Shown: positions 1-64,000 of the stretch, piece after piece
Numbering within the stretch: position 1 is the stretch's first letter
Layout of the letters: each line of letters starts with the position of its first letter
Origin: an uncultured Oscillospiraceae bacterium
Lineage (GTDB): Bacteria; Bacillota; Clostridia; Oscillospirales; Oscillospiraceae
Assembly: GCA_934591705.1 (NCBI GenBank)
Contig: CAKTPM010000005.1
Coordinates: 972 to 64,971, forward strand
DNA: 64,000 nucleotides
Direction: 5' to 3'
Notes under the pieces: model-generated
What the model saw: the letters and a program-made list of their open reading frames with translations, nothing else
Told to the model about the DNA's origin: nothing
Databases searched by the model: none
Translations under genes and position numbers: made by a program

Positions 1-3000
1 TGGCGTCGGTCATGCTGTCATAGCGCTTGCGGATATTTACAACGCTCTGCTCCTCCGCCAGCGTGATGGGGTCGGACAGGCCGTTGATCCAACCGATCAC
101 CACCTCGGCGGACTTCTTATCCTCCTTCAGCTGCTCCAGCGTCTTTTCGGCGGCCTCCAGTGTGGTGAGGGCACCGGCGTTTTTCACCAGGTTCTGCTGG
201 CGCAGCTCCAGAGCGTCATAGGCCTGGCGGGCCGCCTTGATGGCCGCCTCACTCTTCAGTGTCACCGTACCGATGGCGTTGATCTTTTCGATTACGGCGT
301 TGGCGGCAGCCTGATCGGCAGCGGCCTGCGCGGCCTTCAGCTGATTTAGCTTGGCGCGGGCATCCAGCAGCGTCTTGGCATTTGTTACCTTGGCCTTCTG
401 CGCAACGGTCAGCGGATTATAGAGCTTTTCAGCCGCTATGATCTTCACATCGCTGCTCAGGGTAACGGGCTGGGGAATGGCCTCAATGGCCTTGATAGCG
501 GCCTGTACGGCCTCCTCATCCGCGGCTAAGACCCGGCTCTTCCACTTCTTGAAAAGGGCGTCTTGCAGGGTGTCGCCTTCGGCGGCCCCCAGCAGCGTCA
601 GCATCTCGGCCTCGGTCTTTGCGGTGCCCTTGCCGTAATTTTTAACGGCAAGACAGGTGTTCAGGTAGTATACATCCTTGCCGTAGCAGCTGTCCTTGTT
701 GATACAGGCAGCGCCGCCAACGAAGGTTTTGCCAGCTACGATGCCGATGTTGTAGCAGTCGCTGAGCTTGGGACCGCCAAGCGGGCCCGCAGCGGCGCAG
801 GAAACGATGCCGCCCACACGCATTGCGGTGGCTTCTACCCGGCCGGCATTATAGCAGTTGCTTATGCTCTGGCTGTTATGGCCGCCGCCTGCAATACCGC
901 CGACATTTTGCTTGCCGGTGACCTTCACGGCACTGTAGCAGTTTTCAATCTTGCCGCTGTAGAGGTAGCCAACGATGCCGCCGGCAAATTTCCCGGTGGT
1001 GGTCACCGTACCGGTAACGCCCAGGTTCCGGATGGTGCCGCCGTCTTTGACGAAGCTGAACAGGCCCTGCTTATTGTCGGCGTTGTCGATGCTAAGGTTG
1101 CTGACCACATGGCCGGCGCCGTCGAATACGCCCTTATATGCAGCCTCGCCGGTGGTGCTTTCCACGGTGTTGTTGCCGATGGGCGTCCAGGGGTTATTCT
1201 CCAGGTCGATATCGGCAGTCAGAATAGCGTTCAGCGCATACTGGCCTTCGTTGACGGCCTTGGCAAACCAGGCCAGCTCCGCGGCGGTGCCGATGCGGTA
1301 AGCGCCGCTTTCATCCCTGGTGGGCTCGGTGGTGGTAACGCCGTTCCAGTCCTTCACGGAGCGCAGGACGGCCAGCATCTGATCCTTGAAGGGGTGCTCC
1401 TTGGCCTCGACCATCCTTCGCAGCTCGGAGGCGGGGGCGGCGGTGCCGCGTTTCACGGTCTCATCGGGGCAAGAGCCCTCCAAATAGTAGCTGTTGGTCA
1501 CCGTGCCAGTGCCGGAGACCAGTGCGCCTACAACTTTTTTAGATTGCGAAGTAACCGCTCCCACATTATAGCAGCTATCCAGCGTGGGGCAAATGCTCGT
1601 GGTTCCTCCGCAGGAGGTGATGCCGCCCGCATAGCCGGCTGAACCGGTGGCGGAGATTCGGCCTGCGTTGTAGCAATTCTTGAGGTTGGCCTTCAATGAT
1701 TGACCGCCGCCGGCAATACCGCCTGCCCATTTACCCGCGGTGACATTCACGGCACTATAGCAATTCTCTATGCTGCTGCCATTAAACATATACCCGGCAA
1801 TGCCGCCGGCGTAGTTACCAGCGATAGACACATTGCCGGTAACAGCGAGATTACGCACCACAGCCTTGGCGGCCAAATAACTAAAGAGTCCCTGGTAGGT
1901 TTCCTTACCGGTTTTGTTGATATAGAGATCGCTGATCACATGACCGGCGCCATCAAATATGCCGGCATATTTTTTGGAATTGCTGCCGATGGGTGTCCAG
2001 TCAAAGCCCGCCAGCTCAATGTCGGCGGTCAGGACGGCATTGATGGAGATGCTCCCGCCATTAACGGCTTGCGCAAACCAGGCCAGCTCTGCGGCGGTGC
2101 CGATGAGGTAGACGCCGCTTTCGTCCTTCTGGGGCTCGGTTTTGGCCTTGCCGTCCCAGGCGTTGGCGCCGGGCTTCTTCATGGCGGCGGAAACGGTCAG
2201 GATGCCGTTCTCCACCTTGGCGGCGTCGGCGCCGCCCAGGGTGAAGCTGCCCGCGGTGCGGACATAGCCGTCCTTCGTCAGCGTATAGCTGTAGGAGCCA
2301 TAGCCGAGAGTAAAGGTGCCGTCCCCGTTGGCGGCAACGGCCTTGCCGCTGCTGTCGGTGATGGTGACGCTCACATCCTCCACGGTGCTGCCGCTCTCAT
2401 CGGTGATGAGCAGCTTCACGGCGTAGGTGACCTTGCGGTGTACCGTGACCACCGCGTCAGCGTAGTGGTTCATGTAGTAGTCGATGTTGACGGCGTTGAA
2501 GTTGGTACCCACGCCGGTATCCGTCATGCCATACAGGAAGGCAAAGGGGTTGGCGGCAGAAAACATACTGCCGTAGGTGTAGCCGTTGGTGAATACGCAG
2601 GCCGCCGTGTCCGCACCGTCGGCAAAGGTCAGCTCCTCCGGAATGGTCACGGTGACGGAGGCGTTGTCCATCCGCTGGTACTGACCCAGCGTTCCATTAA
2701 ACTTGTTCTCGCCGTTTTGATAGGTGGGGTTGAAGATGGTGGGGTTGAAGATGCCGGAAACCTTGTTAACGGCGCGGTACATACCGCTGAATGTCAGCTT
2801 CACCTGATCGCCGGGCATAATGTCCTCACCCTTGTGGCTGGCGTTCTCCGCGGTGATGGTGACCTTGGCCACCCGCACCAGACGGTAGCTGACGCCGGTT
2901 TCATCGGTCATTTTAATGATGACGGTGCCGCCCTTGGTGTTGGCGGTATTGAAACCCTTGAGGGGCACGCTGTAGCGGCCGTCCGCACCGGCGGTGACGG

Positions 3001-5877
3001 CGGTAAAGCCAGAGAGAGTGCTCTCCATAGCGGCCGTGGTGGTGACAATGGCGTACTCCACGGTGGTGCTGCCGGTGGACTTGACCGCGAAGTCCAGGGT
3101 GGGGTTCTCCTCCTTGGCCTCGTAGAACCAGGTGTCGTAGTTATAGTCCCAGTCCATGGAGCGGGTGGTGGTGACGCCGGGGGCCATGTTGAAGTCCACA
3201 TCCGCGTCGGCGGTGCCGTGCTTTACTTCAGTGCCGCCCACCACGATGACGCCCACGCGCTGGGGCTGGGTGGCGGGGAACAGGCCGCCGTGGCTGCCCA
3301 CCTTCTGCGTGCCGTCTTTGGGGTCCGCCGTGGTGACATCCACGCTGTCATAGTAGACGGTGATGACGGAATCCTTCGTGCCGGGGGTCACATCCGCCCA
3401 GTTGGCGGTGGTATTGCCGCCGTTGACGGTCTGGAGCTTGGCATCGCCGTCTCCCATCACGCTCCAGTGGAAGTCCGGCTCCACCATGATGTTGCCGGCG
3501 TCGGAGTTGATGAGCTGCCAGTGGCGGTAGGCCCGGACACGGGTGGTTCCGTCAAGGGCCTTGTAGCCGCTGGGATCCAGATTCACCTGCAGATCGGCCT
3601 CGTCGCGGGTGGCGGTCTGCGTTCCCAGCTGGCTGAAGTCGTGGGACAGGCGATCCGTCGCGGCGCTGGCGGTAAGGCTCAGCTCCTGATCCGCGTTCAG
3701 ATCGCTGAGCCATCCGGCGCTGGTCACATGACCGGGCTGGCTGAGACGCCAGGTGTAGTTGCTGTTGTTCTTGGTGATGAAGTATTCGGCGGACTTGGTA
3801 TCGCCTTTGACCGTCCAGCCGTTGCCGTCCTCCGTCACGCCCAGGGGCTCCACCTCTGTGGTGTTGAAGTTGTTCCACTGGAAATACAGTCCGAAATCTG
3901 CCGTCTTCGGCACGGTGACGGTGAGCTTCACGCCGGGATTGATGGCCAGTCCCTTGGAACTGGCGTTGGAGCTGGGTTGGAAGGTCTGGTTGATGGTCTG
4001 CGTGAAGATGTAGCCTTCAATATCGGGATAGGCATAGGCATTGTACAGGCAGGCATTGCCGCCTGCATACAGCACCGTGGGATAGTAGTCATAATCTCCC
4101 TTGGTGTAGGGCGTACCCATGACGCAGGAGGTCTTCATGATGGGGCAGTCCACCCGCACATGGTACTCAGCCGCCTTAAAATAGGTGTTGTCCGTCTTGC
4201 GGCTGCTGGTATAGACGGAGTAGCACTGGAGGTAGATGTTGGTGCCGCCGCCGGCGCCGCCGTCCACATTGCTGTCGGTGGGCAGATCCAGTGTCATACC
4301 GCCCAGGGCCACATCGTAGGCGCCGGTCTCCGCGTTCTTGGCAAAGGCGCGGTAGGCATAGCGACCGGCGGTAAGGCTAGCGTAGAACATCTGGTAGTTG
4401 TCGACCAGCTTGCCGACGGCCACATCATAGGGCTCCTCGCCCTCGGCGGGCGCATTGGTGAAGCTGCTGTAGAGGAAGCAGTTCTGCAGCTCCTCCCCCA
4501 GCACCTCGCCGCCCTGGGCGTCCGTCTTCACGCTGTAGAGCTTGATGACGGGATAGCCGCCGGTGTAGTCCTTGCCCACATAGAAGGAGAAGTTCATGAG
4601 GGGTGCATCCTCCACCGTCAGGGTCAGCGTCCAGGCATCCTGGGAGAAGTGCTTCCCATCGTGGGAGGCGCAGAAGCGATAGGTGTAGGTACCGGCCTGC
4701 TTCTCGGTGAGCTGGATGGTGGTAGCGCCGAACAACGCCTTAGGGAAGCCCTGCATGCCGCCCCATGTCTGACCGCCGTCGGTGGAGCGCTGGTAGTAGT
4801 AATTCTCATAGCTCAGCGTCTGGCCGTCCACGGGCGCGAAGATCTTGCCTGCCTGCAAATCGCTGAGCAGATACGCCATACCGGTCTTGACCGCAGCGCT
4901 GCTCTCGGCGGGATACCCCGCCTTGCGGGTGGGAACGGGCACAGCCGGCTTCTCCGGCTCGGTGGTCTGCTCCTTGGCGAAGCGCACCGCCACATCGTCA
5001 TAGGCGAAGTAGGCGGGCTGGGAGAAGCCGTGGCCGTTGTCGCTGGAGCCGGTGATATTGAACTCCACCTTGGTAACGGCGCCCAGGCCGGAGAGGTCGA
5101 ACTTCGTCCAATCCATGACGATGTTCTTGGGGCCGTTGCACAGGTAAATGGAGGCATCAGCGGTCTTTTTCTCGCCGTTATAGCCGGTGGCCGTCAGCTT
5201 GACCCAGTCGTCATCGCCGATCTTGGCGGTCAGGCCGTTGCCGTTGAGATAGCAATTCAGCGCATAGCAGATGTTGTTGACATACATGTGGTCGATCACG
5301 CGGGCGACCTCATCGCCAAAGGACAAGGACGGCAGGATCTGAGAATCCGTGTAGCCGGAGTTATCCTTGTAACCGTAGTGTACGGCAAAGTTGTTGGAGC
5401 CGTTGTGGCCGCCGCCGGTGCGGACATCGCCCTCGGCACCCACTTTATACACGGTCAGCTGTTTGTCGTAGCCGCCATTTTTAACAAAATCGCCGGAGGC
5501 ATAGTTGGACACGGCATGGCCGCCGCCCATATAGCAATACTGGTTCCAGCTCTTGGGCAGCGTATGCTTCAGCTCGGTGTTCCCGGCATCGTACCAGGTA
5601 TACGCCTTGCTATCGTCCGTGGTGCCGCTGCCGTTGGGGTACAGCAGGCTGCCGCCGTACTGAGGATCGTCGATCAGGCTCGACCAGTTGCTTCCGCCGG
5701 CAAAATTGGTGCCGCCCTTATAGTCGGTATCCTCAAATGTCAGCGTCCTGAGCTCATAGCTCTCAGAGGCGGATGGTTCTCCCTCCGCTGCGAAGGCGGT
5801 GAGCATGGTGGCATTGAACAGAGAAAGCACCATGACCAGCGCCATCAGGGCGGAGGCAAGTCGTTTTGTGATCTTCA
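1..5877 (-). CDS. Giant secreted surface protein with GLUG-motif repeats. Partial: the 3' end lies beyond the window start. The signal-peptide exon (5877..5740) is in a different frame from the body (open from 5761 downward).
   Basis: Manual reverse-complement translation: TTG start at 5877 after RBS AAAGGAG gives LKITKRLASALMALVMVLSLFNATMLTAFAAEGEPSASE (signal peptide). From 5761 a protein-like frame follows (GYELRTLTFEDTDYKGGTNFAGGSNWSSLIDDPQYGGSLLYPNGSGTTDDSKAYTWYDAGNTELKHTLPKSWNQYCYMAAGHAVSNYASGDF...). Near 1740-1800 the same frame reads IAGYMFNGSSIENCYSAVNV (GLUG-like), and near 1080-1140 AYKGVFDGAGHVVSNLSIDN. The + ORFs 563..1642 and 1700..5902 share codon boundaries with this frame and are typical GC3-driven antisense shadows. 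No minus ORF was listed because no stop occurs in-window. Confidence 0.6.
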
Positions 5878-5924
5878 ACTTTCTAACATCTCCTTTTTGT
5901 AATTTGCTTTACTCTCCCGTATAG

Positions 5925-5976
5925 AAAAAGGCCTTTCGGCAAAAAGCACTGCTCTGTGCTCCTGCCGAAAGGCCTG
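5925..5976 (-). terminator. Intrinsic terminator: 13-bp inverted repeat AGGCCTTTCGGCA..TGCCGAAAGGCCT followed by a U-run on the minus strand. Terminates the upstream operon and/or serves as the expression platform of the preceding riboswitch-like element.
   Basis: Perfect 13-nt arms with TTTTTCTAT downstream on the minus strand. Sits between the aptamer-like region and the RBS of the GLUG gene. Confidence 0.55.
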
Positions 5977-5979
5977 CAA

Positions 5980-6150
5980 TCTTCCTATTCTCCGCCATAA
6001 AGATGGCGGTTTACGGTTTCAGCGTCCCGGTACAGGCAGGAGCTGCAGCATATCCTTGGCGTATCTGACTTATCCGCTGCCCCAAGGGCGCGGCTTCACA
6101 GTGACCGACTCGCGGGGAATTTCACCCCATTCCGCTTCCGGCAGGCAAGC
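5980..6150 (-). ncRNA. Candidate cobalamin (B12) riboswitch aptamer.
   Basis: Minus-strand sequence GGAAGCGGAAUGGGGUGAAAUUCCCCGCGAGUCGGUCACUGUGAAGCC matches the cobalamin riboswitch core (GGGAA..GGUGAAAAUCC..GCGGUCCCGCCACUGU.A). A downstream CUCCUGCC resembles the ACCUGCC of the B12 box. It is followed by the terminator hairpin and then the RBS/start of the giant gene. Confidence 0.5.
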
Positions 6151-6174
6151 TGCCGGGCAGGATATCTGCTGTAT

Positions 6175-7662
6175 TTACTTGTTCTGCATCCGGACGATGG
6201 ATTGGTAGAGGGCCTGGTAGTCCAGGATGTCCACCCGGCCGTCGCCGTTGATGTCCGCGGCCCTGCGCTGCTCTTCAGGCAGGGGGCTCCGGCCGCAAAG
6301 GTGGCCGTAGAGCGCCTGGAGGTCGCCTACATCCACCGCTCCGTTCCCGTTGAGATCCAAAGGATCAGCCGCGACCCTTACGCAGGCCACCGCCGGGGCA
6401 TAGCACGCCTGGCTGGCGCCATCGTCCATTTTACCGGCGTTTTCATCCGCCGCCAGCAGGTAGTAGGTGCCCGGCTTCGTAAAGGTGAGCGTATAGCTCC
6501 CCTGGCCGTCATCCTCCATGGCGCAGGCATCCTCCGCCGGCGCCATCTCCTGCACCGATTTAGTATAAACGGACAGGGCCAAATTGTCAATAGGTTCAAA
6601 GCGCTCTGTGCCCCCGTCCGCCACGGATTGTGTGCCGTACTTCAGGGTCCTTACGGAAAGGGGTACGCCGGCCTTCGCGGCATAGCTGTCCCGGTCGAAG
6701 CAGCAAAAGGCACCCCGGGTATAGAACTGCCAGTCGGTAAACATAGCCAGGTCGATGGCGTCCCCCTCGGACAGGAGGATATAGTCCGCGGTGGAGCCCC
6801 AGCCGGGGCTTTGCAGCGGGAACATATGGTTGCGGTAGTACATGAGGTTTTCATCGTGGCCCCAGAAGTTTTTCATGTAGACACTGCAGCTGCCGCCGAT
6901 GAGCGACAGGGCGAAGGTGGTGCTGCTGTAGGCCGTGGTGCCCCACACGGTCCGCACCTCCACCGGCTCCTGATAGTCGAACAGGCCGCTCTCACCCGTG
7001 CAGCATTCCTCCTCCGGCAGGCCCATGTAGTAGCGCTCCAGCAGGTAGATGTACAGGTGCAGCAGCGTGGGGCGCTCGATGACCGTGCTGCCGGTGTAGG
7101 CGCCGCTGCCGTTTTCCGTTGCGTAGCGATAGAAATCCTTCAGGTCATAGAGCTCCAGGTCGAAGTATCGGAGGGTCACCGGCAGGCGCATAAGAGGCGT
7201 TTCTTCTTCGTCATTGCCCAGCAGGGGGATCCCGTCGCTGGAGAGGGTCACATATATGCTGACGCTCTGGGCCGGCGTCTCCTCATAGCTGTACTGCCTG
7301 GGGTCTCCCGGCGCCGCCGCCTCCACCGTGATGGGCAGGGTGAAGGTCACGCTGTCCTCCCCACAGGAGGCGGTGATCCGCGGGGCGTACTCCCCCGGTG
7401 TCCTGGAGGTAAAATAGTAGATGCCGTCCTGCAGAGGGGTGGTGGCTCCGTTGCCGGTGTTGTCCGCCACCGTGTAGTGCAGCCTGTGGCCGCTGCCATC
7501 CCGGCACACCTCCCCCAGGTCGATCTTCAGCATCCCGCCCTGCCTGACCTGGTAGGACTTCTCCGCGGCGGTGATATGACCCGCCGCGAAAACTGTCTGC
7601 GGCAGGAGCATCAGCAGGACCGTGATGAGACAGAGCACTCTTTTTTTTGCGGTTCTTTTCAT
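6175..7662 (-). CDS. Secreted protein with a C-terminal type-I dockerin and a DUF4430-like segment.
   Basis: Signal peptide MKRTAKKRVLCLITVLLMLLPQTVFAAG. C-terminus DLNGNGAVDVGDLQALYGHL...DINGDGRVDILDYQALYQSI is a duplicated Ca-binding dockerin repeat. An internal GWGSTADYILLSEGDAIDLAMFTDW stretch resembles the DUF4430 C-terminal motif. RBS GGGAGGATAAAAG precedes the ATG. Confidence 0.75.
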   Translation of the reverse strand: MKRTAKKRVLCLITVLLMLLPQTVFAAGHITAAEKSYQVRQGGMLKIDLGEVCRDGSGHRLHYTVADNTGNGATTPLQDGIYYFTSRTPGEYAPRITASCGEDSVTFTLPITVEAAAPGDPRQYSYEETPAQSVSIYVTLSSDGIPLLGNDEEETPLMRLPVTLRYFDLELYDLKDFYRYATENGSGAYTGSTVIERPTLLHLYIYLLERYYMGLPEEECCTGESGLFDYQEPVEVRTVWGTTAYSSTTFALSLIGGSCSVYMKNFWGHDENLMYYRNHMFPLQSPGWGSTADYILLSEGDAIDLAMFTDWQFYTRGAFCCFDRDSYAAKAGVPLSVRTLKYGTQSVADGGTERFEPIDNLALSVYTKSVQEMAPAEDACAMEDDGQGSYTLTFTKPGTYYLLAADENAGKMDDGASQACYAPAVACVRVAADPLDLNGNGAVDVGDLQALYGHLCGRSPLPEEQRRAADINGDGRVDILDYQALYQSIVRMQNK

Positions 7663-7665
7663 CTT

Positions 7666-8160
7666 TTATCCTCCCACTGTGTCGCCGGCATTCACATCCT
7701 TGCCCAGATCACAGGTATAGACCCACCGGACGGCATCGCCCTCCTCCAAGATATACTGCGAGCAGCCGTAGTTGGGAAATTCCCCGTTGACGCTGTACAT
7801 CCAGCCGGAGTCCTTGCCGCCGTCAAATTCATAGAGGTTGCCGATGCCCTTGACATAGGCACTTTTGTATAGGGCTGTCCAGGCAGCGTCCAGGGGGATG
7901 CCCGCCTCCCGGCAGGCTCTCTGCAGGGCGTCATAGACGCTGGTCCCCCGGGGGACCTCCAGCTCTGTCTCCGGCAGGAGCATACCGCTCTGCGGCAGAT
8001 AGGCACGCTTTTCCTCCCGGCATTGCTCCGGATTTTGGGACAGGGTCTCGCAGGAAATAGACAGCGTATAGTGTAAAGTTATTTCACTTGTCTGTTCCTC
8101 TCCGCAGGCGGTAAGCAGGAGCAGCAGAGCGGCGGCCAGCGCCAGTGCCAGCTTTCTCAT
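7666..8160 (-). CDS. DUF4430 (transcobalamin beta-domain-like) lipoprotein.
   Basis: Lipobox LLLLLTAC-GEE. SVYDALQRACREAGIPLDAAW..GNLYEFDGGKDSGWMYSVNGEFPNYGCSQYILEEGDAVRWVYT fits the DUF4430 signature. Its ATG overlaps the upstream stop (ATGA). Confidence 0.75.
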   Translation of the reverse strand: MRKLALALAAALLLLLTACGEEQTSEITLHYTLSISCETLSQNPEQCREEKRAYLPQSGMLLPETELEVPRGTSVYDALQRACREAGIPLDAAWTALYKSAYVKGIGNLYEFDGGKDSGWMYSVNGEFPNYGCSQYILEEGDAVRWVYTCDLGKDVNAGDTVGG

Positions 8161-11100
8161 TGACTGCGCCCCCCTCCTGCCCTTTTGACGGCCTCATAGA
8201 GCGCCTGGTAGTCCAGAATATCCACTTGGCCGTCCCGGTTATAGTCCGCCGCCTCCCGGTAGGCCGTCTCCCGGCCGCTGTAGTCCCCCTCAATGGCGCC
8301 GGTGGACAGATAGGTATAGAGGCATTGCAGGTCAAAGATATCCACCGCGCCGTCGCCGTTCAGGTCCCCCAGGCCGGCGGGCTCTACCCGGATGCTCAGC
8401 AGCGCGGGAACGGAGGTCACCTGGGTGCCGACGCCGTCCTCTCCGTCCTGATAGAGGGAGTAGGCGAAGTGGAGGAGAAGCTCCCCCTCGTCTTCCCGGC
8501 GCAGGGGCTCCCGGGGCCAGGTAAAGTATGCTATCTTTTTTCCGTTTACTGTCCGCTCCGCCGGCAGTGTGCGGGAAAGACCGTTTTCATAGGTGAGGGT
8601 GATCTCCATGCCGGTGGGGTCGAAGTATTCCCCGGCCACATAGGCGGTCTTGTCCGGCTGCCGGGTCACCTCCATGCTTACGATGCTGCTGGCCAGGGCC
8701 ATCAGATGGGCGGAGTCGTTTTTGAAGTAGATGGTGCCGAAGCTGTCGGCAATGGGCGAACAGATGGCATACTGCGCCTGGGCGTCCGCCGGGGTAAAGA
8801 GCACATAGGGCGTTTGATAGACCGTGGTCTTGTCCTTGTCGATAAAGCTCTCCTGAGTGGTCAGCACCGGCTTGGTCTGGCCGGGCGTGTCCTTGAGGAC
8901 CCGCAGCTTTCCGGGGGTGAAGTTGTCAAAGAAGTAGACATACACCGCGCCGTCTCCCTCGCTGTAGGCCGTGGTCAGCAGGCCGGAGGTCTGGGGATAC
9001 CCCTGGGTGGGCACGCTGTAGGCGATCTGCCAGGTCTTGAGGTCGATGACGGTGATGCTGTGGCCGGAATACTGGGTGAACTGCCCCGTGCCGGATACGC
9101 CGATATAGGCGCGGTCCTTGTAAACAACGGGGGTGCAGGTGCTCATGGCGGGCTGGGACGGCGTGCCGCCGTTTTCCAGGGCCACGGCCCGGAGGGAGTC
9201 CTTATCCAGGCGCCATATATCCCCTTGCTTTTGGGGCGCCGCCACGGAGTAGAAGTACCCGCCCTTGGAGGTAAAATAGAACCTCCCATCGGCGTAGGAG
9301 ATGTTGGAGCGGATGTCGCCCCTGAGGTTTTTGATGGAGTCCATCAGCTTTCCGGTGGCCGGGTCGATGCACAGGAGCGCGGCGGTCTCGCTGGTGCAGC
9401 CGCCGGTGCCGTCATCGGTGCCGATCAGCAGATAATCCTCGCACACATAGGCCCCTGCCCAGTAGAAGCCCCCCGGGGAGGTATAGGTCCAGCGGGGCAG
9501 CTTGCTCTCCTTTTCGGAGGCGGGATCCTCGTCCGTGATGCTCAGGCACACCAGGTTTGCCTCCCGGTCCTCCTTATTCCAGAAGCCGGTATAAATGCAG
9601 CCGTCCCAGTAGGTGATGGGACAGTTGGGCTGACCGCCCAGGGCGTCCTGGTAGAGCCAGAGGGACTTGAGGGTGGCGGCGTCAAAGGCCTGGACGCCGC
9701 CGTCGGCAAGGCCGACAAAGAGCATCCCCTGCGCAAAGGTAGCGGAGTTGATGGCAAAGCTGGAGTTGTGGTCCATCTCCCCCTCCGCCACGGTGACGCC
9801 GGAAACGGCATCCAACTTGAAGAGCTTTTTGCCGGAGTAGACGATGAGGTAGTCATAGCCGTCCTCGGTGATCAGGATCGGGCAGCCCACGGCGGCGGTG
9901 TCAAAGCCCTTGCCCAGCTTCGATGCCCAGCTCAGATAGGCGCTCTGTGCGGTAATGGGGGTCTTGTGCTCGATGACGCCGTTGGCCGCATTGTTCCCCC
10001 GGAAGGAGTCCCAGGAGGAGGTGATACCCTCCCCGCAGCGGCTCTCCGGCGCCGCCGTCATGGTGAGCCTCAGGGCGCTGGCGGCCTTCCCGGCGGTAAA
10101 GACCCGGCTCTGTCCCACATAGCCGGGGCAGGTGACCACATAGGTGTAGAGCAGCGTATCCACCAGCAGGTAGCGGCCATCCTCCCGGGGCCACACCCGC
10201 TTGCCGGTGCGGTTATCATATACGCACACCAGCGCATCCGCCAGCGGCTGCCCCGATGGATCCCGCACGGTGAAAAGGGTCTCCACAGCCGCCTTCTTAT
10301 GGAGGGTCAGCGTGTAGGTGCGGCGCTGGGCACCGGCAGGCACGCGCTCACTGCCGGGGGTGATGGAGATGACCTCTTGGTCCTTCTCCGTATCCAACGG
10401 CACGCGTACGGTGAAGCTGCCGGCGGTACCCTGCTCATCGGCCGGCGGCGCATAGCGGCGGCCGTTTACATAGACATAGTAGTTTTCTCCGTAGGGCTCC
10501 AGCGTCAGCACCGCCTCCTCCGTGCTGCGGGGCAGCGTGGCCCGGTAATCGGTGATGTCCCGGTCAAAGCCCGTGACCTCCTCTCCTGCGGTGTTTTTGT
10601 AGGAGAGGGGGGTATCTATACCCTCCGCCGTCAGGCGCAGGCCGTTGGTGTCCTTCAGGGTCAGTGTCTTGTGGAGCGTGAGGATGTAGTCCTGATACTG
10701 CTCCACCTCGCCGCCGCCGTTTTTTGTGGCCCGAAGGGTCAGCGTCTGGGTCTCATCGCCGGTGCGAAGGAAGCTCCGCAGGAATTGGCCGGTGCTCCCC
10801 GTTTCCTTTTGGTTCACGGTGTAGCCGGTCTCCAGGGCGGTGAAGGTGCAGCCAGCGTTTTGCACCCAAATATAGAGGGAGCTGCTTGCATCCGTCACGG
10901 AGACCGTATGGCTGTGGGCCGGGGCCTTGGGCACCTGTAAAAGAACGCTTTTGTTCTTTGCAACGGGCATGGAGCTGGCGGCAAGCCAAAGGCCGTCCAG
11001 TGCATCCTCCGTTTGCGGCGCGGCGGCGGCGAGGGTGAGCCCCGCCTCGGCGGTGAAGGAGCCCTTGGCGTGGTAATAGATCTCCCTATCGGTGACATAG

Positions 11101-12686
11101 GTATAGCCCTCGCCGGGAACCAGCAGGAAGACATCCTGGGTCCCGCCGGCAGAGGCGGGGCCGATCTCGGCCCCGGCGCTGTTGAAGACATGCACCTTGA
11201 CATCCGCAGCATGCTGCACGGTGACGGAGACAGCCGCCGTCTTTTCCACCGTCAGCGTATAGCGCCTGCTCTGCCCGGCATGAGCCACCTGCACCTCAAG
11301 AGCCGTCTCCGGCTCCGTAAGGGCGACGGTCATCCCCTCGCCGCTCCGGAGCGGCTCGCCGTTGACGGAAACGGCATATGCCTCATCAAAGGCAGTGGGC
11401 GTAAGGGTGATTTCATCTGCTGTCACCCGGCAGGTATAGTGCTCCCCCTCCGGCGTAAAGCCGAAATTCTGGGGGATCCCTTGGACGCTGAGCGCCAGGG
11501 CGCTGAGGGTGGGGACCCGCAGGATCTCCATGCGGTACTGCTGATAGGCCGTGTAGCCCTCCTTGGCGTACCGCGCCTCGATCACGGCGGTGCCGCCCCG
11601 GGAGGAGGCATCTAAAAAGTCCTTCAGAACGGCGTTGATGCTTGCCCAGGGGGCTCCGACCTTTTCGATCTCCGCCCCCGCCGTGTTCCGATAGAGCCCC
11701 GCCCAAGACACGGAGTCTGTGTTATAGCTGCCGCCGGTCTTAGGCAGATCTCTGCCGGCAGGGCAATAGATGTAGGCGCTTTTCACCGCGTCCGGCACAT
11801 AGTAGATGCTGCTGTTGTCCGTCCCCTCCGCAGAGGGATAGGCGTCCCCCTCCAGCTTGCCGGAGGTGCGGTGGAGAATGGGCGCTGCCAGCCATTGGGC
11901 GTCCGCCGGGAGCTTCACGGCGGATACCGTCTTGCCCTCCATTTGGACAGCCCCATCGGCCAGCACGGTCATGGTACCCCGGGCGCCGTTGAAGCCGGCG
12001 GTCACCTGAAAATCATAGCGGCCCTCCGCCAATTGGAGCTTCTCTCCGGCGGCGAAGGTAAAACCGGTGCCGTAGGCATTTTTCGCCGCAAAGGCATAGT
12101 CCGTCAGGGGACTGCCGCTCAGGTCGGTGACCGTAAGGCGCAGCGTCTTTTTCTCCGCGTCCAGAACGGCCTGATAGGCCTCCATTTTCTCCTTCAGAGC
12201 CGTGGCCGCGGCATCGTGGGCCTCCGCCGTCAGCAGCGCCGCCTCCGCGGCGGCATACTCCCCGGCGGCGTAGTTTCTCACCGGCTCCTGGGCCTCGGCA
12301 TAGTCCGCCATGGCGCACACCAGCCGGCAGTAGGCCCCGGGATCCTCGGCAGAGAGCTCGGTGAATACGAAGCAGGCGGTGTCAGCGGCGGGAGCGTTCA
12401 GATCGTAGCCGCCCCGGTCGTCAAAGCGGTTATAGTTCCCAGAAACGCCGTCGATCTCGGTGATAAAGCCGTCAACGGCCCCTGTAAAGGTATGTCCCTG
12501 CATCCCGCTGAGGACCTGCCAGACGGTTTCACCGGCGGCAGCGTTCACATACTGCGGGGCGATGACCACCCTTTCACCTGTGACGGCGGCCACCGCCAGG
12601 CGGCTCTCCTCCTCCGCCAGGGCGGCGGGAATGCCCTCCAGGAGCATGAACAGCGCCAGCAGAAGGGCGGTGATCCTCTTTTTCAT
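8157..12686 (-). CDS. Giant (~1510 aa) secreted multidomain protein: N-terminal DUF4430-like module, cadherin-like beta-sandwich repeats, PQQ-type beta-propeller, C-terminal type-I dockerin.
   Basis: Start MKKRITALLLALFMLLEGIPAALA after RBS GAAGGGAGGAAG. N-terminus VWQVLSGMQGHTFTGAVDGFITEIDGVSGNYNRF. Repeated RRYTLTVEK / QDYILTLHK / RTYTLTLHKK motifs. Propeller-type repeats (YFTSKGGYFYSV, WTYTSPGGFYWAGAYV, IGTDDGTGG). Dockerin DLNGDGAVDIFDLQCLYTYL...DYNRDGQVDILDYQALYEAV. Confidence 0.75.
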   Translation of the reverse strand: MKKRITALLLALFMLLEGIPAALAEEESRLAVAAVTGERVVIAPQYVNAAAGETVWQVLSGMQGHTFTGAVDGFITEIDGVSGNYNRFDDRGGYDLNAPAADTACFVFTELSAEDPGAYCRLVCAMADYAEAQEPVRNYAAGEYAAAEAALLTAEAHDAAATALKEKMEAYQAVLDAEKKTLRLTVTDLSGSPLTDYAFAAKNAYGTGFTFAAGEKLQLAEGRYDFQVTAGFNGARGTMTVLADGAVQMEGKTVSAVKLPADAQWLAAPILHRTSGKLEGDAYPSAEGTDNSSIYYVPDAVKSAYIYCPAGRDLPKTGGSYNTDSVSWAGLYRNTAGAEIEKVGAPWASINAVLKDFLDASSRGGTAVIEARYAKEGYTAYQQYRMEILRVPTLSALALSVQGIPQNFGFTPEGEHYTCRVTADEITLTPTAFDEAYAVSVNGEPLRSGEGMTVALTEPETALEVQVAHAGQSRRYTLTVEKTAAVSVTVQHAADVKVHVFNSAGAEIGPASAGGTQDVFLLVPGEGYTYVTDREIYYHAKGSFTAEAGLTLAAAAPQTEDALDGLWLAASSMPVAKNKSVLLQVPKAPAHSHTVSVTDASSSLYIWVQNAGCTFTALETGYTVNQKETGSTGQFLRSFLRTGDETQTLTLRATKNGGGEVEQYQDYILTLHKTLTLKDTNGLRLTAEGIDTPLSYKNTAGEEVTGFDRDITDYRATLPRSTEEAVLTLEPYGENYYVYVNGRRYAPPADEQGTAGSFTVRVPLDTEKDQEVISITPGSERVPAGAQRRTYTLTLHKKAAVETLFTVRDPSGQPLADALVCVYDNRTGKRVWPREDGRYLLVDTLLYTYVVTCPGYVGQSRVFTAGKAASALRLTMTAAPESRCGEGITSSWDSFRGNNAANGVIEHKTPITAQSAYLSWASKLGKGFDTAAVGCPILITEDGYDYLIVYSGKKLFKLDAVSGVTVAEGEMDHNSSFAINSATFAQGMLFVGLADGGVQAFDAATLKSLWLYQDALGGQPNCPITYWDGCIYTGFWNKEDREANLVCLSITDEDPASEKESKLPRWTYTSPGGFYWAGAYVCEDYLLIGTDDGTGGCTSETAALLCIDPATGKLMDSIKNLRGDIRSNISYADGRFYFTSKGGYFYSVAAPQKQGDIWRLDKDSLRAVALENGGTPSQPAMSTCTPVVYKDRAYIGVSGTGQFTQYSGHSITVIDLKTWQIAYSVPTQGYPQTSGLLTTAYSEGDGAVYVYFFDNFTPGKLRVLKDTPGQTKPVLTTQESFIDKDKTTVYQTPYVLFTPADAQAQYAICSPIADSFGTIYFKNDSAHLMALASSIVSMEVTRQPDKTAYVAGEYFDPTGMEITLTYENGLSRTLPAERTVNGKKIAYFTWPREPLRREDEGELLLHFAYSLYQDGEDGVGTQVTSVPALLSIRVEPAGLGDLNGDGAVDIFDLQCLYTYLSTGAIEGDYSGRETAYREAADYNRDGQVDILDYQALYEAVKRAGGGRSQ

Positions 12687-12702
12687 GCTTCTTCCTCCCT
12701 TC

Positions 12703-15036
12703 TCAGTACAGGCAGCAGATCCAGCGCCGATAAAACCGCTGCCAGGGGCTCCACCGGCTCTTACACACCGCAAGAGCCGTCTCGGTCTGCTCTCTCATGC
12801 GTTGGCGCTCTGCCGGGGACACATCCTCATTGCTGTAAAGTGCTTTTGCATTACAGGTAATGATATCTCTTATATTCATCGTTTCCCCTGCCCAGTCCTG
12901 CAGGGCATTCTCCAGCTGGGTAAGGGGCACATTTCGCCAGGGAACGCCGCAAAGGCGGGCCAGGCAGACCACATAGGCGCACATGGCCGCCGCCGCGGCA
13001 TTGGCATCCGGCTGGGTAAAGCGCCTGCTCCTCCTGCGGCAGATGACGCCGCGGCGTATGCAAAGGGCTCCTACGGCACCGGCCAGAAGGATGAGCAGCA
13101 CATAGAGCCAGTCCCTGGGACCCAAATGCAGACGGCTGAAGTAGTCATAGAGGCCCTCCACGAGCTCCTGGAGGTGTACTCCCGACTCCGGGGTCTCCTC
13201 CTCTACCTCATTCTGCCGCTGGGTCTGGGAGAGGGTGCCCTGGCCGTTCTCGGCGGCCGAGCCGCTCAAGAGGGCGTTTTCATCCTCCTCGAACCACAGC
13301 CACTGGGGCTGGGGCATCACATCATAATAGGCGGGCGCGGCCTCGAAGGGCACCCAGCCCACACCGTCCTCATAGTATTCCGCCCAGGCATGGGCATCCT
13401 GCCCGGTAAGGGTCAGGGTGGTCTCCCCGGTGCTGCCCGCTATGGCGGCGGGGGTGACGAGATAGCCCTCCACATAGCGGGCGGGGATGCCGAAATACCG
13501 CAGCATCACCGCCGCCGCGGTGGCGTAGTGGACATCGCAGCCCTGGGCCCCCTCCTGCAAAAGCGCCAGGACGGGGTCCTCCCCCCCGGAGAGGGCCGCG
13601 GGGGTGTCGCTATATTCCACGGCGGTCTCTAAAAACGCCGTGATGCGCCGCTTGGCCTCATAGGAGGTGATGGTCTGGGGGGCCTCCCCCAGCGCCTCCG
13701 AAAGAGCCGTTTGTATCCGGGTGGGAATGGCCAGATAGTTCTCATAGACAAACGCCCGGTAGGTATCCTCAAAGCTCAGATAGTCCTCCAGCCCCTCCTC
13801 CTGCCAGCGCTCATTGAGTCCGGCCAGCAGGGCGTAGGCCTCGGCGGTGAGGTTTTCCGACACGGTATAGGAGCAGTGCTTTTCCCCGAAAAGCCCCCGG
13901 GCAGCGGGCAGGGTATCCCGCAGCTGCGCCGGATCCGCCGCCGGGCTCTCCGGCGTCAGCTCATAGGGGGTGATGCGTCCGGCGCGGCAGGCACCCAGCA
14001 GGCGTACATCCACTGTAAGGGTGTCCTTTCCCTGCCCCAGCAGCTCGGAGAGAGCCGCCAGCTGAGAGAAGCCGTTATATCCCCGCAGGTGCCAGGCATA
14101 GAGGGACGCATGGTCCGCCGTCATGTCCCGGGCCTCGGCATCGGCCCACCCGGCGGAGGTGTAGCGCTGCCCCACAAAGCTGCGGAGATAGAGCGGCGTC
14201 GGCTCCGAGAGGGTCACCTCCAGCATGGGGGTCTCAGCATCTCTCTCCGGCAGACGGGTCAGGTCTCCCTCCGGCAGCGCCTGCCGGGCGGGCTCGTAGC
14301 GCAGGGCGTGCACCGCCCGGTGCAGGGCGTTGGCCGCTCTCTGCGTGTCCACGCTCACCCTTTGGGAAAGGGTCAGGCCCACCGCCGTGATAAGCGCCGC
14401 CAGGACGATCAGCAGTGCCAGGGCCGCGGGCTGTGCAGGCACCGGTCCCTCCTGGGCGCGCTCCTCTGTGAAGAGCAGCACGCTGCAGCCCAAAAGCAGC
14501 AGGATCAGCCAGCCGCTTCCGACGCTCCAGCGGAGGGAAAAGATGACCGCCGCCGCAAAAACTGCCCAGCTCGCCCGGGGCCGCAGCGCCGCTAAGGCGC
14601 CGAGGCAAAGCCCCAAGACCCCGCAGGCCGGCAGCTGTGCCCACAGCAGGGACACTGCCTCGCAGGCGTAAGGGGAATAGTCCAGGGCGTCGATATCCCG
14701 CCGCCAGGCGCAGAATTGATTGGCCAGCTGCAAAAAGCCGTTTGCCGCCCCATGGGAGAAAATCCCGCAGAAGCAGATGACCGCCAGGAGAAGTCCCATC
14801 GGCAGCCAGAGCAGCCGGTCCCGCCGGGCGGAAAAGAGCGCCGCTGCCGCCGCGGCCAGGGCCCCGACGCAGAGGGACGCGGGGCTTCCCAGTGGAAAGC
14901 CATCGGCCAGCAGGCCCACGGTGCCGCCGAAAAGCAGCAGTGCGCCCAGCACCCGCAGAAGGGCGCCGGGAGACAGCACGCTGCGCGCTATTGGTTTTTC
15001 CGGGGCTGCTGTGAACCCTCCGGCGGTTTTTTTCAT
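12703..15036 (-). CDS. Transglutaminase-like domain membrane protein (TgpA-like partner of DUF58/MoxR).
   Basis: Multiple N-terminal TM segments. Transglutaminase core GQCDVHYATAAAVMLRYFGIPARYVEGY. RBS GGAGTAAGAGGA before the ATG. Confidence 0.8.
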   Translation of the reverse strand: MKKTAGGFTAAPEKPIARSVLSPGALLRVLGALLLFGGTVGLLADGFPLGSPASLCVGALAAAAAALFSARRDRLLWLPMGLLLAVICFCGIFSHGAANGFLQLANQFCAWRRDIDALDYSPYACEAVSLLWAQLPACGVLGLCLGALAALRPRASWAVFAAAVIFSLRWSVGSGWLILLLLGCSVLLFTEERAQEGPVPAQPAALALLIVLAALITAVGLTLSQRVSVDTQRAANALHRAVHALRYEPARQALPEGDLTRLPERDAETPMLEVTLSEPTPLYLRSFVGQRYTSAGWADAEARDMTADHASLYAWHLRGYNGFSQLAALSELLGQGKDTLTVDVRLLGACRAGRITPYELTPESPAADPAQLRDTLPAARGLFGEKHCSYTVSENLTAEAYALLAGLNERWQEEGLEDYLSFEDTYRAFVYENYLAIPTRIQTALSEALGEAPQTITSYEAKRRITAFLETAVEYSDTPAALSGGEDPVLALLQEGAQGCDVHYATAAAVMLRYFGIPARYVEGYLVTPAAIAGSTGETTLTLTGQDAHAWAEYYEDGVGWVPFEAAPAYYDVMPQPQWLWFEEDENALLSGSAAENGQGTLSQTQRQNEVEEETPESGVHLQELVEGLYDYFSRLHLGPRDWLYVLLILLAGAVGALCIRRGVICRRRSRRFTQPDANAAAAAMCAYVVCLARLCGVPWRNVPLTQLENALQDWAGETMNIRDIITCNAKALYSNEDVSPAERQRMREQTETALAVCKSRWSPWQRFYRRWICCLY

Positions 15037-15054
15037 TCCTCTTACTCCTGCCTG

Positions 15055-16197
15055 TCAGCAAAGATCGATTTCCGCCAGCATCCCGGCGTAATGGGTCTCA
15101 TCAAAGCTGTATACGCGGCCCGCTCCGCTCTCCCCGCCGCCGCACAATAGGGACACTAAGTTCTCCTCCGGGCACAGCGCCGCCGGGGGCGGCGCCTCGG
15201 CCAGGCCCACAAAGATGACCTTGGTGTTGTTTTCCAGCCCATAGAGCCGGCGGTACATTTCCGCTGCCGTTTCCCCGCCGCAGGACGGCGAGGCGCTCAG
15301 AAGCTGCGGCAGCAGCTCATAGAATTCTTCCTTTTCCCGGGCCTCGAAGGTCACGAGCTCCCCTGCCCCGCGATCCCAGGCGGCACGGCAGCTGACCCCC
15401 TGCTCCAAAAGCTCCCGGCACAGGGTGGCCATCACCTCGGCCATGGCATCGCTCTGCCGGGGCGTGGGGCTGCCGCCCCGCTCCCAGAGGATCAGCACCG
15501 CCTGCTCCAGAGGCAGAGCCGGGTCGCGGACAATGAGCTTGTCCATTTTGGAGGACAGCTTCCAGTGGATCTGCCGGAGCCCGTCGCCCGGGACATATTC
15601 CCGGATCTGATAGGGCTCGGAGTAGTCATAGCCGGGCCGATCCGGGGCATAGCGGTCGCTTTCCCGGGAAATACCGCTGCGCTGGGGCAGCAGCAGCTCC
15701 ATGGGAAAAAGCGCCGGCTGCACGGCCAGCTGCAGACTGCAGGCCGCCTTTACCGGAAGGCGGCAGATGCCTAAGGGGTCGCAGACCTCCAGGCGCAGCA
15801 GCTGGATCGTGAATAGGCCGCACTGGGCGCTCTCCAGCGCCAGCACCGCCTCTCCCCGGCCCCTGGGCGGGAGGGAGAGAACAGCGGTGCAGTCCGCCGT
15901 CTCGCCGGTAAGCCCGTTCTCCAGCCGGCAGCAGCAGCGCACCCGGGGCAGCGGCAGGAGGGATGTATTTTCCCCCCGGAGCAGGATGACCGCCTTTTTC
16001 CCCTTCTCCGCCGCCCGGGGCAGCCGGATGTCCAGCTCCACCGCTCTGCGGGCCGGCAGGGTCAGCAGGATGCCCAGAAGCGGCACCAGCACCGTAAGGA
16101 GCGCCAGCGCCAGCGTCCATCCTCCGGGGGCGGTGACCCACAGGGCCGCTGCTGATAGGATGGTCAATAGCCAGCCGGCGGCTGCAGGGACGCTCAC
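15055..16197 (-). CDS. DUF58 family protein (von Willebrand-type partner of MoxR). GTG start overlapping the MoxR stop (GTGA).
   Basis: DUF58 motif YQIREYVPGDGLRQIHWKLSSKMDKLIVRDP. No in-frame ATG for about 200 codons after the MoxR stop; the GTG sits immediately at the stop. Confidence 0.75.
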   Translation of the reverse strand: MSVPAAAGWLLTILSAAALWVTAPGGWTLALALLTVLVPLLGILLTLPARRAVELDIRLPRAAEKGKKAVILLRGENTSLLPLPRVRCCCRLENGLTGETADCTAVLSLPPRGRGEAVLALESAQCGLFTIQLLRLEVCDPLGICRLPVKAACSLQLAVQPALFPMELLLPQRSGISRESDRYAPDRPGYDYSEPYQIREYVPGDGLRQIHWKLSSKMDKLIVRDPALPLEQAVLILWERGGSPTPRQSDAMAEVMATLCRELLEQGVSCRAAWDRGAGELVTFEAREKEEFYELLPQLLSASPSCGGETAAEMYRRLYGLENNTKVIFVGLAEAPPPAALCPEENLVSLLCGGGESGAGRVYSFDETHYAGMLAEIDLC

Positions 16198-17132
16198 AGC
16201 GCCGCCACCTGGGGGACCGCCACCTGCTCCCGGATGCGGTAGGTGATCTCCTCCGCCGTGAGCTTGCCCAGCCGGGCCTTGGCGCTGAGCACCAGGCGGT
16301 GGGCGCATACGGCGTCAAACACCTCGTAGACATCCTCCGGCGTCACAAAATCCCGGTCCCGGACAAAACCGTGGGCCTTCGCCATCCGGCACAGGGCCAG
16401 AGCCCCCCGGGGGCTGATGCCCAGGTCAATATATTCGTTGCTGCGTGTGGCGCTCACCAGCTCCACGATGTAGTCATAGATGCTCTCGGCGATATGTACC
16501 TGCCTGGCCTGCTCCGTCAGCTGCAGGAGCTCCTCTTTGGTCACCACGCCCTCCAGACGATCCAGCGGGTTTTCATGGTGGCGCTCCCGGAGGATCTCCA
16601 GCTGGCTCTGCCGGTCCGGATATCCCATGGTGGTGCGGATCATGAAGCGGTCCAGCTGGGAGGAGGGCAGCAGCTGCGTGCCCGCCGAGCCCACGGGGTT
16701 TTGCGTGGCCAGCACCACAAAGGGCTCCGGCAGCGGATAGGTTTGGCCGTCCACCGTGACCTGGTATTCCTCCATGGCCTCCAGCAGAGCCGACTGGGTC
16801 TTGCTGGAGGTGCGGTTGATCTCGTCGGCCAGGAGCAGATTGGTCATCACCGCGCCGCTTTTGAAGTCAAAGGCGCCGGTGGCCTTGTTGTAAACGGAAA
16901 AGCCGATAATGTCAGAGGGCATGGTGTCGGAGGTGAACTGCACCCGGCGGCTGTCCAGCCCCAGGGTCCTGGCAAAGGCCAGGGCCATGGTGGTCTTGCC
17001 CACGCCGGGAACATCCTCCAGGAGCACATGGCCCTGGGCCAGCACCGCCATGAGGACCTTTTCCGTTACCTCTTCCTTACCGATGACCACGGAGTTGACC
17101 TGCTGCAGGATCCTTCCGGTAGTCTCATTCAT
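16194..17132 (-). CDS. MoxR-family AAA+ ATPase.
   Basis: Walker A GVGKTT, Walker B LLADEINR, and overall MoxR pattern (VIGKEEVTEKVLMAVLAQGHVLLEDVPGVGKTTMALAFA...ILATQNP). Confidence 0.85.
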   Translation of the reverse strand: MNETTGRILQQVNSVVIGKEEVTEKVLMAVLAQGHVLLEDVPGVGKTTMALAFARTLGLDSRRVQFTSDTMPSDIIGFSVYNKATGAFDFKSGAVMTNLLLADEINRTSSKTQSALLEAMEEYQVTVDGQTYPLPEPFVVLATQNPVGSAGTQLLPSSQLDRFMIRTTMGYPDRQSQLEILRERHHENPLDRLEGVVTKEELLQLTEQARQVHIAESIYDYIVELVSATRSNEYIDLGISPRGALALCRMAKAHGFVRDRDFVTPEDVYEVFDAVCAHRLVLSAKARLGKLTAEEITYRIREQVAVPQVAAL

Positions 17133-18294
17133 GGACATCACTTCCTTTTTTCTTTCTCACGGCAAGCACGCCGCAGGTCCCTGCCGCCAGCAGGACGGCG
17201 GGGAGGATATAGACAGCCGCTCCGGGCCTTTTATCGGCGGCCGGGACCGCCTCCGCCGCTTGCTGCGTCCACTGGGGCGGCTTGGCGGCGTCCTTCATCT
17301 GAAAAAAACTGTCTTCACCGATCCGGAGGCGCCGCAGGGCCTCCAGGGCCTGCATCGCCTGCTCCGTGGCCATGGGGTCGGCGGTGTCGGTATGGGCAAA
17401 GCTGCCGTCCTCCGTGCGGAAGCGCAGCAGCGCCGCTACCGGGTCGCCGCCGGGCTTTATAAATCGTGCCTCCCGCTCCGGGTCAAGACCCAGGGCGCAA
17501 AGCGCCAGGATCACCTGGGCACTGCTCTCGGCGCTCTCCGCCCCCCAGGAGCTGAAGCCGCCGTTTTCCAGCTGCAGCGCTGAGAGGGCCGTCAAACCTC
17601 GGTCGATGGCCTCCCCATACTGATCGGCATAGGGGGCCAGGGCCTGCAGGGCCATGGCGGTGATGTCCGCGTCCGCCGGGCCGCCATCCAGGGAAAAGCC
17701 GCCGTCCGCCGCCTGGGCGGCGAGGATGGCCCCGAGCATATCCTCCCGGGTATAGACCGCACTCTCCCCGGCGGCATAGCCGCCGGAATCCACAGTCAAA
17801 AGGGCGTATATCCAGCCATTGAGTCCCTGGGCGCCGGGGCCGCCCTCCACCACGCAGTTATAGCAGCCGTCGGCAATAAGGTCGATGGGAGTGCCGTCGG
17901 AGTGCGTGCCGAAGGCGGATGCATCCCCGCCCAGGGCCGTGACAGCCAGGGCGATGCGGTGCCACTCCGTGGCCTTATAAAGGGAAAGACCTTCCCCGGC
18001 ATAAGCGCTCTCCACATAGCGCCGCAGAGCCACCAGATAGGTATCATAATCCTCGGGGATGCCGCTGCGGGCCATGGCGATAGCAAACCAATCCGCCACT
18101 GCCGAGTCCCCTGCCGGCAGGACCTCCTGCCGGGAGAGGAGGGCGCCGCCCTGGGCGTACCGGGCGCGCTGCGCCTCCGCCGCCTGCAGGATCAGTGCCG
18201 CGGGGTCCTCCTGCGGCGCCGCCCCCCGGGCCGATCCCGGCATAAGGCAGGCACACAGAAGCAGCAGCGCCAGCACTTTCAGATATTTTTTCAT
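17125..18294 (-). CDS. Secreted prenyltransferase/squalene-oxidase-repeat (alpha/alpha-toroid) protein with a C-terminal TM anchor. Transcobalamin alpha-domain-like candidate.
   Basis: Signal peptide MKKYLKVLALLLLCACLMPGSARG. Repeats DGGFSLDGGPADADITAMALQAL / ENGGFSSWGAESAESSAQVILALCALG / EDGSFAHTDTADPMATEQAMQAL. C-terminal hydrophobic stretch AVYILPAVLLAAGTCGVLAV then KKK. ATG overlaps the upstream stop (ATGA). Confidence 0.65.
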   Translation of the reverse strand: MKKYLKVLALLLLCACLMPGSARGAAPQEDPAALILQAAEAQRARYAQGGALLSRQEVLPAGDSAVADWFAIAMARSGIPEDYDTYLVALRRYVESAYAGEGLSLYKATEWHRIALAVTALGGDASAFGTHSDGTPIDLIADGCYNCVVEGGPGAQGLNGWIYALLTVDSGGYAAGESAVYTREDMLGAILAAQAADGGFSLDGGPADADITAMALQALAPYADQYGEAIDRGLTALSALQLENGGFSSWGAESAESSAQVILALCALGLDPEREARFIKPGGDPVAALLRFRTEDGSFAHTDTADPMATEQAMQALEALRRLRIGEDSFFQMKDAAKPPQWTQQAAEAVPAADKRPGAAVYILPAVLLAAGTCGVLAVRKKKGSDVHE

Positions 18295-20273
18295 GTTTCC
18301 TCTTCCTCCTCCCGGCCGCAAATGGTACACCTTCCGTCCGCATAGGTATGCTCTCCGGTCTTCGGCAGCACATCCGTCACGGTGCCGGAGACCGCCGTAC
18401 CGTCGATGGTGCCGGCGGCCCGGTAGATGATGCAGCCGTCCTGTCCGCAGGTGGGCTCCCGGCGGTCGATGACCTCCAGGGTGCATGGGATGCTCCGGTG
18501 AGCGGCGCATCGGGTGCAGGTGAACTCCGCGGTGCAGCTCTCTGCGCTCTCCCGCTGCACCGGGCCCATCTTGTAATCGTGGCCCAGGGCCGGGATGCTC
18601 CGGGTACTTATCTCGCCGCATTCCGTGCAGGTGAGGGTCATTTCCCCGGGCGCCTCGCAGGTGGGCGCCGCCGCGACCGTCTCCGCCCAGGTGTGGACAT
18701 GGGCCTCCTGCGCCTGGCCGCAGACCGCGCATTTTCCGTTTTCAAAAACATGCTGCGGCGTATAGGTGCCCCCCAGCCATGTGCCGCAGTAGAAGGGTAA
18801 GGTCCCCCGATTGCCGGCGGCCGCCGCGCCGCCGATATCCTTTCCGTAGGCCAGGGTGAACACCAAGCTCAGCACATCGCCGTCATCCAGGTAGACATTG
18901 CTCAAGCTCTGGCCGGGATAATAGCCGTTGACGGAGAACATCCAGCCGGAGCCCACGGTGTAGTCAAATTCCCCCAAGGAGTCCTTATAGGCGGCCGGGC
19001 GCTTGATCTCCCAGCCGTCCAGGGTTAGGAGATTTTTAAGCTCCGCGGGGATCTGCGCATCGGCAAAGGCGCCGCCTCCGCTGATACGCTGCAGATAATA
19101 GCCCACCTCTTTTGTGCCCTTGGCGGAAACGGTAAAGCCCATATCCTCCAAAAAGCGCGCCGCCAGATAGGAGGCCGCCTCCCCCTGGCGCACATCGTAG
19201 GTCTCGCTGTCCACGATCCCCATGCCCAGGGTGGTGAGATCCAGCCGCAGCGTGGCCGCGCCGATCACCTGACCCTCCTCGGAAAAGAGGTAGTCGATGG
19301 TGTATTTTTTATAGGAGGAGCTGCCGTTATCGTCCCAGGCGATGACCTCCACGGTGTGGCGGATGCTGTCCCCCACCGTGCCCGGCTTCAGATAGAGCGG
19401 ATACTCCACCGTGCTGCCGCCGGTATACTGGGTGATCTCCACACCGTCCAGCAGCACCCGCAGGTGATTGTGATAGATGGCGCCCCGGCTGTTATAGGCG
19501 GTGACCTGCAGGGTGAAGTTCTTGTTTCTTACGGTGTTGCCCTCGTCCCGCAGATTGGTGACGATGGTGGGGGGGTCCTCTCCCACCTGGGCATTGTCGC
19601 CATCCGCCATGGGGGCCTGGTAATGCACGGTCTTTGTAACAGTCTGCAGGAGCGTGCCGTCCTGATAGACCAGCAGGGTGAAAACATTCTTCCCCTGCTG
19701 CAGGGCGGCGGAAAACCGCCCGCCGGCGCTGCCGCTGAGCCGCCGACCCTCTAAGAGGACCCGGACAGAGGCGCCCTTCTCCGCATTTTGCAGGTAGGCA
19801 TAAAACTGCAGCTTTCCCTCCGGCAGCTCACCGTAGGGGATGGTCCTGTTCTTAAGATCCGTCACCAGCTGCATCCGGGGCTTCTCGGTGTCGGTCTTAT
19901 CCTTGTCGGCGGGGGAGCCCTCCTGCTCCTTCTTCTCCTCGCCCCCGGCGCCGCCGCCGGGCTGCTGGGTCTCGGTCTGCTGCTCCTTGGGCTCCGGCTT
20001 ATCCTGGGGCTGCTGGGACTCCCCCTCCCGGTTTTCCTCCGGGGCCTGGGTCTCCTCCGGTGCCGCGGCGTCATACCGAAGGGGCACCGGCCGCAGGTTC
20101 ACGCCGCGAAAGGCCCGATCCGCCGGGGCGGCGGGCGGCGTATGGGCAGCACCTCGCAGCAGCAGCGCTGCCGCCGCCAAAAGCGCGGCCAAGAGCACCA
20201 GCCCGGATAGCCGGAGTATATACGGTTTTTTATTTCTGCGATCGATCTTCATTCCCATTCCGGCCTTTTTCAT
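18291..20273 (-). CDS. Signal-anchored membrane protein with a disordered P/E/Q linker, a DUF4430 domain and a Cys-rich (4x CxxC) C-terminal tail.
   Basis: N-terminal KKPYILRLSGLVLLAALLAAAALLL TM segment. DUF4430-like ASYLAARFLEDMGFTVSAKG...EFDYTVGSGWMFSVNGYYPGQSLSNVYLDDGDVLSLVFT. CAVCG, CTECG, CTRC, CTICG motifs near the C-terminus. Confidence 0.7.
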   Translation of the reverse strand: MKKAGMGMKIDRRNKKPYILRLSGLVLLAALLAAAALLLRGAAHTPPAAPADRAFRGVNLRPVPLRYDAAAPEETQAPEENREGESQQPQDKPEPKEQQTETQQPGGGAGGEEKKEQEGSPADKDKTDTEKPRMQLVTDLKNRTIPYGELPEGKLQFYAYLQNAEKGASVRVLLEGRRLSGSAGGRFSAALQQGKNVFTLLVYQDGTLLQTVTKTVHYQAPMADGDNAQVGEDPPTIVTNLRDEGNTVRNKNFTLQVTAYNSRGAIYHNHLRVLLDGVEITQYTGGSTVEYPLYLKPGTVGDSIRHTVEVIAWDDNGSSSYKKYTIDYLFSEEGQVIGAATLRLDLTTLGMGIVDSETYDVRQGEAASYLAARFLEDMGFTVSAKGTKEVGYYLQRISGGGAFADAQIPAELKNLLTLDGWEIKRPAAYKDSLGEFDYTVGSGWMFSVNGYYPGQSLSNVYLDDGDVLSLVFTLAYGKDIGGAAAAGNRGTLPFYCGTWLGGTYTPQHVFENGKCAVCGQAQEAHVHTWAETVAAAPTCEAPGEMTLTCTECGEISTRSIPALGHDYKMGPVQRESAESCTAEFTCTRCAAHRSIPCTLEVIDRREPTCGQDGCIIYRAAGTIDGTAVSGTVTDVLPKTGEHTYADGRCTICGREEEEET

Positions 20274-20301
20274 CCAGTTTCTTATGTCCGGTGCTGTCTT
20301 C

Positions 20302-20570
20302 TGTAAAAAAGAACGCCGCCTTGCAAGGCAGGGCGGGCGTGCCGATCATCCTCCGAAGAAATGAGGTCGGGCGGAAGCGGCACGGCTTCATGCCGCTTCC
20401 GCCCTATGGAAAAGCTGACGGCCCTGCGTCGACCGTCCTGGCTTAGCAAAGGGGATGCAGCGCATCGTTTCACCTGACGAAAAAGGCCGACTGTCCAAGG
20501 ACAGCCGGCACCTGACACATAAAAACGGCGCTGACGAATTCGCCAGCGCACACATCTCTTTTCGTCACAA
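20302..20570 (-). terminator. Series of intrinsic-terminator-like hairpins inside the operon leader: 20536-20570, 20488-20520, 20410-20438, 20302-20337.
   Basis: Minus strand: GCGCTGGCGAATTCGTCAGCGC+CGTTTTT; GCCGGCTGTCCTTGGACAGTCGGCC+TTTTT; GACGGTCGACGCAGGGCCGTC+AGCTTTTCC; CGCCCTGCCTTGCAAGGCGGCG+TTCTTTTTT. The last one is about 30 nt before the ATG at 20273. Confidence 0.5.
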
Positions 20571-20639
20571 CGATGAAGCGCCGCTGTAAACAAGCTCTCG
20601 ACCGTGCAATTCTACTGCCCTCGCGCCATGAAACTCTCG

Positions 20640-20875
20640 TTTCTGCGTACATGACCTACCTTCTCAGAGCTTGCGCTCCAATGGCGGTATTACCCAGCGG
20701 CTCAAAGCCGTTTCGGTCACTTCCTTGCGCTCACAGTGCCGTCCGCAGTGGGTTTCGGTACCCATATTCCTTTTAGACTGCTGCCTGATGAGGTGTCATC
20801 TTTGCGGCAAACAGTCACACGGCGTCACAGAACTTTTTCGATATTCTATTGGGTGCAGAGCTCCCCTCCACACCA
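20640..20875 (-). ncRNA. Candidate second cobalamin-riboswitch-like element in the leader of the DUF4430/dockerin operon.
   Basis: Downstream of a consensus promoter, the minus-strand sequence AAAAGGAAUAUGGGUACCGAAACCCACUGCGGACGGCACUGUGAGCGCAAGGAAG contains the B12-box-like core (GGAAU..GGGU..GAAACCC..GCGGACGGCACUGUGA). It is weaker than the 5980-6150 element, but the two share the CGG(U/C)CACUGUGA core. Confidence 0.4.
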
Positions 20876-20881
20876 TGAAAA

Positions 20882-20910
20882 ACTATACACCAAATCCCGT
20901 GGTATGTCAA
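20882..20910 (-). promoter_or_regulatory. Sigma-A-type promoter TTGACA-17-TATAGT for the DUF4430/dockerin operon leader.
   Basis: Minus strand TTGACAtaccacgggatttggtgTATAGT, located immediately after the cobC stop. Confidence 0.6.
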
Positions 20911-20932
20911 GGGAGCTCCGCAAATATTCTCC

Positions 20933-21490
20933 TTATTCCGGGATGGGCGCATAGCCCACCGGCCGGCCCTCCTCGAAGGTCACGGTGTAGCCCGTGCCGG
21001 GCTTCCGGGGATAGGTAAAGCGGTCGCCGCCGAACCACTGCATCATCAGGTTGGCGATGACCCCGCCGTGGATGACGCATACGGCGTCCCCCTCCCCTGC
21101 CAGCACCTGGGCGATGGCGGCCATGTTCCGGGCCACCACCTCCGGCACGCACTCGCCGCCGGGACAGGGAAGGTGCTCGGGATCCTGGATCCACTGCAAA
21201 AAGGCCGGGTCGTCCTTCAGTTCTTCATAGGAATGCATCTCAAAGATGCCGAAGTCCATCTCCTGAAGGCCGGGGAGCCGGGTATGGGGCAGCTCCCCAT
21301 AGATGGCCCGGAAGGTCTGCTCCGTGCGCAGAAGGCCGCTGGTATAGTAGCGCGGGGCGGTGGGGAAATCCGCCGCCCGGGCGTGGAGCTCCGCCAGAGC
21401 GTCCTCTAAGGCCGGTATATCGGCCACGCCATAGTAAAGGTCGTGTAGACTGCCCTCCGTCTGCGCATGGCGCAGGATGGTCAATTTCAT
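20933..21490 (-). CDS. cobC: Histidine-phosphatase family protein; probable alpha-ribazole phosphatase.
   Basis: RHAQTE motif (LTILRHAQTEGS) of the phosphoglycerate-mutase/histidine-phosphatase fold. Last gene of the cobTUS cluster. ATG overlaps the upstream stop (ATGA). Confidence 0.7.
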   Translation of the reverse strand: MKLTILRHAQTEGSLHDLYYGVADIPALEDALAELHARAADFPTAPRYYTSGLLRTEQTFRAIYGELPHTRLPGLQEMDFGIFEMHSYEELKDDPAFLQWIQDPEHLPCPGGECVPEVVARNMAAIAQVLAGEGDAVCVIHGGVIANLMMQWFGGDRFTYPRKPGTGYTVTFEEGRPVGYAPIPE

Positions 21491-21837
21491 TTCAAAATCT
21501 CCTCCAGTCCGCAAAGAATACGCACCACCCGGCGGCTGCGGCGGGCCAGGGTCTGCAAAAAGGTGCCGTGGGCCTCCCGCCAGGACCGCTCAGCGGCATC
21601 CATCGGCACGATGCCGCCGCCCACCTCCCGGGAGACCACAACGGCCTCCTCGAAAAGCGGCAGATACCGCTCTAAGTCCGCCTCCCGGCGGCTGAGGGCC
21701 TCCAGGTGAAGGTAGCACCGCCTGCCGGGCACCGGGTCCTCCCGGGCCAGGTCGCAGATGTCCTCCGGCCGCAGGTCGTAGGTTTTTACCGCATAGGCAC
21801 ACTTTCCCTGAAAGGCGCCGCCAATGATCAAGATCAT
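21487..21837 (-). CDS. Short CobU-like protein with a degenerate P-loop (GGAFQGKC) and no central region.
   Basis: MILIIGGAFQGKCAYA resembles the CobU N-terminus (VTGGARSGKS). VVVSREVGGGIVPMDAAERSWREAHGTFLQTLA resembles the CobU C-terminus ([25 protein letters not shown]). Only 116 aa. Confidence 0.5.
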   Translation of the reverse strand: MILIIGGAFQGKCAYAVKTYDLRPEDICDLAREDPVPGRRCYLHLEALSRREADLERYLPLFEEAVVVSREVGGGIVPMDAAERSWREAHGTFLQTLARRSRRVVRILCGLEEILK

Positions 21838-21841
21838 ACTC

Positions 21842-22567
21842 TCACCTCACACATACCGCCACTAACGCCCCGGCCAGCTCTCCCAGGGTCAGGGCAAAGC
21901 CGGAGACATCACCGGACATTCCCCCCAGCTGGCGGCCGGCCCACAGAACACAAAGCCAATATACCGCTGCCGCCGCGAGGGCCGCGAAGCTGTGCCACAG
22001 AAAAAGCGGCAGCACAGCGGCCAGCGCCAGCAGCAGGGCGCTCCACACCACCGGCGCCGGCTTATGGGCCAGGGCCGCATACTGGCTGGTGCCCATAGGC
22101 CGCAGGGTCTGCACCGCCAGGGCTGCCGCCCCACGGCTGGCCACCGGGATAAAAAGCAGGGCCCCCCAGGGTACCCAGGCGCCCAGGAAGGCGCTCCATT
22201 GGCACAGGGCCAGCAGCACCATGCCGATGACGGCGAAGGCCCCGCAGCGGGAGTCCTTCAGGATGCGCTGGCGGGTCTCCAGATCCCGGCGGGAGAGCAC
22301 CGCGTCGCACACATCCATGTAGCCGTCCAGGTGGAAAAAGCCCGTGACCAGCCAGGGGGCGGCGGCGCAGAGCACAGCCCCCAGAGCTGCCGGCAGAAAG
22401 CCGCTCAGCCAGGCGCACAGCACCCAGAAGCCCCCCACGACGGCCCCGATAAAGGGCAGGGCGCAGAGCATCTGCCCCCGGGCCGCCTCATCCCAACGCT
22501 TATAGGGACAGGGCACCGCCAGAAACATGCCCCAGGCCATGAAAAAGCCCGTTATGCATTTTTTCAC
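21842..22567 (-). CDS. cobS: Adenosylcobinamide-GDP ribazoletransferase (cobalamin synthase).
   Basis: GFFHLDGYMDVCDAV matches the CobS HxDGxxDxxDA motif. Multi-TM. Probable GTG start overlapping the cobU stop (GTGA). Confidence 0.85.
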   Translation of the reverse strand: MKKCITGFFMAWGMFLAVPCPYKRWDEAARGQMLCALPFIGAVVGGFWVLCAWLSGFLPAALGAVLCAAAPWLVTGFFHLDGYMDVCDAVLSRRDLETRQRILKDSRCGAFAVIGMVLLALCQWSAFLGAWVPWGALLFIPVASRGAAALAVQTLRPMGTSQYAALAHKPAPVVWSALLLALAAVLPLFLWHSFAALAAAAVYWLCVLWAGRQLGGMSGDVSGFALTLGELAGALVAVCVR

Positions 22568-23097
22568 AAGGGCCACTCCCCTTTCCACAGATGCGGCAGA
22601 CCTCCGGACATTTCGCAGACCGCATCGAATTCCGCCGCCAGCCGCCGGGCGATGGCCGCCAGGCCCCGGACATAGACCTCCGTCCAGTCCTCGTATATCT
22701 CGCCGCCGCGGAAAATATCATCGCACACCGCCACAAAGTGCCGCACATGGCGGCTGACGGTCAAAAGCTCCTCCGCCACGATGTCCGGGGCGTTTTCTGC
22801 AAACTCCGCGCCGAACATCCGCTCGGAGAGCGCCGCCGTGACGCTGTCAAAGAGCACGCAGCCCGCCGCCTCCACCTGCTCCAGGGCCCCGGGGAGATCC
22901 CGGGGGCGCTCCACGGTGGCAAAGCCCCAGCCGTCCCGGTCGGCGATGTGCCGGGCGATGCGGGCGCGATCCTCCTCGTCACGGGGGGTCATGGTGGCCC
23001 AGTAATAAAGGGGGCCATCTCCGCCCAGGGCCCGGCACAGGTGCTGGGCCGCGGTGCTCTTTCCGCTTTTGCTGCCGCCTAACAATAAAACTCTCAT
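22564..23097 (-). CDS. cobU: Adenosylcobinamide kinase / adenosylcobinamide-phosphate guanylyltransferase.
   Basis: P-loop VLLLGGSKSGKST. Length about 177 aa. Confidence 0.85.
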   Translation of the reverse strand: MRVLLLGGSKSGKSTAAQHLCRALGGDGPLYYWATMTPRDEEDRARIARHIADRDGWGFATVERPRDLPGALEQVEAAGCVLFDSVTAALSERMFGAEFAENAPDIVAEELLTVSRHVRHFVAVCDDIFRGGEIYEDWTEVYVRGLAAIARRLAAEFDAVCEMSGGLPHLWKGEWPL

Positions 23098-24197
23098 GTT
23101 TTTTCCACCGTAAAGCTGTCGTGGGCCCGTATCTCGTCCAGATAGCCGTCCTCAATGGACGCCTGGGCGAAGGTGGCCATGCCGGCGGTCATGGCACAGG
23201 CCGCCTGCAGGATGCGGAACAGCAGCACGCAGCCGCTGCCCTCCCCCAGGCGCATATCCATGTCCAGACATGGTGTTAAGCCCAATTCCTTTACAGCGAT
23301 CTGATAGCCCACCTCATAGGAGCTATGGGAGAGGAAAAGGGCGTCCTTCACCGCGCCGCACAGGCGCACGGCGCACAGGGCCGCCACCACGGAGATAAGG
23401 CCATCGGCCACCGCCGGCAGGCGCAGCCGGGCGCAGCCCAGATAGGCACCCGTCATGGCGGCCAGGTCAAAGCCCCCCACCGCCGAGAGTACATCCGGTA
23501 CATCCGCCGGATCGGGGCGGTGCAGGGCCAGGGCCTCCTCGATGACCTTCTTTTTCAGGGCAAAGCCGTCGTCCGTCAGGCCGCCGCCGCGCCCCGTGAC
23601 CTCCCGGGCGCTGCGGCCCGTCAGGGCGGCCAGCACCGCCGAGGAGGTGGTGGTGTTGCCGATGCCCATCTCGCCGATGCCCAGAGCGTCCACGCCCGCA
23701 CGCTTGGCCCGCTCCGCTGCCTGAATACCCACAGCCACGGCCTCCAGCACCTGCTGGCGGGTCATGGCCCGCTCCCGGCGGAGATTTTTCGTGCCCGGGG
23801 CGATGCGGCAATTCAGGATGTGCTCATAGGGCAGCGGCGTGGCCACGCCCACATCCACTACCTCCACCTGGTCGCCGAAGGCGGCGGCCATGGCGGACAT
23901 CCCGGTCTTTCCCCGGGTCATGTTGATGCACTGCTGGGCGGTGACGGTGATGGGGGCGCAGGACACCCCCTCGGCCACCACGCCGTTGTCCCCGGCGAAC
24001 ACCGCCACCCGGCAGTGCTCCACCCGGGGGCAAACCGCCCCGGTGAGCCCTGCCAGGCGCACGGCCATGTCCTCCAGCTTGCCCAAGCTTCCCGGGGGCT
24101 TGGCCAGCTCCGCCTGGCGCTTTCGTGCGGCGTCCATCACCCGGCGGTCCGCCGGGGCGATGGACGCGATATAGCTTTTCAGTTCCTGCTCTGTCAT
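23094..24197 (-). CDS. cobT: Nicotinate-nucleotide--dimethylbenzimidazole phosphoribosyltransferase.
   Basis: GEMGIGNTT motif. N-terminus MTEQELKSYIASIAP...LAKPPGSLGKLEDMAVRLAG. RBS GGGAGAAGGGG before the internal ATG; the listed TTG start is upstream. Confidence 0.85.
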   Translation of the reverse strand: MTEQELKSYIASIAPADRRVMDAARKRQAELAKPPGSLGKLEDMAVRLAGLTGAVCPRVEHCRVAVFAGDNGVVAEGVSCAPITVTAQQCINMTRGKTGMSAMAAAFGDQVEVVDVGVATPLPYEHILNCRIAPGTKNLRRERAMTRQQVLEAVAVGIQAAERAKRAGVDALGIGEMGIGNTTTSSAVLAALTGRSAREVTGRGGGLTDDGFALKKKVIEEALALHRPDPADVPDVLSAVGGFDLAAMTGAYLGCARLRLPAVADGLISVVAALCAVRLCGAVKDALFLSHSSYEVGYQIAVKELGLTPCLDMDMRLGEGSGCVLLFRILQAACAMTAGMATFAQASIEDGYLDEIRAHDSFTVEKT

Positions 24198-24955
24198 AAA
24201 TACCCCTTCTCCCTGAGCCAGTCCAGGGAGGGCCGGCAATTCATGTTTTCAATGGTAAAATCCGCCGCCGGGCACTGCTCCAAAAGTGTGTCCAGCACAT
24301 GCTCCATGGGGATGCTTCCCTGCCCCAGAGGGGCGTGGAGATCCCAGTCGCCATCGTTGTTGTGGATGTGTACATGCCGCAGCCACGGGGCAAGCGGCGC
24401 GATCCACTCCCCGGGCGGCAGGGCACTGACCCGGGTGTTGGCGTGGCCCACATCCCAGCAGCAGACCAGCCGGGGGTCATCCACCGCCTCCAGCACGGCC
24501 CGCAGCAGCCGGGGGTCTTCGTCCATGACATTCTCCAGGGCCAGGGTCATGTCCGCCGGCACCTCCCGGAGAAAATCCTGCCAAAAGAGCACCGACTGCT
24601 CTATGAACCATTCCGGGAAGTAGACCATGGGCACATAGCCGTCATGGATGACGATGTGCCGAATACCCAGATGCCGGGCCACGGCCATGGTCTCCCGGTA
24701 GCGGCGGCGGGCGGTCTTTCTCACCAGCGGATCGATGGCGCAGGGGTGGAGCTCTGCAAAGGGCGCGTGGAGCCACAGGCGGTTCTGTCCGGCGGTGTCC
24801 TTCTCCGCGGCGGCCAGGGTGGGGCCGTCCGCCAGCAGGGAGGCCTGACAAAAGGCCGTGACCTCAAAGCCCAAGCCCATTTCCCGGGCAATGCCCGCCG
24901 CCTGGCCGTCGATGCCGGAGAGGCACAGCTTATCCCCCAGGGCTTTTCGCTCCAT
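24194..24955 (-). CDS. Sugar-phosphate isomerase/epimerase (xylose-isomerase-like TIM barrel) family protein.
   Basis: Start MERKALGDKLCLSGIDG after RBS AAAGGAGG. WDVGHAN and HVHIHNNDG motifs typical of the AP-endonuclease-2/xylose-isomerase TIM-barrel fold. Confidence 0.65.
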   Translation of the reverse strand: MERKALGDKLCLSGIDGQAAGIAREMGLGFEVTAFCQASLLADGPTLAAAEKDTAGQNRLWLHAPFAELHPCAIDPLVRKTARRRYRETMAVARHLGIRHIVIHDGYVPMVYFPEWFIEQSVLFWQDFLREVPADMTLALENVMDEDPRLLRAVLEAVDDPRLVCCWDVGHANTRVSALPPGEWIAPLAPWLRHVHIHNNDGDWDLHAPLGQGSIPMEHVLDTLLEQCPAADFTIENMNCRPSLDWLREKGYL

Positions 24956-25065
24956 ATCCCCGCCTCCTTTCGCCATTATCCCCGCTATTATGCCATAGCT
25001 TTTCCCATTTGACAATGGCAGATGTGGAAAAAGCGGGCCTCCCCGGGGGAGGCCCGCTTGGTGAT

Positions 25066-25938
25066 TTACTTGTCCCGCCGGACCATACTGTCCGCCAGGG
25101 CGAAGAGAAAATCGTGATCCGGCCACAGGGCCACCTCCGCCTTGGCCCGCTGGGAGCATTCCAGCACCTTGTCCTGGCAGGCGTCCATGCCCAGGAGGTC
25201 CACCATGGTGACCTTGCCCTCCTGGCGGTCCGAGCCGATGGGCTTGCCGAACACCGCCTGATCCCCCACCACATCCAAGATGTCGTCCCGGAGCTGGAAG
25301 CCCAGGCCGATATGGTCGGCATAGCTGACGGCCTGGCGGCGCATGGCGGCGTTCATCCGGGAGGCAACGCAGCCCAGCTCCGCCGCGGCGGAGATCATCA
25401 CGCCGGTCTTCAGGCGGTTGCGCTGCAGAATGCCCGGCTCCTGCGTCACGCTGCAGAGGGTGTCCAGCACCTGCCCGGCCACCATACCGTCAGCTCCGCT
25501 GGCTCTTGCCAGCACCTGCACCGCCTCGATGCGGCTCTCGGCGGTCATCATCGGTGCCTTGGCAATGAGTCGGAATGCCTCCGGCTGCAGGGCGTCTCCG
25601 GCCAGGATGGCCAGGGTCTCGCCGTATTTCTTATGGCAGGTGGGCTGGCCCCGGCGGAGGTCATCATCGTCCATGCAGGGCAGATCGTCGTGGATGAGAC
25701 TGTAGTTGTGCACCAGCTCCAGGGCGCAGGCATAGGGCAGGGCCAGGCGCCAGTCGCTGCCGCCCTGCCGGGCCATCTCCAGGGTCAGCACCGGGCGGAT
25801 GCGCTTTCCCCCCGCCAGGACGCTGTAGCGCATGGCCTCGTAGAGCCGGCCATAGCCAGTATCGCCCTGAAAGAGGCCCTGCAAATATTTCTCCACCGCC
25901 TCCTGATAGGCGGCGTATTGCTGCTTAAAATCCATCAC
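25066..25938 (-). CDS. ispA: Polyprenyl (farnesyl/geranyl) diphosphate synthase.
   Basis: First DDxxD (LIHDDLPCMDDDDLRRG) and second DDxxD (FQLRDDILD) motifs. Position after xseB. Confidence 0.85.
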   Translation of the reverse strand: MMDFKQQYAAYQEAVEKYLQGLFQGDTGYGRLYEAMRYSVLAGGKRIRPVLTLEMARQGGSDWRLALPYACALELVHNYSLIHDDLPCMDDDDLRRGQPTCHKKYGETLAILAGDALQPEAFRLIAKAPMMTAESRIEAVQVLARASGADGMVAGQVLDTLCSVTQEPGILQRNRLKTGVMISAAAELGCVASRMNAAMRRQAVSYADHIGLGFQLRDDILDVVGDQAVFGKPIGSDRQEGKVTMVDLLGMDACQDKVLECSQRAKAEVALWPDHDFLFALADSMVRRDK

Positions 25939-26171
25939 GCTTCCTCGTCTAAGAAATTGGTTTCCACCGGTGCCCCGTCGGCGCCCTTCATGAGCTTCAC
26001 CACCTGCTGCTCGGCGCTCTCCAGCTCCCGGCGGCAGTCGCCCACCAGGCCGGTGCCCTCCTCAAAGAGCTGCAAGCTCTCGCCCAGGAGGGCATCGCCC
26101 TTTTCCAGCTTGGCCACGATCTCCTCCAGACGCTTCATCTTTTCTTCAAAGGTCATGTTTCCCATATTCAT
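25935..26171 (-). CDS. xseB: Exodeoxyribonuclease VII small subunit.
   Basis: 78 aa. FEEKMKRLEEIVAKLEKGDALLGESLQLFEEG pattern. Follows xseA. Confidence 0.85.
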   Translation of the reverse strand: MNMGNMTFEEKMKRLEEIVAKLEKGDALLGESLQLFEEGTGLVGDCRRELESAEQQVVKLMKGADGAPVETNFLDEEA

Positions 26172-27373
26172 TCTCCTTTATTCTCCACGGTGCAGCCCAG
26201 GACACCCTGCCCCAGCTGCAGGCGAATGTGCTGCCCGGTCTCCACCTGGGCGGCGCTTTTGATCACAGTGCCGTCCCGGGTCTGGGCCATGGCGTAGCCC
26301 CGGGCCAGCACCTTCAGCGGTGAGAGGGCGTCCAGGGCGGCGGTAAGCTGGGCAAAGCGCCGGTGCTCTTTTTCCACCCGGCTCTGCCCCAGGAGGGCCA
26401 GGCGGCTGTGGAGCTTGTCCAGCAGCAGGCCCTTGTCCTGCAAAAAGGCGGTGGGGTCCTGGAGCACCCGCTTTTCCGAGAGCATCTGCAGGTGCTTTTG
26501 CGCCTGCACAAGGCGGCTGCGCTGTGCCTGCAGCATCCGGCCCCGGTATTGCTCCACGCTCTGGAGCACCCCGGCGCGGTCCGGCACCGCCAGCTCCGCC
26601 GCGTTGGAGGGGGTGGAGGCCCGGACATCCGCCACAAAATCGGCGATGGTCACATCCGGCTCGTGGCCCACGGCGGAGATCACCGGGATCTCAGAGTCAT
26701 AGATGGCCCGGGCCACCCGCTCGTCATTAAAGGCCCACAGATCCTCGATGGAGCCGCCGCCCCGGCCGGTGATGAGCACATCCGCCAGCTGCCAGCGGTT
26801 GGCATAGCGGATGGCGCCCACGATCTCCGGCGGTGCCTCCAGGCCCTGGACCCGCACCGGCAAAAGCAGCACCTTGGCGACGGGATACCGGGCCCGGAGA
26901 ATGCGGATCATGTCGTGGACCGCCGCGCCGGCGGAGCTGGTGACGATGGCGATGCGCCGGGGATACCGGGGCAGGGGCTTTTTATGGGCGGGATCGAAGA
27001 GGCCCTCCTGACGCAGCTTTTCCTTCAGCTGCTCAAAGGCCACATAGAGGTCGCCGATGCCGTCGGCATGGAGAGCGGTGCAGTAGAGCTGATAGGCCCC
27101 GTCCCGGGGATAGACGCTGATGCGCCCCGAGGCGATGACCTTCATGCCGCTCTCCGGACGGAAGGCAAGGCGGGCGGCGGCGCCCCGGAACATCACGCAC
27201 CGCAGAGCGCACTCGCCGTCCTTAAGGGTGAAATAGTGGTGCCCGGAGGGGTAGATCTTATAGTTGCTCAGCTCGCCGCGGATCATAATGTCCTGCAGCG
27301 GCGGCACCTCCTCTAAGAGGCCCTTGATCAGATGGTTTACTTCTGTTACGGAAAAAATATGCGGCTCATCCAC
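26168..27373 (-). CDS. xseA: Exodeoxyribonuclease VII large subunit.
   Basis: 401 aa. OB-fold N-terminus (IRGELSNYKIYPSGHHYFTLKD) and catalytic core typical of XseA. Confidence 0.9.
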   Translation of the reverse strand: MDEPHIFSVTEVNHLIKGLLEEVPPLQDIMIRGELSNYKIYPSGHHYFTLKDGECALRCVMFRGAAARLAFRPESGMKVIASGRISVYPRDGAYQLYCTALHADGIGDLYVAFEQLKEKLRQEGLFDPAHKKPLPRYPRRIAIVTSSAGAAVHDMIRILRARYPVAKVLLLPVRVQGLEAPPEIVGAIRYANRWQLADVLITGRGGGSIEDLWAFNDERVARAIYDSEIPVISAVGHEPDVTIADFVADVRASTPSNAAELAVPDRAGVLQSVEQYRGRMLQAQRSRLVQAQKHLQMLSEKRVLQDPTAFLQDKGLLLDKLHSRLALLGQSRVEKEHRRFAQLTAALDALSPLKVLARGYAMAQTRDGTVIKSAAQVETGQHIRLQLGQGVLGCTVENKGE

Positions 27374-27432
27374 GAGAGCACCTCCTTTGCATGGGAAAAA
27401 GGCAGAGCCATGGGCGGCTCTGCCTGATGGTC

Positions 27433-27882
27433 TTATTCCTTGATCTCGTCCCGCAGGAAGCTGCCGAGAATGCCGTTGATGAACTTCACCACCTCCGGCT
27501 CTTCGTACCTCTTGGCGATCTCCACGGCCTCGTTGATGGCAACGCCGTGGGGGATATCCGGCATGTACATGATCTCGAACATGGCCACCCGCATGATGGC
27601 GGCGGCCACCAGGGAGATGCGCTGGAAGCGCCAGTTCTTGGCGTATTTCTCGATGTATTCATCCAGCTCCGCCGCGTGCTCGGCTACGCCGGACACCAGC
27701 CGGCGGATATACTCCATCTGATTTTGATCGGGGAGCTCGGCATAGATGCCGCACTCCGCCGAAAGGTCGGCAAAGTTCTCCTCCGTGAGCTGCTCGCTGA
27801 GGAAGCTCTCCGTATCCAGGTCGGTGTAGCTCAGGGCATAGGCCATGTGCGTGGCGATCTCTCTTGCAGTACTGCGTGTCAT
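27433..27882 (-). CDS. nusB: Transcription antitermination factor NusB.
   Basis: 149 aa. AREIATHMAYALSY....FINGILG pattern. Synteny asp23-nusB-xseA. Confidence 0.85.
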   Translation of the reverse strand: MTRSTAREIATHMAYALSYTDLDTESFLSEQLTEENFADLSAECGIYAELPDQNQMEYIRRLVSGVAEHAAELDEYIEKYAKNWRFQRISLVAAAIMRVAMFEIMYMPDIPHGVAINEAVEIAKRYEEPEVVKFINGILGSFLRDEIKE

Positions 27883-27902
27883 TCTCTTCTTCCCCGATCT
27901 CT

Positions 27903-28271
27903 TTAGTTGAAGCTGATACCGCCCACATGGACATTGACCTTGCCGATCTTAAGTCCCGTCATGCCCTCCAGGGCGGCGTACACGGCGTTTTGCACCTTCT
28001 TGCCCACATCGCCCACATTGCAGCCATAGCGCACCAGGATGCACACGGTGAGCACGGCGGCGCCGTCCTCCCCCTTCTCCAGGCGGATGCCCTTGGCCGC
28101 CAGCTTTTTGTTTTTCACGCTCACCAGATCCGCCACATTGCCGTTGCTCAGGCCGCTGACGCCCTCGATCTCCATGGCGGCGCCGGCCGCAATAGAGCCG
28201 ACGACCTCATCGGCGATCTGGATGGAGCCCAGCTCCTCTTTATATGTCATGTATTCACGGTTATCCGCCAT
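27903..28271 (-). CDS. Asp23/Gls24 (alkaline shock protein) family protein.
   Basis: 122 aa. GSIQIADEVVGSIAAGAAMEIEGV...LKIGKVNVHVGGI is typical of Asp23. Confidence 0.8.
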   Translation of the reverse strand: MADNREYMTYKEELGSIQIADEVVGSIAAGAAMEIEGVSGLSNGNVADLVSVKNKKLAAKGIRLEKGEDGAAVLTVCILVRYGCNVGDVGKKVQNAVYAALEGMTGLKIGKVNVHVGGISFN

Positions 28272-28355
28272 AGGACATTCTCCTTATCCGTTTCATTCGT
28301 GTCGGTTTTCATTCGTACCTCACAGTATACCATTTCCTTCACGAAATTACAACCG

Positions 28356-28892
28356 TTAATTTGCCTCCATGATCTTGATCTGGTTGGGGGTATAGGCGGT
28401 TTCGCTGACCACGATGTCCTTGATGCGGGCGGCGTCCACCTCATCGAGGCCATCCGGGTCGGAGACCACCACGCTGCAGGAGTCCACACCCATAAACACC
28501 ACACAGTCGGCATAGCCCTTGGCGGTGACCAAGCTCTCGATCTGGGACTCGGCCACGGTATAGCCCGCCAGCACCTGCAGGGTGCGGGAGGCCTCGTTGA
28601 GCACATCCTCGGCGGCATTTTCGTCGGTCTCCGCCTGCTGCAGCAGGCTGATGGCGCTGTCCCGGGCCTGCTGGCGGTTGAGCCGGGCCGTGGCGAAGTA
28701 GTCGTCCTCCGGGGCAGGCGTCTGCGGGTTGGTTTCGTCCTTCACCAGGGTCGCCTCGCCCAGGATCTTGCCGCTCTCGGCCACATTGCCGGCATACCTC
28801 CAGTTGAGATACACCGATGCCCCCACCAGCACCAGCACGCCCAGCACCACGGCATGCCGTTTCCAGTTCTTCCACAATGCGATTTTTTTCAT
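28356..28892 (-). CDS. spoIIIAH: Stage III sporulation protein AH.
   Basis: N-terminal TM, then YFATARLNRQQARDSAISLLQQ...VTAKGYADCVVFMGVDSCSVVVSD...QIKIME, consistent with SpoIIIAH/YscJ-like. Last gene of the spoIIIA operon. Confidence 0.7.
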   Translation of the reverse strand: MKKIALWKNWKRHAVVLGVLVLVGASVYLNWRYAGNVAESGKILGEATLVKDETNPQTPAPEDDYFATARLNRQQARDSAISLLQQAETDENAAEDVLNEASRTLQVLAGYTVAESQIESLVTAKGYADCVVFMGVDSCSVVVSDPDGLDEVDAARIKDIVVSETAYTPNQIKIMEAN

Positions 28893-28923
28893 GTCCTTCC
28901 TCCTGCTTTATTTTTTTAATGCT

Positions 28924-29421
28924 TTATGACTGCCATTGCACAACGGTGATCCTGTCGCTGCCCAGACCCGTCAGCACCGAGACCGTTTTGACCACCTGCA
29001 GGCGCACCTGGGGATCCGCCGCCCCCTCGCAGGTGACCACGGCCCCCCGGTAGGTGGGGTAGAGCTCCTCCGTGACCACCACCTCCTGGCAGCCGCTGCC
29101 CCGGGGGAGGGTCACCACCTGGGATTGGCTCTTTTCCTCCTCCTGCCGCCGGGTATCGCTCTGGTCCCGGGCCAGCGTGAGGCGAGAGGAGCTCTGGAGT
29201 GTCAGCATCACCCGGACACGCCCCACCCCCGCCGTATGGCGCAGCAGCTCCTCCATCCGCCTCTCCGTTTGCTCGGCGGCGCAGGCGGTATTCTCCTTCT
29301 TTTCGCCGCCGGTCCCCTGGGACTTGCCGGAGGGAAGCAGCAGCAGCAAAATGCCGGCCAACAGGATCAAAAGGGCCAGCTTCCCCTTCTTCAGCGCACC
29401 GATGAGTTTTTCCCTGTTCAT
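28924..29421 (-). CDS. spoIIIAG: Stage III sporulation protein AG.
   Basis: Start MNREKLIGALKKGKLALLILLAGILLL (TM). C-terminal VVTCEGAADPQVRLQVVKTVSVLTGLGSDRITVVQWQS matches the SpoIIIAG signature. Position in the operon. Confidence 0.7.
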   Translation of the reverse strand: MNREKLIGALKKGKLALLILLAGILLLLLPSGKSQGTGGEKKENTACAAEQTERRMEELLRHTAGVGRVRVMLTLQSSSRLTLARDQSDTRRQEEEKSQSQVVTLPRGSGCQEVVVTEELYPTYRGAVVTCEGAADPQVRLQVVKTVSVLTGLGSDRITVVQWQS

Positions 29422-29423
29422 GC

Positions 29424-29897
29424 TCAGCCCCCCTGCCAGCTCTGCCGCTCCGCGGGGATGCCCAGCTCCTTCGCGATGCGCCGCGACAGGCCCGGATGAT
29501 AGGATATATCCAGTGTCACGGCATCGGGAAGGGGCAGACCGTTCTCCTCCCGGCACCGAACCTCGGCCCGGCAGGTAAGCCCCAGCTCTTCGGCTGTTTT
29601 TGCAATATATGCGCCTGCCTCCCGCTGTATGAGTTCCTCTTGAGCCAGATAGTTTTCCCGGCGATAGTCCTCCGCCCGCTCCTCCGCCGTGATGCCCGTG
29701 CCGATGCCGGCGAGATGCCCTCCCAGGGCCCGGAGCTCCCCGCCGGTCAGGGGCTGCAGGAGCACCAGCACCATGGTAAGGCCGCTGAGCAGCCGCCCCA
29801 GGGCGGCAAAGGCGCCCTGGGGCATCACGCTCTGCAGCAGGGAGATCACCAGGGCCGCCGCCAGGACTCCCAAGAGCCACATGCGAAGAGCCGTCAT
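29424..29897 (-). CDS. spoIIIAF: Stage III sporulation protein AF.
   Basis: 157 aa. Two N-terminal TM segments. Position between spoIIIAE and spoIIIAG. Confidence 0.65.
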   Translation of the reverse strand: MTALRMWLLGVLAAALVISLLQSVMPQGAFAALGRLLSGLTMVLVLLQPLTGGELRALGGHLAGIGTGITAEERAEDYRRENYLAQEELIQREAGAYIAKTAEELGLTCRAEVRCREENGLPLPDAVTLDISYHPGLSRRIAKELGIPAERQSWQGG

Positions 29898-30964
29898 GCC
29901 GTCACCACCGATACGCAGGAGGCGATGGAGATCAAAAGCAGCAGGGCGCAGCTCCCGGTCATGCCCAGCACCAGACCGAAGGCATCCCCCAGGCGGCTCA
30001 TATACTCCCGCAGCCGCTCGCCGCCCAAAAGACCGCAGAGGAAGGCCGCGGCCTTATAGAGCAGGTACTGCACCGCCATGGTAAGAAAGGGCGTAAGACA
30101 GCAGCCCAGCACCGCCAGCATCCCTGCGGCGCCCAGGGCGCCCTTCAGGAGCCCCGCGCTGTGCAGAACGCTGTCCGCCGCGTCGGATACGATGCCCCCC
30201 ACCACCGGCACCGCGGCGGAGATCGCGCTGCGGGTCAGCCGCAGAGTCAGGGAATCCGCCGAGGCAGCGCCGGCGCCGCAGAGCGTGAGATAGCCGGTAA
30301 AAAGCAGAAGAAAACCGGTCAAAAGCCAAGTCACCGCCTTTTTTACGCCCCCTGCCAGCTCCCCCAGGTGCTGCCGGGGCAGCATGGCGCCCGCCGCGGA
30401 CAGGGCGATGAAATAGTAGGTCAGGGGCAGAAGATAGCTGTTGATGAGCCAGATGAGCACATCGGAAAAGAGGATGGTAGCGGTCTCGTGGACCCCGGCG
30501 GAGAGGAGGCCGCCCCCGGCTGCCACCGCCGCTGCCAGGGTTGGCAAAAGGGCCCGGGAGAATACATGCAGCTCCTCCACGGTCCGGGCCCCCAGGCCGA
30601 TCATGCTCTCCAGCTTCTCCGCCGATACCACCGTCAGGCACAGCACGCCGGCCATGTCCACATAGTCCCGGTTGGCCGAGACCCCGGTGAAGATGCCCTC
30701 CGCGGTGGTGCACACCGCGCAGATGCCCAGCAGTACCCCGGCGCTGCGCAGGCCCCGGCGCAGATAGTCCGGCAGCAGCGCCTGCAGCTTCTCCCCTATG
30801 ATCCGCAGGCCCCGGGAAAAATCGGAGCTCTCCTCTCCCAGCTCCTCTATCACCTCCGCCGCCTCCGGGGGCAAGGCGTCAGCCACCTCTGGAGGCAGCG
30901 ACGCGCCGGCGCGGCAGGGCGCGAGCAACAACAGCAGCAGCAAAAGCAGGCAAAATCTTTTCAT
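29894..30964 (-). CDS. spoIIIAE: Stage III sporulation protein AE.
   Basis: Start MKRFCLLLLLLLLLAPCRAG (signal). Multi-TM body typical of SpoIIIAE. ATG overlaps the spoIIIAD stop (ATGA). Confidence 0.8.
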   Translation of the reverse strand: MKRFCLLLLLLLLLAPCRAGASLPPEVADALPPEAAEVIEELGEESSDFSRGLRIIGEKLQALLPDYLRRGLRSAGVLLGICAVCTTAEGIFTGVSANRDYVDMAGVLCLTVVSAEKLESMIGLGARTVEELHVFSRALLPTLAAAVAAGGGLLSAGVHETATILFSDVLIWLINSYLLPLTYYFIALSAAGAMLPRQHLGELAGGVKKAVTWLLTGFLLLFTGYLTLCGAGAASADSLTLRLTRSAISAAVPVVGGIVSDAADSVLHSAGLLKGALGAAGMLAVLGCCLTPFLTMAVQYLLYKAAAFLCGLLGGERLREYMSRLGDAFGLVLGMTGSCALLLLISIASCVSVVTA

Positions 30965-31350
30965 AGCAGTTTCGTAAAAAGCTCCCACACCTCCTGCAGC
31001 AGCGGCGCAGCCGCCATAAGCCCCGCCAGGATCCCGGCAAGCTCCGTCACCGCCGCAGGCGTTCCCGCGCCGCCGTCCCGGCAAAGCTCCGCTCCCAGGC
31101 GGCACACCAGGGCGATGAGCGCCACCTTGCACAGGGGCAAAAACCAGCTCTCCTCCAGGCCCCCTGCCGCCAAAATCCCCCGGGCCAGATCCCAGAGCTC
31201 CCCCAGGCGCCGGCCCAGCAAAAGGCCCGCCGCCAGGCACAGCCCCAGGGAGATACACAGCGCCGCGGCCGGCTCCGTTCCCTTCAAAAGCAGCGTCAGC
31301 ACGGTGCACAAAAGGCACACCGCCGCCACCTGAAACGCCCCCTCCATCAC
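30961..31350 (-). CDS. spoIIIAD: Stage III sporulation protein AD.
   Basis: 129 aa. Four hydrophobic segments. Position in the operon. Confidence 0.75.
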   Translation of the reverse strand: MMEGAFQVAAVCLLCTVLTLLLKGTEPAAALCISLGLCLAAGLLLGRRLGELWDLARGILAAGGLEESWFLPLCKVALIALVCRLGAELCRDGGAGTPAAVTELAGILAGLMAAAPLLQEVWELFTKLL

Positions 31351-31541
31351 AGGGCAAACAAGCTCTTGACCATGGAAAAGAGGTCGGCGATCTGCTGCAG
31401 GAGGATCATCAGCACCACCACCAGGCCCGCCAGCGTGGTCAAAAGCGCCTGCTCGTCCCGTCCGGAGCGGACAAGGATCAAATTCAGCACAGCCACCAGG
31501 ATCCCGATGGCCGCGATCTTAAAAATCAGTTCAACATCCAT
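31347..31541 (-). CDS. spoIIIAC: Stage III sporulation protein AC.
   Basis: 64 aa. Two TM helices (MDVELIFKIAAIGILVAVLNLIL...). Position in the operon. Confidence 0.75.
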   Translation of the reverse strand: MDVELIFKIAAIGILVAVLNLILVRSGRDEQALLTTLAGLVVVLMILLQQIADLFSMVKSLFAL

Positions 31542-31550
31542 GCTCCATCC

Positions 31551-32033
31551 TCATAGCAGCAGGATCAGCAGCACCGCCGCGCCGCTGCACACCACCGCAA
31601 GAAAGGTCTTGTCCTTTTCCTTCCGCCCCCGGCTCCGGTCCTGCCGCAGCTCCCGGAGCTCCTGAGCCGTACCCAGCAGGCTCTTGACGATGTGCTCTGC
31701 ATCCCCGGTGAGGTCCGCCCGGAGGATCACCTCACCCGCCTCCGGCTCCCAATCGCAAAACACTTGCTTCCATGCACTATGTAAAGCTATATTGCTTTCC
31801 AGCATATCACTCAATCTTTCAAACCGCCGGCCCAGGTGAGGCCGCCGGGAGAGATCCCGAAAGATGTCCGGCAGGCGCCGGCGGCGCCAGCGTATCTCCC
31901 CGGCGATGTACTCCAGGGCGGAGATCAGCGCCGTGAGCGCGGCCCGCTCCCGGGCGACGCTGGCAAAATGCTCCCATACGGTGAGCCCGGCGGCGGAGAG
32001 CACCAAGACCGTGCCCAGTATTCTTCCCATCAT
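31551..32033 (-). CDS. spoIIIAB: Stage III sporulation protein AB.
   Basis: Start MMGRILGTVLVLSAAGL. About 160 aa. ATG overlaps the spoIIIAA stop (ATGA). Confidence 0.65.
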   Translation of the reverse strand: MMGRILGTVLVLSAAGLTVWEHFASVARERAALTALISALEYIAGEIRWRRRRLPDIFRDLSRRPHLGRRFERLSDMLESNIALHSAWKQVFCDWEPEAGEVILRADLTGDAEHIVKSLLGTAQELRELRQDRSRGRKEKDKTFLAVVCSGAAVLLILLL

Positions 32034-32956
32034 GCCAGCTGCTCCACCCGGTAGCGCCGGACGCCTTCCTCCCGGGAGATGATCACCGCCCGGCTGAACA
32101 GCCGCGTCCGCAGCAGTCTGCCGAAGAGACGCTTTTGCCGCAGCTCCTCCACGGAGGCGCCGTGGACCGTGGCCAAAAGCGCCGCGCCGCAGTGGGCGGC
32201 GGCCTCCATGGCCCATATATCCGCCTGGGCGGTGATCTCGTCCACGGCGATGACCTGGGGATTCATAGACCGCATGAATATCTCCGCGGCAATGGCCTTG
32301 GGACAGCCGTCTAAAACATCCGTGTGGCTGCCCACCTCCAGCTGGGCCGTGCCCCGGTACATCCCGGCTACCTCCCCCCGCTCATCCGCCAGGGCCACCC
32401 GCAGGGCACCGTGGGCCTCCGTCCCGTCAGAGAGGCAGCGCACCAGCTCCCGCAGAAGCGTTGTTTTGCCGCCGCCGGGCGGCGAGAGGAGCAGGGTGCT
32501 GCAAAAGCGGTCCTTCTCCCAAAGCGCCGGCAGAAGGGGCCCGGCAATGCCCCGCTGCTCCCTGCCGATGCGGATGACGGCGGAGGATATCTCCCGGAGG
32601 TTGGTGCTCACGCCGCCGCTGATCACGGCGGTGCCGCACAGGCCCACCCGAAAGCCCCCGGCGGCGGTGAGATACCCCTGGGCCAGTGTCTGGGTCACGG
32701 CGTAGCGGGAATAGCCGCTGACAATGTCACAGAGCTGCTCTAACTCCCCGGGCAGCACTGTCTGCTGCGGGGCCTGGGGCATGAGGAGCCGCTCCCCCTC
32801 CGGCAGCAGCACCGTGGCCGCCCGGCCGCTGCGCAGGCGTATCTCCTCGGCAAGGGCCTTGCTGTGGTCCGGCAGCTGCCGGGCCGCCGTCTGCCACCGG
32901 CCGGGCAGCAGCCGGCAGGCCAGCTCGTAGCGTGCAATGGGCTCTACCATGTACAT
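32030..32956 (-). CDS. spoIIIAA: Stage III sporulation protein AA (secretion-ATPase-like).
   Basis: Walker A LLLSPPGGGKTTLLREL. Start MYMVEPIARYELA. First gene of spoIIIAA-AH. Confidence 0.8.
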   Translation of the reverse strand: MYMVEPIARYELACRLLPGRWQTAARQLPDHSKALAEEIRLRSGRAATVLLPEGERLLMPQAPQQTVLPGELEQLCDIVSGYSRYAVTQTLAQGYLTAAGGFRVGLCGTAVISGGVSTNLREISSAVIRIGREQRGIAGPLLPALWEKDRFCSTLLLSPPGGGKTTLLRELVRCLSDGTEAHGALRVALADERGEVAGMYRGTAQLEVGSHTDVLDGCPKAIAAEIFMRSMNPQVIAVDEITAQADIWAMEAAAHCGAALLATVHGASVEELRQKRLFGRLLRTRLFSRAVIISREEGVRRYRVEQLA

Positions 32957-33063
32957 CACATCCTTACAGACACACTCTATGAGAGGTTGTCCCGGATTAT
33001 GATAGCGTAAAAGAAGGAAATGCCCCGGCGCGGCGCGCCGGGGCATTTTGCCGATACAATTGT

Positions 33064-33591
33064 TTATCCGCCGTAGAGGGCCGCCAGAATGTCGGAGAAC
33101 ACCTTCTCGGGGTCCTTCTCGAAGCGGGCCTTCAGATCCTCGGCCATCTGCCGGGTGGCCACCATCAGCTCCAGGTTCATCAGATCCACCTGGGCGTCGC
33201 TGAGGTGCAGCTCCACGGTGTAGGTGCCGTCCTCCCGGGCGTGCACCGTGCCCTTTACCCGGGAGCGCCGCAGCAGCTCCTGGCGGAAATAGGCGATCTC
33301 CTTATCCGCCCGCAGCCGCACGGAATAGGGCAGCGACGGCTCGCAGATGCTGCTGTTGCGCAAGCCCTTGGCGGTGACGCTGTAATTCCCCTCCCCGTCC
33401 CGGAACAGGTGCTCCGTTTTCACCAGATCCGCCAGGCACACCGAGAAGTCGAAGTAGTTGACCCCGGGGTCGATCATGGTCAGCTCCTGGAGGTCCTCCC
33501 CGGACACCGGCTCATGGAGCCGGGAGGCGATATAGAGTATTAAAAAGCGTATCTCCAGCTTGTCATGGATAAAGCCGGCTGCCATAAACAT
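33064..33591 (-). CDS. DUF4364 family protein (commonly found upstream of spoIIIA in Clostridia).
   Basis: MFMAAGFIHDKLEIRFLILYIASRL N-terminus. About 175 aa. Confidence 0.55.
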   Translation of the reverse strand: MFMAAGFIHDKLEIRFLILYIASRLHEPVSGEDLQELTMIDPGVNYFDFSVCLADLVKTEHLFRDGEGNYSVTAKGLRNSSICEPSLPYSVRLRADKEIAYFRQELLRRSRVKGTVHAREDGTYTVELHLSDAQVDLMNLELMVATRQMAEDLKARFEKDPEKVFSDILAALYGG

Positions 33592-33619
33592 CTCTCCTTT
33601 CCATCTCTGAAAAGCCATT

Positions 33620-36600
33620 TCACTTTACAGCATTTTTCCTGACCACCACATTCTCCTCCCCCAGCCACAGCCGGCATTCCTCCAGAAACGCCGGGTGCGC
33701 CAGGCATTTTGCGCCCAGCAGGCGGCCGGTATCGGCGATGCGGAGCTTCAGGGTGTCCTCCCCCTCGAACATGCCCAGGACCCGCTCCAGCTGGCGGTAT
33801 TCCCTGCTGTCCACACTGGGGATCCGGAGGTACACGGTGGTTTCCGGGCCGCCGGCAGGCGCCGCCTGGGACGCCTCGGAGGCATCGCCTGCCTCCTCCC
33901 CCTTCTTCAGGGGCTCGATGTAGTCGCACATCAGCTGCGGCGGCTTATCATCCCGCAGGGACAGCCGGCCCTTTACCAGCACCGGCAGGTTCACCTGCAT
34001 ATAGGCACCGCAGCGGTCGATGACCCGGCTGAAGCACAAAAGCTCCATGGAGGCCAGCTCATCCTCCACCGTGACATAGGCCATGAGAGTATTGTTCTTG
34101 GTGGTGCGGGTGCGGGAGACGGTGATGACACCGGCGATGGTCAAAAGCTGCCCGTCACTGAAGCGGCCTCCCTGCTGCTCGGCATCCTCCAGGATGCTGT
34201 GGATGGATACGGCTCCGGCGGCCCGGGCGGCGCCCCGGTAGTCGCTCATGGGGTGGCCGCTGAGATAGAGGCCGGTGGTCTCCTTCTCCATGAACATCCG
34301 CTCCGTGGCGGAGAATTCCGGAATGTCCGGCAGGGCCACATCGTCCGCCCGCTGGCCGCCGCCTGCCATGCCGAAGAAGTCCAGCTGACCCTCCACATTG
34401 GCCCGCTGGCTGGCGGCGATGGCGTCCATGATCTTTTCGTAGACCTGGACCATCTGGGAACGGTGGGCGCCCATGCTGTCAAAGGCGCCGGCCCGGATGA
34501 GATTCTCCACCGCCCGCTTGTTCATATCCTTGGTGTCGCCCATCCGGCGGCAGAAGTCCTGGAGAGAGGTAAAGGGGCCTCCCAGCTCCCGCTGGCGCAC
34601 CACGCTCTGGATGAAGCCCCGGCCGATGTTCTTGATGGCCACCAGGCCGAAGCGGATGCCTCCCTCCTCCACGGTGAAGCCGTCAAAGGAGCGGTTCACA
34701 TCCGGCGGCAGCAGGGGTATCCTGCAGCTGCGGCACTCGGCGATATACTCCGCCACCTTGTCGGTATTGTCTAAGATGGAGGTCAAAAGCGCCGCCATGT
34801 ATTCCTTGGGATAGTGGCACTTGAACCACGCGGTCTGATAGGCCACCACCGCGTAGGAGACTGCGTGGGCCTTGTTGAAGGCGTAGTTGGCAAAGTCGTA
34901 GATCTCGTCATAGATGGACTGGGCCACGCTCTCGGGAATGCCGTTGGCCACGCAGCCCTTGATATTTCGCGCGGCGTCGCCGTGGAGAAAGGCCTCCCGC
35001 TCCTTGGCGACATCCTTGGCCTTCTTCTTGGACATGGCGCGGCGCACCATGTCCGCCTGGCCCAGGGAGTACCCCGCCAGCTCCTGAAAGACCCTGATGA
35101 CCTGCTCCTGGTAGACGATGCAGCCGTAGGTGCCCTTGAGGATGGGCTCCAGCTTGGGATGCTTGTAGCTCACCAGCTTGGGGTCGTGCTTGCAGGCGAT
35201 GAACTTGGGAATGGATTCCATGGGGCCCGGGCGGTAGAGGGCGATGATGGCGGTGATGTCCTCGATGCTCTCCGGCTGGAGGCCCAGACACACGCCGGTC
35301 ATGCCGGTGGATTCCATCTGGAACACGCCGCAGGTGCGCCCCTCCGTGAGCATGGTGAAGACATCCCGATCATCCATGGGGATATCCTCCAGGCGGAAGT
35401 CGGGCTGCTGCTTCTGCACCATCTTCACGGCATCGTCCAGCACTGTCAGGTTCCGCAGGCCCAGAAAGTCCATCTTCAGAAGCCCCAGTTCCTCCAGGGT
35501 GATCATATTGTACTGGCAGACGATGGAGTCCTCGTTCCGGGCCAAGGGCACATATTCGTACACCGGCCTTTTGGTGATGACCACGCCGGCGGCGTGGGTG
35601 GAGGCGTGCCGGGGCATCCCCTCCAGGGACTTGGCGGTGTCGATGAGCTTTTTCACCGCCTCATCGGACTCATAGAGGTCCCGGAGCTGCTTGGAGAGCT
35701 TCAGGGCCTCGTCCAGGGTGATGTGCAGGGCGCCGGGGCCGGCGGGCACCAGCTTGGCCACGGTGTCCACATCCGCATAGGGCATATTCAGCACCCGGCC
35801 CACATCCCGGATGGCGCCCCGGGCGGCCATGGTGCCGAAGGTGACGATCTGGGCCACATGGTCATCGCCGTATTTGCGGCGGACATAGTCCACCACCTCG
35901 CCCCGGCGGGTATCGCCGAAGTCCATGTCGATATCGGGCATGGACACGCGCTCCGGGTTCAGGAAGCGCTCGAAGTAGAGGTCGTACTGCATGGGGTCGA
36001 TGTCTGTGATGTGCAGGCAGTAGGCCACCATGGAGCCGGCGGCGCTGCCCCGCCCGGGTCCTACCGGGATCCCCGCGGACCGGGCATAGCGCACAAAGTC
36101 GGACACGATGAGGAAGTAATCCGTAAAGCCCATCTTTTCGATCATGGCCAGCTCGTAGTCCAGCTGCTTGTGATAAGCCCCGTTCTCCCCATAGCGGGCC
36201 ATAAAGCCCTCCTCGCAGAGCTTGCGGAGGTACTGGGAAGAGGTATAGCCCGGGGGCAGCTGAAATTCCGGCAGATGGTACTTGCCGAAGGTGAATTCCA
36301 GCTGGCAGCGGTCGGCGATGCGCTGGGTGTTCTCGACGGCCTCGGGATAGGCAGAGAAGAGCTGCTCCATCTCCTCCGTGGAGCGGAGATAGAAGTTCTG
36401 CGGCTCATAGCGCATGCGGTTTTCATCGTCCACGGTCTTGCCGGTCTGGATGCATAAGAGCACATCGTGGCTCTCGGCATCCTCCTTGCGCAGATAGTGG
36501 GCGTCGTTGGTGCACACCAAGGGGATGCCTGTTTCCTTGTGCATCCGCAGGAGGGCGCTGTTCACCTGGGCCTGCTCCCGCAGGCCGTGGTTTTGCAGCT

Positions 36601-37117
36601 CCAGGTAAAAGTTCCCCTCCCCGAAGATGCGCTGCATCTCCAGGGCATAGTCCCTGGCGCCGTCATAGTCGCCGTTGAGGATGCGCTTGGGTATCTCCCC
36701 CGCCAGGCAGGCGCTGAGGGCGATGAGGCCCCCGCTGTGGGCCCGCAGCAGCTCCAGGTCGATGCGGGGCTTGATGTAAAAGCCCTCCACATAGGCCTGG
36801 GACACCATGTAGGAGAGGTTGCGGTACCCCTCCTCATTTTGGCACAGCAGCACCAGATGCCGGGACTCGGTGTCGAATTCGTGCATCTTGTCGAAGCGGG
36901 TGCGCCGGGCCACATACACCTCGCAGCCGATGACCGGATGGATGCCCTCCGCCTTGCAGGCGCGGTAGAAGTCGATGGCGCCGTACATGGCGCCATGGTC
37001 GGTGATGGCGCAGGCGGTCTGCCCCATCTCGCGGACGCGCCGGGGCAGATCCCGGATGCGGCAGGCGCCGTCCAGGAGACTGTATTCCGTATGGACATGC
37101 AGGTGCGCAAAAGACAT
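33620..37117 (-). CDS. dnaE: DNA polymerase III alpha subunit.
   Basis: 1165 aa. PHP domain (HLHVHTEYSLLDGA), polymerase core and OB domain throughout. Confidence 0.95.
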   Translation of the reverse strand: MSFAHLHVHTEYSLLDGACRIRDLPRRVREMGQTACAITDHGAMYGAIDFYRACKAEGIHPVIGCEVYVARRTRFDKMHEFDTESRHLVLLCQNEEGYRNLSYMVSQAYVEGFYIKPRIDLELLRAHSGGLIALSACLAGEIPKRILNGDYDGARDYALEMQRIFGEGNFYLELQNHGLREQAQVNSALLRMHKETGIPLVCTNDAHYLRKEDAESHDVLLCIQTGKTVDDENRMRYEPQNFYLRSTEEMEQLFSAYPEAVENTQRIADRCQLEFTFGKYHLPEFQLPPGYTSSQYLRKLCEEGFMARYGENGAYHKQLDYELAMIEKMGFTDYFLIVSDFVRYARSAGIPVGPGRGSAAGSMVAYCLHITDIDPMQYDLYFERFLNPERVSMPDIDMDFGDTRRGEVVDYVRRKYGDDHVAQIVTFGTMAARGAIRDVGRVLNMPYADVDTVAKLVPAGPGALHITLDEALKLSKQLRDLYESDEAVKKLIDTAKSLEGMPRHASTHAAGVVITKRPVYEYVPLARNEDSIVCQYNMITLEELGLLKMDFLGLRNLTVLDDAVKMVQKQQPDFRLEDIPMDDRDVFTMLTEGRTCGVFQMESTGMTGVCLGLQPESIEDITAIIALYRPGPMESIPKFIACKHDPKLVSYKHPKLEPILKGTYGCIVYQEQVIRVFQELAGYSLGQADMVRRAMSKKKAKDVAKEREAFLHGDAARNIKGCVANGIPESVAQSIYDEIYDFANYAFNKAHAVSYAVVAYQTAWFKCHYPKEYMAALLTSILDNTDKVAEYIAECRSCRIPLLPPDVNRSFDGFTVEEGGIRFGLVAIKNIGRGFIQSVVRQRELGGPFTSLQDFCRRMGDTKDMNKRAVENLIRAGAFDSMGAHRSQMVQVYEKIMDAIAASQRANVEGQLDFFGMAGGGQRADDVALPDIPEFSATERMFMEKETTGLYLSGHPMSDYRGAARAAGAVSIHSILEDAEQQGGRFSDGQLLTIAGVITVSRTRTTKNNTLMAYVTVEDELASMELLCFSRVIDRCGAYMQVNLPVLVKGRLSLRDDKPPQLMCDYIEPLKKGEEAGDASEASQAAPAGGPETTVYLRIPSVDSREYRQLERVLGMFEGEDTLKLRIADTGRLLGAKCLAHPAFLEECRLWLGEENVVVRKNAVK

Positions 37118-37122
37118 GGTTC

Positions 37123-37572
37123 TTACTCCTGTTCCAGCTCCGCCAGATAATCGCTGAGCATATCCACGGCGGAAACGATGAGGATGGCACAGTGGCCGGT
37201 AACGCCCAATTCCCGGGCAAGGTCGGTGGGCTGCAGGTCATGGTCCTGCAAAAGCTCCCGGCAGTTTAAGTGGGTAAAGCGCCGGGTAAACCGGCGCTGG
37301 AGCTCCTGGGTCCGGAGGGTAGACGCCTTTTTCCCGGCAGCGCCGTTCTCGGCATTGTGGGGATAGCGCATGCCCAGCGCCATTACCGCGCCGCTGACGG
37401 CGCCGCAGATGCCGCCGCAGCGCACGCCGCCGCCGAAGCCGGTGGCGATACCGCAGCTCTGCGGCTCACTCAGGCCGGTGACATCGGCGAAGGATAAAAG
37501 CATGCACTGGGCACAGTTGAGGCCCTGTTCATGGGCCTTGAGGGCGATAAGCGCCCGTTCTTTTTTAGTCAT
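37123..37572 (-). CDS. C_GCAxxG_C_C family redox protein.
   Basis: LNCAQCMLL ... GFGGGVRCGGICGAVSGAV motif. 150 aa. Confidence 0.75.
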   Translation of the reverse strand: MTKKERALIALKAHEQGLNCAQCMLLSFADVTGLSEPQSCGIATGFGGGVRCGGICGAVSGAVMALGMRYPHNAENGAAGKKASTLRTQELQRRFTRRFTHLNCRELLQDHDLQPTDLARELGVTGHCAILIVSAVDMLSDYLAELEQE

Positions 37573-38474
37573 GGCTCGACCTCCTCGGATATTTCCACAA
37601 GTTTTCGTAATCTGTGATTCAAGCAGGATTTGCTCAGGGGCGGGGTATGCTTGTCCGCCAGCTGCTGCAGAGAGAGCTCCGGGTTCTCCCTGCGGAGCCG
37701 GGCCGTCTGCCGCAGCTTCTCCGGCAGGGTCTCCCACCTTCCCGCCCGGTGCAGCCGCTCGATGGCCTCCAGCTGGACCTCGGCGGCGGAAACGGTTTTG
37801 TTCACATTGGCCATGTCGCAGTTCATGGCCCGGTTGGCGCCGTTGCGGATGGACTTGTCCACCTTGGCGGTCATGATGTCCATGGCGGCTACCGGCGCGC
37901 CGATGGCCGTCAGGAAGTCCTCGATATGCTCGGACTGCTTGAAGTAGATGACGCTGCTGCCCGCCCTCTGCACGCTCCGGGGCAGAAAGCCGCACTCCTC
38001 CAGCAGCGTGGAGACCTCCCGGCTGGCCTGGATATGATTGGTGGCCAGCTCCAGGTGATAGCGCTTCTCCGGGTCGGTGACGCTGCCGCCGGCTAAAAAG
38101 GCCCCCCGCAAAAAGGACATGCGGCAGCAGTCCTCCTCCAGGATCCCGAAGTTCACATGCATTACCACGCTCTGGCGGTGGTCGTAGCCCAGGGCAGCAA
38201 TGAGCTTCTCCATCTTCTGGGGATCCGTGATCTGAAAGATCAGCTTGCCGGGCGCGTCCGGCTCCGGCAGGCGGTCAAAGCGGATGCCGAAGGCCCGCTG
38301 GAAAAGACGGGGCAGGCGGCCTGCCAGGTCGCCGCTCTCCGTGATGATGCGCACCTCATCCACATGGAAGGTGTTGCAATAGAGCAAAATACCGTAGCAC
38401 TCCGCCCGGGCGCAGCACAGCCGCTGCACCGGTGTCCGGCAAAGCTCCGCTCTTACATGAGACGCAAAGGACAT
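37569..38474 (-). CDS. whiA: Sporulation/cell-division transcription regulator WhiA.
   Basis: 301 aa. N-terminal LAGLIDADG-like repeats and C-terminal HTH (KLRQTARLRRENPELSLQQLADKH). Confidence 0.9.
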   Translation of the reverse strand: MSFASHVRAELCRTPVQRLCCARAECYGILLYCNTFHVDEVRIITESGDLAGRLPRLFQRAFGIRFDRLPEPDAPGKLIFQITDPQKMEKLIAALGYDHRQSVVMHVNFGILEEDCCRMSFLRGAFLAGGSVTDPEKRYHLELATNHIQASREVSTLLEECGFLPRSVQRAGSSVIYFKQSEHIEDFLTAIGAPVAAMDIMTAKVDKSIRNGANRAMNCDMANVNKTVSAAEVQLEAIERLHRAGRWETLPEKLRQTARLRRENPELSLQQLADKHTPPLSKSCLNHRLRKLVEISEEVEP

Positions 38475-38492
38475 GCCCTGCCCTCCTTTTTC

Positions 38493-39347
38493 TTATCTTG
38501 CCATGTCCCGGTGGCTGAGAGTCACCGGGCAGCCCGCGCCCTGCAGGCGGCGGAAGAGCTCCTCGGCCACCGCCACGCTGCGGTGGCGCCCGCCGGTGCA
38601 GCCGATGCCGATGACCAGCACGGACTTGCCCTCCCGGCGATAGCAGGGCAGCAGAAAGCCCAGAAGCTCCTCCAGCTTGTCGGCGAATTTCTCCGCCTCC
38701 GGACCGGCGAACACATAGTCCCGCACGGCCTTGTCCGTGCCGTTTTTCTCCTTGAGCTCCGGCACATAGTAGGGGTTGGGCAAAAAGCGTACATCGAAGA
38801 CCAGATCGGCCTCCTGGGGAATGCCGTATTTATAGCCGAAGGAGGCGATCACCACGCTCATGCCCTGCTGGTCTCCGGCGCCGCCGAAGAGCTCGATCAC
38901 GGCGCTGCGGAGCTTGGCCACGGAGTAGCCCGAGGTGTCAAGCACGATGTCCGCCTGCCGGCGGATGGGGGCGAGTATCCGCCGCTCCCGGGCGATGGCG
39001 TCCTCCATGGAGTCAGCCAGTGCCGCCAGCGGATGGGTCCGGCGGGTCTCCTTATAGCGGCTGATGAGCGTTTTGGTATCGCTCTCCAAAAAAAGCAGGC
39101 GGCAGCCCCCTGCCCGGCGGATGGCCGCAAGGGCCTCCGGCAGCTTTTCCGGCGGCTCGTTGGCCCGGATATCGTATACCATGGCCACCCTGTCATAGCG
39201 GTTTCCCATGGCGCAGCAGAAGTCGGCGAATTTCGCCATCATCTCCGCCGGGAGATTATCCACGATATAGTAGCCCATATCCTCCAGCACCGCGGCGGCG
39301 CGGCTCTTGCCACTGCCGCTGAGGCCGGAAATGATCAGAAATTCCAT
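38493..39347 (-). CDS. rapZ: RNase adapter protein RapZ (YvcJ).
   Basis: Start MEFLIISGLSGSGKS (P-loop). 285 aa. Confidence 0.9.
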   Translation of the reverse strand: MEFLIISGLSGSGKSRAAAVLEDMGYYIVDNLPAEMMAKFADFCCAMGNRYDRVAMVYDIRANEPPEKLPEALAAIRRAGGCRLLFLESDTKTLISRYKETRRTHPLAALADSMEDAIARERRILAPIRRQADIVLDTSGYSVAKLRSAVIELFGGAGDQQGMSVVIASFGYKYGIPQEADLVFDVRFLPNPYYVPELKEKNGTDKAVRDYVFAGPEAEKFADKLEELLGFLLPCYRREGKSVLVIGIGCTGGRHRSVAVAEELFRRLQGAGCPVTLSHRDMAR

Positions 39348-39349
39348 GC

Positions 39350-40270
39350 TCAGCCCTCCACCAGGCGCACCTCCGGCTCCAGAAGGACGCCGCTTTCCTG
39401 CAGCACCCGCTCCCGGACCTGCCGGATGAGCTCCCGGACATCCGCCGCCGCGGCGCCGCCGGTATTCACCACGAAGCCCGCGTGCTTGCACGAGACCTGG
39501 GCCCCGCCCACGGCCAGGCCCTTGCAGCCCGCCGCCTCGATGAGCCGGCCGGCAAAGTCCCCCTGGGGGCGCTTGAAGGTGCTGCCCGCGCTGGGAAGCT
39601 CCAACGGCTGTGAGGCCTTTCTCCTTGCCATCAGCTCGTCCATCTCTTTTCGTATCTCCTCCGGGTCGCCGGGCTGCAGGGTCAGCTTCACCCCCAGCAC
39701 CACCGCCTCCGGATGGTCCGTCAGCAGGCTGCGGCGGTAGGAAAAGGCCATTTCCTCCCCGGTGAGGGTCTTGACGCCCTCCTCCGGGAAGAGCACCGTG
39801 ACGGCGCTGACCACATTTTTCATCTCGCCGCCGTAGGCCCCGGCGTTCATCACGATGCCGCCGCCCACGCTGCCGGGGATGCCGTGGGCAAAGGCCAGGC
39901 CCGCAAGGCCCTTTTTCTGCGCAAAAACGGCGACATTGGCAAGTGAGGCGCCGCATTCCGCCGTGATCTCGTTTTCATCCGCGCCCTGTGCCACCCCGGT
40001 CATATCCCGGGTGCAGATCACCAGGCGCTCCAAGCCCTCATCGGGGAAAAGCACATTGGTGCCGTTGCCCAGCAAAAAGGGCCGGGCTCCTAATTCTAGC
40101 GCCCGGGCCAGCAGCAGCACCAGCTCCTCCCCGCTGCGGGGAAGGGCCATGCGCCGGGCCGGGCCGCCGATGCGGAAGGACGAATGGCGGCTCAGGGGCT
40201 CCTCCCGCAAAAGCCGCATATCCGGCAGATAGTCCTGCGCCCAATTATCCAATTCCTTTATCCAGGACAT
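39350..40270 (-). CDS. murB: UDP-N-acetylenolpyruvoylglucosamine reductase.
   Basis: FAD-binding FRIGGPA and C-terminal MurB domain. RBS GGGGGGAGG before the ATG (MSWIKEL). Confidence 0.9.
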   Translation of the reverse strand: MSWIKELDNWAQDYLPDMRLLREEPLSRHSSFRIGGPARRMALPRSGEELVLLLARALELGARPFLLGNGTNVLFPDEGLERLVICTRDMTGVAQGADENEITAECGASLANVAVFAQKKGLAGLAFAHGIPGSVGGGIVMNAGAYGGEMKNVVSAVTVLFPEEGVKTLTGEEMAFSYRRSLLTDHPEAVVLGVKLTLQPGDPEEIRKEMDELMARRKASQPLELPSAGSTFKRPQGDFAGRLIEAAGCKGLAVGGAQVSCKHAGFVVNTGGAAAADVRELIRQVRERVLQESGVLLEPEVRLVEG

Positions 40271-40286
40271 AATACCTCCCCCCAAA

Positions 40287-41264
40287 TCAAAGCCCCGCGG
40301 TGCTCTGCCGCTTTTTCTTACCCAGAAGGGCCGCGCCCAGCATACCGGCGTCAGTGCCCAGCTCCGCCTTTACGATGCGGGTGCGCTTCGTCGCCTGGCA
40401 GGGGATGCTCTCCCGGGCCACCCGCTCCCGCAGGGGCAGCAGCAGCTGGGCGTCCTCCTCATTGCTGACGCCGCCGCCGATGGCCAGGGTGTCCGGTTGG
40501 AAGATGTTCACCAGGTTCACGATGCCCGCCGTCAGGTAGTCCAGATAGTCCGCGCACACCTGCTTGCCCACCGGGCACCCGGCCCGGGCCGCCATAAAGG
40601 CGGACTGGCCGGAGACATGGTGGTCGTTCTCGGCGATGATCCCGGCCATGATGCTCTCGGGGTTTTCCTCCAAATAGCGGGTGGTCAGGCGCTTGAGGGC
40701 GCTGGCGGAGGCATAGCGCTCCCAGCAGCCCCGGCGTCCGCAGGGACAGGGCTCGCCATTCAGGGCGATGGACATGTGCCCTACCTCGCCGGCCATGCCG
40801 TTGGAGCCGTGGAAGATCTTGCCGTTGTGGATGATGCCGCCGCCGATGCCGGTGCCCAGCGTCACGGTGACGAACCGCTTGCTCCGGCGGCCGGCGCCCA
40901 GGTGATACTCCGCCAGGGCGGCGCAGTTGGCGTCGTTCTCCAGATAGAGTGGCAGTGCGGAATAGCGGTGGAACATCCGCCGCAGGGGCACATTGCGCAG
41001 GGGCAGGTTGCAGGTATAGAGGATGCTGCCGCTGCGTATCTCCACGGCGCCGGGGCAGCCCACTCCCACGGAGGCGATGTCCTCCGGGGCGCACCCTGCC
41101 TCCGCGCACATGGCCATGCACAGCTCGTAGATGATCCGGGCCAGCATGACGGCGTCCGCGATCTCCGCCACCTTCATTTTTTTGGTGGCCAGCACCTCGC
41201 CCCGCTCGGAGACGAGTCCGGCCTTCAGGTTGGTCCCACCGATATCGATCCCTACATACATCAT
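40287..41264 (-). CDS. glcK: ROK-family glucokinase.
   Basis: GIDIGGTNLKAGL N-terminus. ROK signature with CxCGxxGCxE (CPCGRRGCWE). Confidence 0.85.
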   Translation of the reverse strand: MMYVGIDIGGTNLKAGLVSERGEVLATKKMKVAEIADAVMLARIIYELCMAMCAEAGCAPEDIASVGVGCPGAVEIRSGSILYTCNLPLRNVPLRRMFHRYSALPLYLENDANCAALAEYHLGAGRRSKRFVTVTLGTGIGGGIIHNGKIFHGSNGMAGEVGHMSIALNGEPCPCGRRGCWERYASASALKRLTTRYLEENPESIMAGIIAENDHHVSGQSAFMAARAGCPVGKQVCADYLDYLTAGIVNLVNIFQPDTLAIGGGVSNEEDAQLLLPLRERVARESIPCQATKRTRIVKAELGTDAGMLGAALLGKKKRQSTAGL

Positions 41265-42220
41265 GCCTCCGCAGAGCCCTCCTTCGTCATGGCGTCGATC
41301 CGCGCGTCAAACTGCTGGGCAAAGTCCATGCCGGAGTTGACATGGTAGCGCATCTGGCGGTTTTTCATGGTGGCGATCTCCACGATGCCGGCCAGGTTCC
41401 GGCCCGGCCGCACGGGTATGGTCATAAAGGGCAGCGGCACATCCAGGATGGTGTGCTTCTCCTCCCCCAGGCCCAGGCGGTCATAGAACTTGCCGTCCTG
41501 CCACTGCTCCAATTGGATCACAAGGTCGATCTCCGTTTCAAACTGCACGGCGCCCATGCCGAAGAGCTGCTTGACATCGATGACGCCGATGCCACGGATC
41601 TCGATATAATGGCGGATCAGCTCCGGCGCCGTGCCGTAGATGCTGTCAGACACCCGCCAGATATCCACGGCATCGTCTGCCACCAGCCGGTGGCCCCGCT
41701 TTAGGAGCTCAATGGCCGTCTCGCTCTTGCCCACGCCGCTGTCGCCCAGCAGCAGAACGCCCTGGCCGTAGATGTTCATCAGAACGCCGTGGCGGGTGAT
41801 CTGGGGCGCCAGGGCCCGGTTGAGGTAGTCGATGGCCTGGGAGGTGACGGAGACGGTGTCCAGCCCCGTGCGCAGCACCGTGCGGTCGTGCTTCCGGGCC
41901 GACTCCAACAGCTCGGGAAACACGCCCATGTTCCGGGCCACGATCAGGGCCGGGATGTGGTAGGTGAAAAAGCGGTCAAAGACCTCCCGGCGCTCATGCT
42001 CCGTCATCCGCTGCAGAAACTGCATCTCCGCCATGCCCAGCACCTGCAGGCGCTTTTCATCGAAGTAGTCGAAAAAGCCCACCAGCTGCAGGGCGGGGCG
42101 GTTCAGATCCGCCACCGAGATCACGGTCTCGTCGTATTTTGTGCTGCGGTACAGCACCTCCAGCCCGCAGGCGGCGACCAATGCGCTCAGCTTGGCCGGT
42201 GTGCGTCTTACTTTCTCCAT
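41261..42220 (-). CDS. hprK: HPr kinase/phosphorylase.
   Basis: Walker A GDSGVGKSE. 319 aa. Confidence 0.9.
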   Translation of the reverse strand: MEKVRRTPAKLSALVAACGLEVLYRSTKYDETVISVADLNRPALQLVGFFDYFDEKRLQVLGMAEMQFLQRMTEHERREVFDRFFTYHIPALIVARNMGVFPELLESARKHDRTVLRTGLDTVSVTSQAIDYLNRALAPQITRHGVLMNIYGQGVLLLGDSGVGKSETAIELLKRGHRLVADDAVDIWRVSDSIYGTAPELIRHYIEIRGIGVIDVKQLFGMGAVQFETEIDLVIQLEQWQDGKFYDRLGLGEEKHTILDVPLPFMTIPVRPGRNLAGIVEIATMKNRQMRYHVNSGMDFAQQFDARIDAMTKEGSAEA

Positions 42221-42350
42221 GGTGTCCTCGCTCTCCCGCAGGGCCTGCGCCCCACCGTCTTTGGAATATACTCTTTTATTATACTATACCCCTTCGCCTT
42301 TCGCAACTTGAACGGTGCAGAAATTTTTTTGATTTTTTGTCAAATAATGC

Positions 42351-42379
42351 TTGCATTTTATTGTTACTTCTGCTATTAT
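42351..42379 (+). promoter_or_regulatory. Sigma-A-type promoter TTGCAT-17-TATTAT for rpmB. A divergent hprK promoter (TTGCGA-17-TATAAT on the minus strand near 42265-42295) shares the intergenic region.
   Basis: Hexamers seen directly in the sequence. The 5' UTR contains the palindrome TGCTTGCGATGCAAGCA. Confidence 0.4.
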
Positions 42380-42440
42380 TTCTTTTGCTTGCGATGCAAG
42401 CATAGTTTTTTGATGTTACAACAGCAAGGAGGTGCAACGG

Positions 42441-42629
42441 ATGGCTAAATGCGAATTTTGCGACAAGGGCGTGACCTTCGGCATCAAGGTTTCCCACTCT
42501 CACAGACGCTCCAATCGTCCCTGGAAGCCCAATGTCAAGCGTGTCAAGGCCCTGATCAATGGTACGCCTCGCCATGTATATGTTTGTACCCGGTGCCTGC
42601 GTTCCGGTAAAGTTACCCGCGCGATTTGA
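42441..42629 (+). CDS. rpmB: 50S ribosomal protein L28.
   Basis: MAKCEFCDKGVTFGIKVSHSHRRSNRPWKPN. RBS AAGGAGG. Confidence 0.9.
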   Translation: MAKCEFCDKGVTFGIKVSHSHRRSNRPWKPNVKRVKALINGTPRHVYVCTRCLRSGKVTRAI

Positions 42630-42644
42630 TAATAACATATGCTG

Positions 42645-42683
42645 TGCAAAAAGCTCTGTGGATTTTTCCACAGAGCTTTTTTC
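42645..42683. terminator. Bidirectional intrinsic terminator AAGCTCTGTGGAtttttCCACAGAGCTT flanked by A- and T-runs.
   Basis: Perfect 12-bp stem with TTTTTTC downstream on the + strand and an A-run upstream. Lies between the convergent rpmB and DUF2500 genes. Confidence 0.75.
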
Positions 42684-42700
42684 TATGCGCTTTTTCCTGC

Positions 42701-43156
42701 TTACCGCTCGGGGTCCCAATTCGCCTTTTTCCGGGTGCAAGCCCCTGCCGGCGGCTCCTCCGCCGGGCCCTCATAGGCCCGGCTTCCCTGCCTGTCAAAG
42801 CCCAGGTAACGGGTGCCCTGGAAGGTCAGCTCGCCGCTGTCGCCCTCCGCCAGCAGGCCGTATTCGCTGCCGCTCAGGCGCAGCTCCAGCCGCTCGCCGT
42901 TCTGAAGCTGAAAGGTCACATAGTAGGCGGTGGAGGTGGTGATATGCATCCCCCGGGCGCCGCCGCTGTGGTGGTGATGCACGCTGGTATTCTGCCGCTT
43001 GGCAACCACCACAGCCGCCGCCGTCAGCCGGGGCGCTTTGTTGTTTCTGTGCCATGCGGCGACGCCCCGCACCGCCATGACGGCAAAGGCCGCGGCCACT
43101 ATGCCGAAGATCAGATAGCATGCCCTCGTCACGAAAAGGCCGGTTTCGAATCCCAT
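42701..43156 (-). CDS. DUF2500 family membrane protein.
   Basis: N-terminal TM. YYVTFQLQNGERLELRLSGSEYGLLAEGDSGELTFQGTRYLGFDR matches the DUF2500 pattern. Confidence 0.65.
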   Translation of the reverse strand: MGFETGLFVTRACYLIFGIVAAAFAVMAVRGVAAWHRNNKAPRLTAAAVVVAKRQNTSVHHHHSGGARGMHITTSTAYYVTFQLQNGERLELRLSGSEYGLLAEGDSGELTFQGTRYLGFDRQGSRAYEGPAEEPPAGACTRKKANWDPER

Positions 43157-43187
43157 ACTGTGCCTCCCTTCTTCTATATGCTTCTTT

Positions 43188-45623
43188 TTACTTCACCGTC
43201 AAATGCTTCGCCGCGGCCTTGAGCATCAGCTTCTTTACGCCCACGCCGTCAAAGGCGATCTCGATGAGGGCGTCGCCGCCCATGGGCCGCACGGAGAGCA
43301 CCATGCCCTTGCCGAAGGCGCTGTGGGTCACGCTCTGCCCCGGCTGGATGTCGGGCAGCGGGGTCTCGGCAGCCGCCGGTGCCCTGCGGGCGGAGGCCGC
43401 CGCGGACCGGGCCGTACCGGGCCGCCGGCGCTCTGCCTGGATGTCGATGCTCCGGGCGTAGCCGCCGTCCTGGATATAGTCGTCGCTCCAGTGGCGCTCC
43501 GGACGGGGCTCGGGCTTCCCCAGCCACTCCATACACGCCTCCGGTATCTCGCTTAAAAACCGGGAGGGCATGTTGGGAGTGGTGCGGCCGAAGAGCATCC
43601 GCTGCCGGGCATTGGTCATGGTGAGCTTTTTCATGGCCCGGGTCATGGCCACATAGCACAGCCGCCGCTCCTCCTCCATCTCCTCTTCCTCCGCCATGGC
43701 GCGATTGCCGGGAAAGACCCCCTCCTCCATGCCGGAGACGAAGACCTGGGGGAACTCCAGGCCCTTGGCACTGTGGACGGTCATCATCACCACGCAGTTG
43801 TCCCCTGCCGCGGCGTCGTCCAGATCCGTATAGAGGGCCACCTCGTCCAGGAATCCGGCAAGCGTCGGATCCTCCGGGTCGTTGTCCAGAAAGGCGTGGA
43901 TGCTGGAGCTGAGCTCCTCCACATTCTCCAGCCGCCCCCGGGACTCCAGATCGTCCTTCTCCTTCAGCATGGCGGTGTAGCCGGTCTTTTCGCAGACCTT
44001 TTCATAGTAGCCCACCAGGTCGCTGTTATCCAGCTCCGCCTGCAGTTGTGCGATAAGGGCTGCAAAGGATTCCATCTTTACAGCAGCGCTCTTCAGCTCC
44101 GGGTAGCTGCCGGCATTTTTCACCACCTCGAAGAGGGAGCTCCCCTCCTCGGCGGCGATGAGCTGGGCCTTGTCCACGGAGGTCTGGCCGATCTTTCGGG
44201 CCGGGACATTGATGATGCGCCGCAGACGCAGATCGTCGGCGGGATTGTTGATGACGCACAGATAGGCCAGCATATCCTTGACCTCGGCCCGGTCGAAGTA
44301 TTTCATCCCGCCGAAGATCTTATAGGGAACGCCGTTGCGCTTGAAGGCGTATTCCAGGGCGTTGGACTGGGCGTTCATGCGGTAGAGCACCGCGTGATCC
44401 CTCCAGCTTGCCCCTCGGTTGTAGCTCATCATGATCTGGCCTACGATGTAGTTTGCCTCGTCACTCTCATTGAAGCAGGTCTTCACCGTCACAAGCTCCC
44501 CGGCGCCGTTGTCCGTCCAGAGGGTCTTGCCCTTGCGGCCCCGGTTGTTGCGGATCACCGCGTTGGCGGCGTCCAAGATGTGCTGGGTGCTGCGGTAGTT
44601 CTGCTCCAGACGGATGGTCCGGGCATGGCGGTAGTCCTTTTCAAAGCCCAGGATGTTCTCGATATTCGCCCCCCGGAAGCGGTAGATGCTCTGGTCGTCA
44701 TCGCCCACCACGCAGATGTTCTCATACTCCCCTGCCAGCAGGTGGGCCAGCAGGTATTGCAGGTGGTTGGTATCCTGGTACTCGTCAATGAGCACATAGC
44801 GGAACCGGTGCTGATAGTAGGCCAGGGTCTCGGGGCTGCTCTGCAGCAGGCGCACCGTGTGCAGGATGATGTCGTCAAAGTCCAGGGCGTTGGCGTCCCA
44901 GAGCTTTTTATTGTAAAGTGCATATACTTTACCGATCCGCTGCCTGCGCCAATCCCCCATGGTGTCCGCCTGCTTTTGATAGGCGGATGGGTCCACCATA
45001 GCGTCCTTGGCGTTGGAGATGGCGGAGAGCACCTCCCGGGGCGGAAAGGTCTTTTCCTCCAGGGACAGCTCCTTGAGGCAGTCCTTGATGAGGCGCTTGG
45101 CATCGTCGGTATCGTAGATGGTGAAATCCCGGGACAGGCCAAGCTTATCGATGTCCCGCCGCAGGATGCGCACGCAGGCGCTGTGGAAGGTGCAGGCCCA
45201 CACATCCCGGGAGACCGCCGGGCCGAGCATGCGCTCCAGGCGCTCCTTGAGCTCGTTGGCCGCCTTGTTGGTAAAGGTGATGGCCAGTATCTCCCAGGGC
45301 CGGGCGGGCTCCACCGCGCAGAGATATTCCATCAGCGGACGCATCTCCTCCCGGGGACTTTGGGCGTACTGCTCCAGCAGCTCCGCGGCATCCTCGCTGA
45401 CAGGGACCGTCAGCTCCTCCGTGTCGCTCCCCCGGCCGAAGCGCAGGAGGTTGGCAATGCGGTGGATGAGCACCGTGGTCTTGCCGGAGCCGGCGCCCGC
45501 CAGCAGCAGAAGCGGCCCCTGGGTGGCCAAAACCCCCTGCCGCTGCATGGGATTCAGGTTTTTATATTCTGCGGCAATGGCCGCCGTTCTCGCCTCTATA
45601 AATCTTTTTTCCAATTCCGTCAT
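43188..45623 (-). CDS. pcrA: ATP-dependent DNA helicase PcrA/UvrD.
   Basis: Start MTELEKRFIEARTAAIAAEYKNLNPMQRQGV. Walker A GAGSGKTTVL. UvrD helicase motifs throughout. Confidence 0.9.
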   Translation of the reverse strand: MTELEKRFIEARTAAIAAEYKNLNPMQRQGVLATQGPLLLLAGAGSGKTTVLIHRIANLLRFGRGSDTEELTVPVSEDAAELLEQYAQSPREEMRPLMEYLCAVEPARPWEILAITFTNKAANELKERLERMLGPAVSRDVWACTFHSACVRILRRDIDKLGLSRDFTIYDTDDAKRLIKDCLKELSLEEKTFPPREVLSAISNAKDAMVDPSAYQKQADTMGDWRRQRIGKVYALYNKKLWDANALDFDDIILHTVRLLQSSPETLAYYQHRFRYVLIDEYQDTNHLQYLLAHLLAGEYENICVVGDDDQSIYRFRGANIENILGFEKDYRHARTIRLEQNYRSTQHILDAANAVIRNNRGRKGKTLWTDNGAGELVTVKTCFNESDEANYIVGQIMMSYNRGASWRDHAVLYRMNAQSNALEYAFKRNGVPYKIFGGMKYFDRAEVKDMLAYLCVINNPADDLRLRRIINVPARKIGQTSVDKAQLIAAEEGSSLFEVVKNAGSYPELKSAAVKMESFAALIAQLQAELDNSDLVGYYEKVCEKTGYTAMLKEKDDLESRGRLENVEELSSSIHAFLDNDPEDPTLAGFLDEVALYTDLDDAAAGDNCVVMMTVHSAKGLEFPQVFVSGMEEGVFPGNRAMAEEEEMEEERRLCYVAMTRAMKKLTMTNARQRMLFGRTTPNMPSRFLSEIPEACMEWLGKPEPRPERHWSDDYIQDGGYARSIDIQAERRRPGTARSAAASARRAPAAAETPLPDIQPGQSVTHSAFGKGMVLSVRPMGGDALIEIAFDGVGVKKLMLKAAAKHLTVK

Positions 45624-45726
45624 GGTGATGTCCTCTACAAATTGTGGTCTTGCTTTCATTTTAATACAAAATCCTGCGCAGGTCAACACAGTTTGCAGAA
45701 ATTCGCATTTTTGTTCTATTTTTTTA

Positions 45727-45780
45727 TTGACAAGAACGCTCGTTCGATATATAATGACAGCATAAATAGAACGCTTGTTT
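45727..45780 (+). promoter_or_regulatory. Consensus promoter TTGACA-17-TATAAT with an embedded LexA (Cheo-type) SOS box AGAACGCTCGTTCG, plus a second half-site-like AGAACGCTTGTTT.
   Basis: The Gram-positive LexA box consensus is CGAACRNRYGTTCG. The box occupies the spacer between -35 (45727-45732) and -10 (45750-45755). The second box sits near the predicted transcript start. Confidence 0.6.
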
Positions 45781-45795
45781 TTAGGAGGTCATATC

Positions 45796-45909
45796 ATGTC
45801 AGCTATAACCTATATCATCATCGTTCTCGGCGCCGCCTCCGTATCCGTCAATATCATGCGCTTTGTGGAGCGGGTGCAGCAGCCCCGCCGGCGCCGCCGC
45901 ACGGTATAG
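45796..45909 (+). CDS. Small (37 aa) hydrophobic peptide with a poly-Arg tail, encoded as the first cistron of the SOS-box transcript.
   Basis: RBS TAGGAGG 7 nt upstream of the ATG. MSAITYIIIVLGAASVSVNIMRFVERVQQPRRRRRTV (one TM plus a basic C-terminus). Its stop lies 3 nt before the radical-SAM ATG, which has no RBS of its own. Confidence 0.4.
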   Translation: MSAITYIIIVLGAASVSVNIMRFVERVQQPRRRRRTV

Positions 45910-45912
45910 GCC

Positions 45913-47181
45913 ATGGACCTTTTGGAGAAGCTGGAGATCCTCTCCGACGCCGCCAAGTATGATGCGGCGTGTACCTCCAGCGGTGTGCGCCGGGGCTTCG
46001 TGCCGGGAAAGGTGGGCAATACCACCTCCTCCATCGCCGGCTGCTGCCACAGCTTTTCGGCGGACGGGCGGTGCATCACCCTGCTGAAGGTATTGATGAC
46101 CAACGCCTGCGCCTACGACTGTAGGTACTGCGTCAACCGCCGCAGCAATGACACCCGCCGGGCCGCCTTTACACCCCGGGAGCTGGCGGAGCTGACCATA
46201 CAGTTTTACCGCCGCAACTATATTGAGGGGCTTTTCCTCTCCTCCGGGGTGCTGCGCTCCCCGGACTATACCACCGAGCGGATGATCGCCGCCCTGCGGC
46301 TGCTGCGGCAGGACTACGGCTTCAACGGCTACATCCACGCCAAGACCATCCCCGGCACCGCTCCGGAGCTGGTGCGGAAGCTGGGCTATCTGGCTGACCG
46401 CCTCAGCGTGAACATCGAGCTGCCCTCGGAGGCCGCCCTCAGTGCCCTGGCCCCGGATAAGTCCAAGTCCGCCATCCTGCGGCCCATGGGGCAGATCACC
46501 CGGCAGGTGCAGGAGAACCGGCAGGAGCTGGTGAAATACAAGCACGCCCCCGCCTTCGCCCCGGCGGGGCAGAGCACCCAGCTCATCGTGGGGGCCACCG
46601 GCGACACGGACCGACACATCCTGCAGCTCACGGAGTCGCTCTATCAAAAATACCGCCTCAAGCGGGTGTTTTTCAGCGCTTATGTGCCGGTGGTGGAAAA
46701 TGCCCTGCTCCCTGCCCCGGACACCAAGCCGCCCCTCCTCCGGGAGCACCGCCTCTACCAGGCGGACTGGCTGCTGCGGTTTTACGGCTTTTCCGCCTCG
46801 GAGCTCCTCAGCGACGACCAGCCGGACTTCGATCCGCTCCTGGACCCCAAGTGCACCTGGGCCCTTCGCCATCCGGCGTTTTTCCCGGTGGAGGTCATGA
46901 CCGCCGGCTATGAGACCCTTCTGCGGGTGCCCGGCATCGGTCCCACCGGTGCAAGGCGCATCTGCGCCGCCCGGCGGCAGAGCCGCCTGCGCCCGGAGGA
47001 TTTAAAAAAGCTGGGTGTGGTGATGAAGCGGGCCCAGTTCTTCATCACCTGCGGCGGCAAAGCAGCGGAGGGCCTGCGGTTTTCCCCGGAGACCCTGCCC
47101 GGGCAGCTGGCCTACCTGGAGCGGGGCCGTCTGCCCCAGGCATTTCCGGAGCAGCTGTCCCTTTTCGATGCAGTGGGGTGA
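45913..47181 (+). CDS. Putative DNA modification/repair radical SAM protein (TIGR03916-like).
   Basis: CAYDCRYC radical-SAM CxxxCxxC motif. C-terminal helix-hairpin-helix region (LRVPGIGPTGARRI). Paired with a DUF4130 gene. Confidence 0.8.
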   Translation: MDLLEKLEILSDAAKYDAACTSSGVRRGFVPGKVGNTTSSIAGCCHSFSADGRCITLLKVLMTNACAYDCRYCVNRRSNDTRRAAFTPRELAELTIQFYRRNYIEGLFLSSGVLRSPDYTTERMIAALRLLRQDYGFNGYIHAKTIPGTAPELVRKLGYLADRLSVNIELPSEAALSALAPDKSKSAILRPMGQITRQVQENRQELVKYKHAPAFAPAGQSTQLIVGATGDTDRHILQLTESLYQKYRLKRVFFSAYVPVVENALLPAPDTKPPLLREHRLYQADWLLRFYGFSASELLSDDQPDFDPLLDPKCTWALRHPAFFPVEVMTAGYETLLRVPGIGPTGARRICAARRQSRLRPEDLKKLGVVMKRAQFFITCGGKAAEGLRFSPETLPGQLAYLERGRLPQAFPEQLSLFDAVG

Positions 47182-47185
47182 GAGC

Positions 47186-47968
47186 ATGGCATGGCGTGAA
47201 GTGGTTTTACAATACGACGGCACCTATGAGGGGTTTCTCTGCTGCGTGTTCGAGAGCTATACCCATAAAGAATTCCCCACCGCCTTTTACGACGACGAGG
47301 AATTTTTTACCCTCTACGAGGTGCGTACCGTCCAGACGGTGCCTGCCCATGCCAAGCGGGTGCAAAGCAGCATTGAGCGCGTCTCTCCCACCGCCGGGCA
47401 GCTTTTACGGCGGGCCTTTTTCACCTGTATGGACAGTAAAGAGGAGCGCCTTTACAGCTGCGTCCGGAAGCTATATGCCCAGGGAGACGGGTTCCTGAAA
47501 AACATTTCCGACCCGGTATACCTACCCATCCACCGAGCCCTGCGGCACATGGCCGGGGAGGTGGAAAAGTACCGGGGCTTTGTGCGCTTTTCGGACTATA
47601 GCGGCGTTCTGGGGGCGGAGATCGCCCCGAAAAACCGGGTGCTGCCCCTGCTGCGGCGGCACTTCTGCAGCCGTTATGCCAACGAGCGCTTTTTCATCTA
47701 CGACCGCACCCACCGGGAGATGCTGCTCTATGCCGCCGGACGCTCCCGCATTGCCCGGGTGGACGGCCTGCAGCTGGACGCCCCCGACAGCGCGGAGGTC
47801 TTTTACCGCACCCTCTGGAAGCGGTTTTTTGATTCCGTATCCATTGCCCCCCGGAAAAATCCCCGCTGCCAGAACAGCTTTCTGCCCAAGCGCTACCGGG
47901 ATGTGATGACGGAGTTTCTCCCGGCGGACGCCGGGACTACTCCCGCAATGCCTCCCGCAGAGCCGTGA
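47186..47968 (+). CDS. DUF4130 (TIGR03915, UDG-superfamily-like) DNA metabolism protein.
   Basis: About 260 aa following the radical-SAM gene. YDGTYEGFLCCVFESY N-terminus, typical of the TIGR03915 partner. Confidence 0.7.
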   Translation: MAWREVVLQYDGTYEGFLCCVFESYTHKEFPTAFYDDEEFFTLYEVRTVQTVPAHAKRVQSSIERVSPTAGQLLRRAFFTCMDSKEERLYSCVRKLYAQGDGFLKNISDPVYLPIHRALRHMAGEVEKYRGFVRFSDYSGVLGAEIAPKNRVLPLLRRHFCSRYANERFFIYDRTHREMLLYAAGRSRIARVDGLQLDAPDSAEVFYRTLWKRFFDSVSIAPRKNPRCQNSFLPKRYRDVMTEFLPADAGTTPAMPPAEP

Positions 47969-48638
47969 TGGCCCGGCGCTCCAGCCGGGACACCTGCACC
48001 TGGGAGACCCCCAGGATCCGGGCCGCCTGCTGCTGGGTCATGCCCCGGTAGTAACGCAGCACGATGGTGAGCTTCTCCCGCTCCGGCAGCGCTTCGATAG
48101 CGCTGCGCAGGGAGAGCTTTTCCAGCAAGGGCAGCTCCTGCGGCTCCGCCGCCAGGGTGGACTCCAGGGTAAAGCCCTCGGCGGTCTCCCGCTGCAGCGA
48201 CTCCGGTGCTATATTGGCAAGCTCAATGGCGGCCACCTCCTCCGGGGGCAGCTGCAGCTCCCGGGCGAGCTCGCTCAATAGCGGCTCCCGGCCCAGGGCG
48301 CCCCGCAGCCGCTCCCGGGCCGACCAGACGCTCTGCCCCTTTTCCCGCATGGTGCGGCCCACCTTGATGGCGCCGTCATCCCGGATAAACCGGCGTATCT
48401 CCCCGGCGATCTTGGGCACGGCGTATGTAGAAAATTGCGTGCCGTACTGGGTGTCGAAGCCCCGTATGGCCTTGATGAGCCCGATGCAGCCCAGCTGGAA
48501 GAGGTCCTCGGAGTCCACACCGCAGCCGTAGTAGCGCTTCACCACGGCCCAGACCAGGCCGCTGTTTTCCTCCACCACCCGCTCACAGGCGGCGTCATCC
48601 CCCTGCTGCGCCCGCTCCAGGAGGGAGGTCCGGCTCAT
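47937..48638 (-). CDS. sigF: RNA polymerase sporulation sigma factor F.
   Basis: 233 aa. Region 2 (DLFQLGCIGLIKAIRGFD) and region 4 HTH (MTQQQAARILGVSQVQVSRLERRAI). Follows spoIIAB. Confidence 0.9.
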   Translation of the reverse strand: MSRTSLLERAQQGDDAACERVVEENSGLVWAVVKRYYGCGVDSEDLFQLGCIGLIKAIRGFDTQYGTQFSTYAVPKIAGEIRRFIRDDGAIKVGRTMREKGQSVWSARERLRGALGREPLLSELARELQLPPEEVAAIELANIAPESLQRETAEGFTLESTLAAEPQELPLLEKLSLRSAIEALPEREKLTIVLRYYRGMTQQQAARILGVSQVQVSRLERRAITALREALRE

Positions 48639-49075
48639 CGCCTGCCCCGGGACACGATGCGCTTGGTCATGGACACCGTTGTCCCCTTCCCCACCTGGGA
48701 GCGCACGGTGAGCTTGTTCATAAAGCTCTCCATAATGGTAAAGCCCATGCCGCTCCTGTCCTCGCCGCCGGTGGTGAAAAGCGGCGTCCGGGCGCTTTCG
48801 ATGTCCGGGATGCCCCGGCCCCAGTCCCGCACCGTGATCTCCAGGGTATGCTCACCCACCAGCTTGAGCTTGATGACGATTTTCCCCAGGGCGTCGGGGT
48901 AGGCGTGGACAATGGCATTGGTCACCGCCTCGCTGACAGCGGTTTTGATGTCCCCCAGCTCATCCAAGGTGGGATCCAGCTGGGCGGCAAAGGCCGCGGC
49001 CGCCATCCGGGCAAAGGCCTCGTTGCAGCTGCGGCTCAAGAACTCCAGCGTCACATAGTTTTCGATTTTTCGCAT
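48635..49075 (-). CDS. spoIIAB: Anti-sigma F factor (serine kinase).
   Basis: 146 aa. GHKL ATPase motifs (NAIVHAY, GRGIPD, GMGFTIM). Confidence 0.9.
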   Translation of the reverse strand: MRKIENYVTLEFLSRSCNEAFARMAAAAFAAQLDPTLDELGDIKTAVSEAVTNAIVHAYPDALGKIVIKLKLVGEHTLEITVRDWGRGIPDIESARTPLFTTGGEDRSGMGFTIMESFMNKLTVRSQVGKGTTVSMTKRIVSRGRR

Positions 49076-49088
49076 GGTTTTTCCCTCC

Positions 49089-49394
49089 TTACAATATCGG
49101 CATCATCCGCTCCACCCCCGCCGCCCGGAACACCTTCCGGGGCTGCGGGGCTACATTTTTCAGCGTCACGGTGCCGTTCATCTCCCGCATCCGCTGCCAG
49201 GCCCGCACCGCCACGGCGATGCCGGCGCTGTCCATGAAGCCCACCCCGGCCAGATCTAAGACGAGCTCCTTGGGCAGGTGCAGCTCCAGCTCCCGCTCCA
49301 TCCGGGTGAAGAGCCCCTTGGCGCCGTGATGGTCCAGATCTCCCCGCAGGGCGATCTCCAAGGTCTGTGCCCTGCTAAGTACCGTTATTTCCAC
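49089..49394 (-). CDS. spoIIAA: Anti-sigma F factor antagonist (STAS domain).
   Basis: 101 aa. GTG start with RBS GAGGTGA. STAS pattern LDLAGVGFMDSAGIAV. Confidence 0.85.
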   Translation of the reverse strand: MEITVLSRAQTLEIALRGDLDHHGAKGLFTRMERELELHLPKELVLDLAGVGFMDSAGIAVAVRAWQRMREMNGTVTLKNVAPQPRKVFRAAGVERMMPIL

Positions 49395-49417
49395 TTTCTT
49401 TCACCTCATTTGTAAAA

Positions 49418-49451
49418 AAATAATCACCGCAGATCATCATCTGCGGTGATT
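49418..49451. terminator. Bidirectional intrinsic terminator AATCACCGCAGATcatCATCTGCGGTGATT. Terminates valS on the minus strand.
   Basis: Perfect 13-bp arms. T-run on the minus strand and A-run on the + side. Confidence 0.7.
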
Positions 49452-49505
49452 ATATGCCAATGTTCCTGTGTAACCTGTCGAATCCGGCTTGACCCGGGAA
49501 GAATA

Positions 49506-52139
49506 TCAGAAGCGCATGGCGGCTGCGGCCTCGTCCAGCTGGGCGATAAGGGCCCGGGCCTTCTCGGCCCGCTCACGCTCGGCATTCACCACATTCTCCG
49601 GTGCCCGGGCGGTGAAGCTCTCGTTGGCCAGCTTGGCCTCGATGCGCTGGAGGTTCTCCACGGCCTTCTGCCGCTCCTTGGCGATGCGCTCACGCTCGGC
49701 GGCAATGTCCACCAGCTCCGCCAGAGGCAGGTAGATGCTGGCGTCATGGGTGGCCACGCTGACCATGCCGCTCAGGTCGGCAGGGGCTTCGGTGGTCACG
49801 GTGAGCTCGCTGGCCCAGGCCATGCGGGTAATGAAGTGGCGGCCCTCCTCATAGTTTTTCGGCTGCTTGGTCACGATGATCATCTGCGCCTTCCGGGAGG
49901 GGGGCACATTCATTTCGCTGCGGCGGGCCCGGACGGCGGAGATAGCGTCCTTCACTGCCTCCATGGCGGCCTCATCCTCGGCAAAATGCAGCTTCTGGCG
50001 GTACTCCGGCCACTTGGCGGTGATGAGATAGTCCCCCTCGTGGGGCAGGGCCTGCCAGATCTCCTCGGTGATGAAGGGCATGAAGGGGTGCAGCAGCTCC
50101 AAGATCCGCAGGAGCACATAGCACAGCACATTCTCGGCGGCCAGCTTGGCGGCGGTGTCCTCGCCGTTGAGGCGGGTCTTGGTGAGCTCGATGTACCAGT
50201 CGCAATAGGTGTCCCAGATAAAGTCGTAGATCTTGGCGGAGGCCACACCCAGCTCATAGGCCTCCAGGTTCTCGGTGACCTCCCGGATGAGGGTATTGAG
50301 CTTGGAGAGCACCCACTTGTCCTCCAGCTCCAGCTTCTCGGGCAGCTCCACCTTTTGGATGGTGAGGTTCATCATCACAAAGCGGCTGGCGTTCCAGATC
50401 TTATTGGCGAAGTTGCGCATGGCCTCGCACTTCTCCACGAAAAAGCGCATATCGTTGCCGGGACTGTTGCCGGTGATGAGGTTGAAGCGCAGGGCATCGG
50501 CGCCGTATTTCTCCGCCATCTCCAGGGGGTCGATGCCGTTGCCCAGGGACTTGGACATCTTGCGGCCCTTTTCATCCCGAACCAGGCCGTGGATAAACAC
50601 GGTCTTGAAGGGCTCCTTCTTCATCTGCTCCATGCCGGAGAAGATCATCCGGGCCACCCAGAAGAAAATAATGTCGTAGCCGGTGACCATCACGGAGGTG
50701 GGATACCAGTAATTCAGGTCGGGGGCGTTCGGATCGGGCCAGCCCATGGTGGAGAAGGGCCACAGGGCGCTGCTGAACCAGGTGTCCAGCACATCCTCCT
50801 CCCGGGTCAGGCGGCTGCTGCCGCACTTCTCGCAGCAGGTGGGATCCTCGCGGCTCACATTGATGTGGCCGCAGTCATCGCAGTACCAGGCGGGGATCTG
50901 GTGGCCCCACCACAGCTGGCGGGAGATGCACCAGTCATGGACATTCTCCATCCAGTTGATATAGGTCTTGGTGAAGCGCTCCGGCACGAACTTGACGGTG
51001 CCGTCCTCCACCACCCGGATGGCCTCCTTGGCAAGGGGTGCCATCTTCACGAACCACTGGGCAGAGATCAGGGGCTCCACATCGTTGTGGCAGCGGTAGC
51101 AGGTGCCCACATTGTGGGAATAGGGCTCGGTCTTCACCAGATAGCCCTGGGCCTCCAGGTCGGCCACGATGGCCTTGCGGCACTCATAGCGGTCCATACC
51201 GTTGTACTTGCCGCCGTTTTCGTTGATGTGTCCGTCGTCGGCGATGACCCGGATGACCTCCAGGTTGTGCCGCAGGCCCACCTCAAAGTCGTTGGGGTCG
51301 TGGGCGGGGGTCATCTTCACGGCGCCGGTGCCGAAGCCGATCTCACAGTATTCATCGCCCACGATGGGGATCTCCCGGTTCATAATGGGCAGAATGCACT
51401 TTTTGCCGATGAGGTGGCGGAGCTTTTCATCCTCCGGATTCACCGCCACGCCGGTATCGCCCATCATGGTCTCCGGCCGGGTGGTGGCGATGATGATGTC
51501 GCCGCTGCCGTCCGCCAGGGGATAGCGGACATACCAGAGGCTGCCGGGCTTGTCGGTATACTCCACCTCGGCGTCGGAAAGGGCGGTGAGGCAGTGGGGG
51601 CACCAGTTGATGATGCGGCTGCCCTTATAGATAAGGCCCTTTTCATAGAGCTCGCAGAAGGTCTCGCGGACGGCCCGGGAGCAGCCCTCGTCCATGGTGA
51701 AGCGATCCCGGCTCCAGTCGCAGGAGGCGCCCATCTTCTTTTGCTGCTCCACGATGCGGTTGCCGTACTTTTCCTTCCAGGCCCACACCCGCTCCAGGAA
51801 CTTCTCGCGGCCCAGGTCATAGCGGCTGAGGCCCTCGTTGACCCGCAGGTCCTCCTCCACCTTGATCTGGGTGGCGATGCCGGCGTGGTCGCTGCCGGGG
51901 AGCCACAGCGCCTCATAGCCCTGCATCCGCTTAAAGCGGGTGAGGATGTCCTGGAGGGTGCAGTCCAGGGCGTGGCCCATGTGGAGCTGCCCGGTAACAT
52001 TGGGGGGCGGCATCACGATAGAAAAGGGCTTTTTATCGGGGTTGGGGGATGCATGGAAGCAGTCGCCGTCCATCCACATTTGGTAGATGCGGCCCTCCAC
52101 CTCCCGGGGATCATACACCTTCGGCAATTCTTTAGACAT
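49506..52139 (-). CDS. valS: Valine--tRNA ligase.
   Basis: HIGH (PNVTGQLHMGHA) and KMSKS motifs. Start MSKELPKVYDP after RBS GGAGAAACG. About 877 aa. Confidence 0.95.
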   Translation of the reverse strand: MSKELPKVYDPREVEGRIYQMWMDGDCFHASPNPDKKPFSIVMPPPNVTGQLHMGHALDCTLQDILTRFKRMQGYEALWLPGSDHAGIATQIKVEEDLRVNEGLSRYDLGREKFLERVWAWKEKYGNRIVEQQKKMGASCDWSRDRFTMDEGCSRAVRETFCELYEKGLIYKGSRIINWCPHCLTALSDAEVEYTDKPGSLWYVRYPLADGSGDIIIATTRPETMMGDTGVAVNPEDEKLRHLIGKKCILPIMNREIPIVGDEYCEIGFGTGAVKMTPAHDPNDFEVGLRHNLEVIRVIADDGHINENGGKYNGMDRYECRKAIVADLEAQGYLVKTEPYSHNVGTCYRCHNDVEPLISAQWFVKMAPLAKEAIRVVEDGTVKFVPERFTKTYINWMENVHDWCISRQLWWGHQIPAWYCDDCGHINVSREDPTCCEKCGSSRLTREEDVLDTWFSSALWPFSTMGWPDPNAPDLNYWYPTSVMVTGYDIIFFWVARMIFSGMEQMKKEPFKTVFIHGLVRDEKGRKMSKSLGNGIDPLEMAEKYGADALRFNLITGNSPGNDMRFFVEKCEAMRNFANKIWNASRFVMMNLTIQKVELPEKLELEDKWVLSKLNTLIREVTENLEAYELGVASAKIYDFIWDTYCDWYIELTKTRLNGEDTAAKLAAENVLCYVLLRILELLHPFMPFITEEIWQALPHEGDYLITAKWPEYRQKLHFAEDEAAMEAVKDAISAVRARRSEMNVPPSRKAQMIIVTKQPKNYEEGRHFITRMAWASELTVTTEAPADLSGMVSVATHDASIYLPLAELVDIAAERERIAKERQKAVENLQRIEAKLANESFTARAPENVVNAERERAEKARALIAQLDEAAAAMRF

Positions 52140-52149
52140 ATCGTTTCTC

Positions 52150-52440
52150 CTTTTTTCGGTATTCGGCAAAACAAAAACGCCCCGCTTTGCCATAGGGCAA
52201 AACAGGGCGAACCAAGGTCCGCGGTACCACCTGTATTCGGGATCGCTCCCGCACTCATGGGTGCCATAACACCCTGTCCCGCTAACGGAGGACCACCGCT
52301 GCCGCTTACTTTATCCTTTCAGCGCAAAGCTCCGGGACGACTTCGGCGTTTCTGCTGAGGAGCTTGCACCGCCCGCTCCCTCTCTTCACAGCCATCCGCG
52401 CCTACTGCTTCCCTTCATCGCCGTAAAATATTGAGGTAAG
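52150..52440 (-). ncRNA. T-box riboswitch leader of valS (with upstream promoter TTGACA-17-TATACT at about 52445-52475).
   Basis: Minus-strand T-box sequence AATACAGGTGGTACCGCGG (RC of + 52219-52240). Followed by the terminator CGCCCtgttTTGCCctatGGCAAagcgGGGCG+TTTTTGTTTTG, then the valS RBS. Confidence 0.75.
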
Positions 52441-52630
52441 TATAGTATGGGCCGCGGGAATTGTCAAGTGGTCTTTTTCAAGACCGCTTTTCTTTTTTTC
52501 AAGGCCGCTTTGCCTTATTTTCATGCCTTTCTTTACCGTTTTTTTACAATTCGCCGGGCATAGCCACTTCCCATTGGGGCGGCGGTATGGTATAGTAGCT
52601 TTACGAGAATAATAGGAGCGAGGTGTCCCT

Positions 52631-53308
52631 ATGAACATTTTTGATATGATGGGTCCCATCATGGTGGGCCCCTCCAGTTCCCACACCGCCGGCGCAGCCC
52701 GCATCGGTAAAATGGCCCGGACGCTTTTGGGGGAAAAGCCCGTCAGCGCCCGGATCCATCTCCACGGCTCCTTCGCCGAGACCGGCCGCGGCCACGGCAC
52801 CGACCGGGCCATTGTGGGCGGCCTTCTGGGCATGGAGCCGGACGATATGCGCATTCCCTTCTCCTTCGACGAGGCGAAAAAGGACGGTCTCACCTTCACC
52901 ATCGACAATGTGGAGCTCCGGGACGCCCACCCCAATACCGCCCGGATCCAGCTGGACGGGGAGCACGGCGCGCACCTGGACATACAGGCCTGCTCCATAG
53001 GCGGCGGCGCCATTGAGGTCCACAAGCTGGACGGCATCGATGTGAACTTCACCGGCAACTACAACACACTGGTGGTCCGCAACCGCGATGAAAACGGCAC
53101 CCTGGCTGCCGTGACCACCATCCTCAGCCAGCTGCGCATCAATGTGGGCAATATGAGCCTGTGCCGCCATAAGCGGGGCGGCGACGCGCTGATGGTCATT
53201 GAGACCGACCAGCACATCCGCCCCAGCCAAGTAGAGTTTCTCCGGGAGCTGCCCGGCGTCATCTCCGCGACCTATTACGACAAGGAGGACGAGAGCTATG
53301 GTGCTTAA
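52631..53308 (+). CDS. sdaAB: L-serine dehydratase, iron-sulfur-dependent, beta subunit.
   Basis: MNIFDMMGPIMVGPSSSHTAGA N-terminus and ACT-like C-terminus. Extended -10 TGgTATAGT upstream. Confidence 0.9.
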   Translation: MNIFDMMGPIMVGPSSSHTAGAARIGKMARTLLGEKPVSARIHLHGSFAETGRGHGTDRAIVGGLLGMEPDDMRIPFSFDEAKKDGLTFTIDNVELRDAHPNTARIQLDGEHGAHLDIQACSIGGGAIEVHKLDGIDVNFTGNYNTLVVRNRDENGTLAAVTTILSQLRINVGNMSLCRHKRGGDALMVIETDQHIRPSQVEFLRELPGVISATYYDKEDESYGA

Positions 53309-54173
53309 ATCCATGAGCGAGATCTATGAGGAATGCCGGCGCAGCGGCCTGCCCTTCTGGGAGGTCATCCTGCGCTACGACATGGACGACCGTCAGGTCA
53401 CCCGGGAGGAGTCCATCGGCAAGATGCTCATCACCTGGCAGGCCATGCAGGACGCCTCTGACAGCTATACCGGCACCCGCAAGAGCGTCAGCGGCATGGT
53501 GGGCGGCGAGGGCATGCGCATGAAGCAGTATAACCTCCGGGGCAACGGCCTGTGCAGCGGCTACATCGGCGAGGTCATGGCCGAGGCACTGTGCATGGCG
53601 GAGTCCAACGCCTGCATGCGCCGGATCGTGGCCTGCCCCACGGCGGGCTCCTGCGGCGTGATGCCGGCGGTGCTGCTGCCGCTGATGCGCCGGGAGGACA
53701 TCACCCAGAAACAGATCATCGAGGCCTTCTATGTGGCCTGCGGCGTGGGTATGGTCATCGCCGACCGGGCCTGCATTGCCGGCGCCACCGGCGGCTGCCA
53801 GGCGGAGATCGGCACCGCCTCCGCCATGGCGGCGGCGGCTCTGGTGAAGCTCAAGGGCGGCAGCGATGAGCTCATCGCCCAGGCGGTGTCCATCGCCCTT
53901 TCCAATCTCATGGGCCTGGTGTGCGACCCGGTGGCCGGGCTGGTGGAGGTCCCCTGTGTCAAGCGCAATGTCATCGGCGCTCTCAACGCCGTCAGCTCCG
54001 CGGACATGGCTCTGGCGGGCATCGAATCCATCATACCGGTGGACGAGGTCATCGACGCCATGGCGGAGGTGGGCCGCCGGATGCCGGTGGATTATAAGGA
54101 GACCGCCACCGGCGCCCTGGCCAACACGCCTACCGGCCGGGCCATCCGGGAGCGGATCTGGAGTAAAGAATAA
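53298..54173 (+). CDS. sdaAA: L-serine dehydratase, iron-sulfur-dependent, alpha subunit.
   Basis: 291 aa. Cys ligands (CPTAGSCGVMPAV). Overlaps the sdaAB stop. Confidence 0.9.
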   Translation: MVLKSMSEIYEECRRSGLPFWEVILRYDMDDRQVTREESIGKMLITWQAMQDASDSYTGTRKSVSGMVGGEGMRMKQYNLRGNGLCSGYIGEVMAEALCMAESNACMRRIVACPTAGSCGVMPAVLLPLMRREDITQKQIIEAFYVACGVGMVIADRACIAGATGGCQAEIGTASAMAAAALVKLKGGSDELIAQAVSIALSNLMGLVCDPVAGLVEVPCVKRNVIGALNAVSSADMALAGIESIIPVDEVIDAMAEVGRRMPVDYKETATGALANTPTGRAIRERIWSKE

Positions 54174-54196
54174 TTCCTTTACAGAGGTTATCCCAA

Positions 54197-54868
54197 TTGA
54201 AAGAAAAAAGATTTCAACTCAAAAACTACGCGCCCATTCTCCTGATGCTGGCCTGCGCCGCCGTTTTGGGCACCCTGCTGGGCACCGGGGTCATCTCCCT
54301 GGACACCATCCCGGAATTCGTGCAGGAAAAGCCCGTTTTGGCCTTCGCGGTGATCATGGCGCTGTATCTGGCCAAGGGGTTCTCCGGCGTCATTCTCTAT
54401 AACGCGCTGGTCATCGCCGTGTCCTTGATCTTCCCCATGTGGGCGGCGCTTTTGACCAACGCCCTGGGCACGGCGGTGGCCCTGTCGGTGTCCTACATCA
54501 TGGGCAGCCGCACCAACATCAGCATAGACGCCTTTTTGGATAAGCACCCCAAGATGAAAAAGTACTTCCGGGCCACCCAGCAGTTCGGCTTTGTGGCCTG
54601 CTTCGCCATCCACATGGCCGGGCTGAGCATGGAGGTGCTGGGGCTGCTCTTCGGTATCATGCACATTGGCTTTTGGCGCTATCTCATCAGCTCCTGGCTT
54701 GCCATCATCCCGGGGATGGTGTGCTTTACCATCGCGGGCAACGAGCTCTCCTTCCGCTCTCCCCTTTTCTGGATCGTGCTGGTCATCGACCTGTGCATGA
54801 TGGCCTTCGGCTTCCTCTACACCAAGAAGCACATTTTGCCCAAGGCCGGAGAAAATACCGAGAGCTGA
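54197..54868 (+). CDS. TVP38/TMEM64 (DedA/SNARE-associated) family membrane protein.
   Basis: 223 aa. Multi-TM with the DedA-like pattern. Confidence 0.7.
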   Translation: MKEKRFQLKNYAPILLMLACAAVLGTLLGTGVISLDTIPEFVQEKPVLAFAVIMALYLAKGFSGVILYNALVIAVSLIFPMWAALLTNALGTAVALSVSYIMGSRTNISIDAFLDKHPKMKKYFRATQQFGFVACFAIHMAGLSMEVLGLLFGIMHIGFWRYLISSWLAIIPGMVCFTIAGNELSFRSPLFWIVLVIDLCMMAFGFLYTKKHILPKAGENTES

Positions 54869-54889
54869 CCACTTATTTCGGATAAAACC

Positions 54890-54922
54890 GCAAAAAAAGA
54901 GCCCCTATGGGCTCTTTTTTCT
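54890..54922. terminator. Intrinsic terminator AAAAAAAGAGCCCctatGGGCTCTTTTTTC.
   Basis: Perfect GC-rich stem flanked by A- and T-runs after the DedA gene. Confidence 0.75.
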
Positions 54923-55016
54923 GTTTTGCTGTTGCATTTTTCTTCCGCTTTGGGTATGATAAGCAACACTGCAAACCGTTATATTTGATTTTAGCAGCAC
55001 TGCAAAGGAGAAACCT

Positions 55017-55889
55017 ATGGAAACTGCAAGATGCAAGGCGTTTTTGGCGGCAGCGGAGCTGGGGAGCTTTTCCCGGGCCGCGGAAAAGCTCAGCTACACC
55101 GCCTCCGGCGTCAACCAGCTCATCACGGCCATGGAGAATGACTTCGGCTTCCCACTGCTCAAGCGCTCCAACAAGGGCGTTTCCCTCACATCGGAGGGGG
55201 AGACCATGCTGCCGCTGGTGCGCGCCCTGGTACACCAGGAGAGAAAGCTCTATGAGCAGGCGGCGGAGATCAGCGGCCTTGCCATCGGCCAGATCAACAT
55301 CGCCTCCTACTCCTCCATCTCCACCCACTGGCTTCCTCCCGTCATCGCGGAATTCAAGAAAAAATATCCCGACATCCACATTGCCCTTATGGAGGGCGTG
55401 CGCCAGGAGGTACTGGGCTGGGTGGCGGAGGGCCACGCAGACATCGGCTTTTTAAGCGGCGGCGACGATATCGACTATGACTGGATCCCCCTGGCGGAGG
55501 ATGAGATGGTGGCGGTGCTGCCGCCGCTGCATCCCCTGTCCGGCGCGGCGGCCTATCCCCTCTCCCACTGCTGTGAGGAGCGCTTCATCATGCCCGCCAT
55601 GGGCAAGGACGAGGATGTGCTGGCCCTTTTCCGAAAATACGGCATTCGTCCCAACATCGTCTACTCCACCAACGAGAGCTTCTCCGCCTGGAAGATGGTG
55701 GAAAACGGCCTGGGCATCAGCATCACCAACCGGCTGATCATGCAGGATTGGCACTGCAATGTGGTGACCCTGCCGGTGGAGCCGGCGGAGAGCATCACCC
55801 TGGGGATGATCCTCCCCTCCCTGCACCACGCCTCCCCCGCCGTAAAGCGCTTTGTGAAGCTGGCGGAGACACGGCTGAAGAAGATATAG
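55017..55889 (+). CDS. LysR-family transcriptional regulator.
   Basis: N-terminal HTH (FLAAAELGSFSRAAEKLSYTASGVNQLITAME) and LysR substrate-binding domain. Confidence 0.85.
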   Translation: METARCKAFLAAAELGSFSRAAEKLSYTASGVNQLITAMENDFGFPLLKRSNKGVSLTSEGETMLPLVRALVHQERKLYEQAAEISGLAIGQINIASYSSISTHWLPPVIAEFKKKYPDIHIALMEGVRQEVLGWVAEGHADIGFLSGGDDIDYDWIPLAEDEMVAVLPPLHPLSGAAAYPLSHCCEERFIMPAMGKDEDVLALFRKYGIRPNIVYSTNESFSAWKMVENGLGISITNRLIMQDWHCNVVTLPVEPAESITLGMILPSLHHASPAVKRFVKLAETRLKKI

Positions 55890-55898
55890 GTGTAAAGC

Positions 55899-55930
55899 AC
55901 ATTTCCTATACAGCGCGGGTCAGCCCGCGC
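55899..55930. terminator. Hairpin TACAGCGCGGGtcaGCCCGCGCTGTA shared by the convergent LysR and Na/Pi genes. The loop contains the minus-strand gene's stop codon.
   Basis: 11-bp perfect stem. TTTCTG follows on the + strand. Confidence 0.5.
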
Positions 55931-57665
55931 TGTATTTCTGTCTGAAGGCGGCGTAGGCCTGGCGGTAACCCTCACTGCTGCCCCGCAGAGCCCGCTGATT
56001 TTCGTGGATGTTTATGTTGTGCTCCGCCGTGTCCAGCACGCAGCCGGAGATGTTGGAGCAGTGGTCGGCTACCCGCTCCAGATCCGTGAGCAGATCCGAC
56101 CACACGAACCCCGCGGCGGCGGAGCACTCGCCCCGCTGCAGGCGCAGGATGTGGCGGGTGCGCAGGGTCTCCTTCAAATCGTCGATGACCTGCTCCAGGG
56201 GCTCCGTCTGCCGGGCGGCGGCGGTATCCTTCTGGGAAAAAGCCAGGTAGGACAGGGTCAGAATCTCCTCCACCGCGGCCCGGAGCTTCCGGTACTCCGC
56301 CTCCGCCGGAGCGGAGAAGCGCAGCTCCTTATCCCGCAGCTCCTCCGCCGACTCCAAAATGTTCACGGCGTGGTCGGCAATGCGCTCATAGTCGCCGATG
56401 AGCTTCATATACTCCGTGGCCCGGGCACTCTCGTCCTCCCCCAGCTGGCAGCCGGTGAGCTTCACCAGGTAGCTGCCCAGGGCGTCCTCCAGGCGGTCGG
56501 TCTCGCCCTCCGCCCGGCGGATATCCTCGGCGGCGGCGCTGTCATAGGAAAGCACGCAGGCCATGCTGCGGCGCAGCGCCTCCACGGCGCACCGGGCCAT
56601 GCCCTCCAGCACCCGGCGGCACTGCTCCAGCGCCAGGGCGGGGCTGCTGAGGAGGCGCTCATCCAGCTCCTCGGTCTTTTCGGGCTGCTTGCTGTCAGGG
56701 ATTAGGCGGCAGACCATTTTCTCCAGCAGGCCGCTCATGGGCAGCATCAGGGCCGTGCAGAGGATATTGAACACCGAGTGGAACACCGCGATGCCCATGT
56801 AGTCGGCACTCTGGGTCAAAAGCACCGGGGCGAAAAGCGCCCGTATCAGGCAGAATACCGCCAGCCACACCGAAGCGCCGATGACATTGAAGCTCAGGTG
56901 CACCAAGGCCGCCCGGCGGGCGTTTTTACTGGTGCCCACGGAGGATAAAAGAGCCGTGACGCAGGTGCCGATGTTCTGCCCCATGATGATGGGCACCGCT
57001 GCGCCGTAGGTAACGGCACCGGTGGAGGCCAGCGCCTGCAGGATGCCCACAGAGGCGGAGCTGGACTGGATCACCGCCGTCAGCAGGGCGCCGGCCAAAA
57101 GGCCCAGGATGGGGTTGGAGAAGACCAGGAAAAGCTCCCGGAAGCCCGGCACATCCTGAAGCCCCGACACCGCCGCGGTCATGGTCTCCATGCCCGTCAT
57201 CAGCGTGGCAAAGCCCAGCAGGATCATGCCGCTGTCCTTTTTCTTGCTGCTTTTCCCTGCCATGTAGAGGGCAATGCCCGCCAGAGCCAGAACAGGCGTA
57301 AAGGAGGAGGGCTTGAGGAGGTTCATAAAGAAGTTGTCCCCGTCGATGCCCGCCATACTCAGAAGCCAGGCGGTGACGGTGGTGCCGATATTGGCGCCCA
57401 TGATGACATGGATGGACTGCCGCAGGGTCATGAGGCCGGAGTTCACGAAGCCCACCACCATCACCGTGGTGGCGGAGGAGCTCTGGATCACGGCCGTGAC
57501 CCCCAGGCCCGTCAGAAGTCCCGCAAGCTTATTGGTGGTCACCCGGCTCAGGAGCACCTTCAGCCCGCTGCCGGCCCGGCGCTCCAGGGCCTGACCCATC
57601 AGGGTCATGCCGAAGAGGAAAATGCACAGTCCGCCGATCATGTGTAAAAAATCAAATACGCTCAT
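55920..57665 (-). CDS. Na+/phosphate cotransporter family protein with a C-terminal PhoU-like domain.
   Basis: 581 aa. Duplicated Na/Pi-cotransporter TM repeats (IQSSSATTVMVVGFVNSG / IQSSSASVGILQALASTG) and PhoU-like helical repeats. Confidence 0.85.
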   Translation of the reverse strand: MSVFDFLHMIGGLCIFLFGMTLMGQALERRAGSGLKVLLSRVTTNKLAGLLTGLGVTAVIQSSSATTVMVVGFVNSGLMTLRQSIHVIMGANIGTTVTAWLLSMAGIDGDNFFMNLLKPSSFTPVLALAGIALYMAGKSSKKKDSGMILLGFATLMTGMETMTAAVSGLQDVPGFRELFLVFSNPILGLLAGALLTAVIQSSSASVGILQALASTGAVTYGAAVPIIMGQNIGTCVTALLSSVGTSKNARRAALVHLSFNVIGASVWLAVFCLIRALFAPVLLTQSADYMGIAVFHSVFNILCTALMLPMSGLLEKMVCRLIPDSKQPEKTEELDERLLSSPALALEQCRRVLEGMARCAVEALRRSMACVLSYDSAAAEDIRRAEGETDRLEDALGSYLVKLTGCQLGEDESARATEYMKLIGDYERIADHAVNILESAEELRDKELRFSAPAEAEYRKLRAAVEEILTLSYLAFSQKDTAAARQTEPLEQVIDDLKETLRTRHILRLQRGECSAAAGFVWSDLLTDLERVADHCSNISGCVLDTAEHNINIHENQRALRGSSEGYRQAYAAFRQKYSAG

Positions 57666-57719
57666 AGCTCTCTCCCGTTTTTCTCTCAGATTACACTCCC
57701 AGCGTACCGTTTTAATATC

Positions 57720-57750
57720 AAATGCGCCATCCTTACTTTGTAAAATCTAT
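57720..57750 (-). promoter_or_regulatory. Pho-box-like direct repeats TTTTACA-N4-TTTTACA upstream of the Na/Pi cotransporter gene.
   Basis: Minus strand GATTTTACATAGATTTTACAAAG. 11-bp periodicity as for PhoP boxes (TTHACA with N5 spacing). The same motif pair recurs at 59877-59903 upstream of the response regulator. Confidence 0.4.
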
Positions 57751-57758
57751 GTAAAATC

Positions 57759-57790
57759 GAAAAAGCGGGAGCCGCGCTCCCGCTTTTCTC
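57759..57790 (-). terminator. Intrinsic terminator GCGGGAGCgcgGCTCCCGC plus U-run after the histidine kinase gene.
   Basis: Seen on the minus strand immediately downstream of the 57801 stop. Confidence 0.65.
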
Positions 57791-57800
57791 TATTGCTTTT

Positions 57801-59144
57801 TTATCGGTTGGGCAGCGTCACGGTGAATACCGTGCCCTCCCCCACCCGGCTTTCCAGCTCGATTTTTCCCCGGTGGATCATCACGGCATGCTTGACGATG
57901 GAGAGCCCCAGGCCCGTGCCGCCCACCTCCTTGCTGCGGCTCTTATCCACCCGATAGAACCGCTCGAAGATGCGCTCTCTGTCCTCCTGGGGGATGCCGA
58001 TGCCGGTGTCCCGGACCCGCAGCACTGTGCTCTCCGGCCCGGGCTGCACGCTCAGATCCACCCGTCCCCCTACCCGGTTATACTTGATGGCATTGTCACA
58101 CAGGTCGTAGATGATGCTGTAGAGCATCTGGGGGATGCCCCGTATCGGCGCCGCCGTGCCCTGGAGGGTCAGCTTCACCTGCCGGTCCGCCGCCGCCGGC
58201 TCCAAGCTGTCCACGGCGTTTTGGGCGATGCGGTAGAGGTCACAGTCCTCCCGGGGCACATCCGCCGCACCGCCGTCGAGCTTCGTAAGGTCGATGATGT
58301 CCCCCACCAGCTGGGTCATGCGCTGGGCCTCCCGGCGGATCTTCCCGGCAAAGGGGCGCACATCCTGGGGCTCCACCATGCCGGTCTCCAGGAGCTCAGC
58401 ATAGCCGGAGATGGCGTGGAGAGGCGTTTTCAGCTCATGGGAGGCGTTGGCGGTGAACTCCTGCCGGATGCGGGAGGTCTCCTCGAGCTTAACCCGATCT
58501 CGGCGCAGCTCCACCTGCTGGGCGGCCATGCGCCGCAGAAGGGGCTCCACCTCCGCCAGCTCCTCCTTGTCCATATACGCCTCGGGCCGCTCGGGGTCGA
58601 TGGCGTTGATAGGGGCCACGATATGCTTGGAGAGCCGCGCAGCCAAAAAGAAGGAGACGCCCAGGGCCACGAAGATCACGATGGCGATGGGCTGGGCAAA
58701 GCCCAGGAGGAGCGTCCAGAGGGTGATCTGGGCCCCGGAGAGGCGCACCACCGTGCCGTCCGGCAGCCGCTGGGCGGCATAGTAGAGCTTTTCCGCCAGG
58801 GTGGCGGAGAAGCGGCTGGATTCGCCGAAGCCGCTCTCCAGGGCCTCTTGGACCTCCTGACGCTCCAGGTGGTTCTCCATGGCGGCGGAGTCCGCCTGGG
58901 TGTCATAGAGCACCCGGCCGTCGGCGGCGATCCAGGTGATGCGGTAGCGGCCGATGTCCAGGTTCCGGAGGTAGGAAAGTCCCCCCTGCTCCACGCCCCG
59001 GGCCGCCATGTGAGTCTCCACCCGCAGCTGCTGGGTCTGCACGCCGGAAAAATAGCGGTAGCTGACCCCCATGATGAAAAGGAGCGAGGCGAAAAGCACT
59101 GTCAGCGCCACCAGCCAAATGGAATGAAATATCTTTTTGCTCAT
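57801..59144 (-). CDS. Sensor histidine kinase, PhoR-like.
   Basis: Two TM segments. H-box NASHELKTPLHAISGY. N/G1/G2 boxes (DNAIKYN, DTGIGIP, GGTGLGLSIV). Confidence 0.85.
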   Translation of the reverse strand: MSKKIFHSIWLVALTVLFASLLFIMGVSYRYFSGVQTQQLRVETHMAARGVEQGGLSYLRNLDIGRYRITWIAADGRVLYDTQADSAAMENHLERQEVQEALESGFGESSRFSATLAEKLYYAAQRLPDGTVVRLSGAQITLWTLLLGFAQPIAIVIFVALGVSFFLAARLSKHIVAPINAIDPERPEAYMDKEELAEVEPLLRRMAAQQVELRRDRVKLEETSRIRQEFTANASHELKTPLHAISGYAELLETGMVEPQDVRPFAGKIRREAQRMTQLVGDIIDLTKLDGGAADVPREDCDLYRIAQNAVDSLEPAAADRQVKLTLQGTAAPIRGIPQMLYSIIYDLCDNAIKYNRVGGRVDLSVQPGPESTVLRVRDTGIGIPQEDRERIFERFYRVDKSRSKEVGGTGLGLSIVKHAVMIHRGKIELESRVGEGTVFTVTLPNR

Positions 59145-59815
59145 ACCGCCGCCTCCAGCTTATAACCCACGCCCCACACCGTGCGTATCTGCCCGCCGCA
59201 GCGGCCCAGCTTGGTTCGCAGGGTGCCGATGTGCACATCTACCGTGCGGCTCTCGCCGATGAAGTCGGCCCCCCATACGGAGGACAAAAGGGCCTCCCGG
59301 GTAAATACCTGCCCCGGCGAGCGCATCAGCAGGTGCAGCAGATCATATTCCTTCAGCGTAAGGAGCACACTCTGCCCCGCCGCCGTGACCGAGTGGCGGC
59401 CGGGGTCCAGGGTGATATCGCCGCAGTGCAGGGCCACCGGCTCCTCCGCCGGTCTTGCCCGGCGCAGCACCGCCTTGATGCGGGAGACCATCTCCATCAT
59501 GCCGAAGGGCTTGCAAAGATAATCGTCCGCCCCCAGGTCCAGGCCGGAGACCTTGTCGTACTCCGTGCCCTTGGCCGTGGCCATGATGACGGGGATGTCC
59601 CGGGTATCGGCGGCGGCCCGGAGCTTTTGCAGGACGGTGATGCCGTCCTCTCCGGGCAGCATGATGTCCAGCAGGATAAGCTCCGGCTTTTGGGTGTCCA
59701 TGGCCGCCCAAAACGCCCCGCTCTCGGCGAAGCCGCAGGCCGCAAAGCCCGCCATTTTCAATGTATACAGCATCAGCTCCCGGATGCTGCTCTCGTCCTC
59801 TACGCAATAGATCAT
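59141..59815 (-). CDS. OmpR-family response regulator, PhoP-like.
   Basis: Receiver (ELILLDIMLPGEDG) and winged-helix C-terminus (RTVWGVGYKLE). Start MIYCVEDE. Confidence 0.85.
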   Translation of the reverse strand: MIYCVEDESSIRELMLYTLKMAGFAACGFAESGAFWAAMDTQKPELILLDIMLPGEDGITVLQKLRAAADTRDIPVIMATAKGTEYDKVSGLDLGADDYLCKPFGMMEMVSRIKAVLRRARPAEEPVALHCGDITLDPGRHSVTAAGQSVLLTLKEYDLLHLLMRSPGQVFTREALLSSVWGADFIGESRTVDVHIGTLRTKLGRCGGQIRTVWGVGYKLEAAV

Positions 59816-59876
59816 TCGGGCTTTTCCCCCTTTCTTTGGCTCCATTATAAGCCGGATGTGTAAATCTGTACACCCG

Positions 59877-59903
59877 TCTTTTGTAAAATCCGTGTAAAAT
59901 CAC
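59877..59903 (-). promoter_or_regulatory. Pho-box-like direct repeats TTTTACAcggaTTTTACA upstream of a TGTACA-17-TATAAT promoter for the RR-HK operon.
   Basis: Minus strand GATTTTACACGGATTTTACAAAAG. -10 TATAAT about 25 nt downstream. Confidence 0.4.
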
Positions 59904-60171
59904 AGCATGCTCCACCGACGGTGTTTACAAAGCAAAATTTATGTGGGGCGTATCCCCCCACACATCCAGCGATATAAAAGCCCTTCGGCAGCAGTCGGGG
60001 TTTTTCTATGTGAAAGACATGCATAAGTGATCAAAATCAAGATAAGAGAAGTGAAAGGGACACCAGCCGCATTTTGCTTGCGAACCTCTCTATGACCCGC
60101 TTTGTGACTATCTAAGTATTGATAACTCAATACTTAAGTGCTATAATTTTATGTAGAAGGGTGGTGCATTT

Positions 60172-60375
60172 ATGGCGTTTTCTTATAAGCCGCTTTGGAA
60201 ACTCTTAATTGACCGGGATATGACAAAAAAACAGTTGATGCAAGAAACTTGCATTTCAAAATCAACCATGGATAAAATGGCTCAGGGCAAGCATGTTTCC
60301 ATGGATGTTTTAGATCGGATTTGTTCCTGCTTGCATTGTAAAATTGAAAGTGTAATTGAACACTCGGAAGGATAA
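60172..60375 (+). CDS. XRE-family HTH regulator preceding the methyltransferase (possible M-gene controller).
   Basis: 67 aa. HTH KKQLMQETCISKSTMDKMAQGKHVS. Upstream operator: inverted repeat AGTATTGAtaacTCAATACT overlapping a TATAAT. Confidence 0.7.
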   Translation: MAFSYKPLWKLLIDRDMTKKQLMQETCISKSTMDKMAQGKHVSMDVLDRICSCLHCKIESVIEHSEG

Positions 60376-60378
60376 ATA

Positions 60379-61209
60379 ATGGATACAAATATTTTTTTAA
60401 CTAAAAAAAGAATTGACGCGGTTTATTGCGGCGACTGTGTCGATCTTATGAAAGAGATCAAGGATAACAGCATTGATGTTGTTGTTACCTCTCCGCCTTA
60501 CGACGGGCTGAGAATGTATAACGGTTTTGCTTTCGACCTCCACAAAACCGGAGAACAAATCTATCGCGTTCTGAAACCGGGCGGTATTTGTGCTATGGTC
60601 ATTCAGGATCAAACCAAAAATTTCGGGAAATCCCTTACTTCCTTTCGTACCATAATTGATTGGTGTGACAGCTTTGGCTTCAAGCTCTTTGAAAACATAA
60701 TCTATCATAAGAATGGAACAGAGGGAGCTTGGTGGAAATCACGATTCCGCGTGGACCACGAATATATTCCCTTGTTCTTGAAAGGCGATAGGCCAGGGTA
60801 TTTTAATAAAGAACCTCTAAAAATTCCTTCAAAGCATGGCGGAAAAACAATGCGCGGAAGCGGAAACCGAAAGACGAACGGTCAAACCGGTGAAACGGTT
60901 CGCCGGGAAATCAATGCGATGAAATGCAGAGGAACGGTCTGGGATTATATGATGGCGGGAGATAAAAACCCTTTGAAGCGTAAACATCCGGCCGTTTTCC
61001 CAGATCAAATACCTGCGGATGTAATAACCTGCTTCTGCCCGGAGGATGGTATTGTTCTTGATCCATTTATGGGCTGTGGCTCAACGGCGGTTTCTGCCGT
61101 GAAGCTCGGGCGTCATTTTATTGGCTTTGACATTTCTCAGGAATATGTAGATTTGGCATATGAACGGTTGGCTGTTGACGCCGAATTTCAACAATTATCG
61201 CTTCTATAA
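60379..61209 (+). CDS. Beta-class N4-cytosine/N6-adenine DNA methyltransferase (type II R-M modification subunit).
   Basis: SPPY catalytic motif near the N-terminus (VVTSPPYDG). AdoMet motif near the C-terminus (LDPFMGCGSTAVSA). This is the N6_N4_Mtase arrangement. Confidence 0.85.
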   Translation: MDTNIFLTKKRIDAVYCGDCVDLMKEIKDNSIDVVVTSPPYDGLRMYNGFAFDLHKTGEQIYRVLKPGGICAMVIQDQTKNFGKSLTSFRTIIDWCDSFGFKLFENIIYHKNGTEGAWWKSRFRVDHEYIPLFLKGDRPGYFNKEPLKIPSKHGGKTMRGSGNRKTNGQTGETVRREINAMKCRGTVWDYMMAGDKNPLKRKHPAVFPDQIPADVITCFCPEDGIVLDPFMGCGSTAVSAVKLGRHFIGFDISQEYVDLAYERLAVDAEFQQLSLL

Positions 61210-61256
61210 GGAAAACGCGGCGGCTATGAGATCGTCATAGCCGCCGCGTTCGCGTT

Positions 61257-62321
61257 TTATCTTCTAAAATAGCCCTCTGTATCTCTGGTATACTCTATCG
61301 TGGTGCCTGCTGTAATTGCCATAGAAAAGCAATTGCTTTCAACCATGGCTTTGTAATTGTCCTGATTAAGCCGGGGCGTGGCGTCACCGCCTGAAGAGCT
61401 CATGCTCTCCTTTTTGAACTTATATAAGCTCATATTAGAAAAGCCCCATTTTTCAGAGCATGCATGCCACCCCATTAAACTGGCCATCAGCTCAATAAAT
61501 CCAAGTATTCTTGACTTTTCTTGCTCTAATATGTCGTATGTGCCGCGGGTGTTTGCTACAATGTTCGTGGGTGTTCCGTCAGACAGAGAAAGGATCATGT
61601 GGTGACCGGACCGGGATCTTTTTTTCTCCACAATACGCTGTTCATTGAAATCGTAATAACAGGTTGCGTTAAACCGATCTCTCTCCTTGAAAAACTCATT
61701 CATCTGCTCCATTACCGATGAAAAAGGAATCTCTTTGTAAAACACATTGAAGAGCAATGACGCAGGATCGCTTGCTTTTAGCCACCGAAACCACTCAAGA
61801 CAGTTTTCAGGATAACCAAACAAGTTATTGCATACGCCGTCACTAAACAAGAGCGGCACTACTGCTTCAGGAGAAATTTCAATTTCTTTTACCGTTTCTA
61901 AAAGAGACAGCAAAAAATGAATTGTTGCAAATGGATACTTTTGCCGGAAGTTGTGCTTGCAGTCGAGATCTCTCAAGTTATTCAGTTGAATACAATTATC
62001 ATAATGGTACCAATTAGCCGGCTTTTTATCCCTGTTAAAGCACACCATATGATGACCGACACTTTTGATATCCTGACAAAAAATATCAAGATCCACAAAA
62101 GTACAATCAGCTGGATCTACTCCCTTTTCACACAGCATGACTTTGCAATCGTAGTATCCAACAACTTTCGCATTGAAATAATTCATCAGAAGGAGCGAAG
62201 ACAAGAACCCGTCGCTATCCGGGCTGATGATCAATTTTTGGTTTTCTTCTTTAATCCAAGGGTATCTTTCCACTATTCGTTCCATAGTTTCGTTTGGCAT
62301 AATCGATCTCCTTTTAGACAA
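61257..62321 (-). CDS. Putative type II restriction endonuclease. No recognisable family; assigned by context.
   Basis: 354-aa low-GC ORF convergent with the MTase. Its ATG immediately follows an XRE controller-like gene (62322..62552), the classic C-R arrangement. Confidence 0.45.
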   Translation of the reverse strand: MSKRRSIMPNETMERIVERYPWIKEENQKLIISPDSDGFLSSLLLMNYFNAKVVGYYDCKVMLCEKGVDPADCTFVDLDIFCQDIKSVGHHMVCFNRDKKPANWYHYDNCIQLNNLRDLDCKHNFRQKYPFATIHFLLSLLETVKEIEISPEAVVPLLFSDGVCNNLFGYPENCLEWFRWLKASDPASLLFNVFYKEIPFSSVMEQMNEFFKERDRFNATCYYDFNEQRIVEKKRSRSGHHMILSLSDGTPTNIVANTRGTYDILEQEKSRILGFIELMASLMGWHACSEKWGFSNMSLYKFKKESMSSSGGDATPRLNQDNYKAMVESNCFSMAITAGTTIEYTRDTEGYFRR

Positions 62322-62552
62322 TTATAATCCTTCAAACAATTCACTAAGTGTGACACCCAGCCCGTCGGCAATTTTCTTGATATTGCAAACGGCGATGTTT
62401 CGCCGCCCTGCTTCGACAGAAGCAAAATATGTCCTGTCCATCTCAATTTTCAGAGCAAACTTTTCTTGGCTAAGCCCTGTCTTTTGACGAAGCTCTCTGA
62501 TTCGATTTCCCAAATCCTTTGTGATCATTTTCTTATACCTCACTATTACCAC
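62322..62552 (-). CDS. XRE-family HTH protein; candidate C (controller) protein of the R-M system.
   Basis: 76 aa. HTH LGNRIRELRQKTGLSQEKFALKIEMDRTYFASVEAG. Upstream direct repeats TTATAAACCGT x2. Confidence 0.65.
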   Translation of the reverse strand: MVIVRYKKMITKDLGNRIRELRQKTGLSQEKFALKIEMDRTYFASVEAGRRNIAVCNIKKIADGLGVTLSELFEGL

Positions 62553-62844
62553 ACTGTCACATCTACTATTGATATAGAAGCATACGGTTTATAAAGCAAC
62601 GGTTTATAAGTAACATCTTCGAATTTCTTACTTCTATGCAGTTCAAATCCTCTCTTCCTGACACTTTCTGCTTTTCTTTGCTGCGAAAAGAAAAGTTGAA
62701 AGCGCACCGCTTTTTTGTTTCCCAAAAAACTGTAAAAAAAACTGTAAATTTTGCAAAAAAATATGCCGCAGCAGTGTCAAAATAAGAACGGGGATAAAAT
62801 ATATGATACGCCCCCCAAAGCCCGCAAACCCGCAGGAATACAAG

Positions 62845-62878
62845 AAAAAGCCCTCCGGCTGTTGCCGAAGGGCTTTTC
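62845..62878 (-). terminator. Hairpin AGCCCTTCGGCaacaGCCGGAGGGCT plus U-run after tRNA-Gln.
   Basis: Seen on the minus strand directly 3' of the tRNA. One G:A mismatch in the stem. Confidence 0.55.
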
Positions 62879-62880
62879 TA

Positions 62881-62954
62881 TGGCAGCGGGAGAAGGATTC
62901 GAACCCTCACATACGGAGTCAGAGTCCGCTGTGCTACCTTTACACAATCCCGCT
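62881..62954 (-). tRNA. tRNA-Gln (anticodon CUG), CCA encoded.
   Basis: Manual fold of the minus-strand sequence AGCGGGATTGTGTAAAGGTAGCACAGCGGACTCTGACTCCGTATGTGAGGGTTCGAATCCTTCTCCCGCTGCCA. 7-bp acceptor stem. Anticodon stem GCGGA/TCCGT with loop CT-CTG-AC. T-arm GAGGG-TTCGAAT-CCTTC. Promoter GTTGACA-17-TATAAT about 25 nt upstream. Confidence 0.7.
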
Positions 62955-63066
62955 GTGTTCCTGACGAACAAAAACTATTATACACATCTCGGTGACTTTG
63001 TCAACAGTTTTCTCGCCAGGAAGCGCAATTATTTTTCCCGCAGAGGTTTACCCGCCGGGGCGGCGC

Positions 63067-63618
63067 TTACTTCTGCAGATCCTCGCCCCGCAGGTACTTG
63101 CCCATGGGCTTCCACAGCAGAGCAAAGGCCACCAGGGTGATAGCGATGTTGGGCAGCATGTAAGCCATGTTGTACAGGAAGGAGTACCACCAGGGAGAGT
63201 GCATGGTCATACCGAAGAACTCATCGGGCATATAGGCAGCCCAGATCGTAGCGCCCACGAGATAGTGCACCAGGAAGCGGGCAAAGCCGGCGATGAGGGT
63301 GCCGGTGAAGATACCGTTCTTCTTGCCGCGGACCAAGCCGGCGAAGCCCAGCACGGTAAAGGCCACCAGGTAGTCGCCCAGGATGGACTGCCAGCCGATG
63401 GCAAAGCCGCCGTCAAAGGTGAACTGCAGAACGCCGTACACAAAGCCGGCCAGCAGGCCGGAGCCCAGGCCCCAGCGCACGGCAAAGAGCACCAGGGGGA
63501 TCATGGACAGCACCACGCTGCCGCCCCAGGGCATCTCCCAGATCTTGATATAGCTCAAAACCTGGGCAATGGCCACCATGATGGCGCCCTCCACCAGTGC
63601 ACGCAATTTCTTGTTCAT
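63067..63618 (-). CDS. thiT: ECF-transporter S component for thiamine (ThiT).
   Basis: Start MNKKLRALVEGAIMVAIAQVLSYIKIWEMPWGGSV. Six TM segments. RBS GGAGG. TPP riboswitch immediately upstream. Confidence 0.8.
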   Translation of the reverse strand: MNKKLRALVEGAIMVAIAQVLSYIKIWEMPWGGSVVLSMIPLVLFAVRWGLGSGLLAGFVYGVLQFTFDGGFAIGWQSILGDYLVAFTVLGFAGLVRGKKNGIFTGTLIAGFARFLVHYLVGATIWAAYMPDEFFGMTMHSPWWYSFLYNMAYMLPNIAITLVAFALLWKPMGKYLRGEDLQK

Positions 63619-63639
63619 AATGAAATACCTCCAAATAAA

Positions 63640-63792
63640 AAATCCCCGCATGGCGAGCCACGCAGGCGTCGCAATGCGGAAACAAAAGCTGTATGATCGC
63701 ATTCCTACGCCGGCATTACCCGGATCAGGTGTGAGGGACACAAGCGGCCATTCGCTTGATCTCAGCCGGTATGCACCAGCGCCCCTTGGGTT
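63640..63792 (-). ncRNA. TPP (THI-box) riboswitch with terminator expression platform.
   Basis: Minus strand: GGGGCGC..CGGCUGAGA...CCCUCACACCUGAUCCGGGUAAUGCCGGCGUAGGAAUGCG matches the THI-box (CUGAGA ... ACCUGAUCNGGNUAAUACCNGCGNAGGGA). Terminator CCGCAT..ATGCGGGGATTTTTT at about 63640-63680, then RBS and thiT ATG. Confidence 0.75.
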
Positions 63793-64000
63793 GTGACGCT
63801 ATCTTAGCATTCTCCCCGCCGCCTGTCAAGTACTTTCTGCCGCCGTCCGCCAGTGGCGTACAGTTTTCCTTTTTTCCGGTTGCCAAAAGTTTTTCTTGTG
63901 TTATAATGGCCCTACGGGATCATCCCGAGAACGACGAGAGTTGAGGAAAACTGCGTATGAAACCCCAGGAAAAGCTGAATATGACCATGCTCTGCGACTT

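Follow-up and report, generated by a model that had tools for sequence, protein, structure and literature searches.

The minus strand of the 64,000-nucleotide stretch of DNA analysed here (the window), from an uncultured Oscillospiraceae bacterium, carries a spacer of 296 nt, bounded by the stop codon of a dockerin gene (TAA, 6177–6175) and by the TTG start (5878) of a giant gene. [quoted passage not shown] An earlier reading of the letters of the window (the sequence-only reading) had proposed such a riboswitch on the basis of the RNA GGAAUGGGGUGAAAUUCCCCGCGAGUCGGUCACUGUGAAGCC, which is located on the minus strand at 6132–6091, and had regarded B12 control of a protein of this kind as unusual. 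We consider it likely that the RNA at 6169–5921(−) is a corrinoid riboswitch of a divergent subclass which, together with a terminator, acts as an OFF switch gating a giant protein that captures B12.

Architecture of the RNA element

Compared with shuffled versions, the spacer is more stably folded (z = −4.2); its fold consists of a junction of several helices, which an 11-bp P1 closes, with the terminator standing apart. The core pattern used here (18 specified bases) has a single occurrence in the window, at 6098–6126(−), where 0.02 are expected by chance; neither a second copy of the element nor a canonical cobalamin riboswitch was found elsewhere in the window. Rfam 15 at its gathering thresholds also places a T-box, a TPP riboswitch and a tRNA in the window.

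All parts of the element lie on the minus strand. The 5′ strand of P1, GCAGAUAUCCU (6159–6169), is supported by both minimum free energy and constrained folds and starts five nucleotides past the upstream TAA; its 3′ strand, AGGAUAUGCUGC (6045–6056), is assigned by folding and by a swapped-strand test, and the 11 bp of the helix are interrupted by one bulge. Between P1 and P3 lies the P2 hairpin, CCGGCAG-CUUGC-CUGCCGG (6138–6156). The 5′ strand of P3, GCG (6135–6133), which is assigned by covariation, and J3/4, GAAU, together occupy 6129–6135. They are followed by the P4 stem with L4, GGGG-UGAAAUU-CCCC(G) (6113–6128), which fits the cobalamin GGUGnnAnnCC motif and aligns to the AdoCbl model RF01482 from position 28, and by P5 (G-C, A-U) with its G-rich L5, GUCGG (6103–6111), within the GCGAG-NN-GGUC block that is the hallmark of the subclass. 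P6 (6065–6102) consists of a base, A-CUG...CAG, and a short 23-nt hairpin (6094–6072), without the P7–P11 extension. The remnant of the ‘B12 box’ in J6/3, AAGUCAGAUA, and the 3′ strand of P3, CGC (6061–6059), span 6059–6071.

Downstream of P1 there is a P13-like hairpin (6020–6043) with the conserved loop UGCC-UGUA-CC(G) (6038–6028), the proposed kissing partner of L5; its 5′ strand, GCUCCUGCC (6043–6035), is a candidate antiterminator. A spacer hairpin predicted by folding, CCGCCAU-CUUU-AUGGCGG (5992–6009), precedes the intrinsic terminator (5921–5975), in which the 5′ arm AGGCCUUUCGGCA (5975–5963) pairs with the 3′ arm UGCCGAAAGGCCU (5941–5929) and encloses an inner GCAC/GUGC sub-stem. The 13-bp hairpin (−32 kcal/mol) and the UUUUUCU that follows it, within UUUUUCUAU, are as the sequence-only reading described them, as are the ribosome binding site AAGGAG (5895–5890) and the TTG start (5878–5876), which together span 5876–5895 ahead of the giant open reading frame; a simple terminator scan missed the hairpin, the loop of which exceeds 8 nt. 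The TTG aligns with the ATG of orthologues at two other loci (L007 and L008). The extent originally assigned to the aptamer, 5980–6150, proved too small: P1 begins at 6169, and the conserved P13-like hairpin reaches approximately 6020.

Conservation and covariation among copies

We fetched 80 genomic loci encoding relatives of the window DUF4465 domain (described below), a selection made by protein; the closest of these, at 67–84% identity, are from metagenome-assembled genomes of gut Oscillospiraceae/Clostridiales. The 31-nt core of the window element recurs upstream of the DUF4465 gene in 16 of these loci, with at most five substitutions. A metagenome scan with the core pattern returned at least 120 contigs, mostly from gut metagenomes, bringing the total from gut Oscillospiraceae genomes and gut metagenomes to at least 141 copies, 126 of them unique. 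The recurring core has the form GGUG..CC..GCGAG-NN-GGUCACUGUGA … AAGUCAGAUACG. Its junctions, (G/A)CGGAAUGG, GGUGnnAnnCCCC, GCGAG-NN-GGUCACUGUGA and AAGUCAGAUACG, are near-invariant, with the proviso that invariance in the metagenome set, gathered with a pattern fixing 18 core bases, arises by construction; the stems vary between copies yet still pair. Within the P5/L5 block the GAG and the GGUC are invariant and the intervening NN is variable.

P3 covaries at all three of its pairs, the triplet before GAA changing in concert with the triplet after J6/3 (GCG/CGC, ACG/CGU, GUG/CAC, AUG/CAU, GGG/CCC and ACA/UGU), with pair counts of GC:37 AU:14 GU:6 and CG:38 UA:11 GC:8. These counts come from an alignment (A3) of 59 copies sharing no more than 88% identity, which covers P3, P4, P5, the P6 base, P6 and the P13 stem. 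In P4, pair 12/27 is found as GC (45 copies), AU (9), CG (3) and UA (1), and the closing pair alternates between U.G (49) and C.A (7); each of five P6 pairs shows double-sided changes. Over the 59-copy alignment, 87.4% of cells hold a pair compared with 79.2 ± 0.5 in shuffles, double-sided changes number 152 compared with 49 ± 6.5, and the covariation score is 0.318 compared with 0.167; none of 500 shuffles reaches the observed pairing, double-change or covariation values, and all slid registers score lower. P5 and the CUG/CAG of the P6 base never vary, and are therefore uninformative on pairing.

For the hypervariable helices, an alignment-free test set the duplex energy of cognate strands against that of strands swapped between copies. 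The cognate strands pair better in P1 (−19.1 versus −15.3 kcal/mol, p = 1.6e-17), between the halves of P6 (−10.9 versus −5.4 kcal/mol, p = 1.5e-31) and in the P13 stem (−6.3 versus −4.6 kcal/mol, p = 2.3e-16). When folded with P3 enforced, 109 of 111 unique copies form a P1 of at least 7 bp and 110 of 111 form the P2 hairpin, the sequence of which is hypervariable; P1 and P2 could not be aligned by MAFFT and were omitted from both the covariance model and the pair-count alignment. The loop of the P13-like hairpin reads YGCC-N4-CCG in almost all copies.

Two candidate interactions were rejected. RNAalifold, applied to the first MAFFT alignment, paired the CGG of J3/4 with a CCG in the 3′ tail; this CCG stays constant when the triplet is GUG, AUG or GGG, and the partner with which the triplet covaries is the one after J6/3. 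A correlation of the two variable L5 bases with the tail sequence, seen in a set of 19 sequences, was gone in a larger set and so was phylogenetic only.

A chance resemblance without function might be suspected from the E-value of 4.5 that Rfam assigns to the partial match of the window copy (see below); such a coincidence is already refuted by the comparative data, at least 141 copies with covarying helices, to which the chance expectation of 0.02 core matches in the window and the fold z of −4.2 may be added, and we attach practically no weight to it.

Relationship to recognised cobalamin riboswitches

At gathering thresholds Rfam 15 gives no cobalamin-clan match in the window. The best permissive match within 5850–6250 is to AdoCbl (RF01482) and scores 14.3 bits (E = 4.5), where the gathering score is 50; it spans model positions 28–95 of 149, which correspond to the conserved core GGAA..GGUGAAAnUCC..CACUGUGA..AAGUCAG. 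RF00174 has no match to the window copy at E ≤ 10, none of the 16 DUF4465-locus copies reaches an Rfam threshold, and approximately 39 of 40 tested copies of the subclass fail every Rfam gathering score. The sequence-only reading had called for an Rfam cmsearch and would have taken the lack of a match as grounds for dismissal; formally the window copy has no match above threshold, yet the comparative evidence overturns this outcome, and a test which about one in 40 copies of the subclass passes is too strict.

Continuity with the recognised family is provided by a sibling (L121) which carries the identical GCGAG-UC-GGUCACUGUGA block and scores 36.7 bits on RF00174, above the gathering score of 31.5. 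It aligns end to end over positions 1–189 of the model with the P6 extension deleted (61 model positions), and its junctions are more canonical (GGGGAAUUG and AGUCAGGAUACC). Copies with AAGUCAGGUCUUC in J6/3 reach 28.5 bits on RF01482. Since these copies score higher on the Rfam models, the subclass grades into recognised members of the family. The cobalamin-riboswitch identity is further supported by other Firmicutes, in which canonical RF00174 elements occupy the same slot upstream of homologous DUF4465 genes (two at L012, one each at L013, L030, L034 and L066, and two at L065); one locus (L085) has a variant copy followed in tandem by a canonical copy.

With RF00174 (Cbl-I) the window element shares the succession P1–P2–P3, the P3–P6 four-way junction with J3/4 GGAA, L4 GGUGnnAnnCC, CACUGU and the AAGUCAG core of the B12 box, a hairpin 3′ of P1, a terminator platform and B12-related genes downstream; P3, P4 and P6 of this junction carry the compensatory changes described above. 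P1 encloses the aptamer, as is characteristic of the cobalamin clan (CL00101, comprising RF00174, RF01482 and RF01689). The two differ in the P7–P11 extension of P6, a large Cbl-I feature which is absent from the window element, in the P5/L5 block (GCGAG-NN-GGUC with a G-rich loop, compared with GCuGCCCCCGC and a C-rich loop in RF00174), in J6/3 (AGUCAG-AUACG, one nucleotide shorter than the AGCCAGGAGACCu of RF00174), and in P3, which is mostly GCG/CGC in the subclass and GGG/CCU in RF00174. The eut-type AdoCbl family RF01482 (Cbl-IIb) is the best-scoring model and has a similarly short P6; however, only the core aligns, scores are well below 50, the window element has a P2 hairpin, and the neighbouring genes relate to the capture of B12, not to ethanolamine use.

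Measured against Cbl-II, the missing P6 extension fits and the P2 module does not, a blend like that of yvrC. The atypical yvrC riboswitch of B. subtilis has been described as a Cbl-I/Cbl-II blend with a P2 module and without the long P6 extension, in which an L5–L13 kissing loop of approximately 3 bp and a P13 hairpin are followed by an intrinsic terminator, and P2 is proposed to take part in an alternative ligand-free fold (PMC7367189). By this published description, yvrC and the window element both keep P2 and both lack the P6 extension. They differ in the polarity of the kissing loop, which is apparently swapped (L5 CCG and L13 GGC in yvrC; L5 GG and P13 loop CC/CCG here), and in the regulated genes, an ABC-type uptake operon in yvrC and a giant surface protein in the window.

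A class covariance model (R1), built from subclass copies with the window sequence in its seed, scores members at 89–101 bits, including 100.7 bits for the window copy over 6019–6138, and Rfam-confirmed canonical cobalamin riboswitches at 15–22 bits; among 81 sources there are no intermediates. This separation is one of several observations that would suit a cobalamin-class riboswitch of changed specificity, responsive not to B12 in general but to a particular corrinoid (for instance cobinamide, or a cobamide bearing a certain lower ligand) or to a non-corrinoid ligand. Because the core differs near the binding pocket, where GCGAG..GGUC replaces the usual block and J6/3 is one nucleotide shorter, a different corrinoid preference or another ligand is conceivable; the departures of P5/L5 and J6/3 from the RF00174 consensus are systematic, the Rfam models fail on approximately 39 of 40 copies, and the tandem of variant and canonical elements would make sense if the two sensed different molecules. 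The ligand-proximal junction motifs are nonetheless retained, the subclass element stands in for canonical RF00174 ahead of homologous genes, the genes downstream are B12 binders, uptake and synthesis genes as with ordinary B12 riboswitches, and cobalamin riboswitches are described, in the one account that we cite on this point, as broadly sensitive to corrinoids (PMC9600662). On this evidence a change of specificity seems rather unlikely, and we retain the reading of the element as a corrinoid riboswitch of a divergent subclass.

The giant protein and the genes associated with the element

The giant gene occupies 1–5878 of the minus strand and leaves the window at its start, with 1,959 codons within the window and an uninterrupted reading frame of at least 2,229 aa on the longer contig (L201); its N-terminus resembles a signal peptide, which agrees with the sequence-only reading of a secreted protein of more than 1900 aa. 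The description of the protein by its GLUG repeats stands insofar as the motif exceeds its cut-off, and is of marginal strength (22.5 bits versus 20.5); a weak CarboxypepD_reg match accompanies it, and Pfam on the extended 2,229-aa protein gave nothing beyond the result for the shorter form. The principal match is instead an N-terminal DUF4465 domain (PF14717; aa 118–296, nt 4991–5527(−)), at 120.8 bits against a cut-off of 25 (E = 1e-34).

DUF4465 is the BtuJ B12-binding β-jellyroll, found at riboswitch-regulated loci of B. thetaiotaomicron, and B12 binding has been shown for eight divergent members (PMC13398666). The window domain matches the PDB structures 9HMU, 9QPM, 9FCT and 9I2L, and its HI loop retains the (G/N)TPAY(F) motif as SQPAYF (aa 286–291, with the tyrosine that coordinates B12 in this family at Y290), aligned to PSYL of 9HMU. 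The N-terminal DUF4465/BtuJ-type domain of the giant protein is thus probably a surface B12 binder, a prediction from sequence that bears out the cobalamin-related role suggested in the sequence-only reading. With BtuJ1 and BtuJ2 of Bacteroides thetaiotaomicron the window protein shares the DUF4465 β-jellyroll, the PAYF tyrosine of the HI loop, an extracytoplasmic location and, on our reading, B12-riboswitch control (PMC13398666; bioRxiv 10.1101/2025.07.01.662609); Bacteroides BtuJ is known to be induced when B12 is limiting, which for the window protein is what we would expect by analogy. The settings differ in that the Bacteroides BtuJ proteins are lipoproteins of approximately 250 aa at the Gram-negative outer membrane or on vesicles, encoded next to BtuB, while in the window, from an Oscillospiraceae genome of Gram-positive type, the DUF4465 domain heads a protein that is at least 2,229 aa long and is encoded beside dockerin and DUF4430 proteins.

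The immediate upstream neighbours, on the same strand, encode a 495-aa dockerin protein (6175–7662) and a 164-aa DUF4430 (transcobalamin-like) protein (7666–8160), and the same-strand neighbourhood includes this DUF4430 gene, two dockerin proteins, CobS and CobT; the dockerin domains that the sequence-only reading had placed upstream of the RNA are present. DUF4430 is the C-terminal domain of transcobalamin and intrinsic factor (PMC4350170). NCBIfam gave no match for the giant, DUF4430 or dockerin proteins, and a PDB sequence search with the DUF4430 protein gave none. Given the DUF4465/BtuJ domain and the DUF4430, CobS and CobT neighbourhood, B12 control of the giant surface protein is expected rather than anomalous.

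The association with B12 genes extends to copies selected by their RNA alone. Among the matches listed, 99 metagenome copies had a callable first open reading frame downstream, and the Pfam domains of these first frames include DUF4430 (14), Flg_new (8), GLUG (7), cadherin-like (7), SLH (2) and CbiK (2), in addition to CbiM, a corrin methylase (TP_methylase), ribonucleotide reductase and DUF4465; matches to Aconitase (3), Fe-hydrogenase (2) and sigma-70 (2) may stem from mis-called frames. A local DUF4430 HMM placed the domain downstream, in the same orientation, in 36 of 122 listed copies and upstream in 1 of 122. Copies of the subclass thus lie where cobalamin riboswitches are found, upstream of genes for B12 transport, B12 synthesis and B12-dependent or alternative enzymes. 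Core and junction topology with covariation, a sibling that passes RF00174 and this directional link to B12 genes all speak for the identity first proposed for the window RNA: by comparative sequence analysis, the element is genuine and conserved, and belongs to a divergent subclass of cobalamin-type riboswitches.

Proposed mechanism of control

The most likely mechanism for the window element is a B12-dependent OFF switch that operates by transcription termination. P1 and P2 lead into P3, and the four-way junction joins P3, P4, P5 and P6. In the scheme we propose, binding of the ligand, presumably a corrinoid, would cause the P13-like loop to dock on the G-rich L5 (GNNGG) in a short kissing loop; with P2 and P13 locked in this way, the 5′ arm of the terminator would be free, the 13-bp terminator would form, and transcription would stop before the giant gene. 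When B12 is scarce, read-through would allow the giant secreted protein to be made, and its DUF4465/BtuJ-type domain would capture B12 at the cell surface. The OFF polarity is one that we infer from this arrangement of aptamer and terminator.

A terminator-like hairpin with a U-run is found in 93 of 104 copies, at a median of 25 nt after L13, so transcription-termination control appears to be the general output of the subclass. In the window, two strands could sequester the 5′ arm of the terminator, namely the P13 5′ strand with L13 and the 3′ arm of P2. The first, GCUCCUGCC (6043–6035, the P13 5′ strand and the start of L13), can pair with GGCAGGAGC (5966–5958) over 9 bp at −20.9 kcal/mol; GGAAG (5985–5981) can pair with CUUUC (5971–5967), and the two duplexes together would cover most of the 5′ arm before the 3′ arm is made. 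The 3′ arm of P2, CCUGCCGGAA, is complementary to the same arm at −19.9 kcal/mol and would compete for it just as well. When enforced, the antiterminator state lies approximately 20 kcal/mol above the terminated state in energy, and a putative antiterminator could therefore act only kinetically. To look for an antiterminator common to the family, the duplexes that P1 5′, P2 5′, P2 3′, P4, P1 3′, P13 5′ and P13 3′ form with the terminator 5′ arm were compared in energy between cognate and swapped strands; none of these strands was convincing, the best being P2 3′ (p = 0.025).

To our knowledge, an L5–L13-type kissing loop is present in all known cobalamin riboswitches. In the subclass, the GG of L5 is complementary to the CC/CCG of L13, and the C-to-U changes seen in L13 would still permit G.U pairs; this complementarity and tolerance probably reflect a short, putative L5–L13 kissing loop. 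The search pattern fixed the L5 GG, so that covariation between L5 and L13 is not observable in the metagenome set; a scan of viral contigs with L5 relaxed returned three copies, with GG in all three and with no kissing-loop covariation among them.

The stretch from the upstream stop codon to P1 yielded no promoter, and the sole sigma-70-like site, TTGACA-17-TATACT, lies inside the upstream open reading frame (6590–6562). The switch may therefore control transcripts that enter by read-through from the upstream operon. The start of P1 five nucleotides past the upstream stop, the promoterless spacer, the thermodynamic dominance of the terminator and the failure to find a general antiterminator would also be compatible with a structured leader that has no small-molecule ligand, perhaps a site of protein binding or processing, or simply the region where the dockerin operon is terminated, with its cobalamin likeness a relic. 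Yet a relic would not hold its junction nucleotides invariant while its stems covary across more than 100 distinct copies, most copies lie in ordinary 5′ leaders of B12-related genes with a directionality of 36 to 1, and the order of aptamer, hairpin and terminator is the standard riboswitch layout. We judge a ligand-free leader highly unlikely, and continue to regard the element as a ligand-responsive terminator switch.

Implications for B12 capture in the gut

The subclass is widespread in gut Oscillospiraceae and, given the limited extent of our literature search, may already have been described as a variant of the cobalamin riboswitch. Counts of B12 riboswitches and B12-regulated genes in the gut microbiome rest largely on Rfam models; since these miss approximately 39 of 40 copies of the subclass, annotation of the B12 regulon is incomplete in gut Firmicutes that are abundant and for the most part uncultured. 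The controlled genes point to a Gram-positive counterpart of the surface B12-capture proteins of Bacteroides, and many further large surface proteins are under the same switch, with putative B12-binding parts.

A more far-reaching proposal, which we put forward tentatively and consider possible rather than probable, is that this is a distinct subclass with swapped L5–L13 polarity, and possibly a corrinoid selectivity of its own, which in gut Oscillospiraceae is dedicated to a previously unrecognised Gram-positive apparatus for corrinoid capture at the cell surface. This would consist of giant wall-associated proteins with a BtuJ-like (DUF4465) or transcobalamin-like (DUF4430) module at their head, some of them with dockerins. 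If it were true, the dockerins would hint at a B12-scavenging complex assembled through cohesin–dockerin interactions, analogous to the BtuG/H/J relay of Bacteroides. The subclass is, in addition, a further natural case of an architecture that keeps P2 and dispenses with the P6 extension, so far known from yvrC of B. subtilis, and would help to clarify the part that peripheral elements and the kissing loop play in determining corrinoid selectivity.

Genomic context of the riboswitch

Two dockerin-bearing proteins, with a small DUF4430 (transcobalamin-like) protein between them, are encoded upstream of the variant riboswitch on the minus strand (6175-12773); stop and start codons overlap at 8157-8160 (-) within this gene group. 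The presence of dockerins at a B12-associated locus hints that a surface complex for binding corrinoids is assembled through cohesin-dockerin contacts. The only promoter candidate for the riboswitch transcript is a near-consensus sigma-70-like site, TTGACA-17-TATACT (6562-6590, -; 11/12 matches), which is located inside the upstream dockerin ORF, approximately 390 nt ahead of P1.

Further upstream, genes for a MoxR-type AAA ATPase, a DUF58 protein and a transglutaminase-like protein (12703-17141, -) adjoin, on its upstream side, that for a 1,538-aa cadherin-like/PQQ_2/dockerin protein; this gene order is repeated on two other contigs, L201 (which extends the giant ORF) and L202. A 660-aa ORF (18291-20273) gives a weak DUF4430 match. 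Genes for CobS (cobalamin-5-phosphate synthase) and CobT (DMB phosphoribosyltransferase) lie upstream of the locus on the same strand (21842-24239, -), and their proximity to the capture genes suggests a capacity for cobamide salvage or remodelling.

Variant copies in related loci

Both tandem and divergent arrangements occur. In L014, two variant copies in series (1513-1636 and 2109-2231) precede a single DUF4465 gene, and in L085 a variant copy (8641-8669, -) is followed by a canonical RF00174 copy (8273-8512, -). The two variant copies of L023 (662-784, - and 1188-1310, +) are divergently oriented; canonical copies are present as tandem pairs in each of L012 and L065.

At the closing pair of aptamer stem P4 (columns 11/28 of A3, the alignment of 59 copies; 6129/6113 in the window), U.G predominates (n=49), with C.A in seven copies and C-G in only two. 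The alternation between U.G and C.A is an isosteric wobble replacement.

For the loci selected by RNA (L081-L200), the survey covered the first 340 aa of first downstream ORFs. Among the matches listed, these ORFs mostly encode large proteins without a recognised B12 domain in that region, Flg_new, GLUG, cadherin-like and SLH domains being common; such proteins may contain unrecognised corrinoid-binding modules. After a few copies, again among the matches listed, the ORF is one for aconitase, Fe-hydrogenase or sigma-70; these ORFs may have been called wrongly.

The DUF4465 domains of Oscillospiraceae and Prevotella/Bacteroidales proteins (loci L022-L064) share 60-67% identity, which is unusually high for a cross-phylum comparison and suggests horizontal transfer of this B12-binding module among gut bacteria.

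Other structured RNAs in the window

A T-box leader (RF00230; 52200-52427, -; 122.9 bits) lies immediately upstream of an 895-aa ORF (49506-52193, -), the product of which is presumably an aminoacyl-tRNA synthetase. The window also contains a TPP riboswitch (RF00059; 63685-63796, -; 66.3 bits) and a tRNA gene (62884-62954, -; 61.3 bits).

Follow-up and report, generated by a model that had tools for sequence, protein, structure and literature searches.

Here we describe an operon of eight translationally coupled genes from a gut Oscillospiraceae bacterium that we interpret, with a probability of roughly three in four, as a system for capturing corrinoids (the vitamin B12 family), in which a riboswitch would control a multi-anchor relay feeding an importer of the ECF-CbrT type. 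The operon lies on the minus strand of the 64,000-nt stretch of DNA that was analysed (hereafter referred to as the window). Its products are termed P1 to P8, and the gene next after P8 encodes P9 (Table 1). The reading draws on the domain families, the anchoring signals, the conservation and covariation of the leader RNA, and synteny with B12 riboswitches and ECF-CbrT genes; from these we infer all steps of ligand binding, hand-off and regulation. The initial annotation had likewise proposed that the operon is led by a riboswitch and captures cobalamin at the cell surface, a reading supported by RF00174 riboswitches in distant homologues, by the ECF-CbrT synteny and by the DUF4465 head of P9. 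If correct, this reading bears on competition for B12 among Gram-positive gut bacteria.

Table 1 Coordinates of the operon, its leader and neighbouring genes, in nucleotides from the start of the window
Feature	Position	Strand	Description
P9	1-5878, runs off window	-	DUF4465/BtuJ-type head; gene next after P8
P9 head	4991-5527		DUF4465/BtuJ-type
Second riboswitch-like element	6038-6177	-	Candidate short cobalamin-riboswitch-like element, P8-P9 intergenic; then long hairpin and T-run
Operon	6175-20273	-	Eight genes, P1 to P8
P8	6175-7662	-	Secreted, 495 aa, type-I dockerin
P8 dockerin	6202-6357		Type I
P7	7666-8160	-	Lipoprotein, 164 aa, full DUF4430 domain
P7 DUF4430	7714-7947
P6	8157-12686	-	Secreted giant, 1509 aa, type-I dockerin
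P6 dockerin	8199-8372		Type I
P6 N-terminus	12429-12584		SLBB-like
P5	12703-15036	-	Polytopic transglutaminase-like membrane protein
P4	15055-16197	-	DUF58 protein, two N-terminal TM helices
P3	16194-17138	-	MoxR-type AAA+ ATPase, cytoplasmic
P2	17125-18294	-	Exported alpha/alpha toroid, C-terminal TM anchor
P1	18291-20252/20273	-	Signal-anchored surface protein, DUF4430/SLBB
P1 DUF4430	18813-19220
Leader	20274-20932, 659 nt	-	Promoter, aptamer, tandem terminators
Third terminator-like hairpin	20316-20331	-	In ~200-nt leader stretch specific to the window
Tandem hairpins	20528-20549, 20486-20509	-	Intrinsic-terminator-like, with T-runs; positions conserved in orthologous leaders
Aptamer	20598-20827, 230 nt	-	Divergent cobalamin-riboswitch type, RNA elements P1-P6 with branched P6 extension; RF00174 match and covariation
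B12-box-like core GGGCAGUAGAAUUGCAC	20604-20620	-	Within leader aptamer
Promoter-like site	20882-20910	-	Sigma-70 type, TTGACA-17-TATAGT; just downstream of cobC stop codon
cob genes	20933-24239	-	Nucleotide-loop assembly and salvage
cobC-type phosphatase	20933-21514	-	Adjoins leader
Small CobU-like ORF	21487-21837	-	Between cobS and cobC-type gene
cobS	21842-22588	-	Upstream of operon
cobU	22564-23097	-	Upstream of operon
cobT	23094-24239	-	Upstream of operon

Neighbouring genes of the operon overlap by 4-14 nt or are separated by gaps of 3-18 nt (the start of P2 overlaps the stop of P1 by 4 nt), and the ribosome-binding sites are good; the eight tightly coupled minus-strand genes originally called thus stand, with refined coordinates. 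The order P1-P2-MoxR-DUF58-TGase-P6(-P7) is kept in about 45 loci across Clostridia, and about 30 related loci lack the giant and dockerin proteins and contain only P1, P2 and P7 with ECF genes. P1 sits directly upstream of P2 in most related loci, 73 of 81 having a P1 match that extends over 300 aa or more. On the same strand, cobT, cobU, cobS and a cobC-type phosphatase gene directly precede the operon, also as first annotated, in an adjacency that is conserved in none of the ~80 related loci and is specific to this lineage.

On profile evidence, the DUF4430 (SLBB) assignment is firm in P7 and P1. In P7, whose lipobox is LLTAC, Pfam DUF4430 (PF14478) matches at 68 bits (E=1e-18; cut-off 23.8) over profile positions 1-71 of 72, and the P7 profile run against the PDB reaches only ubiquitin-like chains; no ligand-bound structure of a bacterial DUF4430 protein was retrieved. 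P1 is composed of an N-terminal TM helix (aa 12-30), an acidic/Pro linker, a beta-sandwich region, the DUF4430/SLBB domain (aa 345-480) and a Cys-rich C-terminus. Its Pfam score of 21.3 bits is under the cut-off; HHalign relates the P1 and P7 families over aa 345-480 with 99.3% probability (E=9e-21), and the P1 homologues in L009 and L068 match PF14478. A further copy is probable at the short N-terminus of P6, which HHalign aligns with SLBB (92%, E=7e-7) over only 52 columns and without the clade-defining hairpin insert, and in which Pfam finds no DUF4430 match. P8 gave no significant match to the DUF4430 family profile, leaving two or three supported modules where at least four had been claimed. 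P2 is an alpha/alpha toroid with the repeats and fold of the Prenyltrans (PF00432)/SQHop_cyclase_C (PF13243) families. It had been described as having the fold of the transcobalamin alpha domain; the toroid is confirmed, but structurally it is closest to terpene cyclases and prenyltransferases, and a specific relationship to the alpha domain of transcobalamin or intrinsic factor was not found. P1 and P2 are probably the two parts of a split binder of transcobalamin-like type.

The same fold classes, an alpha/alpha toroid and a C-terminal SLBB/DUF4430 domain, sandwich cobalamin in mammalian transcobalamin, intrinsic factor and haptocorrin (PMC1796856; for the DUF4430 assignment in TCN proteins, see PMC4350170). 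In PMC1796856, Burroughs, Balaji, Iyer and Aravind (2007) put forward, as a prediction only, that SLBB and toroid surface proteins occurring with CbiO/CbiQ are B12 scavengers. Their systems share with ours an exported SLBB (= DUF4430) protein, a partner toroid, a paralogous SLBB in one operon, Ig/beta-propeller fusions and linkage to ECF-type transport genes. They differ in that toroid and SLBB are here encoded by separate, translationally coupled genes, and a keyword look-up of their paper returned no mention of dockerins. The core idea of a transcobalamin-like SLBB, a toroid and ECF together was predicted in 2007. New here are the display by dockerins, the MoxR triad within the operon, a BtuJ-type head and a riboswitch of divergent sequence.

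In distant operons led by bona fide riboswitches (C. cadaveris, Pseudogracilibacillus and others), the P7 homologue directly precedes genes for CbiQ/EcfT, a fused double ABC ATPase and an ECF S-component; ECF genes are present in L068 (C. cadaveris), L046, L030 and L037. The C. cadaveris S-component, the only one tested for this similarity, matches CbrT of ECF-CbrT (6FNP_A) with E=3.7e-6. The ECF genes lie outside the window itself; in a sister contig of the same species (L002), EcfT and ABC-S genes follow P9, and this EcfT is 38% identical to C. cadaveris CbiQ. ECF-CbrT of Lactobacillus delbrueckii imports cobalamin and cobinamide, with hemin being no competitor (Santos et al. 2018; PMC5997447). 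Its parts (PMC5997447; 6FNP) have counterparts in C. cadaveris and others, where a CbrT-like S-component, EcfT and EcfAA' are encoded within these operons. ECF-CbrT was characterised without extracellular accessory proteins, whereas the importer here appears to be a dedicated one of group-I-like type, having T and A genes of its own, and up to nine surface or accessory proteins go with it.

A homologous system has been linked to heme uptake in L. sakei. In the preprint on Lsa1836-1840 (bioRxiv 10.1101/864751), Lsa1839 and Lsa1840 form a split transcobalamin-like pair (beta, SLBB, and alpha, toroid, respectively) with an ECF transporter, as here, and the role in heme uptake comes from mutant analysis: a deletion mutant is impaired and is complemented in trans. 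ECF heme importers exist (PMC7299338). A system capturing heme or another tetrapyrrole instead of corrinoids is nevertheless very improbable for our operon, given that cobalamin riboswitches, bona fide in the distant homologues, appear to control the operon family, that the C. cadaveris S-component resembles a transporter for which hemin does not compete (PMC5997447), that the P9 head belongs to a B12-binding family (PMC13398666) and that cobTUSC is next door. The L. sakei system comprises only five genes and has neither dockerins nor the MoxR trio nor DUF4465.

The leader carries a promoter-like site that has 11 of 12 consensus matches (shuffled sequences contain a mean of 0.5 sites) and a conserved counterpart, a TTGACT..TATAAT block, in orthologous leaders. 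Downstream of the aptamer, the tandem terminator-like hairpins are likely to be the expression platform of a transcriptional OFF switch; the ~200-nt stretch around the third hairpin is absent from the leaders of L007, L009 and L010. The aptamer aligns with RF00174 (clan CL00101) over its full length (model positions 1-189) at 15.7-20.2 bits, below the gathering score of 31.5 bits, and a search at the gathering threshold returned no match in the window or its close orthologues. The structured leader with a B12-box-like core that was initially described is confirmed, with an RF00174 score below threshold. RNAalifold of the aptamer in 11 orthologues gives 76 pairs, of which 26 are compensatory. 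Across 31 sequences, 95.1% of cells are paired (slid controls, 38-51%) and compensatory change is seen at 52 of the 68 pairs, in an alignment that was fitted to the model and favours it. Junction sequences are near-invariant among orthologues. A model built solely from the variant aptamer sequences (R1) scores 169.9 bits on the window aptamer and also matches bona fide RF00174 sites (31.6 bits in L046 and 25.5 bits in L037). Bona fide RF00174 riboswitches occupy the equivalent position in five of seven distant homologous loci (Clostridia, Bacillales; 32-120 bits), and a riboswitch match lies upstream on the same strand in 28 of the 44 loci of the MoxR type and in 6 of the 37 simple ones; many of the other loci are truncated upstream. 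By sequence comparison, the aptamer shares homology and genomic role with accepted cobalamin riboswitches.

The aptamer core departs from consensus at several positions (AAGGAA for GGGAA; GAAUUGCAC for GACCUGCC), and since the score is also below gathering, ligand specificity could be altered or lost. The leader might then be a relative of the cobalamin riboswitch that has degenerated or been re-specialised and has stopped sensing cobalamin, responding to another corrinoid or to nothing, so that the operon would not be B12-regulated in this species. The low score, the non-canonical pairs and the changed core motifs are consistent with this, as is the sub-threshold status of the entire Oscillospiraceae clade, including the isolate L020 (23.3 bits). 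We judge it unlikely, since decay would not keep 95% pairing with 52 covarying pairs and would not be expected to leave near-invariant junctions and conserved tandem terminators; moreover, the RF00174 architecture is matched end to end, and R1 recognises bona fide sites as well.

P9, 2100-2360 aa long in sister contigs, comprises a signal peptide, the head, beta-rich and GLUG domains, and a helical-repeat stalk; the full-length copy in L002 ends in a sortase-type C-terminal sorting signal. The head matches DUF4465 (PF14717) at 120.8 bits (cut-off 25) and solved B12-bound BtuJ-type structures (9HMU, E=1.8e-8; 9FCT, 1.9e-6; 9I2L, 4.4e-4), the alignment to 9HMU covering the C-terminal half and spanning the DE and HI loops. 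It shares 61% identity with a DUF4465 protein of Prevotellaceae encoded in a TonB-receptor locus, and relatives of the head combine DUF4465 with a dockerin. B12 binding by the DUF4465/BtuJ family has been shown by experiment (PMC13398666). The candidate element between P8 and P9 scores 18.7 bits against RF00174 (E=0.008 in a 351-nt search) and 12.8 bits against R1; its MFE z-score is not significant, and covariation is not usable because the sister strains are near-identical (99% column identity). Neither P9 nor this element figured in the initial annotation.

The Btu relay of B. thetaiotaomicron (BtuB-BtuG, BtuH, BtuJ, BtuK; PMC13616437, PMC13398666) likewise has several surface B12 binders under cobalamin riboswitches, two within one locus, and shares with our operon a DUF4465/BtuJ-type domain and a beta-propeller protein (BtuG and BtuK are propellers), the P6 propeller having no detectable sequence similarity to either. 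By contrast, the envelope here is Gram-positive, with no outer membrane, BtuB or TonB; proteins are anchored through TM helices, a lipid, dockerins or a sortase signal; import is by an ECF transporter and not by BtuB/BtuFCD; and the described Bacteroides system is without SLBB and toroid proteins. BtuJ1 of B. thetaiotaomicron is described as an extracellular vitamin reservoir (10.1101/2025.07.01.662609) and several Btu lipoproteins as dispensable for transport (10.1101/2025.07.01.662609; PMC13616437). The surface proteins of our operon might similarly serve mainly in sequestration or storage of corrinoids (piracy or an extracellular reservoir), with no obligatory relay to the importer. The very long stalk that places the P9 head distant from the membrane would suit such a role, as would the ~30 related loci that manage with P1, P2, P7 and ECF only, but co-transcription under a single riboswitch and conserved synteny with the ECF importer fit uptake; we regard storage as improbable as the main function, the two roles not being mutually exclusive.

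P6 contains, after its SLBB-like N-terminus, Cadherin-like and CarboxypepD_reg beta-sandwiches, a PQQ_2/BamB-type beta-propeller and a Big_3 domain; the propeller is its best-conserved part across loci (47-73% identity, compared with 25-55% for the N-terminal region). P8 consists of an Ig-like domain, a conserved central alpha/beta domain (aa 133-345) and a beta-sandwich. Both proteins end, as had been proposed, in a type-I dockerin (PF00404), a duplicated Ca-binding F-hand module. Cohesin had no match in the operon proteins, P9 or the other scanned ORFs of the window (18 + 10); relatives of P8 carry a PF00963 cohesin together with a dockerin within the same operon. Canonical type-I dockerins link P6 and P8 to the cellulosome and amylosome assemblies of Clostridia and Ruminococcaceae, in which the cargo is carbohydrate-active enzymes, whereas here it is putative cofactor-binding proteins and the window holds no detected scaffoldin or cohesin.

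Dockerins together with the Ig, cadherin-like and GLUG modules abundant in P6, P8 and P9 might instead point to a cohesin-dockerin adhesion or host-interaction apparatus, PFNA cluster- or cellulosome-like, in which the B12-type domains are incidental. In the PFNA operon (kinase-FN3-MoxR-DUF58-TGase; PMC8430577), moreover, the trio found here as P3-P5 accompanies a large surface FN3 protein. This is extremely improbable: searches turned up no catalytic domain that is carbohydrate-active or specific to adhesins, a PADLOC defence search gave no matches, and all conserved partners in ~80 loci are B12-linked (SLBB, toroid, ECF-CbrT, Cbl riboswitch).

Under the preferred reading of corrinoid capture, the aptamer would bind cobalamin when intracellular levels are high, and the tandem terminators would end transcription. 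At low cobalamin, the operon would be read through and the exported proteins held each at a different envelope depth. P9, with its own riboswitch-like element upstream, would be outermost, presenting its head on a wall-anchored stalk; P6 and P8 would be tethered by their dockerins, presumably into cohesins encoded elsewhere; the probable P1-P2 binder would be anchored in the membrane, with P7 at its surface. The corrinoid would be handed inward to the CbrT-type ECF importer, encoded just past the left edge of the window in this species, and in this lineage CobU, CobT, CobS and CobC could then complete or remodel imported cobinamide-type precursors.

The remaining genes, 3-5, encode the MoxR, DUF58 and transglutaminase-like trio and make up three of the eight genes of the operon; they are missing from the initial annotation. 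P3 matches AAA_3 (191.7 bits) and AAA_lid_2 (75.2 bits) in Pfam and is 54-86% identical among related loci; P4 (DUF58, 29.2 bits) and P5 (Transglut_core, 73 bits) also score above their cut-offs. P5 has ~6 N-terminal TM helices and a further one at aa 642-660, and its core carries the Cys/His motifs GCDVHYAT and HAWAEYY. The trio is most likely a conserved accessory that assembles, matures or cross-links the surface complex. A bolder version, which we consider quite unlikely, would cast it as the device for energy coupling or maturation in a Gram-positive 'corrinosome', in which the AAA+ motor, acting via the two membrane proteins, assembles the complex or drives release of tightly bound corrinoid from P1/P2 to the ECF S-component, with an outer layer assembled by cohesin and dockerin and a BtuJ tip from Bacteroidota; if true, it would do functionally what TonB-driven release does in Gram-negatives. 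In bifidobacteria, the PFNA operon has the three families in the same order, beside large surface proteins, as here (PMC8430577). Our trio differs in lying inside an operon probably under B12-riboswitch control and in being kept with ECF and SLBB genes despite changed order: in L046 it is placed after the ECF genes, so that the linkage survives rearrangement.

Domain identities, anchoring signals, conserved RNA structure and synteny make a riboswitch-repressed corrinoid capture relay the best-supported reading of this locus; we infer all of its binding, transfer and regulatory steps. Eight genes (P1 to P8) occupy the minus strand from 20273 to 6175 and are joined by overlaps of 4–14 nt or gaps of 3–18 nt (ORF table and start-codon/RBS survey), bearing out the extent and tight coupling given in the initial annotation. 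A longer upstream ORF for P2 was set aside as out of context. Because GC3 exceeds 0.8 in the called minus-strand genes, the large plus-strand ORFs were treated as antisense artefacts: a 1400-aa ORF at 1700–5902, which has no Pfam match, overlaps P9 (the next gene on the operon strand), and those at 6202–7872 and 8145–10940 likewise overlap real genes. The other scanned ORFs of the window include housekeeping genes (spoIIIA, dnaE, hprK, uvrD and xseA); two ORFs amid spoIIIA, dnaE, hprK and uvrD lack any Pfam match at E ≤ 1e-5.

Features of the window. Domain scores are from Pfam, RNA scores from Rfam models; anchoring was assigned from hydropathy and sequence reading.
Feature	Position	Strand	Length	Content	Anchoring
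Promoter	20882–20910			Consensus-like
RF00174 match	20588–20837	-		Full-length, below threshold
First terminator hairpin	20528–20549
Second terminator hairpin	20486–20509
Window-specific leader stretch	20300–20480	-	~200 nt
Perfect hairpin	20369–20404			Long, G+C-rich
Third terminator-like hairpin	20316–20331
P1	18291–20252/20273	-			Signal anchor at N-terminus
P1 Cys-rich region (aa ~490–653)	18291–18790	-
P2	17125–18294	-	389 aa		Signal peptide; TM helix at C-terminus
P3	16194–17138	-		MoxR AAA_3 ATPase, 191.7 bits
P4	15055–16197	-		DUF58, 29.2 bits	Two TM helices
P5	12703–15036	-		Transglut_core, 73 bits	~7 TM helices flanking an extracytoplasmic transglutaminase core with Cys and His motifs
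P6	8157–12686	-	1509 aa	Cadherin-like, CarboxypepD_reg, PQQ_2; Dockerin_1, 39.6 bits	Signal peptide
P7	7666–8160	-		DUF4430 lipoprotein (complete domain, 68 bits)	Lipobox
P8	6175–7662	-		Dockerin_1, 41.6 bits	Signal peptide
P8 central domain (aa 133–345)	6640–7270	-
RF00174-like element, P8–P9 spacer	6038–6177	-		Candidate only
P9	5878–1	-		TTG start at 5878; continues past left end
P9 head	4919–5761	-		DUF4465, 120.8 bits
ORF between cobS and cobC	21487–21837	-	116 aa
ORF	28924–29880	-	318 aa
ORF	38157–39740	+	527 aa
T-box leader	52200–52427	-		122.9 bits
tRNA	62884–62954	-
TPP riboswitch	63685–63796	-		66.3 bits

The initial annotation placed DUF4430 modules (SLBB, transcobalamin beta-like) in four proteins, of which P7 and P1 hold up. 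In P1 the Pfam match lies below threshold (21.3 versus 23.8 bits); profile–profile comparison, using protein families gathered from related loci, matched amino acids 345–480 to DUF4430 (99.3%, E = 9e-21), and on this evidence the region is a genuine domain with an insert of ~30 aa. By contrast, the N-terminus of P6 gave only a short match (52 columns, 92%, E = 7e-7) that misses the hairpin insert, which according to Burroughs et al. is what contacts B12 in the transcobalamin-like clade (PMC1796856), and P8 gave none (<1%) beyond a local WGHDENLMYYRNH...GDAID motif similar to DUF4430 C-terminal strands. P2, which on its own matches only SQHop_cyclase_C (E = 0.0066), has homologues (1329 in total) carrying PF00432 in most of the matches listed, its family profile matches SQHop_cyclase_C structures at 1.6e-9, and its AF2 model is all helical (pLDDT 66 overall, block means above 80 for amino acids 181–300). 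P2 thus belongs to the alpha/alpha toroids, a fold class that includes the transcobalamin alpha domain, as had been proposed, but no specific link between P2 and transcobalamin was found, and single-sequence and profile searches of the PDB with P7 and P2 did not reach transcobalamin. The P6 propeller gave only a weak PQQ-dehydrogenase match in the PDB, with no similarity to BtuG/BtuK. Both type-I dockerins predicted at the ends of P6 and P8 were recovered. Five of the eight proteins had been described; the MoxR–DUF58–transglutaminase trio (P3 to P5) had gone unmentioned, and an NCBIfam scan of all eight returned no useful names. Two further regions stand out. P1 has a C-terminal part with many paired cysteines (repeated CxxC and TC..C motifs) and no family match, which could be an extracellular module stabilised by metal or disulfides. 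The P8 central domain shows strong conservation in >600 homologues, with an invariant WGHDxNLxYxRNH...GxTxDY motif, and has neither a Pfam family match nor an informative structural neighbour among the top matches.

P2 homologues were traced to their contigs, and a genome-collection scan added 80 loci, the majority from gut MAGs of Oscillospiraceae or other Clostridia (closest named locus, Oscillibacter sp. UBA8280). When all window proteins were compared with these loci by tBLASTn, ~45 showed the order P1-P2-MoxR-DUF58-TGase-P6(-P7) as in the window, and ~30 simpler loci showed P1-P2-P7 without the trio. In none of the other ~80 related loci were cob genes found within 10 kb, so the adjacency of cobTUSC is lineage-specific and its role as a conserved partner was rejected. 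Within cobTUSC, a 116-aa ORF with a P-loop-like N-terminus (IIGGAFQGK) has a match confined to CobU's C-terminal third (E = 1.4e-10). It does not duplicate the adjoining full-length cobU and could be either a remnant or a CobU-like gene that is truncated or minimal.

At the Rfam gathering threshold, no cobalamin riboswitch was detected in the window or in four close loci; the window hits at this threshold are a T-box leader, a TPP riboswitch and a tRNA, all unrelated to the operon. The cobalamin riboswitch suspected in the leader from its B12-box-like core did give a full-length match to the Rfam model RF00174 in permissive scans, with a conserved and covarying structure, but at 15.7–20.2 bits against a cut-off of 31.5. 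Among the closest orthologous leaders the flanks have diverged and a block of ~270 nt is kept, in which the junction sequences GGCACUGUGAGCGCAAG, GCCAUUG, GAGAAGGUA and GUCAGGAGAAUUGCAC are nearly invariant and the helices vary with compensatory change; RNAalifold predicted 76 pairs, with double changes in 26. A covariance model built from the trimmed alignment of only nine orthologous leaders (R1) scores 169.9 bits on the window and has same-strand matches upstream of the operon in ~30 other loci. Bona fide cobalamin riboswitches, above the Rfam gathering threshold and upstream on the operon strand, are present in five of seven distant loci (Pseudogracilibacillus L046, 120 bits; Clostridium cadaveris L068, 115; L037, 88; L070, 48; L030, 32.3), and R1 matches those of L046 (31.6 bits) and L037 (25.5 bits). 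Either model finds a riboswitch in 28 of 44 MoxR-type loci and 6 of 37 simple loci, counts in which many negatives are truncated upstream or outside the Rfam scan. In a 31-sequence alignment, which was fitted to the model and is thus biased in its favour, 95.1% of cells are paired (column shuffles, 72.9%; slid structures, 38–51%), and 52 of 68 pairs show compensatory change, with a covariation score of 0.487 versus 0.05–0.08. The aptamer (230 nt, 20598–20827) is preceded by a promoter and followed by two terminator hairpins at conserved positions. Because R1 cross-matches known riboswitches, and because of the covariation and the promoter and terminators, the element is assigned, from comparative sequence analysis, to a divergent branch of the cobalamin-riboswitch lineage with a transcription-termination platform. 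The Rfam-threshold null alone would have dismissed the leader wrongly; it took permissive scans, comparative alignment and a covariance model of our own to recognise it. The aptamer is unlikely to have lost or changed its ligand specificity; strong purifying selection on its structure speaks against decay. The leader of Brotocaccenecus cirricatena, a cultured relative, also falls under the Rfam membership score (23.3 bits). This Oscillospiraceae clade of cobalamin-type riboswitches missed by the Rfam threshold appears undescribed and would mean that B12 regulons are under-annotated in these abundant gut bacteria. The ~200 nt between the tandem terminators and the P1 start, which include the perfect hairpin and the third terminator-like site, are absent from orthologous leaders.

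The operon of C. cadaveris adds a transporter. Its riboswitch is followed by genes for a DUF4430 protein, a Big_2/PQQ-propeller protein, a P1 homologue (Cadherin-like and DUF4430), a P2 homologue (Prenyltrans), MoxR, DUF58, TGase, a P7 homologue, CbiQ/EcfT, a double ABC ATPase and an ECF S-component. This S-component matches chain A of 6FNP (E = 3.7e-6), the ECF-CbrT vitamin B12 transporter, whose substrates are cobalamin and cobinamide and which hemin does not inhibit (PMC5997447). In L046, L030 and L037 the P7 homologue is likewise followed by CbiQ, ABC-ABC and S-component genes, and because the MoxR trio of L046 lies downstream of the ECF genes, the linkage between trio and transporter survives rearrangement. 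In L002, a sister contig of the window's species, P9 is followed by a 296-aa EcfT homologue (38% identical to C. cadaveris CbiQ, E = 1e-72) and an 881-aa protein that fuses two ABC domains to an ECF S-component (precomputed Pfam). The trio is firmly linked to the capture system. A defence role was rejected, PADLOC giving no meaningful match. One parallel alone turned up in the literature: the PFNA cluster of bifidobacteria, in which these three genes stand beside one for a surface FN3 protein (PMC8430577). The trio's embedding in a proposed B12 capture operon appears undescribed and would give this widespread, enigmatic triad a first functional context.

P9 is the ninth same-strand gene, seen after P8 in sister contigs from human gut metagenomes, including Hadza samples. 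Its N-terminal DUF4465 head matches B12-bound structures (9HMU, 1.8e-8; 9FCT/BtuJ1, 1.9e-6; 9I2L/BtuJ2, 4.4e-4), and B12 binding has been shown for DUF4465 proteins from eight distant lineages (PMC13398666). In the full-length homologue of L002 (10807–17718; 2303 aa), the head is followed by beta-rich and GLUG domains, a long helical-repeat stalk and a C-terminus (...NASKTGD, a hydrophobic stretch and KRKEEE) that reads as a sortase-type sorting signal. Such a wall-anchored giant with a BtuJ head appears undescribed in Gram-positive bacteria, and a 2026 review flags it as uncharacterised (PMC13616437). The head is 59% identical between the window and the sister contigs L001, L002 and L004, whereas the remainder of P9 is 95% identical, which suggests cassette-like replacement of the B12-binding module. 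Because it shares 61% identity over 283 residues (E = 1e-125) with a protein of Xylanibacter caecicola (Prevotellaceae), whose gene lies in a btu-like locus of Bacteroidota, next to that of a TonB-dependent receptor, the module was probably exchanged horizontally between phyla. Elsewhere the head is a separate 386-aa gene adjoining a 1426-aa GLUG protein (L093, 10001–11161) or is joined to a dockerin in a 310-aa protein (L092, 5596–6528), arrangements that differ from the window's P9 by domain fission and fusion; P0249, P0253 and P0329 are head–dockerin fusions.

Heme uptake would be another use for such proteins: in L. sakei, deletion of an ECF system that includes proteins resembling transcobalamin alpha and beta is reported to impair heme uptake (10.1101/864751). 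In the present family the riboswitches, the similarity to CbrT and the DUF4465 head argue against this, and we consider it highly improbable. For corrinoid capture, a cobalamin-type riboswitch would repress an operon whose products form a relay: P9 and the dockerin-bearing P6 and P8 would make up its periphery, the membrane-anchored SLBB/toroid pair P1/P2 and then the lipoprotein P7 would follow further in, and a CbrT-type ECF importer would end it. In the window's lineage, imported cobinamide-type precursors would be finished by the adjoining CobU, CobT, CobS and CobC, whose functions are established. A sequestration or reservoir role for corrinoids, compatible with uptake and computationally inseparable from it, seems improbable to us.

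Gut communities are shaped by competition for B12-family cofactors and, to our knowledge, surface-capture mechanisms are known almost entirely from Bacteroides. The window locus and the ~80 related loci would offer a concrete, testable Gram-positive architecture, anchored by TM helix, lipid, dockerin and sortase-type signal and combining a transcobalamin-like split binder with a dedicated CbrT-type importer; B. cirricatena (CLA-AA-H272; L020, L022) and C. cadaveris (JCM 1392; L068) are cultured carriers. An SLBB/toroid B12-scavenging kind of system was predicted in 2007 (PMC1796856), and the CbrT-type importer was characterised in 2018 (PMC5997447). Dockerin-tethered members appear undescribed: the literature searched held no dockerins or cohesins tied to B12 capture, and they would extend cohesin–dockerin display past carbohydrate-active enzymes. 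The operon proteins, P9 and the other scanned window ORFs gave no cohesin match. Some P8 relatives carry an N-terminal cohesin and a C-terminal dockerin (P0203, at 6581–8632 of L091; P0149) and lie directly after a P6-like dockerin giant, and because of this adjacency, pairing within the operon family is plausible.

The 290-nt spacer between P8 and P9 is near-identical among sister strains and offers no usable covariation. It holds a shorter RF00174-like element (18.7 bits, below threshold; local E = 0.008; R1, 12.8 bits) whose folding z-score is not significant and which is followed by a long 12-bp hairpin and a T-run; we list it as a candidate second cobalamin-riboswitch-like element only.

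Follow-up and report, generated by a model that had tools for sequence, protein, structure and literature searches.

Class-I cobalamin riboswitches (Cbl-I; RF00174; structures 4GMA and 4GXY, PMC7367189) consist of P1, a loop-stem-loop P2 and a P3-P6 four-way junction, and their hallmarks are the P2 module, a long P6 extension and the adenines of J6/3 (PMC7367189). The class has members that depart from its consensus: B. subtilis yvrC (PMC7367189) and M. tuberculosis metE/ppe2 (PMC11260477) bind cobalamin despite changes in the periphery or the B12 box, the first with a short P6 and the second acting via translation of a uORF. For the Priestia megaterium metE corrinoid riboswitch, a logic of P13, antiterminator and terminator was demonstrated by mutagenesis (PMC10327014).

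Here we describe a leader in the window (the whole 64,000-nt stretch analysed), directly downstream of cobT-cobU-cobS-cobC. We consider it probable that this leader is a transcriptional OFF riboswitch from a diverged subfamily of Cbl-I-type cobalamin (corrinoid) riboswitches, followed by inherited hairpins. Its parts are as follows.

20882-20910, minus strand: sigma-70-type promoter TTGACA-17-TATAGT (11/12 match), with a predicted transcription start near 20875
20592-20835, minus strand: divergent Cbl-I-type cobalamin (corrinoid) riboswitch aptamer, 245 nt (RF00174 alignment, nhmmer conservation, covariation)
20567-20587, minus strand: P13-like hairpin ACAGCG-GCGCUUCAU-CGUUGU (pairing in relatives; wider covariation)
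20544-20586, minus strand: putative antiterminator, CAGCG.CGC..CAUC with GAUG.GUG.CGCUG (20556-20544)
20521-20549, minus strand: terminator T1, GCGCUGGCG-AAUU-CGUCAGCGC, then CGUUUUU (terminator scan; -15.7 kcal/mol)
20480-20509, minus strand: terminator T2, GCCGGCUGUCC-UUGG-GGACAGUCGGC, then CUUUUU (terminator scan; -17.3 kcal/mol)
20351-20471, minus strand: two-hairpin module (U)UGCUAAGCC, H3, GCUUUUCCAUAGGG, H4, GACCUCA (nhmmer; per-sequence folding)
20429-20458, minus strand: scar of a deleted HNH_repeat gene, GCAUCCCCUUUGCUAAGCCAGGACGGUC, homologous to its last codons (..NPCQAMTV*)
20305-20335, minus strand: terminator-like hairpin T5, CGCCCUGCCUUGCAAGGCGGCG, then UUCUUUUUU (terminator scan; -9.7 kcal/mol)
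18291-20273, minus strand: gene of a secreted/anchored 660-aa protein with a weak DUF4430 match, the first under the proposed control (ORF list, Pfam)

The sequence-only reading had placed a TTGACA-17-TATAGT promoter right after the cobC stop, and on the minus strand we found exactly this: TTGACA at 20910-20905, a 17-nt spacer and TATAGT at 20887-20882, beginning 22 nt beyond the stop codon (20935-20933) of the cobC-like gene (His_Phos_1). Such an 11/12 match occurs once in 19800-21400, while shuffles give 0.5 +/- 0.7. Its position is kept across the related loci L003-L011, and in 37 of 94 unique family members a promoter matching at least 11/12 lies no more than about 110 nt upstream of P1; shuffles gave none. 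Transcription would start at this promoter. Transcripts of cobTUSC probably run on into the leader as well, since cobC and the promoter have no terminator between them.

At 20837-20588 the complete RF00174 model (positions 1-189) can be aligned. A search of 901 nt scores this alignment at 15.7 bits (E = 0.16), one of 321 nt at 20.2 bits (E = 0.003). The covariance-model check that had been proposed thus returned the full-length alignment with a score under the curated gathering threshold of 31.5 bits, at which Rfam gives no Cobalamin match in the window; the missing hit that had been named as refuting therefore applies at this threshold only. Because a sub-threshold alignment is not decisive by itself, comparative data were used to decide. 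With nhmmer, the leader was recovered before the orthologous gene at 10 genome loci (L001 and L003-L011; E = 1e-15 to 1e-22). A core pattern retrieved at least 120 metagenome stretches, which contain 102 unique aptamers and fall into 47 clusters at 95% identity. The aptamer thus belongs to a coherent subfamily, whose roughly 100 distinct sequences come from gut metagenomes and MAGs of Oscillospiraceae.

The aptamer consists of P1, the P2 module, P3-P6 and a long extension of P6 that bears two extra hairpins; strong covariation of the Cbl-I-type helices supports this architecture. Compensatory (double) changes occur in 37 of the 53 pairs of the RNAalifold consensus and, among the 47 representatives, in 51 of 76 pairs of a hand-drawn structure, which includes P6a one column off register (11.7% paired); in the RNAalifold register (columns 170-173 with 337-341) P6a is paired in all 47 sequences. 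Overall, 85% of cells are paired, compared to 72.8% in shuffles and about 40% when the partners are slid, and the observed covariation values were reached by none of 500 shuffles. P1, P3, P4, P5 and P6, the four-way core closed by P1, are kept in the 47 representatives, and covariation also supports P2a, P2b, P2c and the extension helices P7-P12. Additionally, long single-stranded stretches are invariant across the subfamily, and the whole leader folds better than its shuffles (z = -3.9). In the transcript, the 245 nt from 20835 to 20592 would fold into P1, the P2 module, the P3-P6 four-way core and the extended P6.

Against RF00174, the scores within the subfamily extend from below 19 to 33.2 bits. 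Only L156 passes the gathering score, which none of L001 and L003-L011 reaches. Canonical RF00174 riboswitches with 33-104 bits occupy the same place before orthologous genes in other Oscillospiraceae, so that among the leaders of one gene family the scores run continuously from 104 down to 16 bits. The earlier suggestion of a riboswitch is supported by conservation at the 10 loci, by the approximately 100 metagenome sequences, by covariation and by the canonical riboswitches before orthologues. One could still read the aptamer as a decaying, non-functional relic and the leader as a string of constitutive terminators, as the sub-threshold Rfam score and a degenerate B12 box in the window might suggest. 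We find this hardly credible, given that about 100 distinct sequences keep all helices by compensatory changes, with invariant single-stranded stretches and an expression platform that is conserved along with the aptamer.

The B12-box-like string GGAAUAUGGGUACCGAAACCCACUGCGGACGGCACUGUGAGC quoted in the sequence-only reading is present at about 20770-20729, and the CGGYCACUGUGA that it shares with an element at 6059-6133 is there as well. This common motif is simply the P5/P6 core, which is conserved in cobalamin riboswitches. The subfamily profile (nhmmer) finds one copy only in the window, showing that the 5980-6150 element is not a member and represents a different kind of element. A B12-box-like segment, GGCGCGAGGGCAGUAGAAUUGCACGG, lies at 20627-20602.

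Like Cbl-I, the new aptamers possess P1, the P2 loop-stem-loop and the four-way junction of P3-P6; their long P6 extension has the GCCAYUG...GRGAAGG internal loop, and their J6/3 (B12 box) appears to be A-rich. Of the hallmarks, the P2 module and the P6 extension are retained, and AGAA would provide the J6/3 adenines. yvrC and metE/ppe2 set a precedent for such deviation from the class consensus; in contrast to them, the subfamily described here retains the periphery of Cbl-I and expands it, with a P6 extension that exceeds the usual size and has two additional hairpins. Further differences from Cbl-I, beside a score of 15.7-20.2 bits where 31.5 would be needed for gathering, concern the core. 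L5 reads G(G/A)NCG (GGACG, GACCG, GAACG, GGUCG) instead of UCCCG, the consensus of corrinoid riboswitches (PMC10327014), L4 lacks the usual GGUGnAAAUCC, and GACCUGCC has become GAAUUGCA. P3 is AA/UU in 43-44 of 47 sequences, and GACCU has changed to GAAUU together with a compensating change in P3. Tested against the B12 box/J6/3 consensus rAGYCMGgAgaCCkGCc, the B12 box of the window is CAGUAGAAUUGCA compared to CCAGGAGACCUGCC. The first base of its J6/3 is U (CAGUAGAA); the B12 box/J6/3 segment reads GGGCAGUAGAAUUGCA in the window and GUCAGGAGAAUUGCA in most of the subfamily, and AGYCAGGAGA is retained in most members.

These conserved departures in L5, P3 and L4, together with the two extra hairpins of the P6 extension, raise the question of whether the subfamily is a distinct riboswitch subclass of altered selectivity, responding to one corrinoid form in particular (a cobamide whose lower ligand differs, a corrinoid that is incomplete, as cobinamide is, or one whose upper ligand differs) or else to a non-corrinoid. 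Most members score below the gathering threshold, the neighbouring cobTUSC genes attach the lower ligand, a cobinamide-responsive activating riboswitch exists, and small peripheral changes are known to shift the selectivity of cobalamin riboswitches (PMC7367189). We nevertheless regard this as quite unlikely. The scores are continuous from 104 to 16 bits within the leaders of the same gene family, and the J6/3 AGAA, the GCCAUUG...GAGAAGG internal loop and GAGAA itself are common to the subfamily and to 104-bit canonical members. P3 covaries through the spectrum GG/CC, AG/CU and AA/UU, canonical members included; because it is compensatory, the P3 change is structural and does not concern the pocket. 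Finally, PMC9600662 reports a broad sensitivity of cobalamin riboswitches to many corrinoids. For the leader described here we thus stay with a corrinoid as the presumed ligand. The natural variation of L5, L4 and P3 offers material on how cobalamin riboswitches tolerate or exploit core changes.

Directly after the aptamer follows what looks like a transcriptional switch. The loop of the P13-like hairpin carries a nearly invariant GCG(C/U). In 18 close relatives 100% of the P13 cells are paired, with one-sided changes only, and in the wider alignment the hairpin covaries (helix 18). T1 has its stem at 20549-20528, followed by U5; 98.8% of its cells are paired, with double changes in 5 of 9 pairs (P13 and T1 combined: 99.3% paired). 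A terminator at +50 to +90 nt after the aptamer is found in nearly all of 93 unique instances; expression platform and aptamer are conserved together. The antiterminator would pair the 5' strand and loop of P13 with a segment that includes the 5' half of T1, and it appears when truncated (nascent) transcripts are folded, both for the window and for six relatives. Its cells are paired to 89.4%, compared to 18-68% with the partners slid; a column-shuffle control with 88.8% is not exceeded, and for this reason the antiterminator is kept as an inference.

P13, the possible antiterminator and T1 can be modelled as an OFF switch. With a corrinoid bound, P13 (20587-20567) would be kept, probably via a loop-loop contact between L5 and L13, T1 (20549-20521) would form and transcription would end. 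In the absence of ligand, the 5' half of T1 would instead be captured by the 5' strand and loop of P13, and the polymerase would continue. The complementarity of L5 to L13 (GCG(C/U)) amounts to only 2-3 bp, and covariation between them is not visible in the subfamily alignment because both loops are nearly invariant; a kissing interaction is suggested as a candidate. The proposed transcriptional OFF switch resembles that of P. megaterium metE (PMC10327014). In contrast to the latter, the antiterminator here would come from the P13 5' strand and loop, not from the 3' side, and one to four extra hairpins follow T1.

The sequence-only reading had offered either a riboswitch with a complex expression platform or tandem attenuators. 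From our data P13, the antiterminator and T1 look like such a switch, while T2, H3-H4 and T5 are separate elements. Five hairpins with U-rich tails do precede the ATG, where four to five had been noticed, yet a consensus terminator scan accepts only T1, T2 and T5. H3 fails because its UUUU is interrupted by C, and H4 fails likewise (ACCUCAUUUCUUC). On both strands of the 1.6-kb region the scan returned 5 sites, compared to 1.5 +/- 1.2 in shuffles. T2 (stem 20509-20486, then U5) is a separate conserved terminator: a homologous hairpin aligns in the L003-L011 and the L089/L132 clades, T2 is found in about 69% of the family, and at least two terminators are present in about 64 of 93 unique leaders. 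No alternative pairing of T2 was identified. As a second intrinsic terminator (20509-20480) it probably lowers basal read-through. We also considered that the 3' half of T1, once freed, might block T2 as in a relay; with just some 4 bp of complementarity between the two in the window, this idea was dropped.

T5 (stem 20335-20314) is matched only by the same-species contig L082 among all fetched loci and seems to be a weak, species-specific terminator-like hairpin; in the same-species contig L201 the leader has equal length. The tail of T5 ends about 32 nt before the ATG at 20273, in agreement with the roughly 30 nt previously given for the last hairpin. For T2 to T5 we identified no anti-structures, and efficient termination there would leave expression of the operon unexplained; any activity of T2, H3-H4 and T5 is therefore best regarded as putative. 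Attenuation by a leader peptide or uORF was rejected, as the leader has small ORFs of which none is conserved, and the region differs in relatives. Tandem TPP and glycine riboswitches are tandem riboswitch/terminator arrangements, and the present leader is similar to them in having several termination points in series. In the known tandems the complete sensor is repeated plus its terminator, whereas here a single aptamer precedes several hairpins that differ in origin. Searching the literature for riboswitches with tandem terminators returned nothing comparable.

The origin of H3 and H4 explains the length of the leader. H3 (stem 20437-20417, then AGCUUUUCC; -10.7 kcal/mol) and H4 (stem 20404-20369; -35.8 kcal/mol), the latter with an only degenerate U-rich tail, form a module of about 95 nt, for which nhmmer gave 129 matches (89 unique) in the family loci (window E = 2e-18). 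Alignment with MAFFT and RNAalifold missed H3, since indels misalign the stems; per-sequence folding, used instead, gave H3 plus H4 in 37 of 37 representatives with differing stem sequences. The single-stranded segments CAAGCC, CUUUCCAUARGG and CCUC are conserved and the stems covary in the 89 unique copies, some modules being tandem doubles. Against Rfam (window 20150-21050; L096 2130-2420) only miRNA/sRNA matches at chance level (E <= 10) appeared, making H3-H4 a candidate new RNA motif.

In most relatives the module directly follows a small first gene, HNH_repeat, whose stop codon lies in the H3 loop and whose proteins end in DTNPCQAMTV or TSPSQAETV. The window contains no HNH_repeat homologue. 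It holds only about 30 nt of the 3' end of the gene, and compared to L086 (blastn) roughly 570 nt are missing, hence deleted. H3-H4 is consequently a conserved intercistronic module inherited through the loss of a small gene and not a pair of plain terminators. In this species the loss would have fused H3-H4 to the riboswitch leader. The 600 nt that had been pointed out as unusual trace back to this deletion, a concrete case of a long, hairpin-rich leader arising without a new mechanism. Other explanations of the segment were discarded: the approximately 190 nt after T2 are not a window-specific insertion, as H3-H4 occurs in other clades; a sigma-70 promoter (TTGTCA...CATAAG) does not fit, as its spacing depends on the length of H3 and ranges between 27 and 35 nt; and the loops misfit the hexaloop pattern of ANTAR-type dual hairpins.

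The conservation of the H3-H4 single-stranded segments and the covarying stems in 89 unique copies allow another view, in which T2, H3-H4 and T5 are an actively regulated second layer and not passive back-up or relic, either as targets of a protein or processive antiterminator or as processing/stabilisation sites that set the stoichiometry of the surface-complex genes. H3-H4 always stands just upstream of surface-protein genes, and it persists after HNH_repeat loss in the window, L132, L135 and L186. Leaders of surface-protein genes have on average 2.75 terminator-like hairpins compared to 1.47 in HNH_repeat leaders and usually a single one in canonical orthologues. For a Clostridium cellulosome operon, intergenic hairpins reportedly bring about selective processing and stabilisation of the RNA. 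The association with surface-protein genes is, however, biased, because all examined loci were selected through the riboswitch, and the 5' conservation is partly a coding constraint (the C-terminal codons of the HNH_repeat gene). Moreover, the L003-L011 clade lost H4 and retains the operon, and no candidate binding protein was identified; an HNH_repeat gene is absent from the window. We judge an active second layer rather unlikely and continue to regard H3-H4 as inherited.

A tentative and rather unlikely possibility is the joint proposal of a distinct corrinoid-riboswitch subclass with its own L5/L4/P3 signature and an enlarged P6 extension, in which H3-H4 is a new cis-regulatory motif. If true, a subclass tuned to a particular corrinoid would control DUF4430-bearing corrinoid-capture complexes assembled by cohesin and dockerin on the surface of gut Oscillospiraceae, and H3-H4 (CAAGCC, H3, CUUUCCAUARGG, H4, CCUC) would serve antitermination, processing or the control of translation and would be no passive relic of a terminator.

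From the leader to the 5980-6150 element, eight ORFs of the minus strand were covered by a Pfam scan. Beside the first gene, which has 87 homologues, the operon encodes MoxR AAA_3, DUF58, transglutaminase, DUF4430 and dockerin proteins and includes a 1538-aa cadherin-like/dockerin protein. Genes for DUF4430 or CbiQ lie behind other subfamily members; for 43 of 93 family leaders the next gene is an HNH_repeat gene, which has no evident link to B12. DUF4430 is the C-terminal domain of transcobalamins (PMC4350170). As with Cbl-I, the leader would thus control B12-related genes, judging from DUF4430 in the operon and from the canonical riboswitches before orthologous genes. Our literature search for work joining cobalamin riboswitches to DUF4430 or dockerin found nothing relevant.

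When the Rfam gathering score is applied, standard annotation overlooks this aptamer and about 100 relatives from human-gut metagenomes, so that the B12 regulons of abundant gut Oscillospiraceae are under-called. Among the products of the operons are secreted proteins that carry cohesin, dockerin, cadherin-like and DUF4430 (transcobalamin-like) domains, which points to cell-surface corrinoid-capture assemblies that are off when B12 is plentiful, with a bearing on the competition for B12 in the gut. Concerning the start of the first gene, the ATG given at 20273 is present, but for the 98%-identical protein P0001 (655 aa) the start set by the gene caller matches the second ATG (20258), and the 655-aa form is called in L201.

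On the minus strand, the leader fills the interval from the stop of a His_Phos_1 (CobC-type) ORF (20933-21514) to the ATG at 20273 that opens a 660-aa ORF, as given by the ORF list and Pfam. Upstream, Pfam and related loci identify cobT (DBI_PRT), cobU, cobS and cobC, and downstream Pfam gives, in order, the 660-aa gene (weak DUF4430), an unassigned gene, MoxR AAA_3, DUF58, transglutaminase, a 1538-aa cadherin-like/dockerin protein, a 164-aa DUF4430 protein and a dockerin protein, all on the minus strand.

Features of the leader (hairpins in 5' to 3' order)
20910-20882, minus: promoter TTGACA-17-TATAGT, 11 of 12 positions matched in the consensus scan
20587-20567, minus: hairpin P13, ACAGCG-GCGCUUCAU-CGUUGU, family-conserved, GCG(C/U) in the loop
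20549-20528, minus: T1, then U5, accepted by the terminator scan
20509-20486, minus: T2, then U5, accepted by the terminator scan
20471-20351, minus: H3-H4 module, ~95 nt, two hairpins, family matches by nhmmer
20437-20417, minus: H3, tail AGCUUUUCC, -10.7 kcal/mol
20404-20369, minus: H4, -35.8 kcal/mol
20331-20316, minus: T5, then UUCUUUUUU, accepted by the terminator scan

The promoter is the only one that the consensus scan found in 19800-21400, where shuffles give 0.5 +/- 0.7 sites. Three terminator-like sites (T1, T2, T5) were accepted on the leader strand, H3 and H4 being two further hairpins, and the whole leader folds more stably than shuffles (z = -3.9). The promoter after the cobC stop and the hairpin series before the ATG, both proposed in the sequence-only reading, are hence borne out by the scans and folding energies. 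A 12-bp inverted repeat, GGGAGCUCCGCA / UGCAGAGCUCCC, flanks the promoter on both sides (20854-20865 and 20911-20922), each arm holding the palindrome GGAGCTCC or a near variant; it could serve as an operator, or fold into a hairpin in cobC read-through transcripts. The cobT-cobU-cobS-(short cobU-like ORF)-cobC cluster (20933-24239) is followed by no terminator ahead of the leader promoter, and within the window Rfam detects no riboswitch belonging to it; its transcripts probably run on into the riboswitch.

At Rfam gathering scores, no cobalamin element was found in the whole window; the other matches at this level, all minus, are a T-box (52200-52427, 122.9 bits), a TPP riboswitch (63685-63796, 66.3 bits) and a tRNA (62884-62954). 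With relaxed thresholds, the cobalamin family RF00174 aligns over its full length (model positions 1-189) to 20837-20588, scoring 15.7 bits (E = 0.16, 901-nt search) or 20.2 bits (E = 0.003, 321-nt search) against a gathering score of 31.5; the score suffers from three long insertions and from a B12 box that is degenerate (GGGCAGUAGAAUUGCA). The covariance-model check came out divided, full-length alignment on one side and a missed gathering score on the other, and the sub-threshold alignment by itself is not decisive.

The 660-aa protein has 87 homologues, and a genome scan gave 80 loci, mostly Oscillospiraceae MAGs. In L001 and L003-L011, nhmmer places a match to window 20852-20460 immediately before the orthologous gene (E = 1e-15 to 1e-22), and 0 of these 10 loci pass the RF00174 gathering score. 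A pattern from the invariant core, GGCACTGTGA..GCCATTG..GAGAAGG, retrieved at least 120 metagenome stretches, mainly from human gut; among the matches listed, 102 unique aptamers fall into 47 clusters at 95% identity and 15 at 70%. For the 47 representatives RNAalifold predicted 53 pairs, 37 with compensatory changes, and P6a in its register is paired in all 47. A hand-drawn Cbl-I-type model (P1, three-part P2 module, P3, P4, P5, P6, six extension helices, P13) has 85% of cells paired versus 72.8% in column shuffles and ~40% with slid partners, with double changes in 51 of 76 pairs; none of 500 shuffles reached the observed values.

Canonical RF00174 riboswitches occupy the same place before other orthologues, with profile scores of 104 bits (L029, L031), 99 (L012), 97 (L021, L075), 51-54 (L024, L048, L017, L014), 37-42 (L034, L068, L015) and 33 (L002). 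Subfamily members score 33.2 (L156), 30.6, 25.3, 24.1, 19.6 bits or lower, so that the scores form a continuum. In the spectrum alignment, GYCAUUG..GAGAAGG and the GAGAA of J6/3 are common to the subfamily and the 104-bit members and are for this reason lineage traits, no departures. P3 covaries from GG/CC (consensus, L153) through AG/CU (L029) to AA/UU (subfamily, 43-44 of 47). Specific to the subfamily are an L4 lacking GGUGnAAAUCC, a P6 extension with two additional hairpins, and an L5 of G(G/A)NCG (of 94: GGACG 46, GACCG 22, GAACG 19, GGUCG 5), in contrast to the UCCCG published for corrinoid riboswitches (PMC10327014). What PMC7367189 gives as Cbl-I hallmarks is kept: a P2 module, a long P6 extension, and J6/3 adenines framing the adenosyl pocket. 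The departures from the canonical type form a consistent set, and the curated Rfam threshold is missed.

Together, the full-length alignment below gathering score, the covariation and the canonical riboswitches before orthologues support the riboswitch reading. Judged by sequence comparison, the element is a real, selected, structured RNA of cobalamin-riboswitch architecture; it descends from a Cbl-I cobalamin riboswitch and is predicted to work like one. A corrinoid is most likely the ligand because of the DUF4430 proteins, the adjoining cobTUSC and the canonical riboswitches before orthologues; transcobalamins have DUF4430 as their C-terminal domain (PMC4350170).

Beyond the P1 3' strand (end 20592), the family conserves a hairpin (P13), a purine-rich spacer and T1. 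P13 and T1 are 99.3% paired among 18 close relatives, with double changes in five T1 pairs. When transcripts of the window and six relatives are cut before the T1 3' half, an alternative helix appears in the folds, joining CAGCG.CGC..CAUC (P13 5' strand and loop) to GAUG.GUG.CGCUG, a segment containing the T1 5' half. Its pairing potential, 89.4% of cells versus 18-68% for slid partners, is not above the 88.8% of the column-shuffle control; because these columns are too invariant to beat the control, we treat the helix as a putative antiterminator. The same P13/antiterminator/terminator logic was demonstrated by mutagenesis for the P. megaterium metE riboswitch (PMC10327014). A putative L5-L13 kissing contact could be tied to no particular bases, both loops being nearly invariant and only 2-3 bp complementary.

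T2 aligns with a homologous, putative second terminator in the L003-L011, L089 and L132 clades; no anti-structure was found for it. Among the matches listed, ~64 of 93 unique leaders carry two or more terminator-like hairpins: always at least two before surface-protein genes (mean 2.75), with a mean of 1.47 before HNH_repeat genes. Canonical orthologues usually have one, stronger terminator (-20 to -31 kcal/mol). T5 is confined to same-species contigs (L082, 99.5% identical across the T5 stretch; L201, leader of equal length). The T2 3' strand and U-tail (CGGCCUUUUUCGUC, 20476-20489) is 13/14 complementary to GAUGAAAAAGGCCG (20261-20274), which lies 201 nt further 3' and spans the ATG at 20273 and the likely RBS of the ATG at 20258; this could be start sequestration or a chance A-run/U-run match.

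H3-H4 is no window-specific insertion: it is one copy of a module conserved across family loci. By nhmmer we found 129 matches (89 unique) in these loci, with the consensus (C)CCUUGUCAAGCCnnGAC, H3, nGCUUUCCAUARGG, H4, nCCUC; both hairpins fold in 37 of 37 representatives with differing stem sequences. Copies lie in L081-L200 (e.g. L091:2210-2304, L132:7248-7363), some loci have tandem double modules (e.g. L096 2150-2320), and Rfam gave no match for the module. H4 has an SD-like 5' arm, and its 3' arm with flank (CCCACCUCCUCUCUU) is similar to the anti-Shine-Dalgarno end of 16S rRNA. At HNH_repeat-type loci, the C-terminus of the HNH_repeat protein (..NPCQAMTV*) is encoded by the module's 5' part, with the stop codon inside the H3 loop; the module is therefore a 3'-end/intercistronic element of that gene. 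The window retains GCAUCCCCUUUGCUAAGCCAGGACGGUC (20458-20429), the ancestral frame now passing through a UAA. By blastn, window 20834-20544 corresponds to 62-350 and 20413-20362 to 1057-1104 of the related locus L086, so ~570 nt, the size of an HNH_repeat gene, are absent from the window, where no HNH_repeat homologue was found. The most plausible account of the 600-nt leader is therefore a riboswitch with T1 and T2 joined to an intercistronic H3-H4; loss of the small HNH_repeat first gene would have fused them and produced the unusual length. In L014 the order is canonical riboswitch, HNH_repeat gene (3042-3359), 660-aa gene. That the subfamily has altered corrinoid selectivity and H3-H4 is a functional RNA motif is, as a joint claim, doubtful.

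The gene context was tallied for 93 unique leaders with enough flank among the matches listed, as unique sequences and not independent evolutionary events; all family loci were collected via the riboswitch itself, so these associations and the H3-H4 distribution carry ascertainment bias. In 43, the next gene codes a small, Lys-rich protein of 170-240 aa carrying a single HNH_repeat (PF18780; e.g. L091:1719-2237, L096:1453-2172, L163:1650-2171 and ~40 other loci), which may be a regulator and has no evident B12 link, followed by surface-protein genes with cohesin, dockerin, DUF4430-dockerin, cadherin-like, Big or MotA/ExbB domains. Large secreted proteins (660-aa family, GLUG/Big_3 giants) come directly behind the leader in 28; CbiQ, DUF4430 or ABC permease are single cases. 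Controlled operons (L130:1362-10799, L091:2441-7698, window 6175-20273) code cohesin, dockerin, DUF4430-dockerin, cadherin-like, Big and Listeria-Bacteroides-repeat proteins, which suggests a cellulosome-style surface assembly with transcobalamin-like B12-binding modules. Only an independently promoted CN_hydrolase gene follows in 11, 10 of them in the terminator tally. Orphan copies (L089, L100, L103, L117, L119, L123 and relatives, e.g. L119:534-900) have riboswitch, T1, T2 and H3-H4 and no operon gene, a separate TATAAT promoter and CN_hydrolase gene coming next; these copies could be relics, or small RNAs terminated by the riboswitch. In L092:637-1244 and L107:5386-5991, two subfamily riboswitches stand back to back on opposite strands, ~450 nt apart, before divergent operons.

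Beyond the stop codon of the final operon gene lies a second B12-like element, GGAAUGGGGUGAAAUUCCCC..GUCGGUCACUGUGAAGCCG..AAGUCAGAUACGCC (window 5935-6160, minus). It is not a subfamily member, and it matches AdoCbl RF01482 weakly and in part (14.3 bits, E = 8.9). Next come a strong terminator (~5975-5935), an RBS and, at 5878, a TTG start. The plus-strand ORF 1700-5902 is the antisense shadow of the surface-protein ORF that this TTG opens, which exceeds 1959 aa and runs past the window start.
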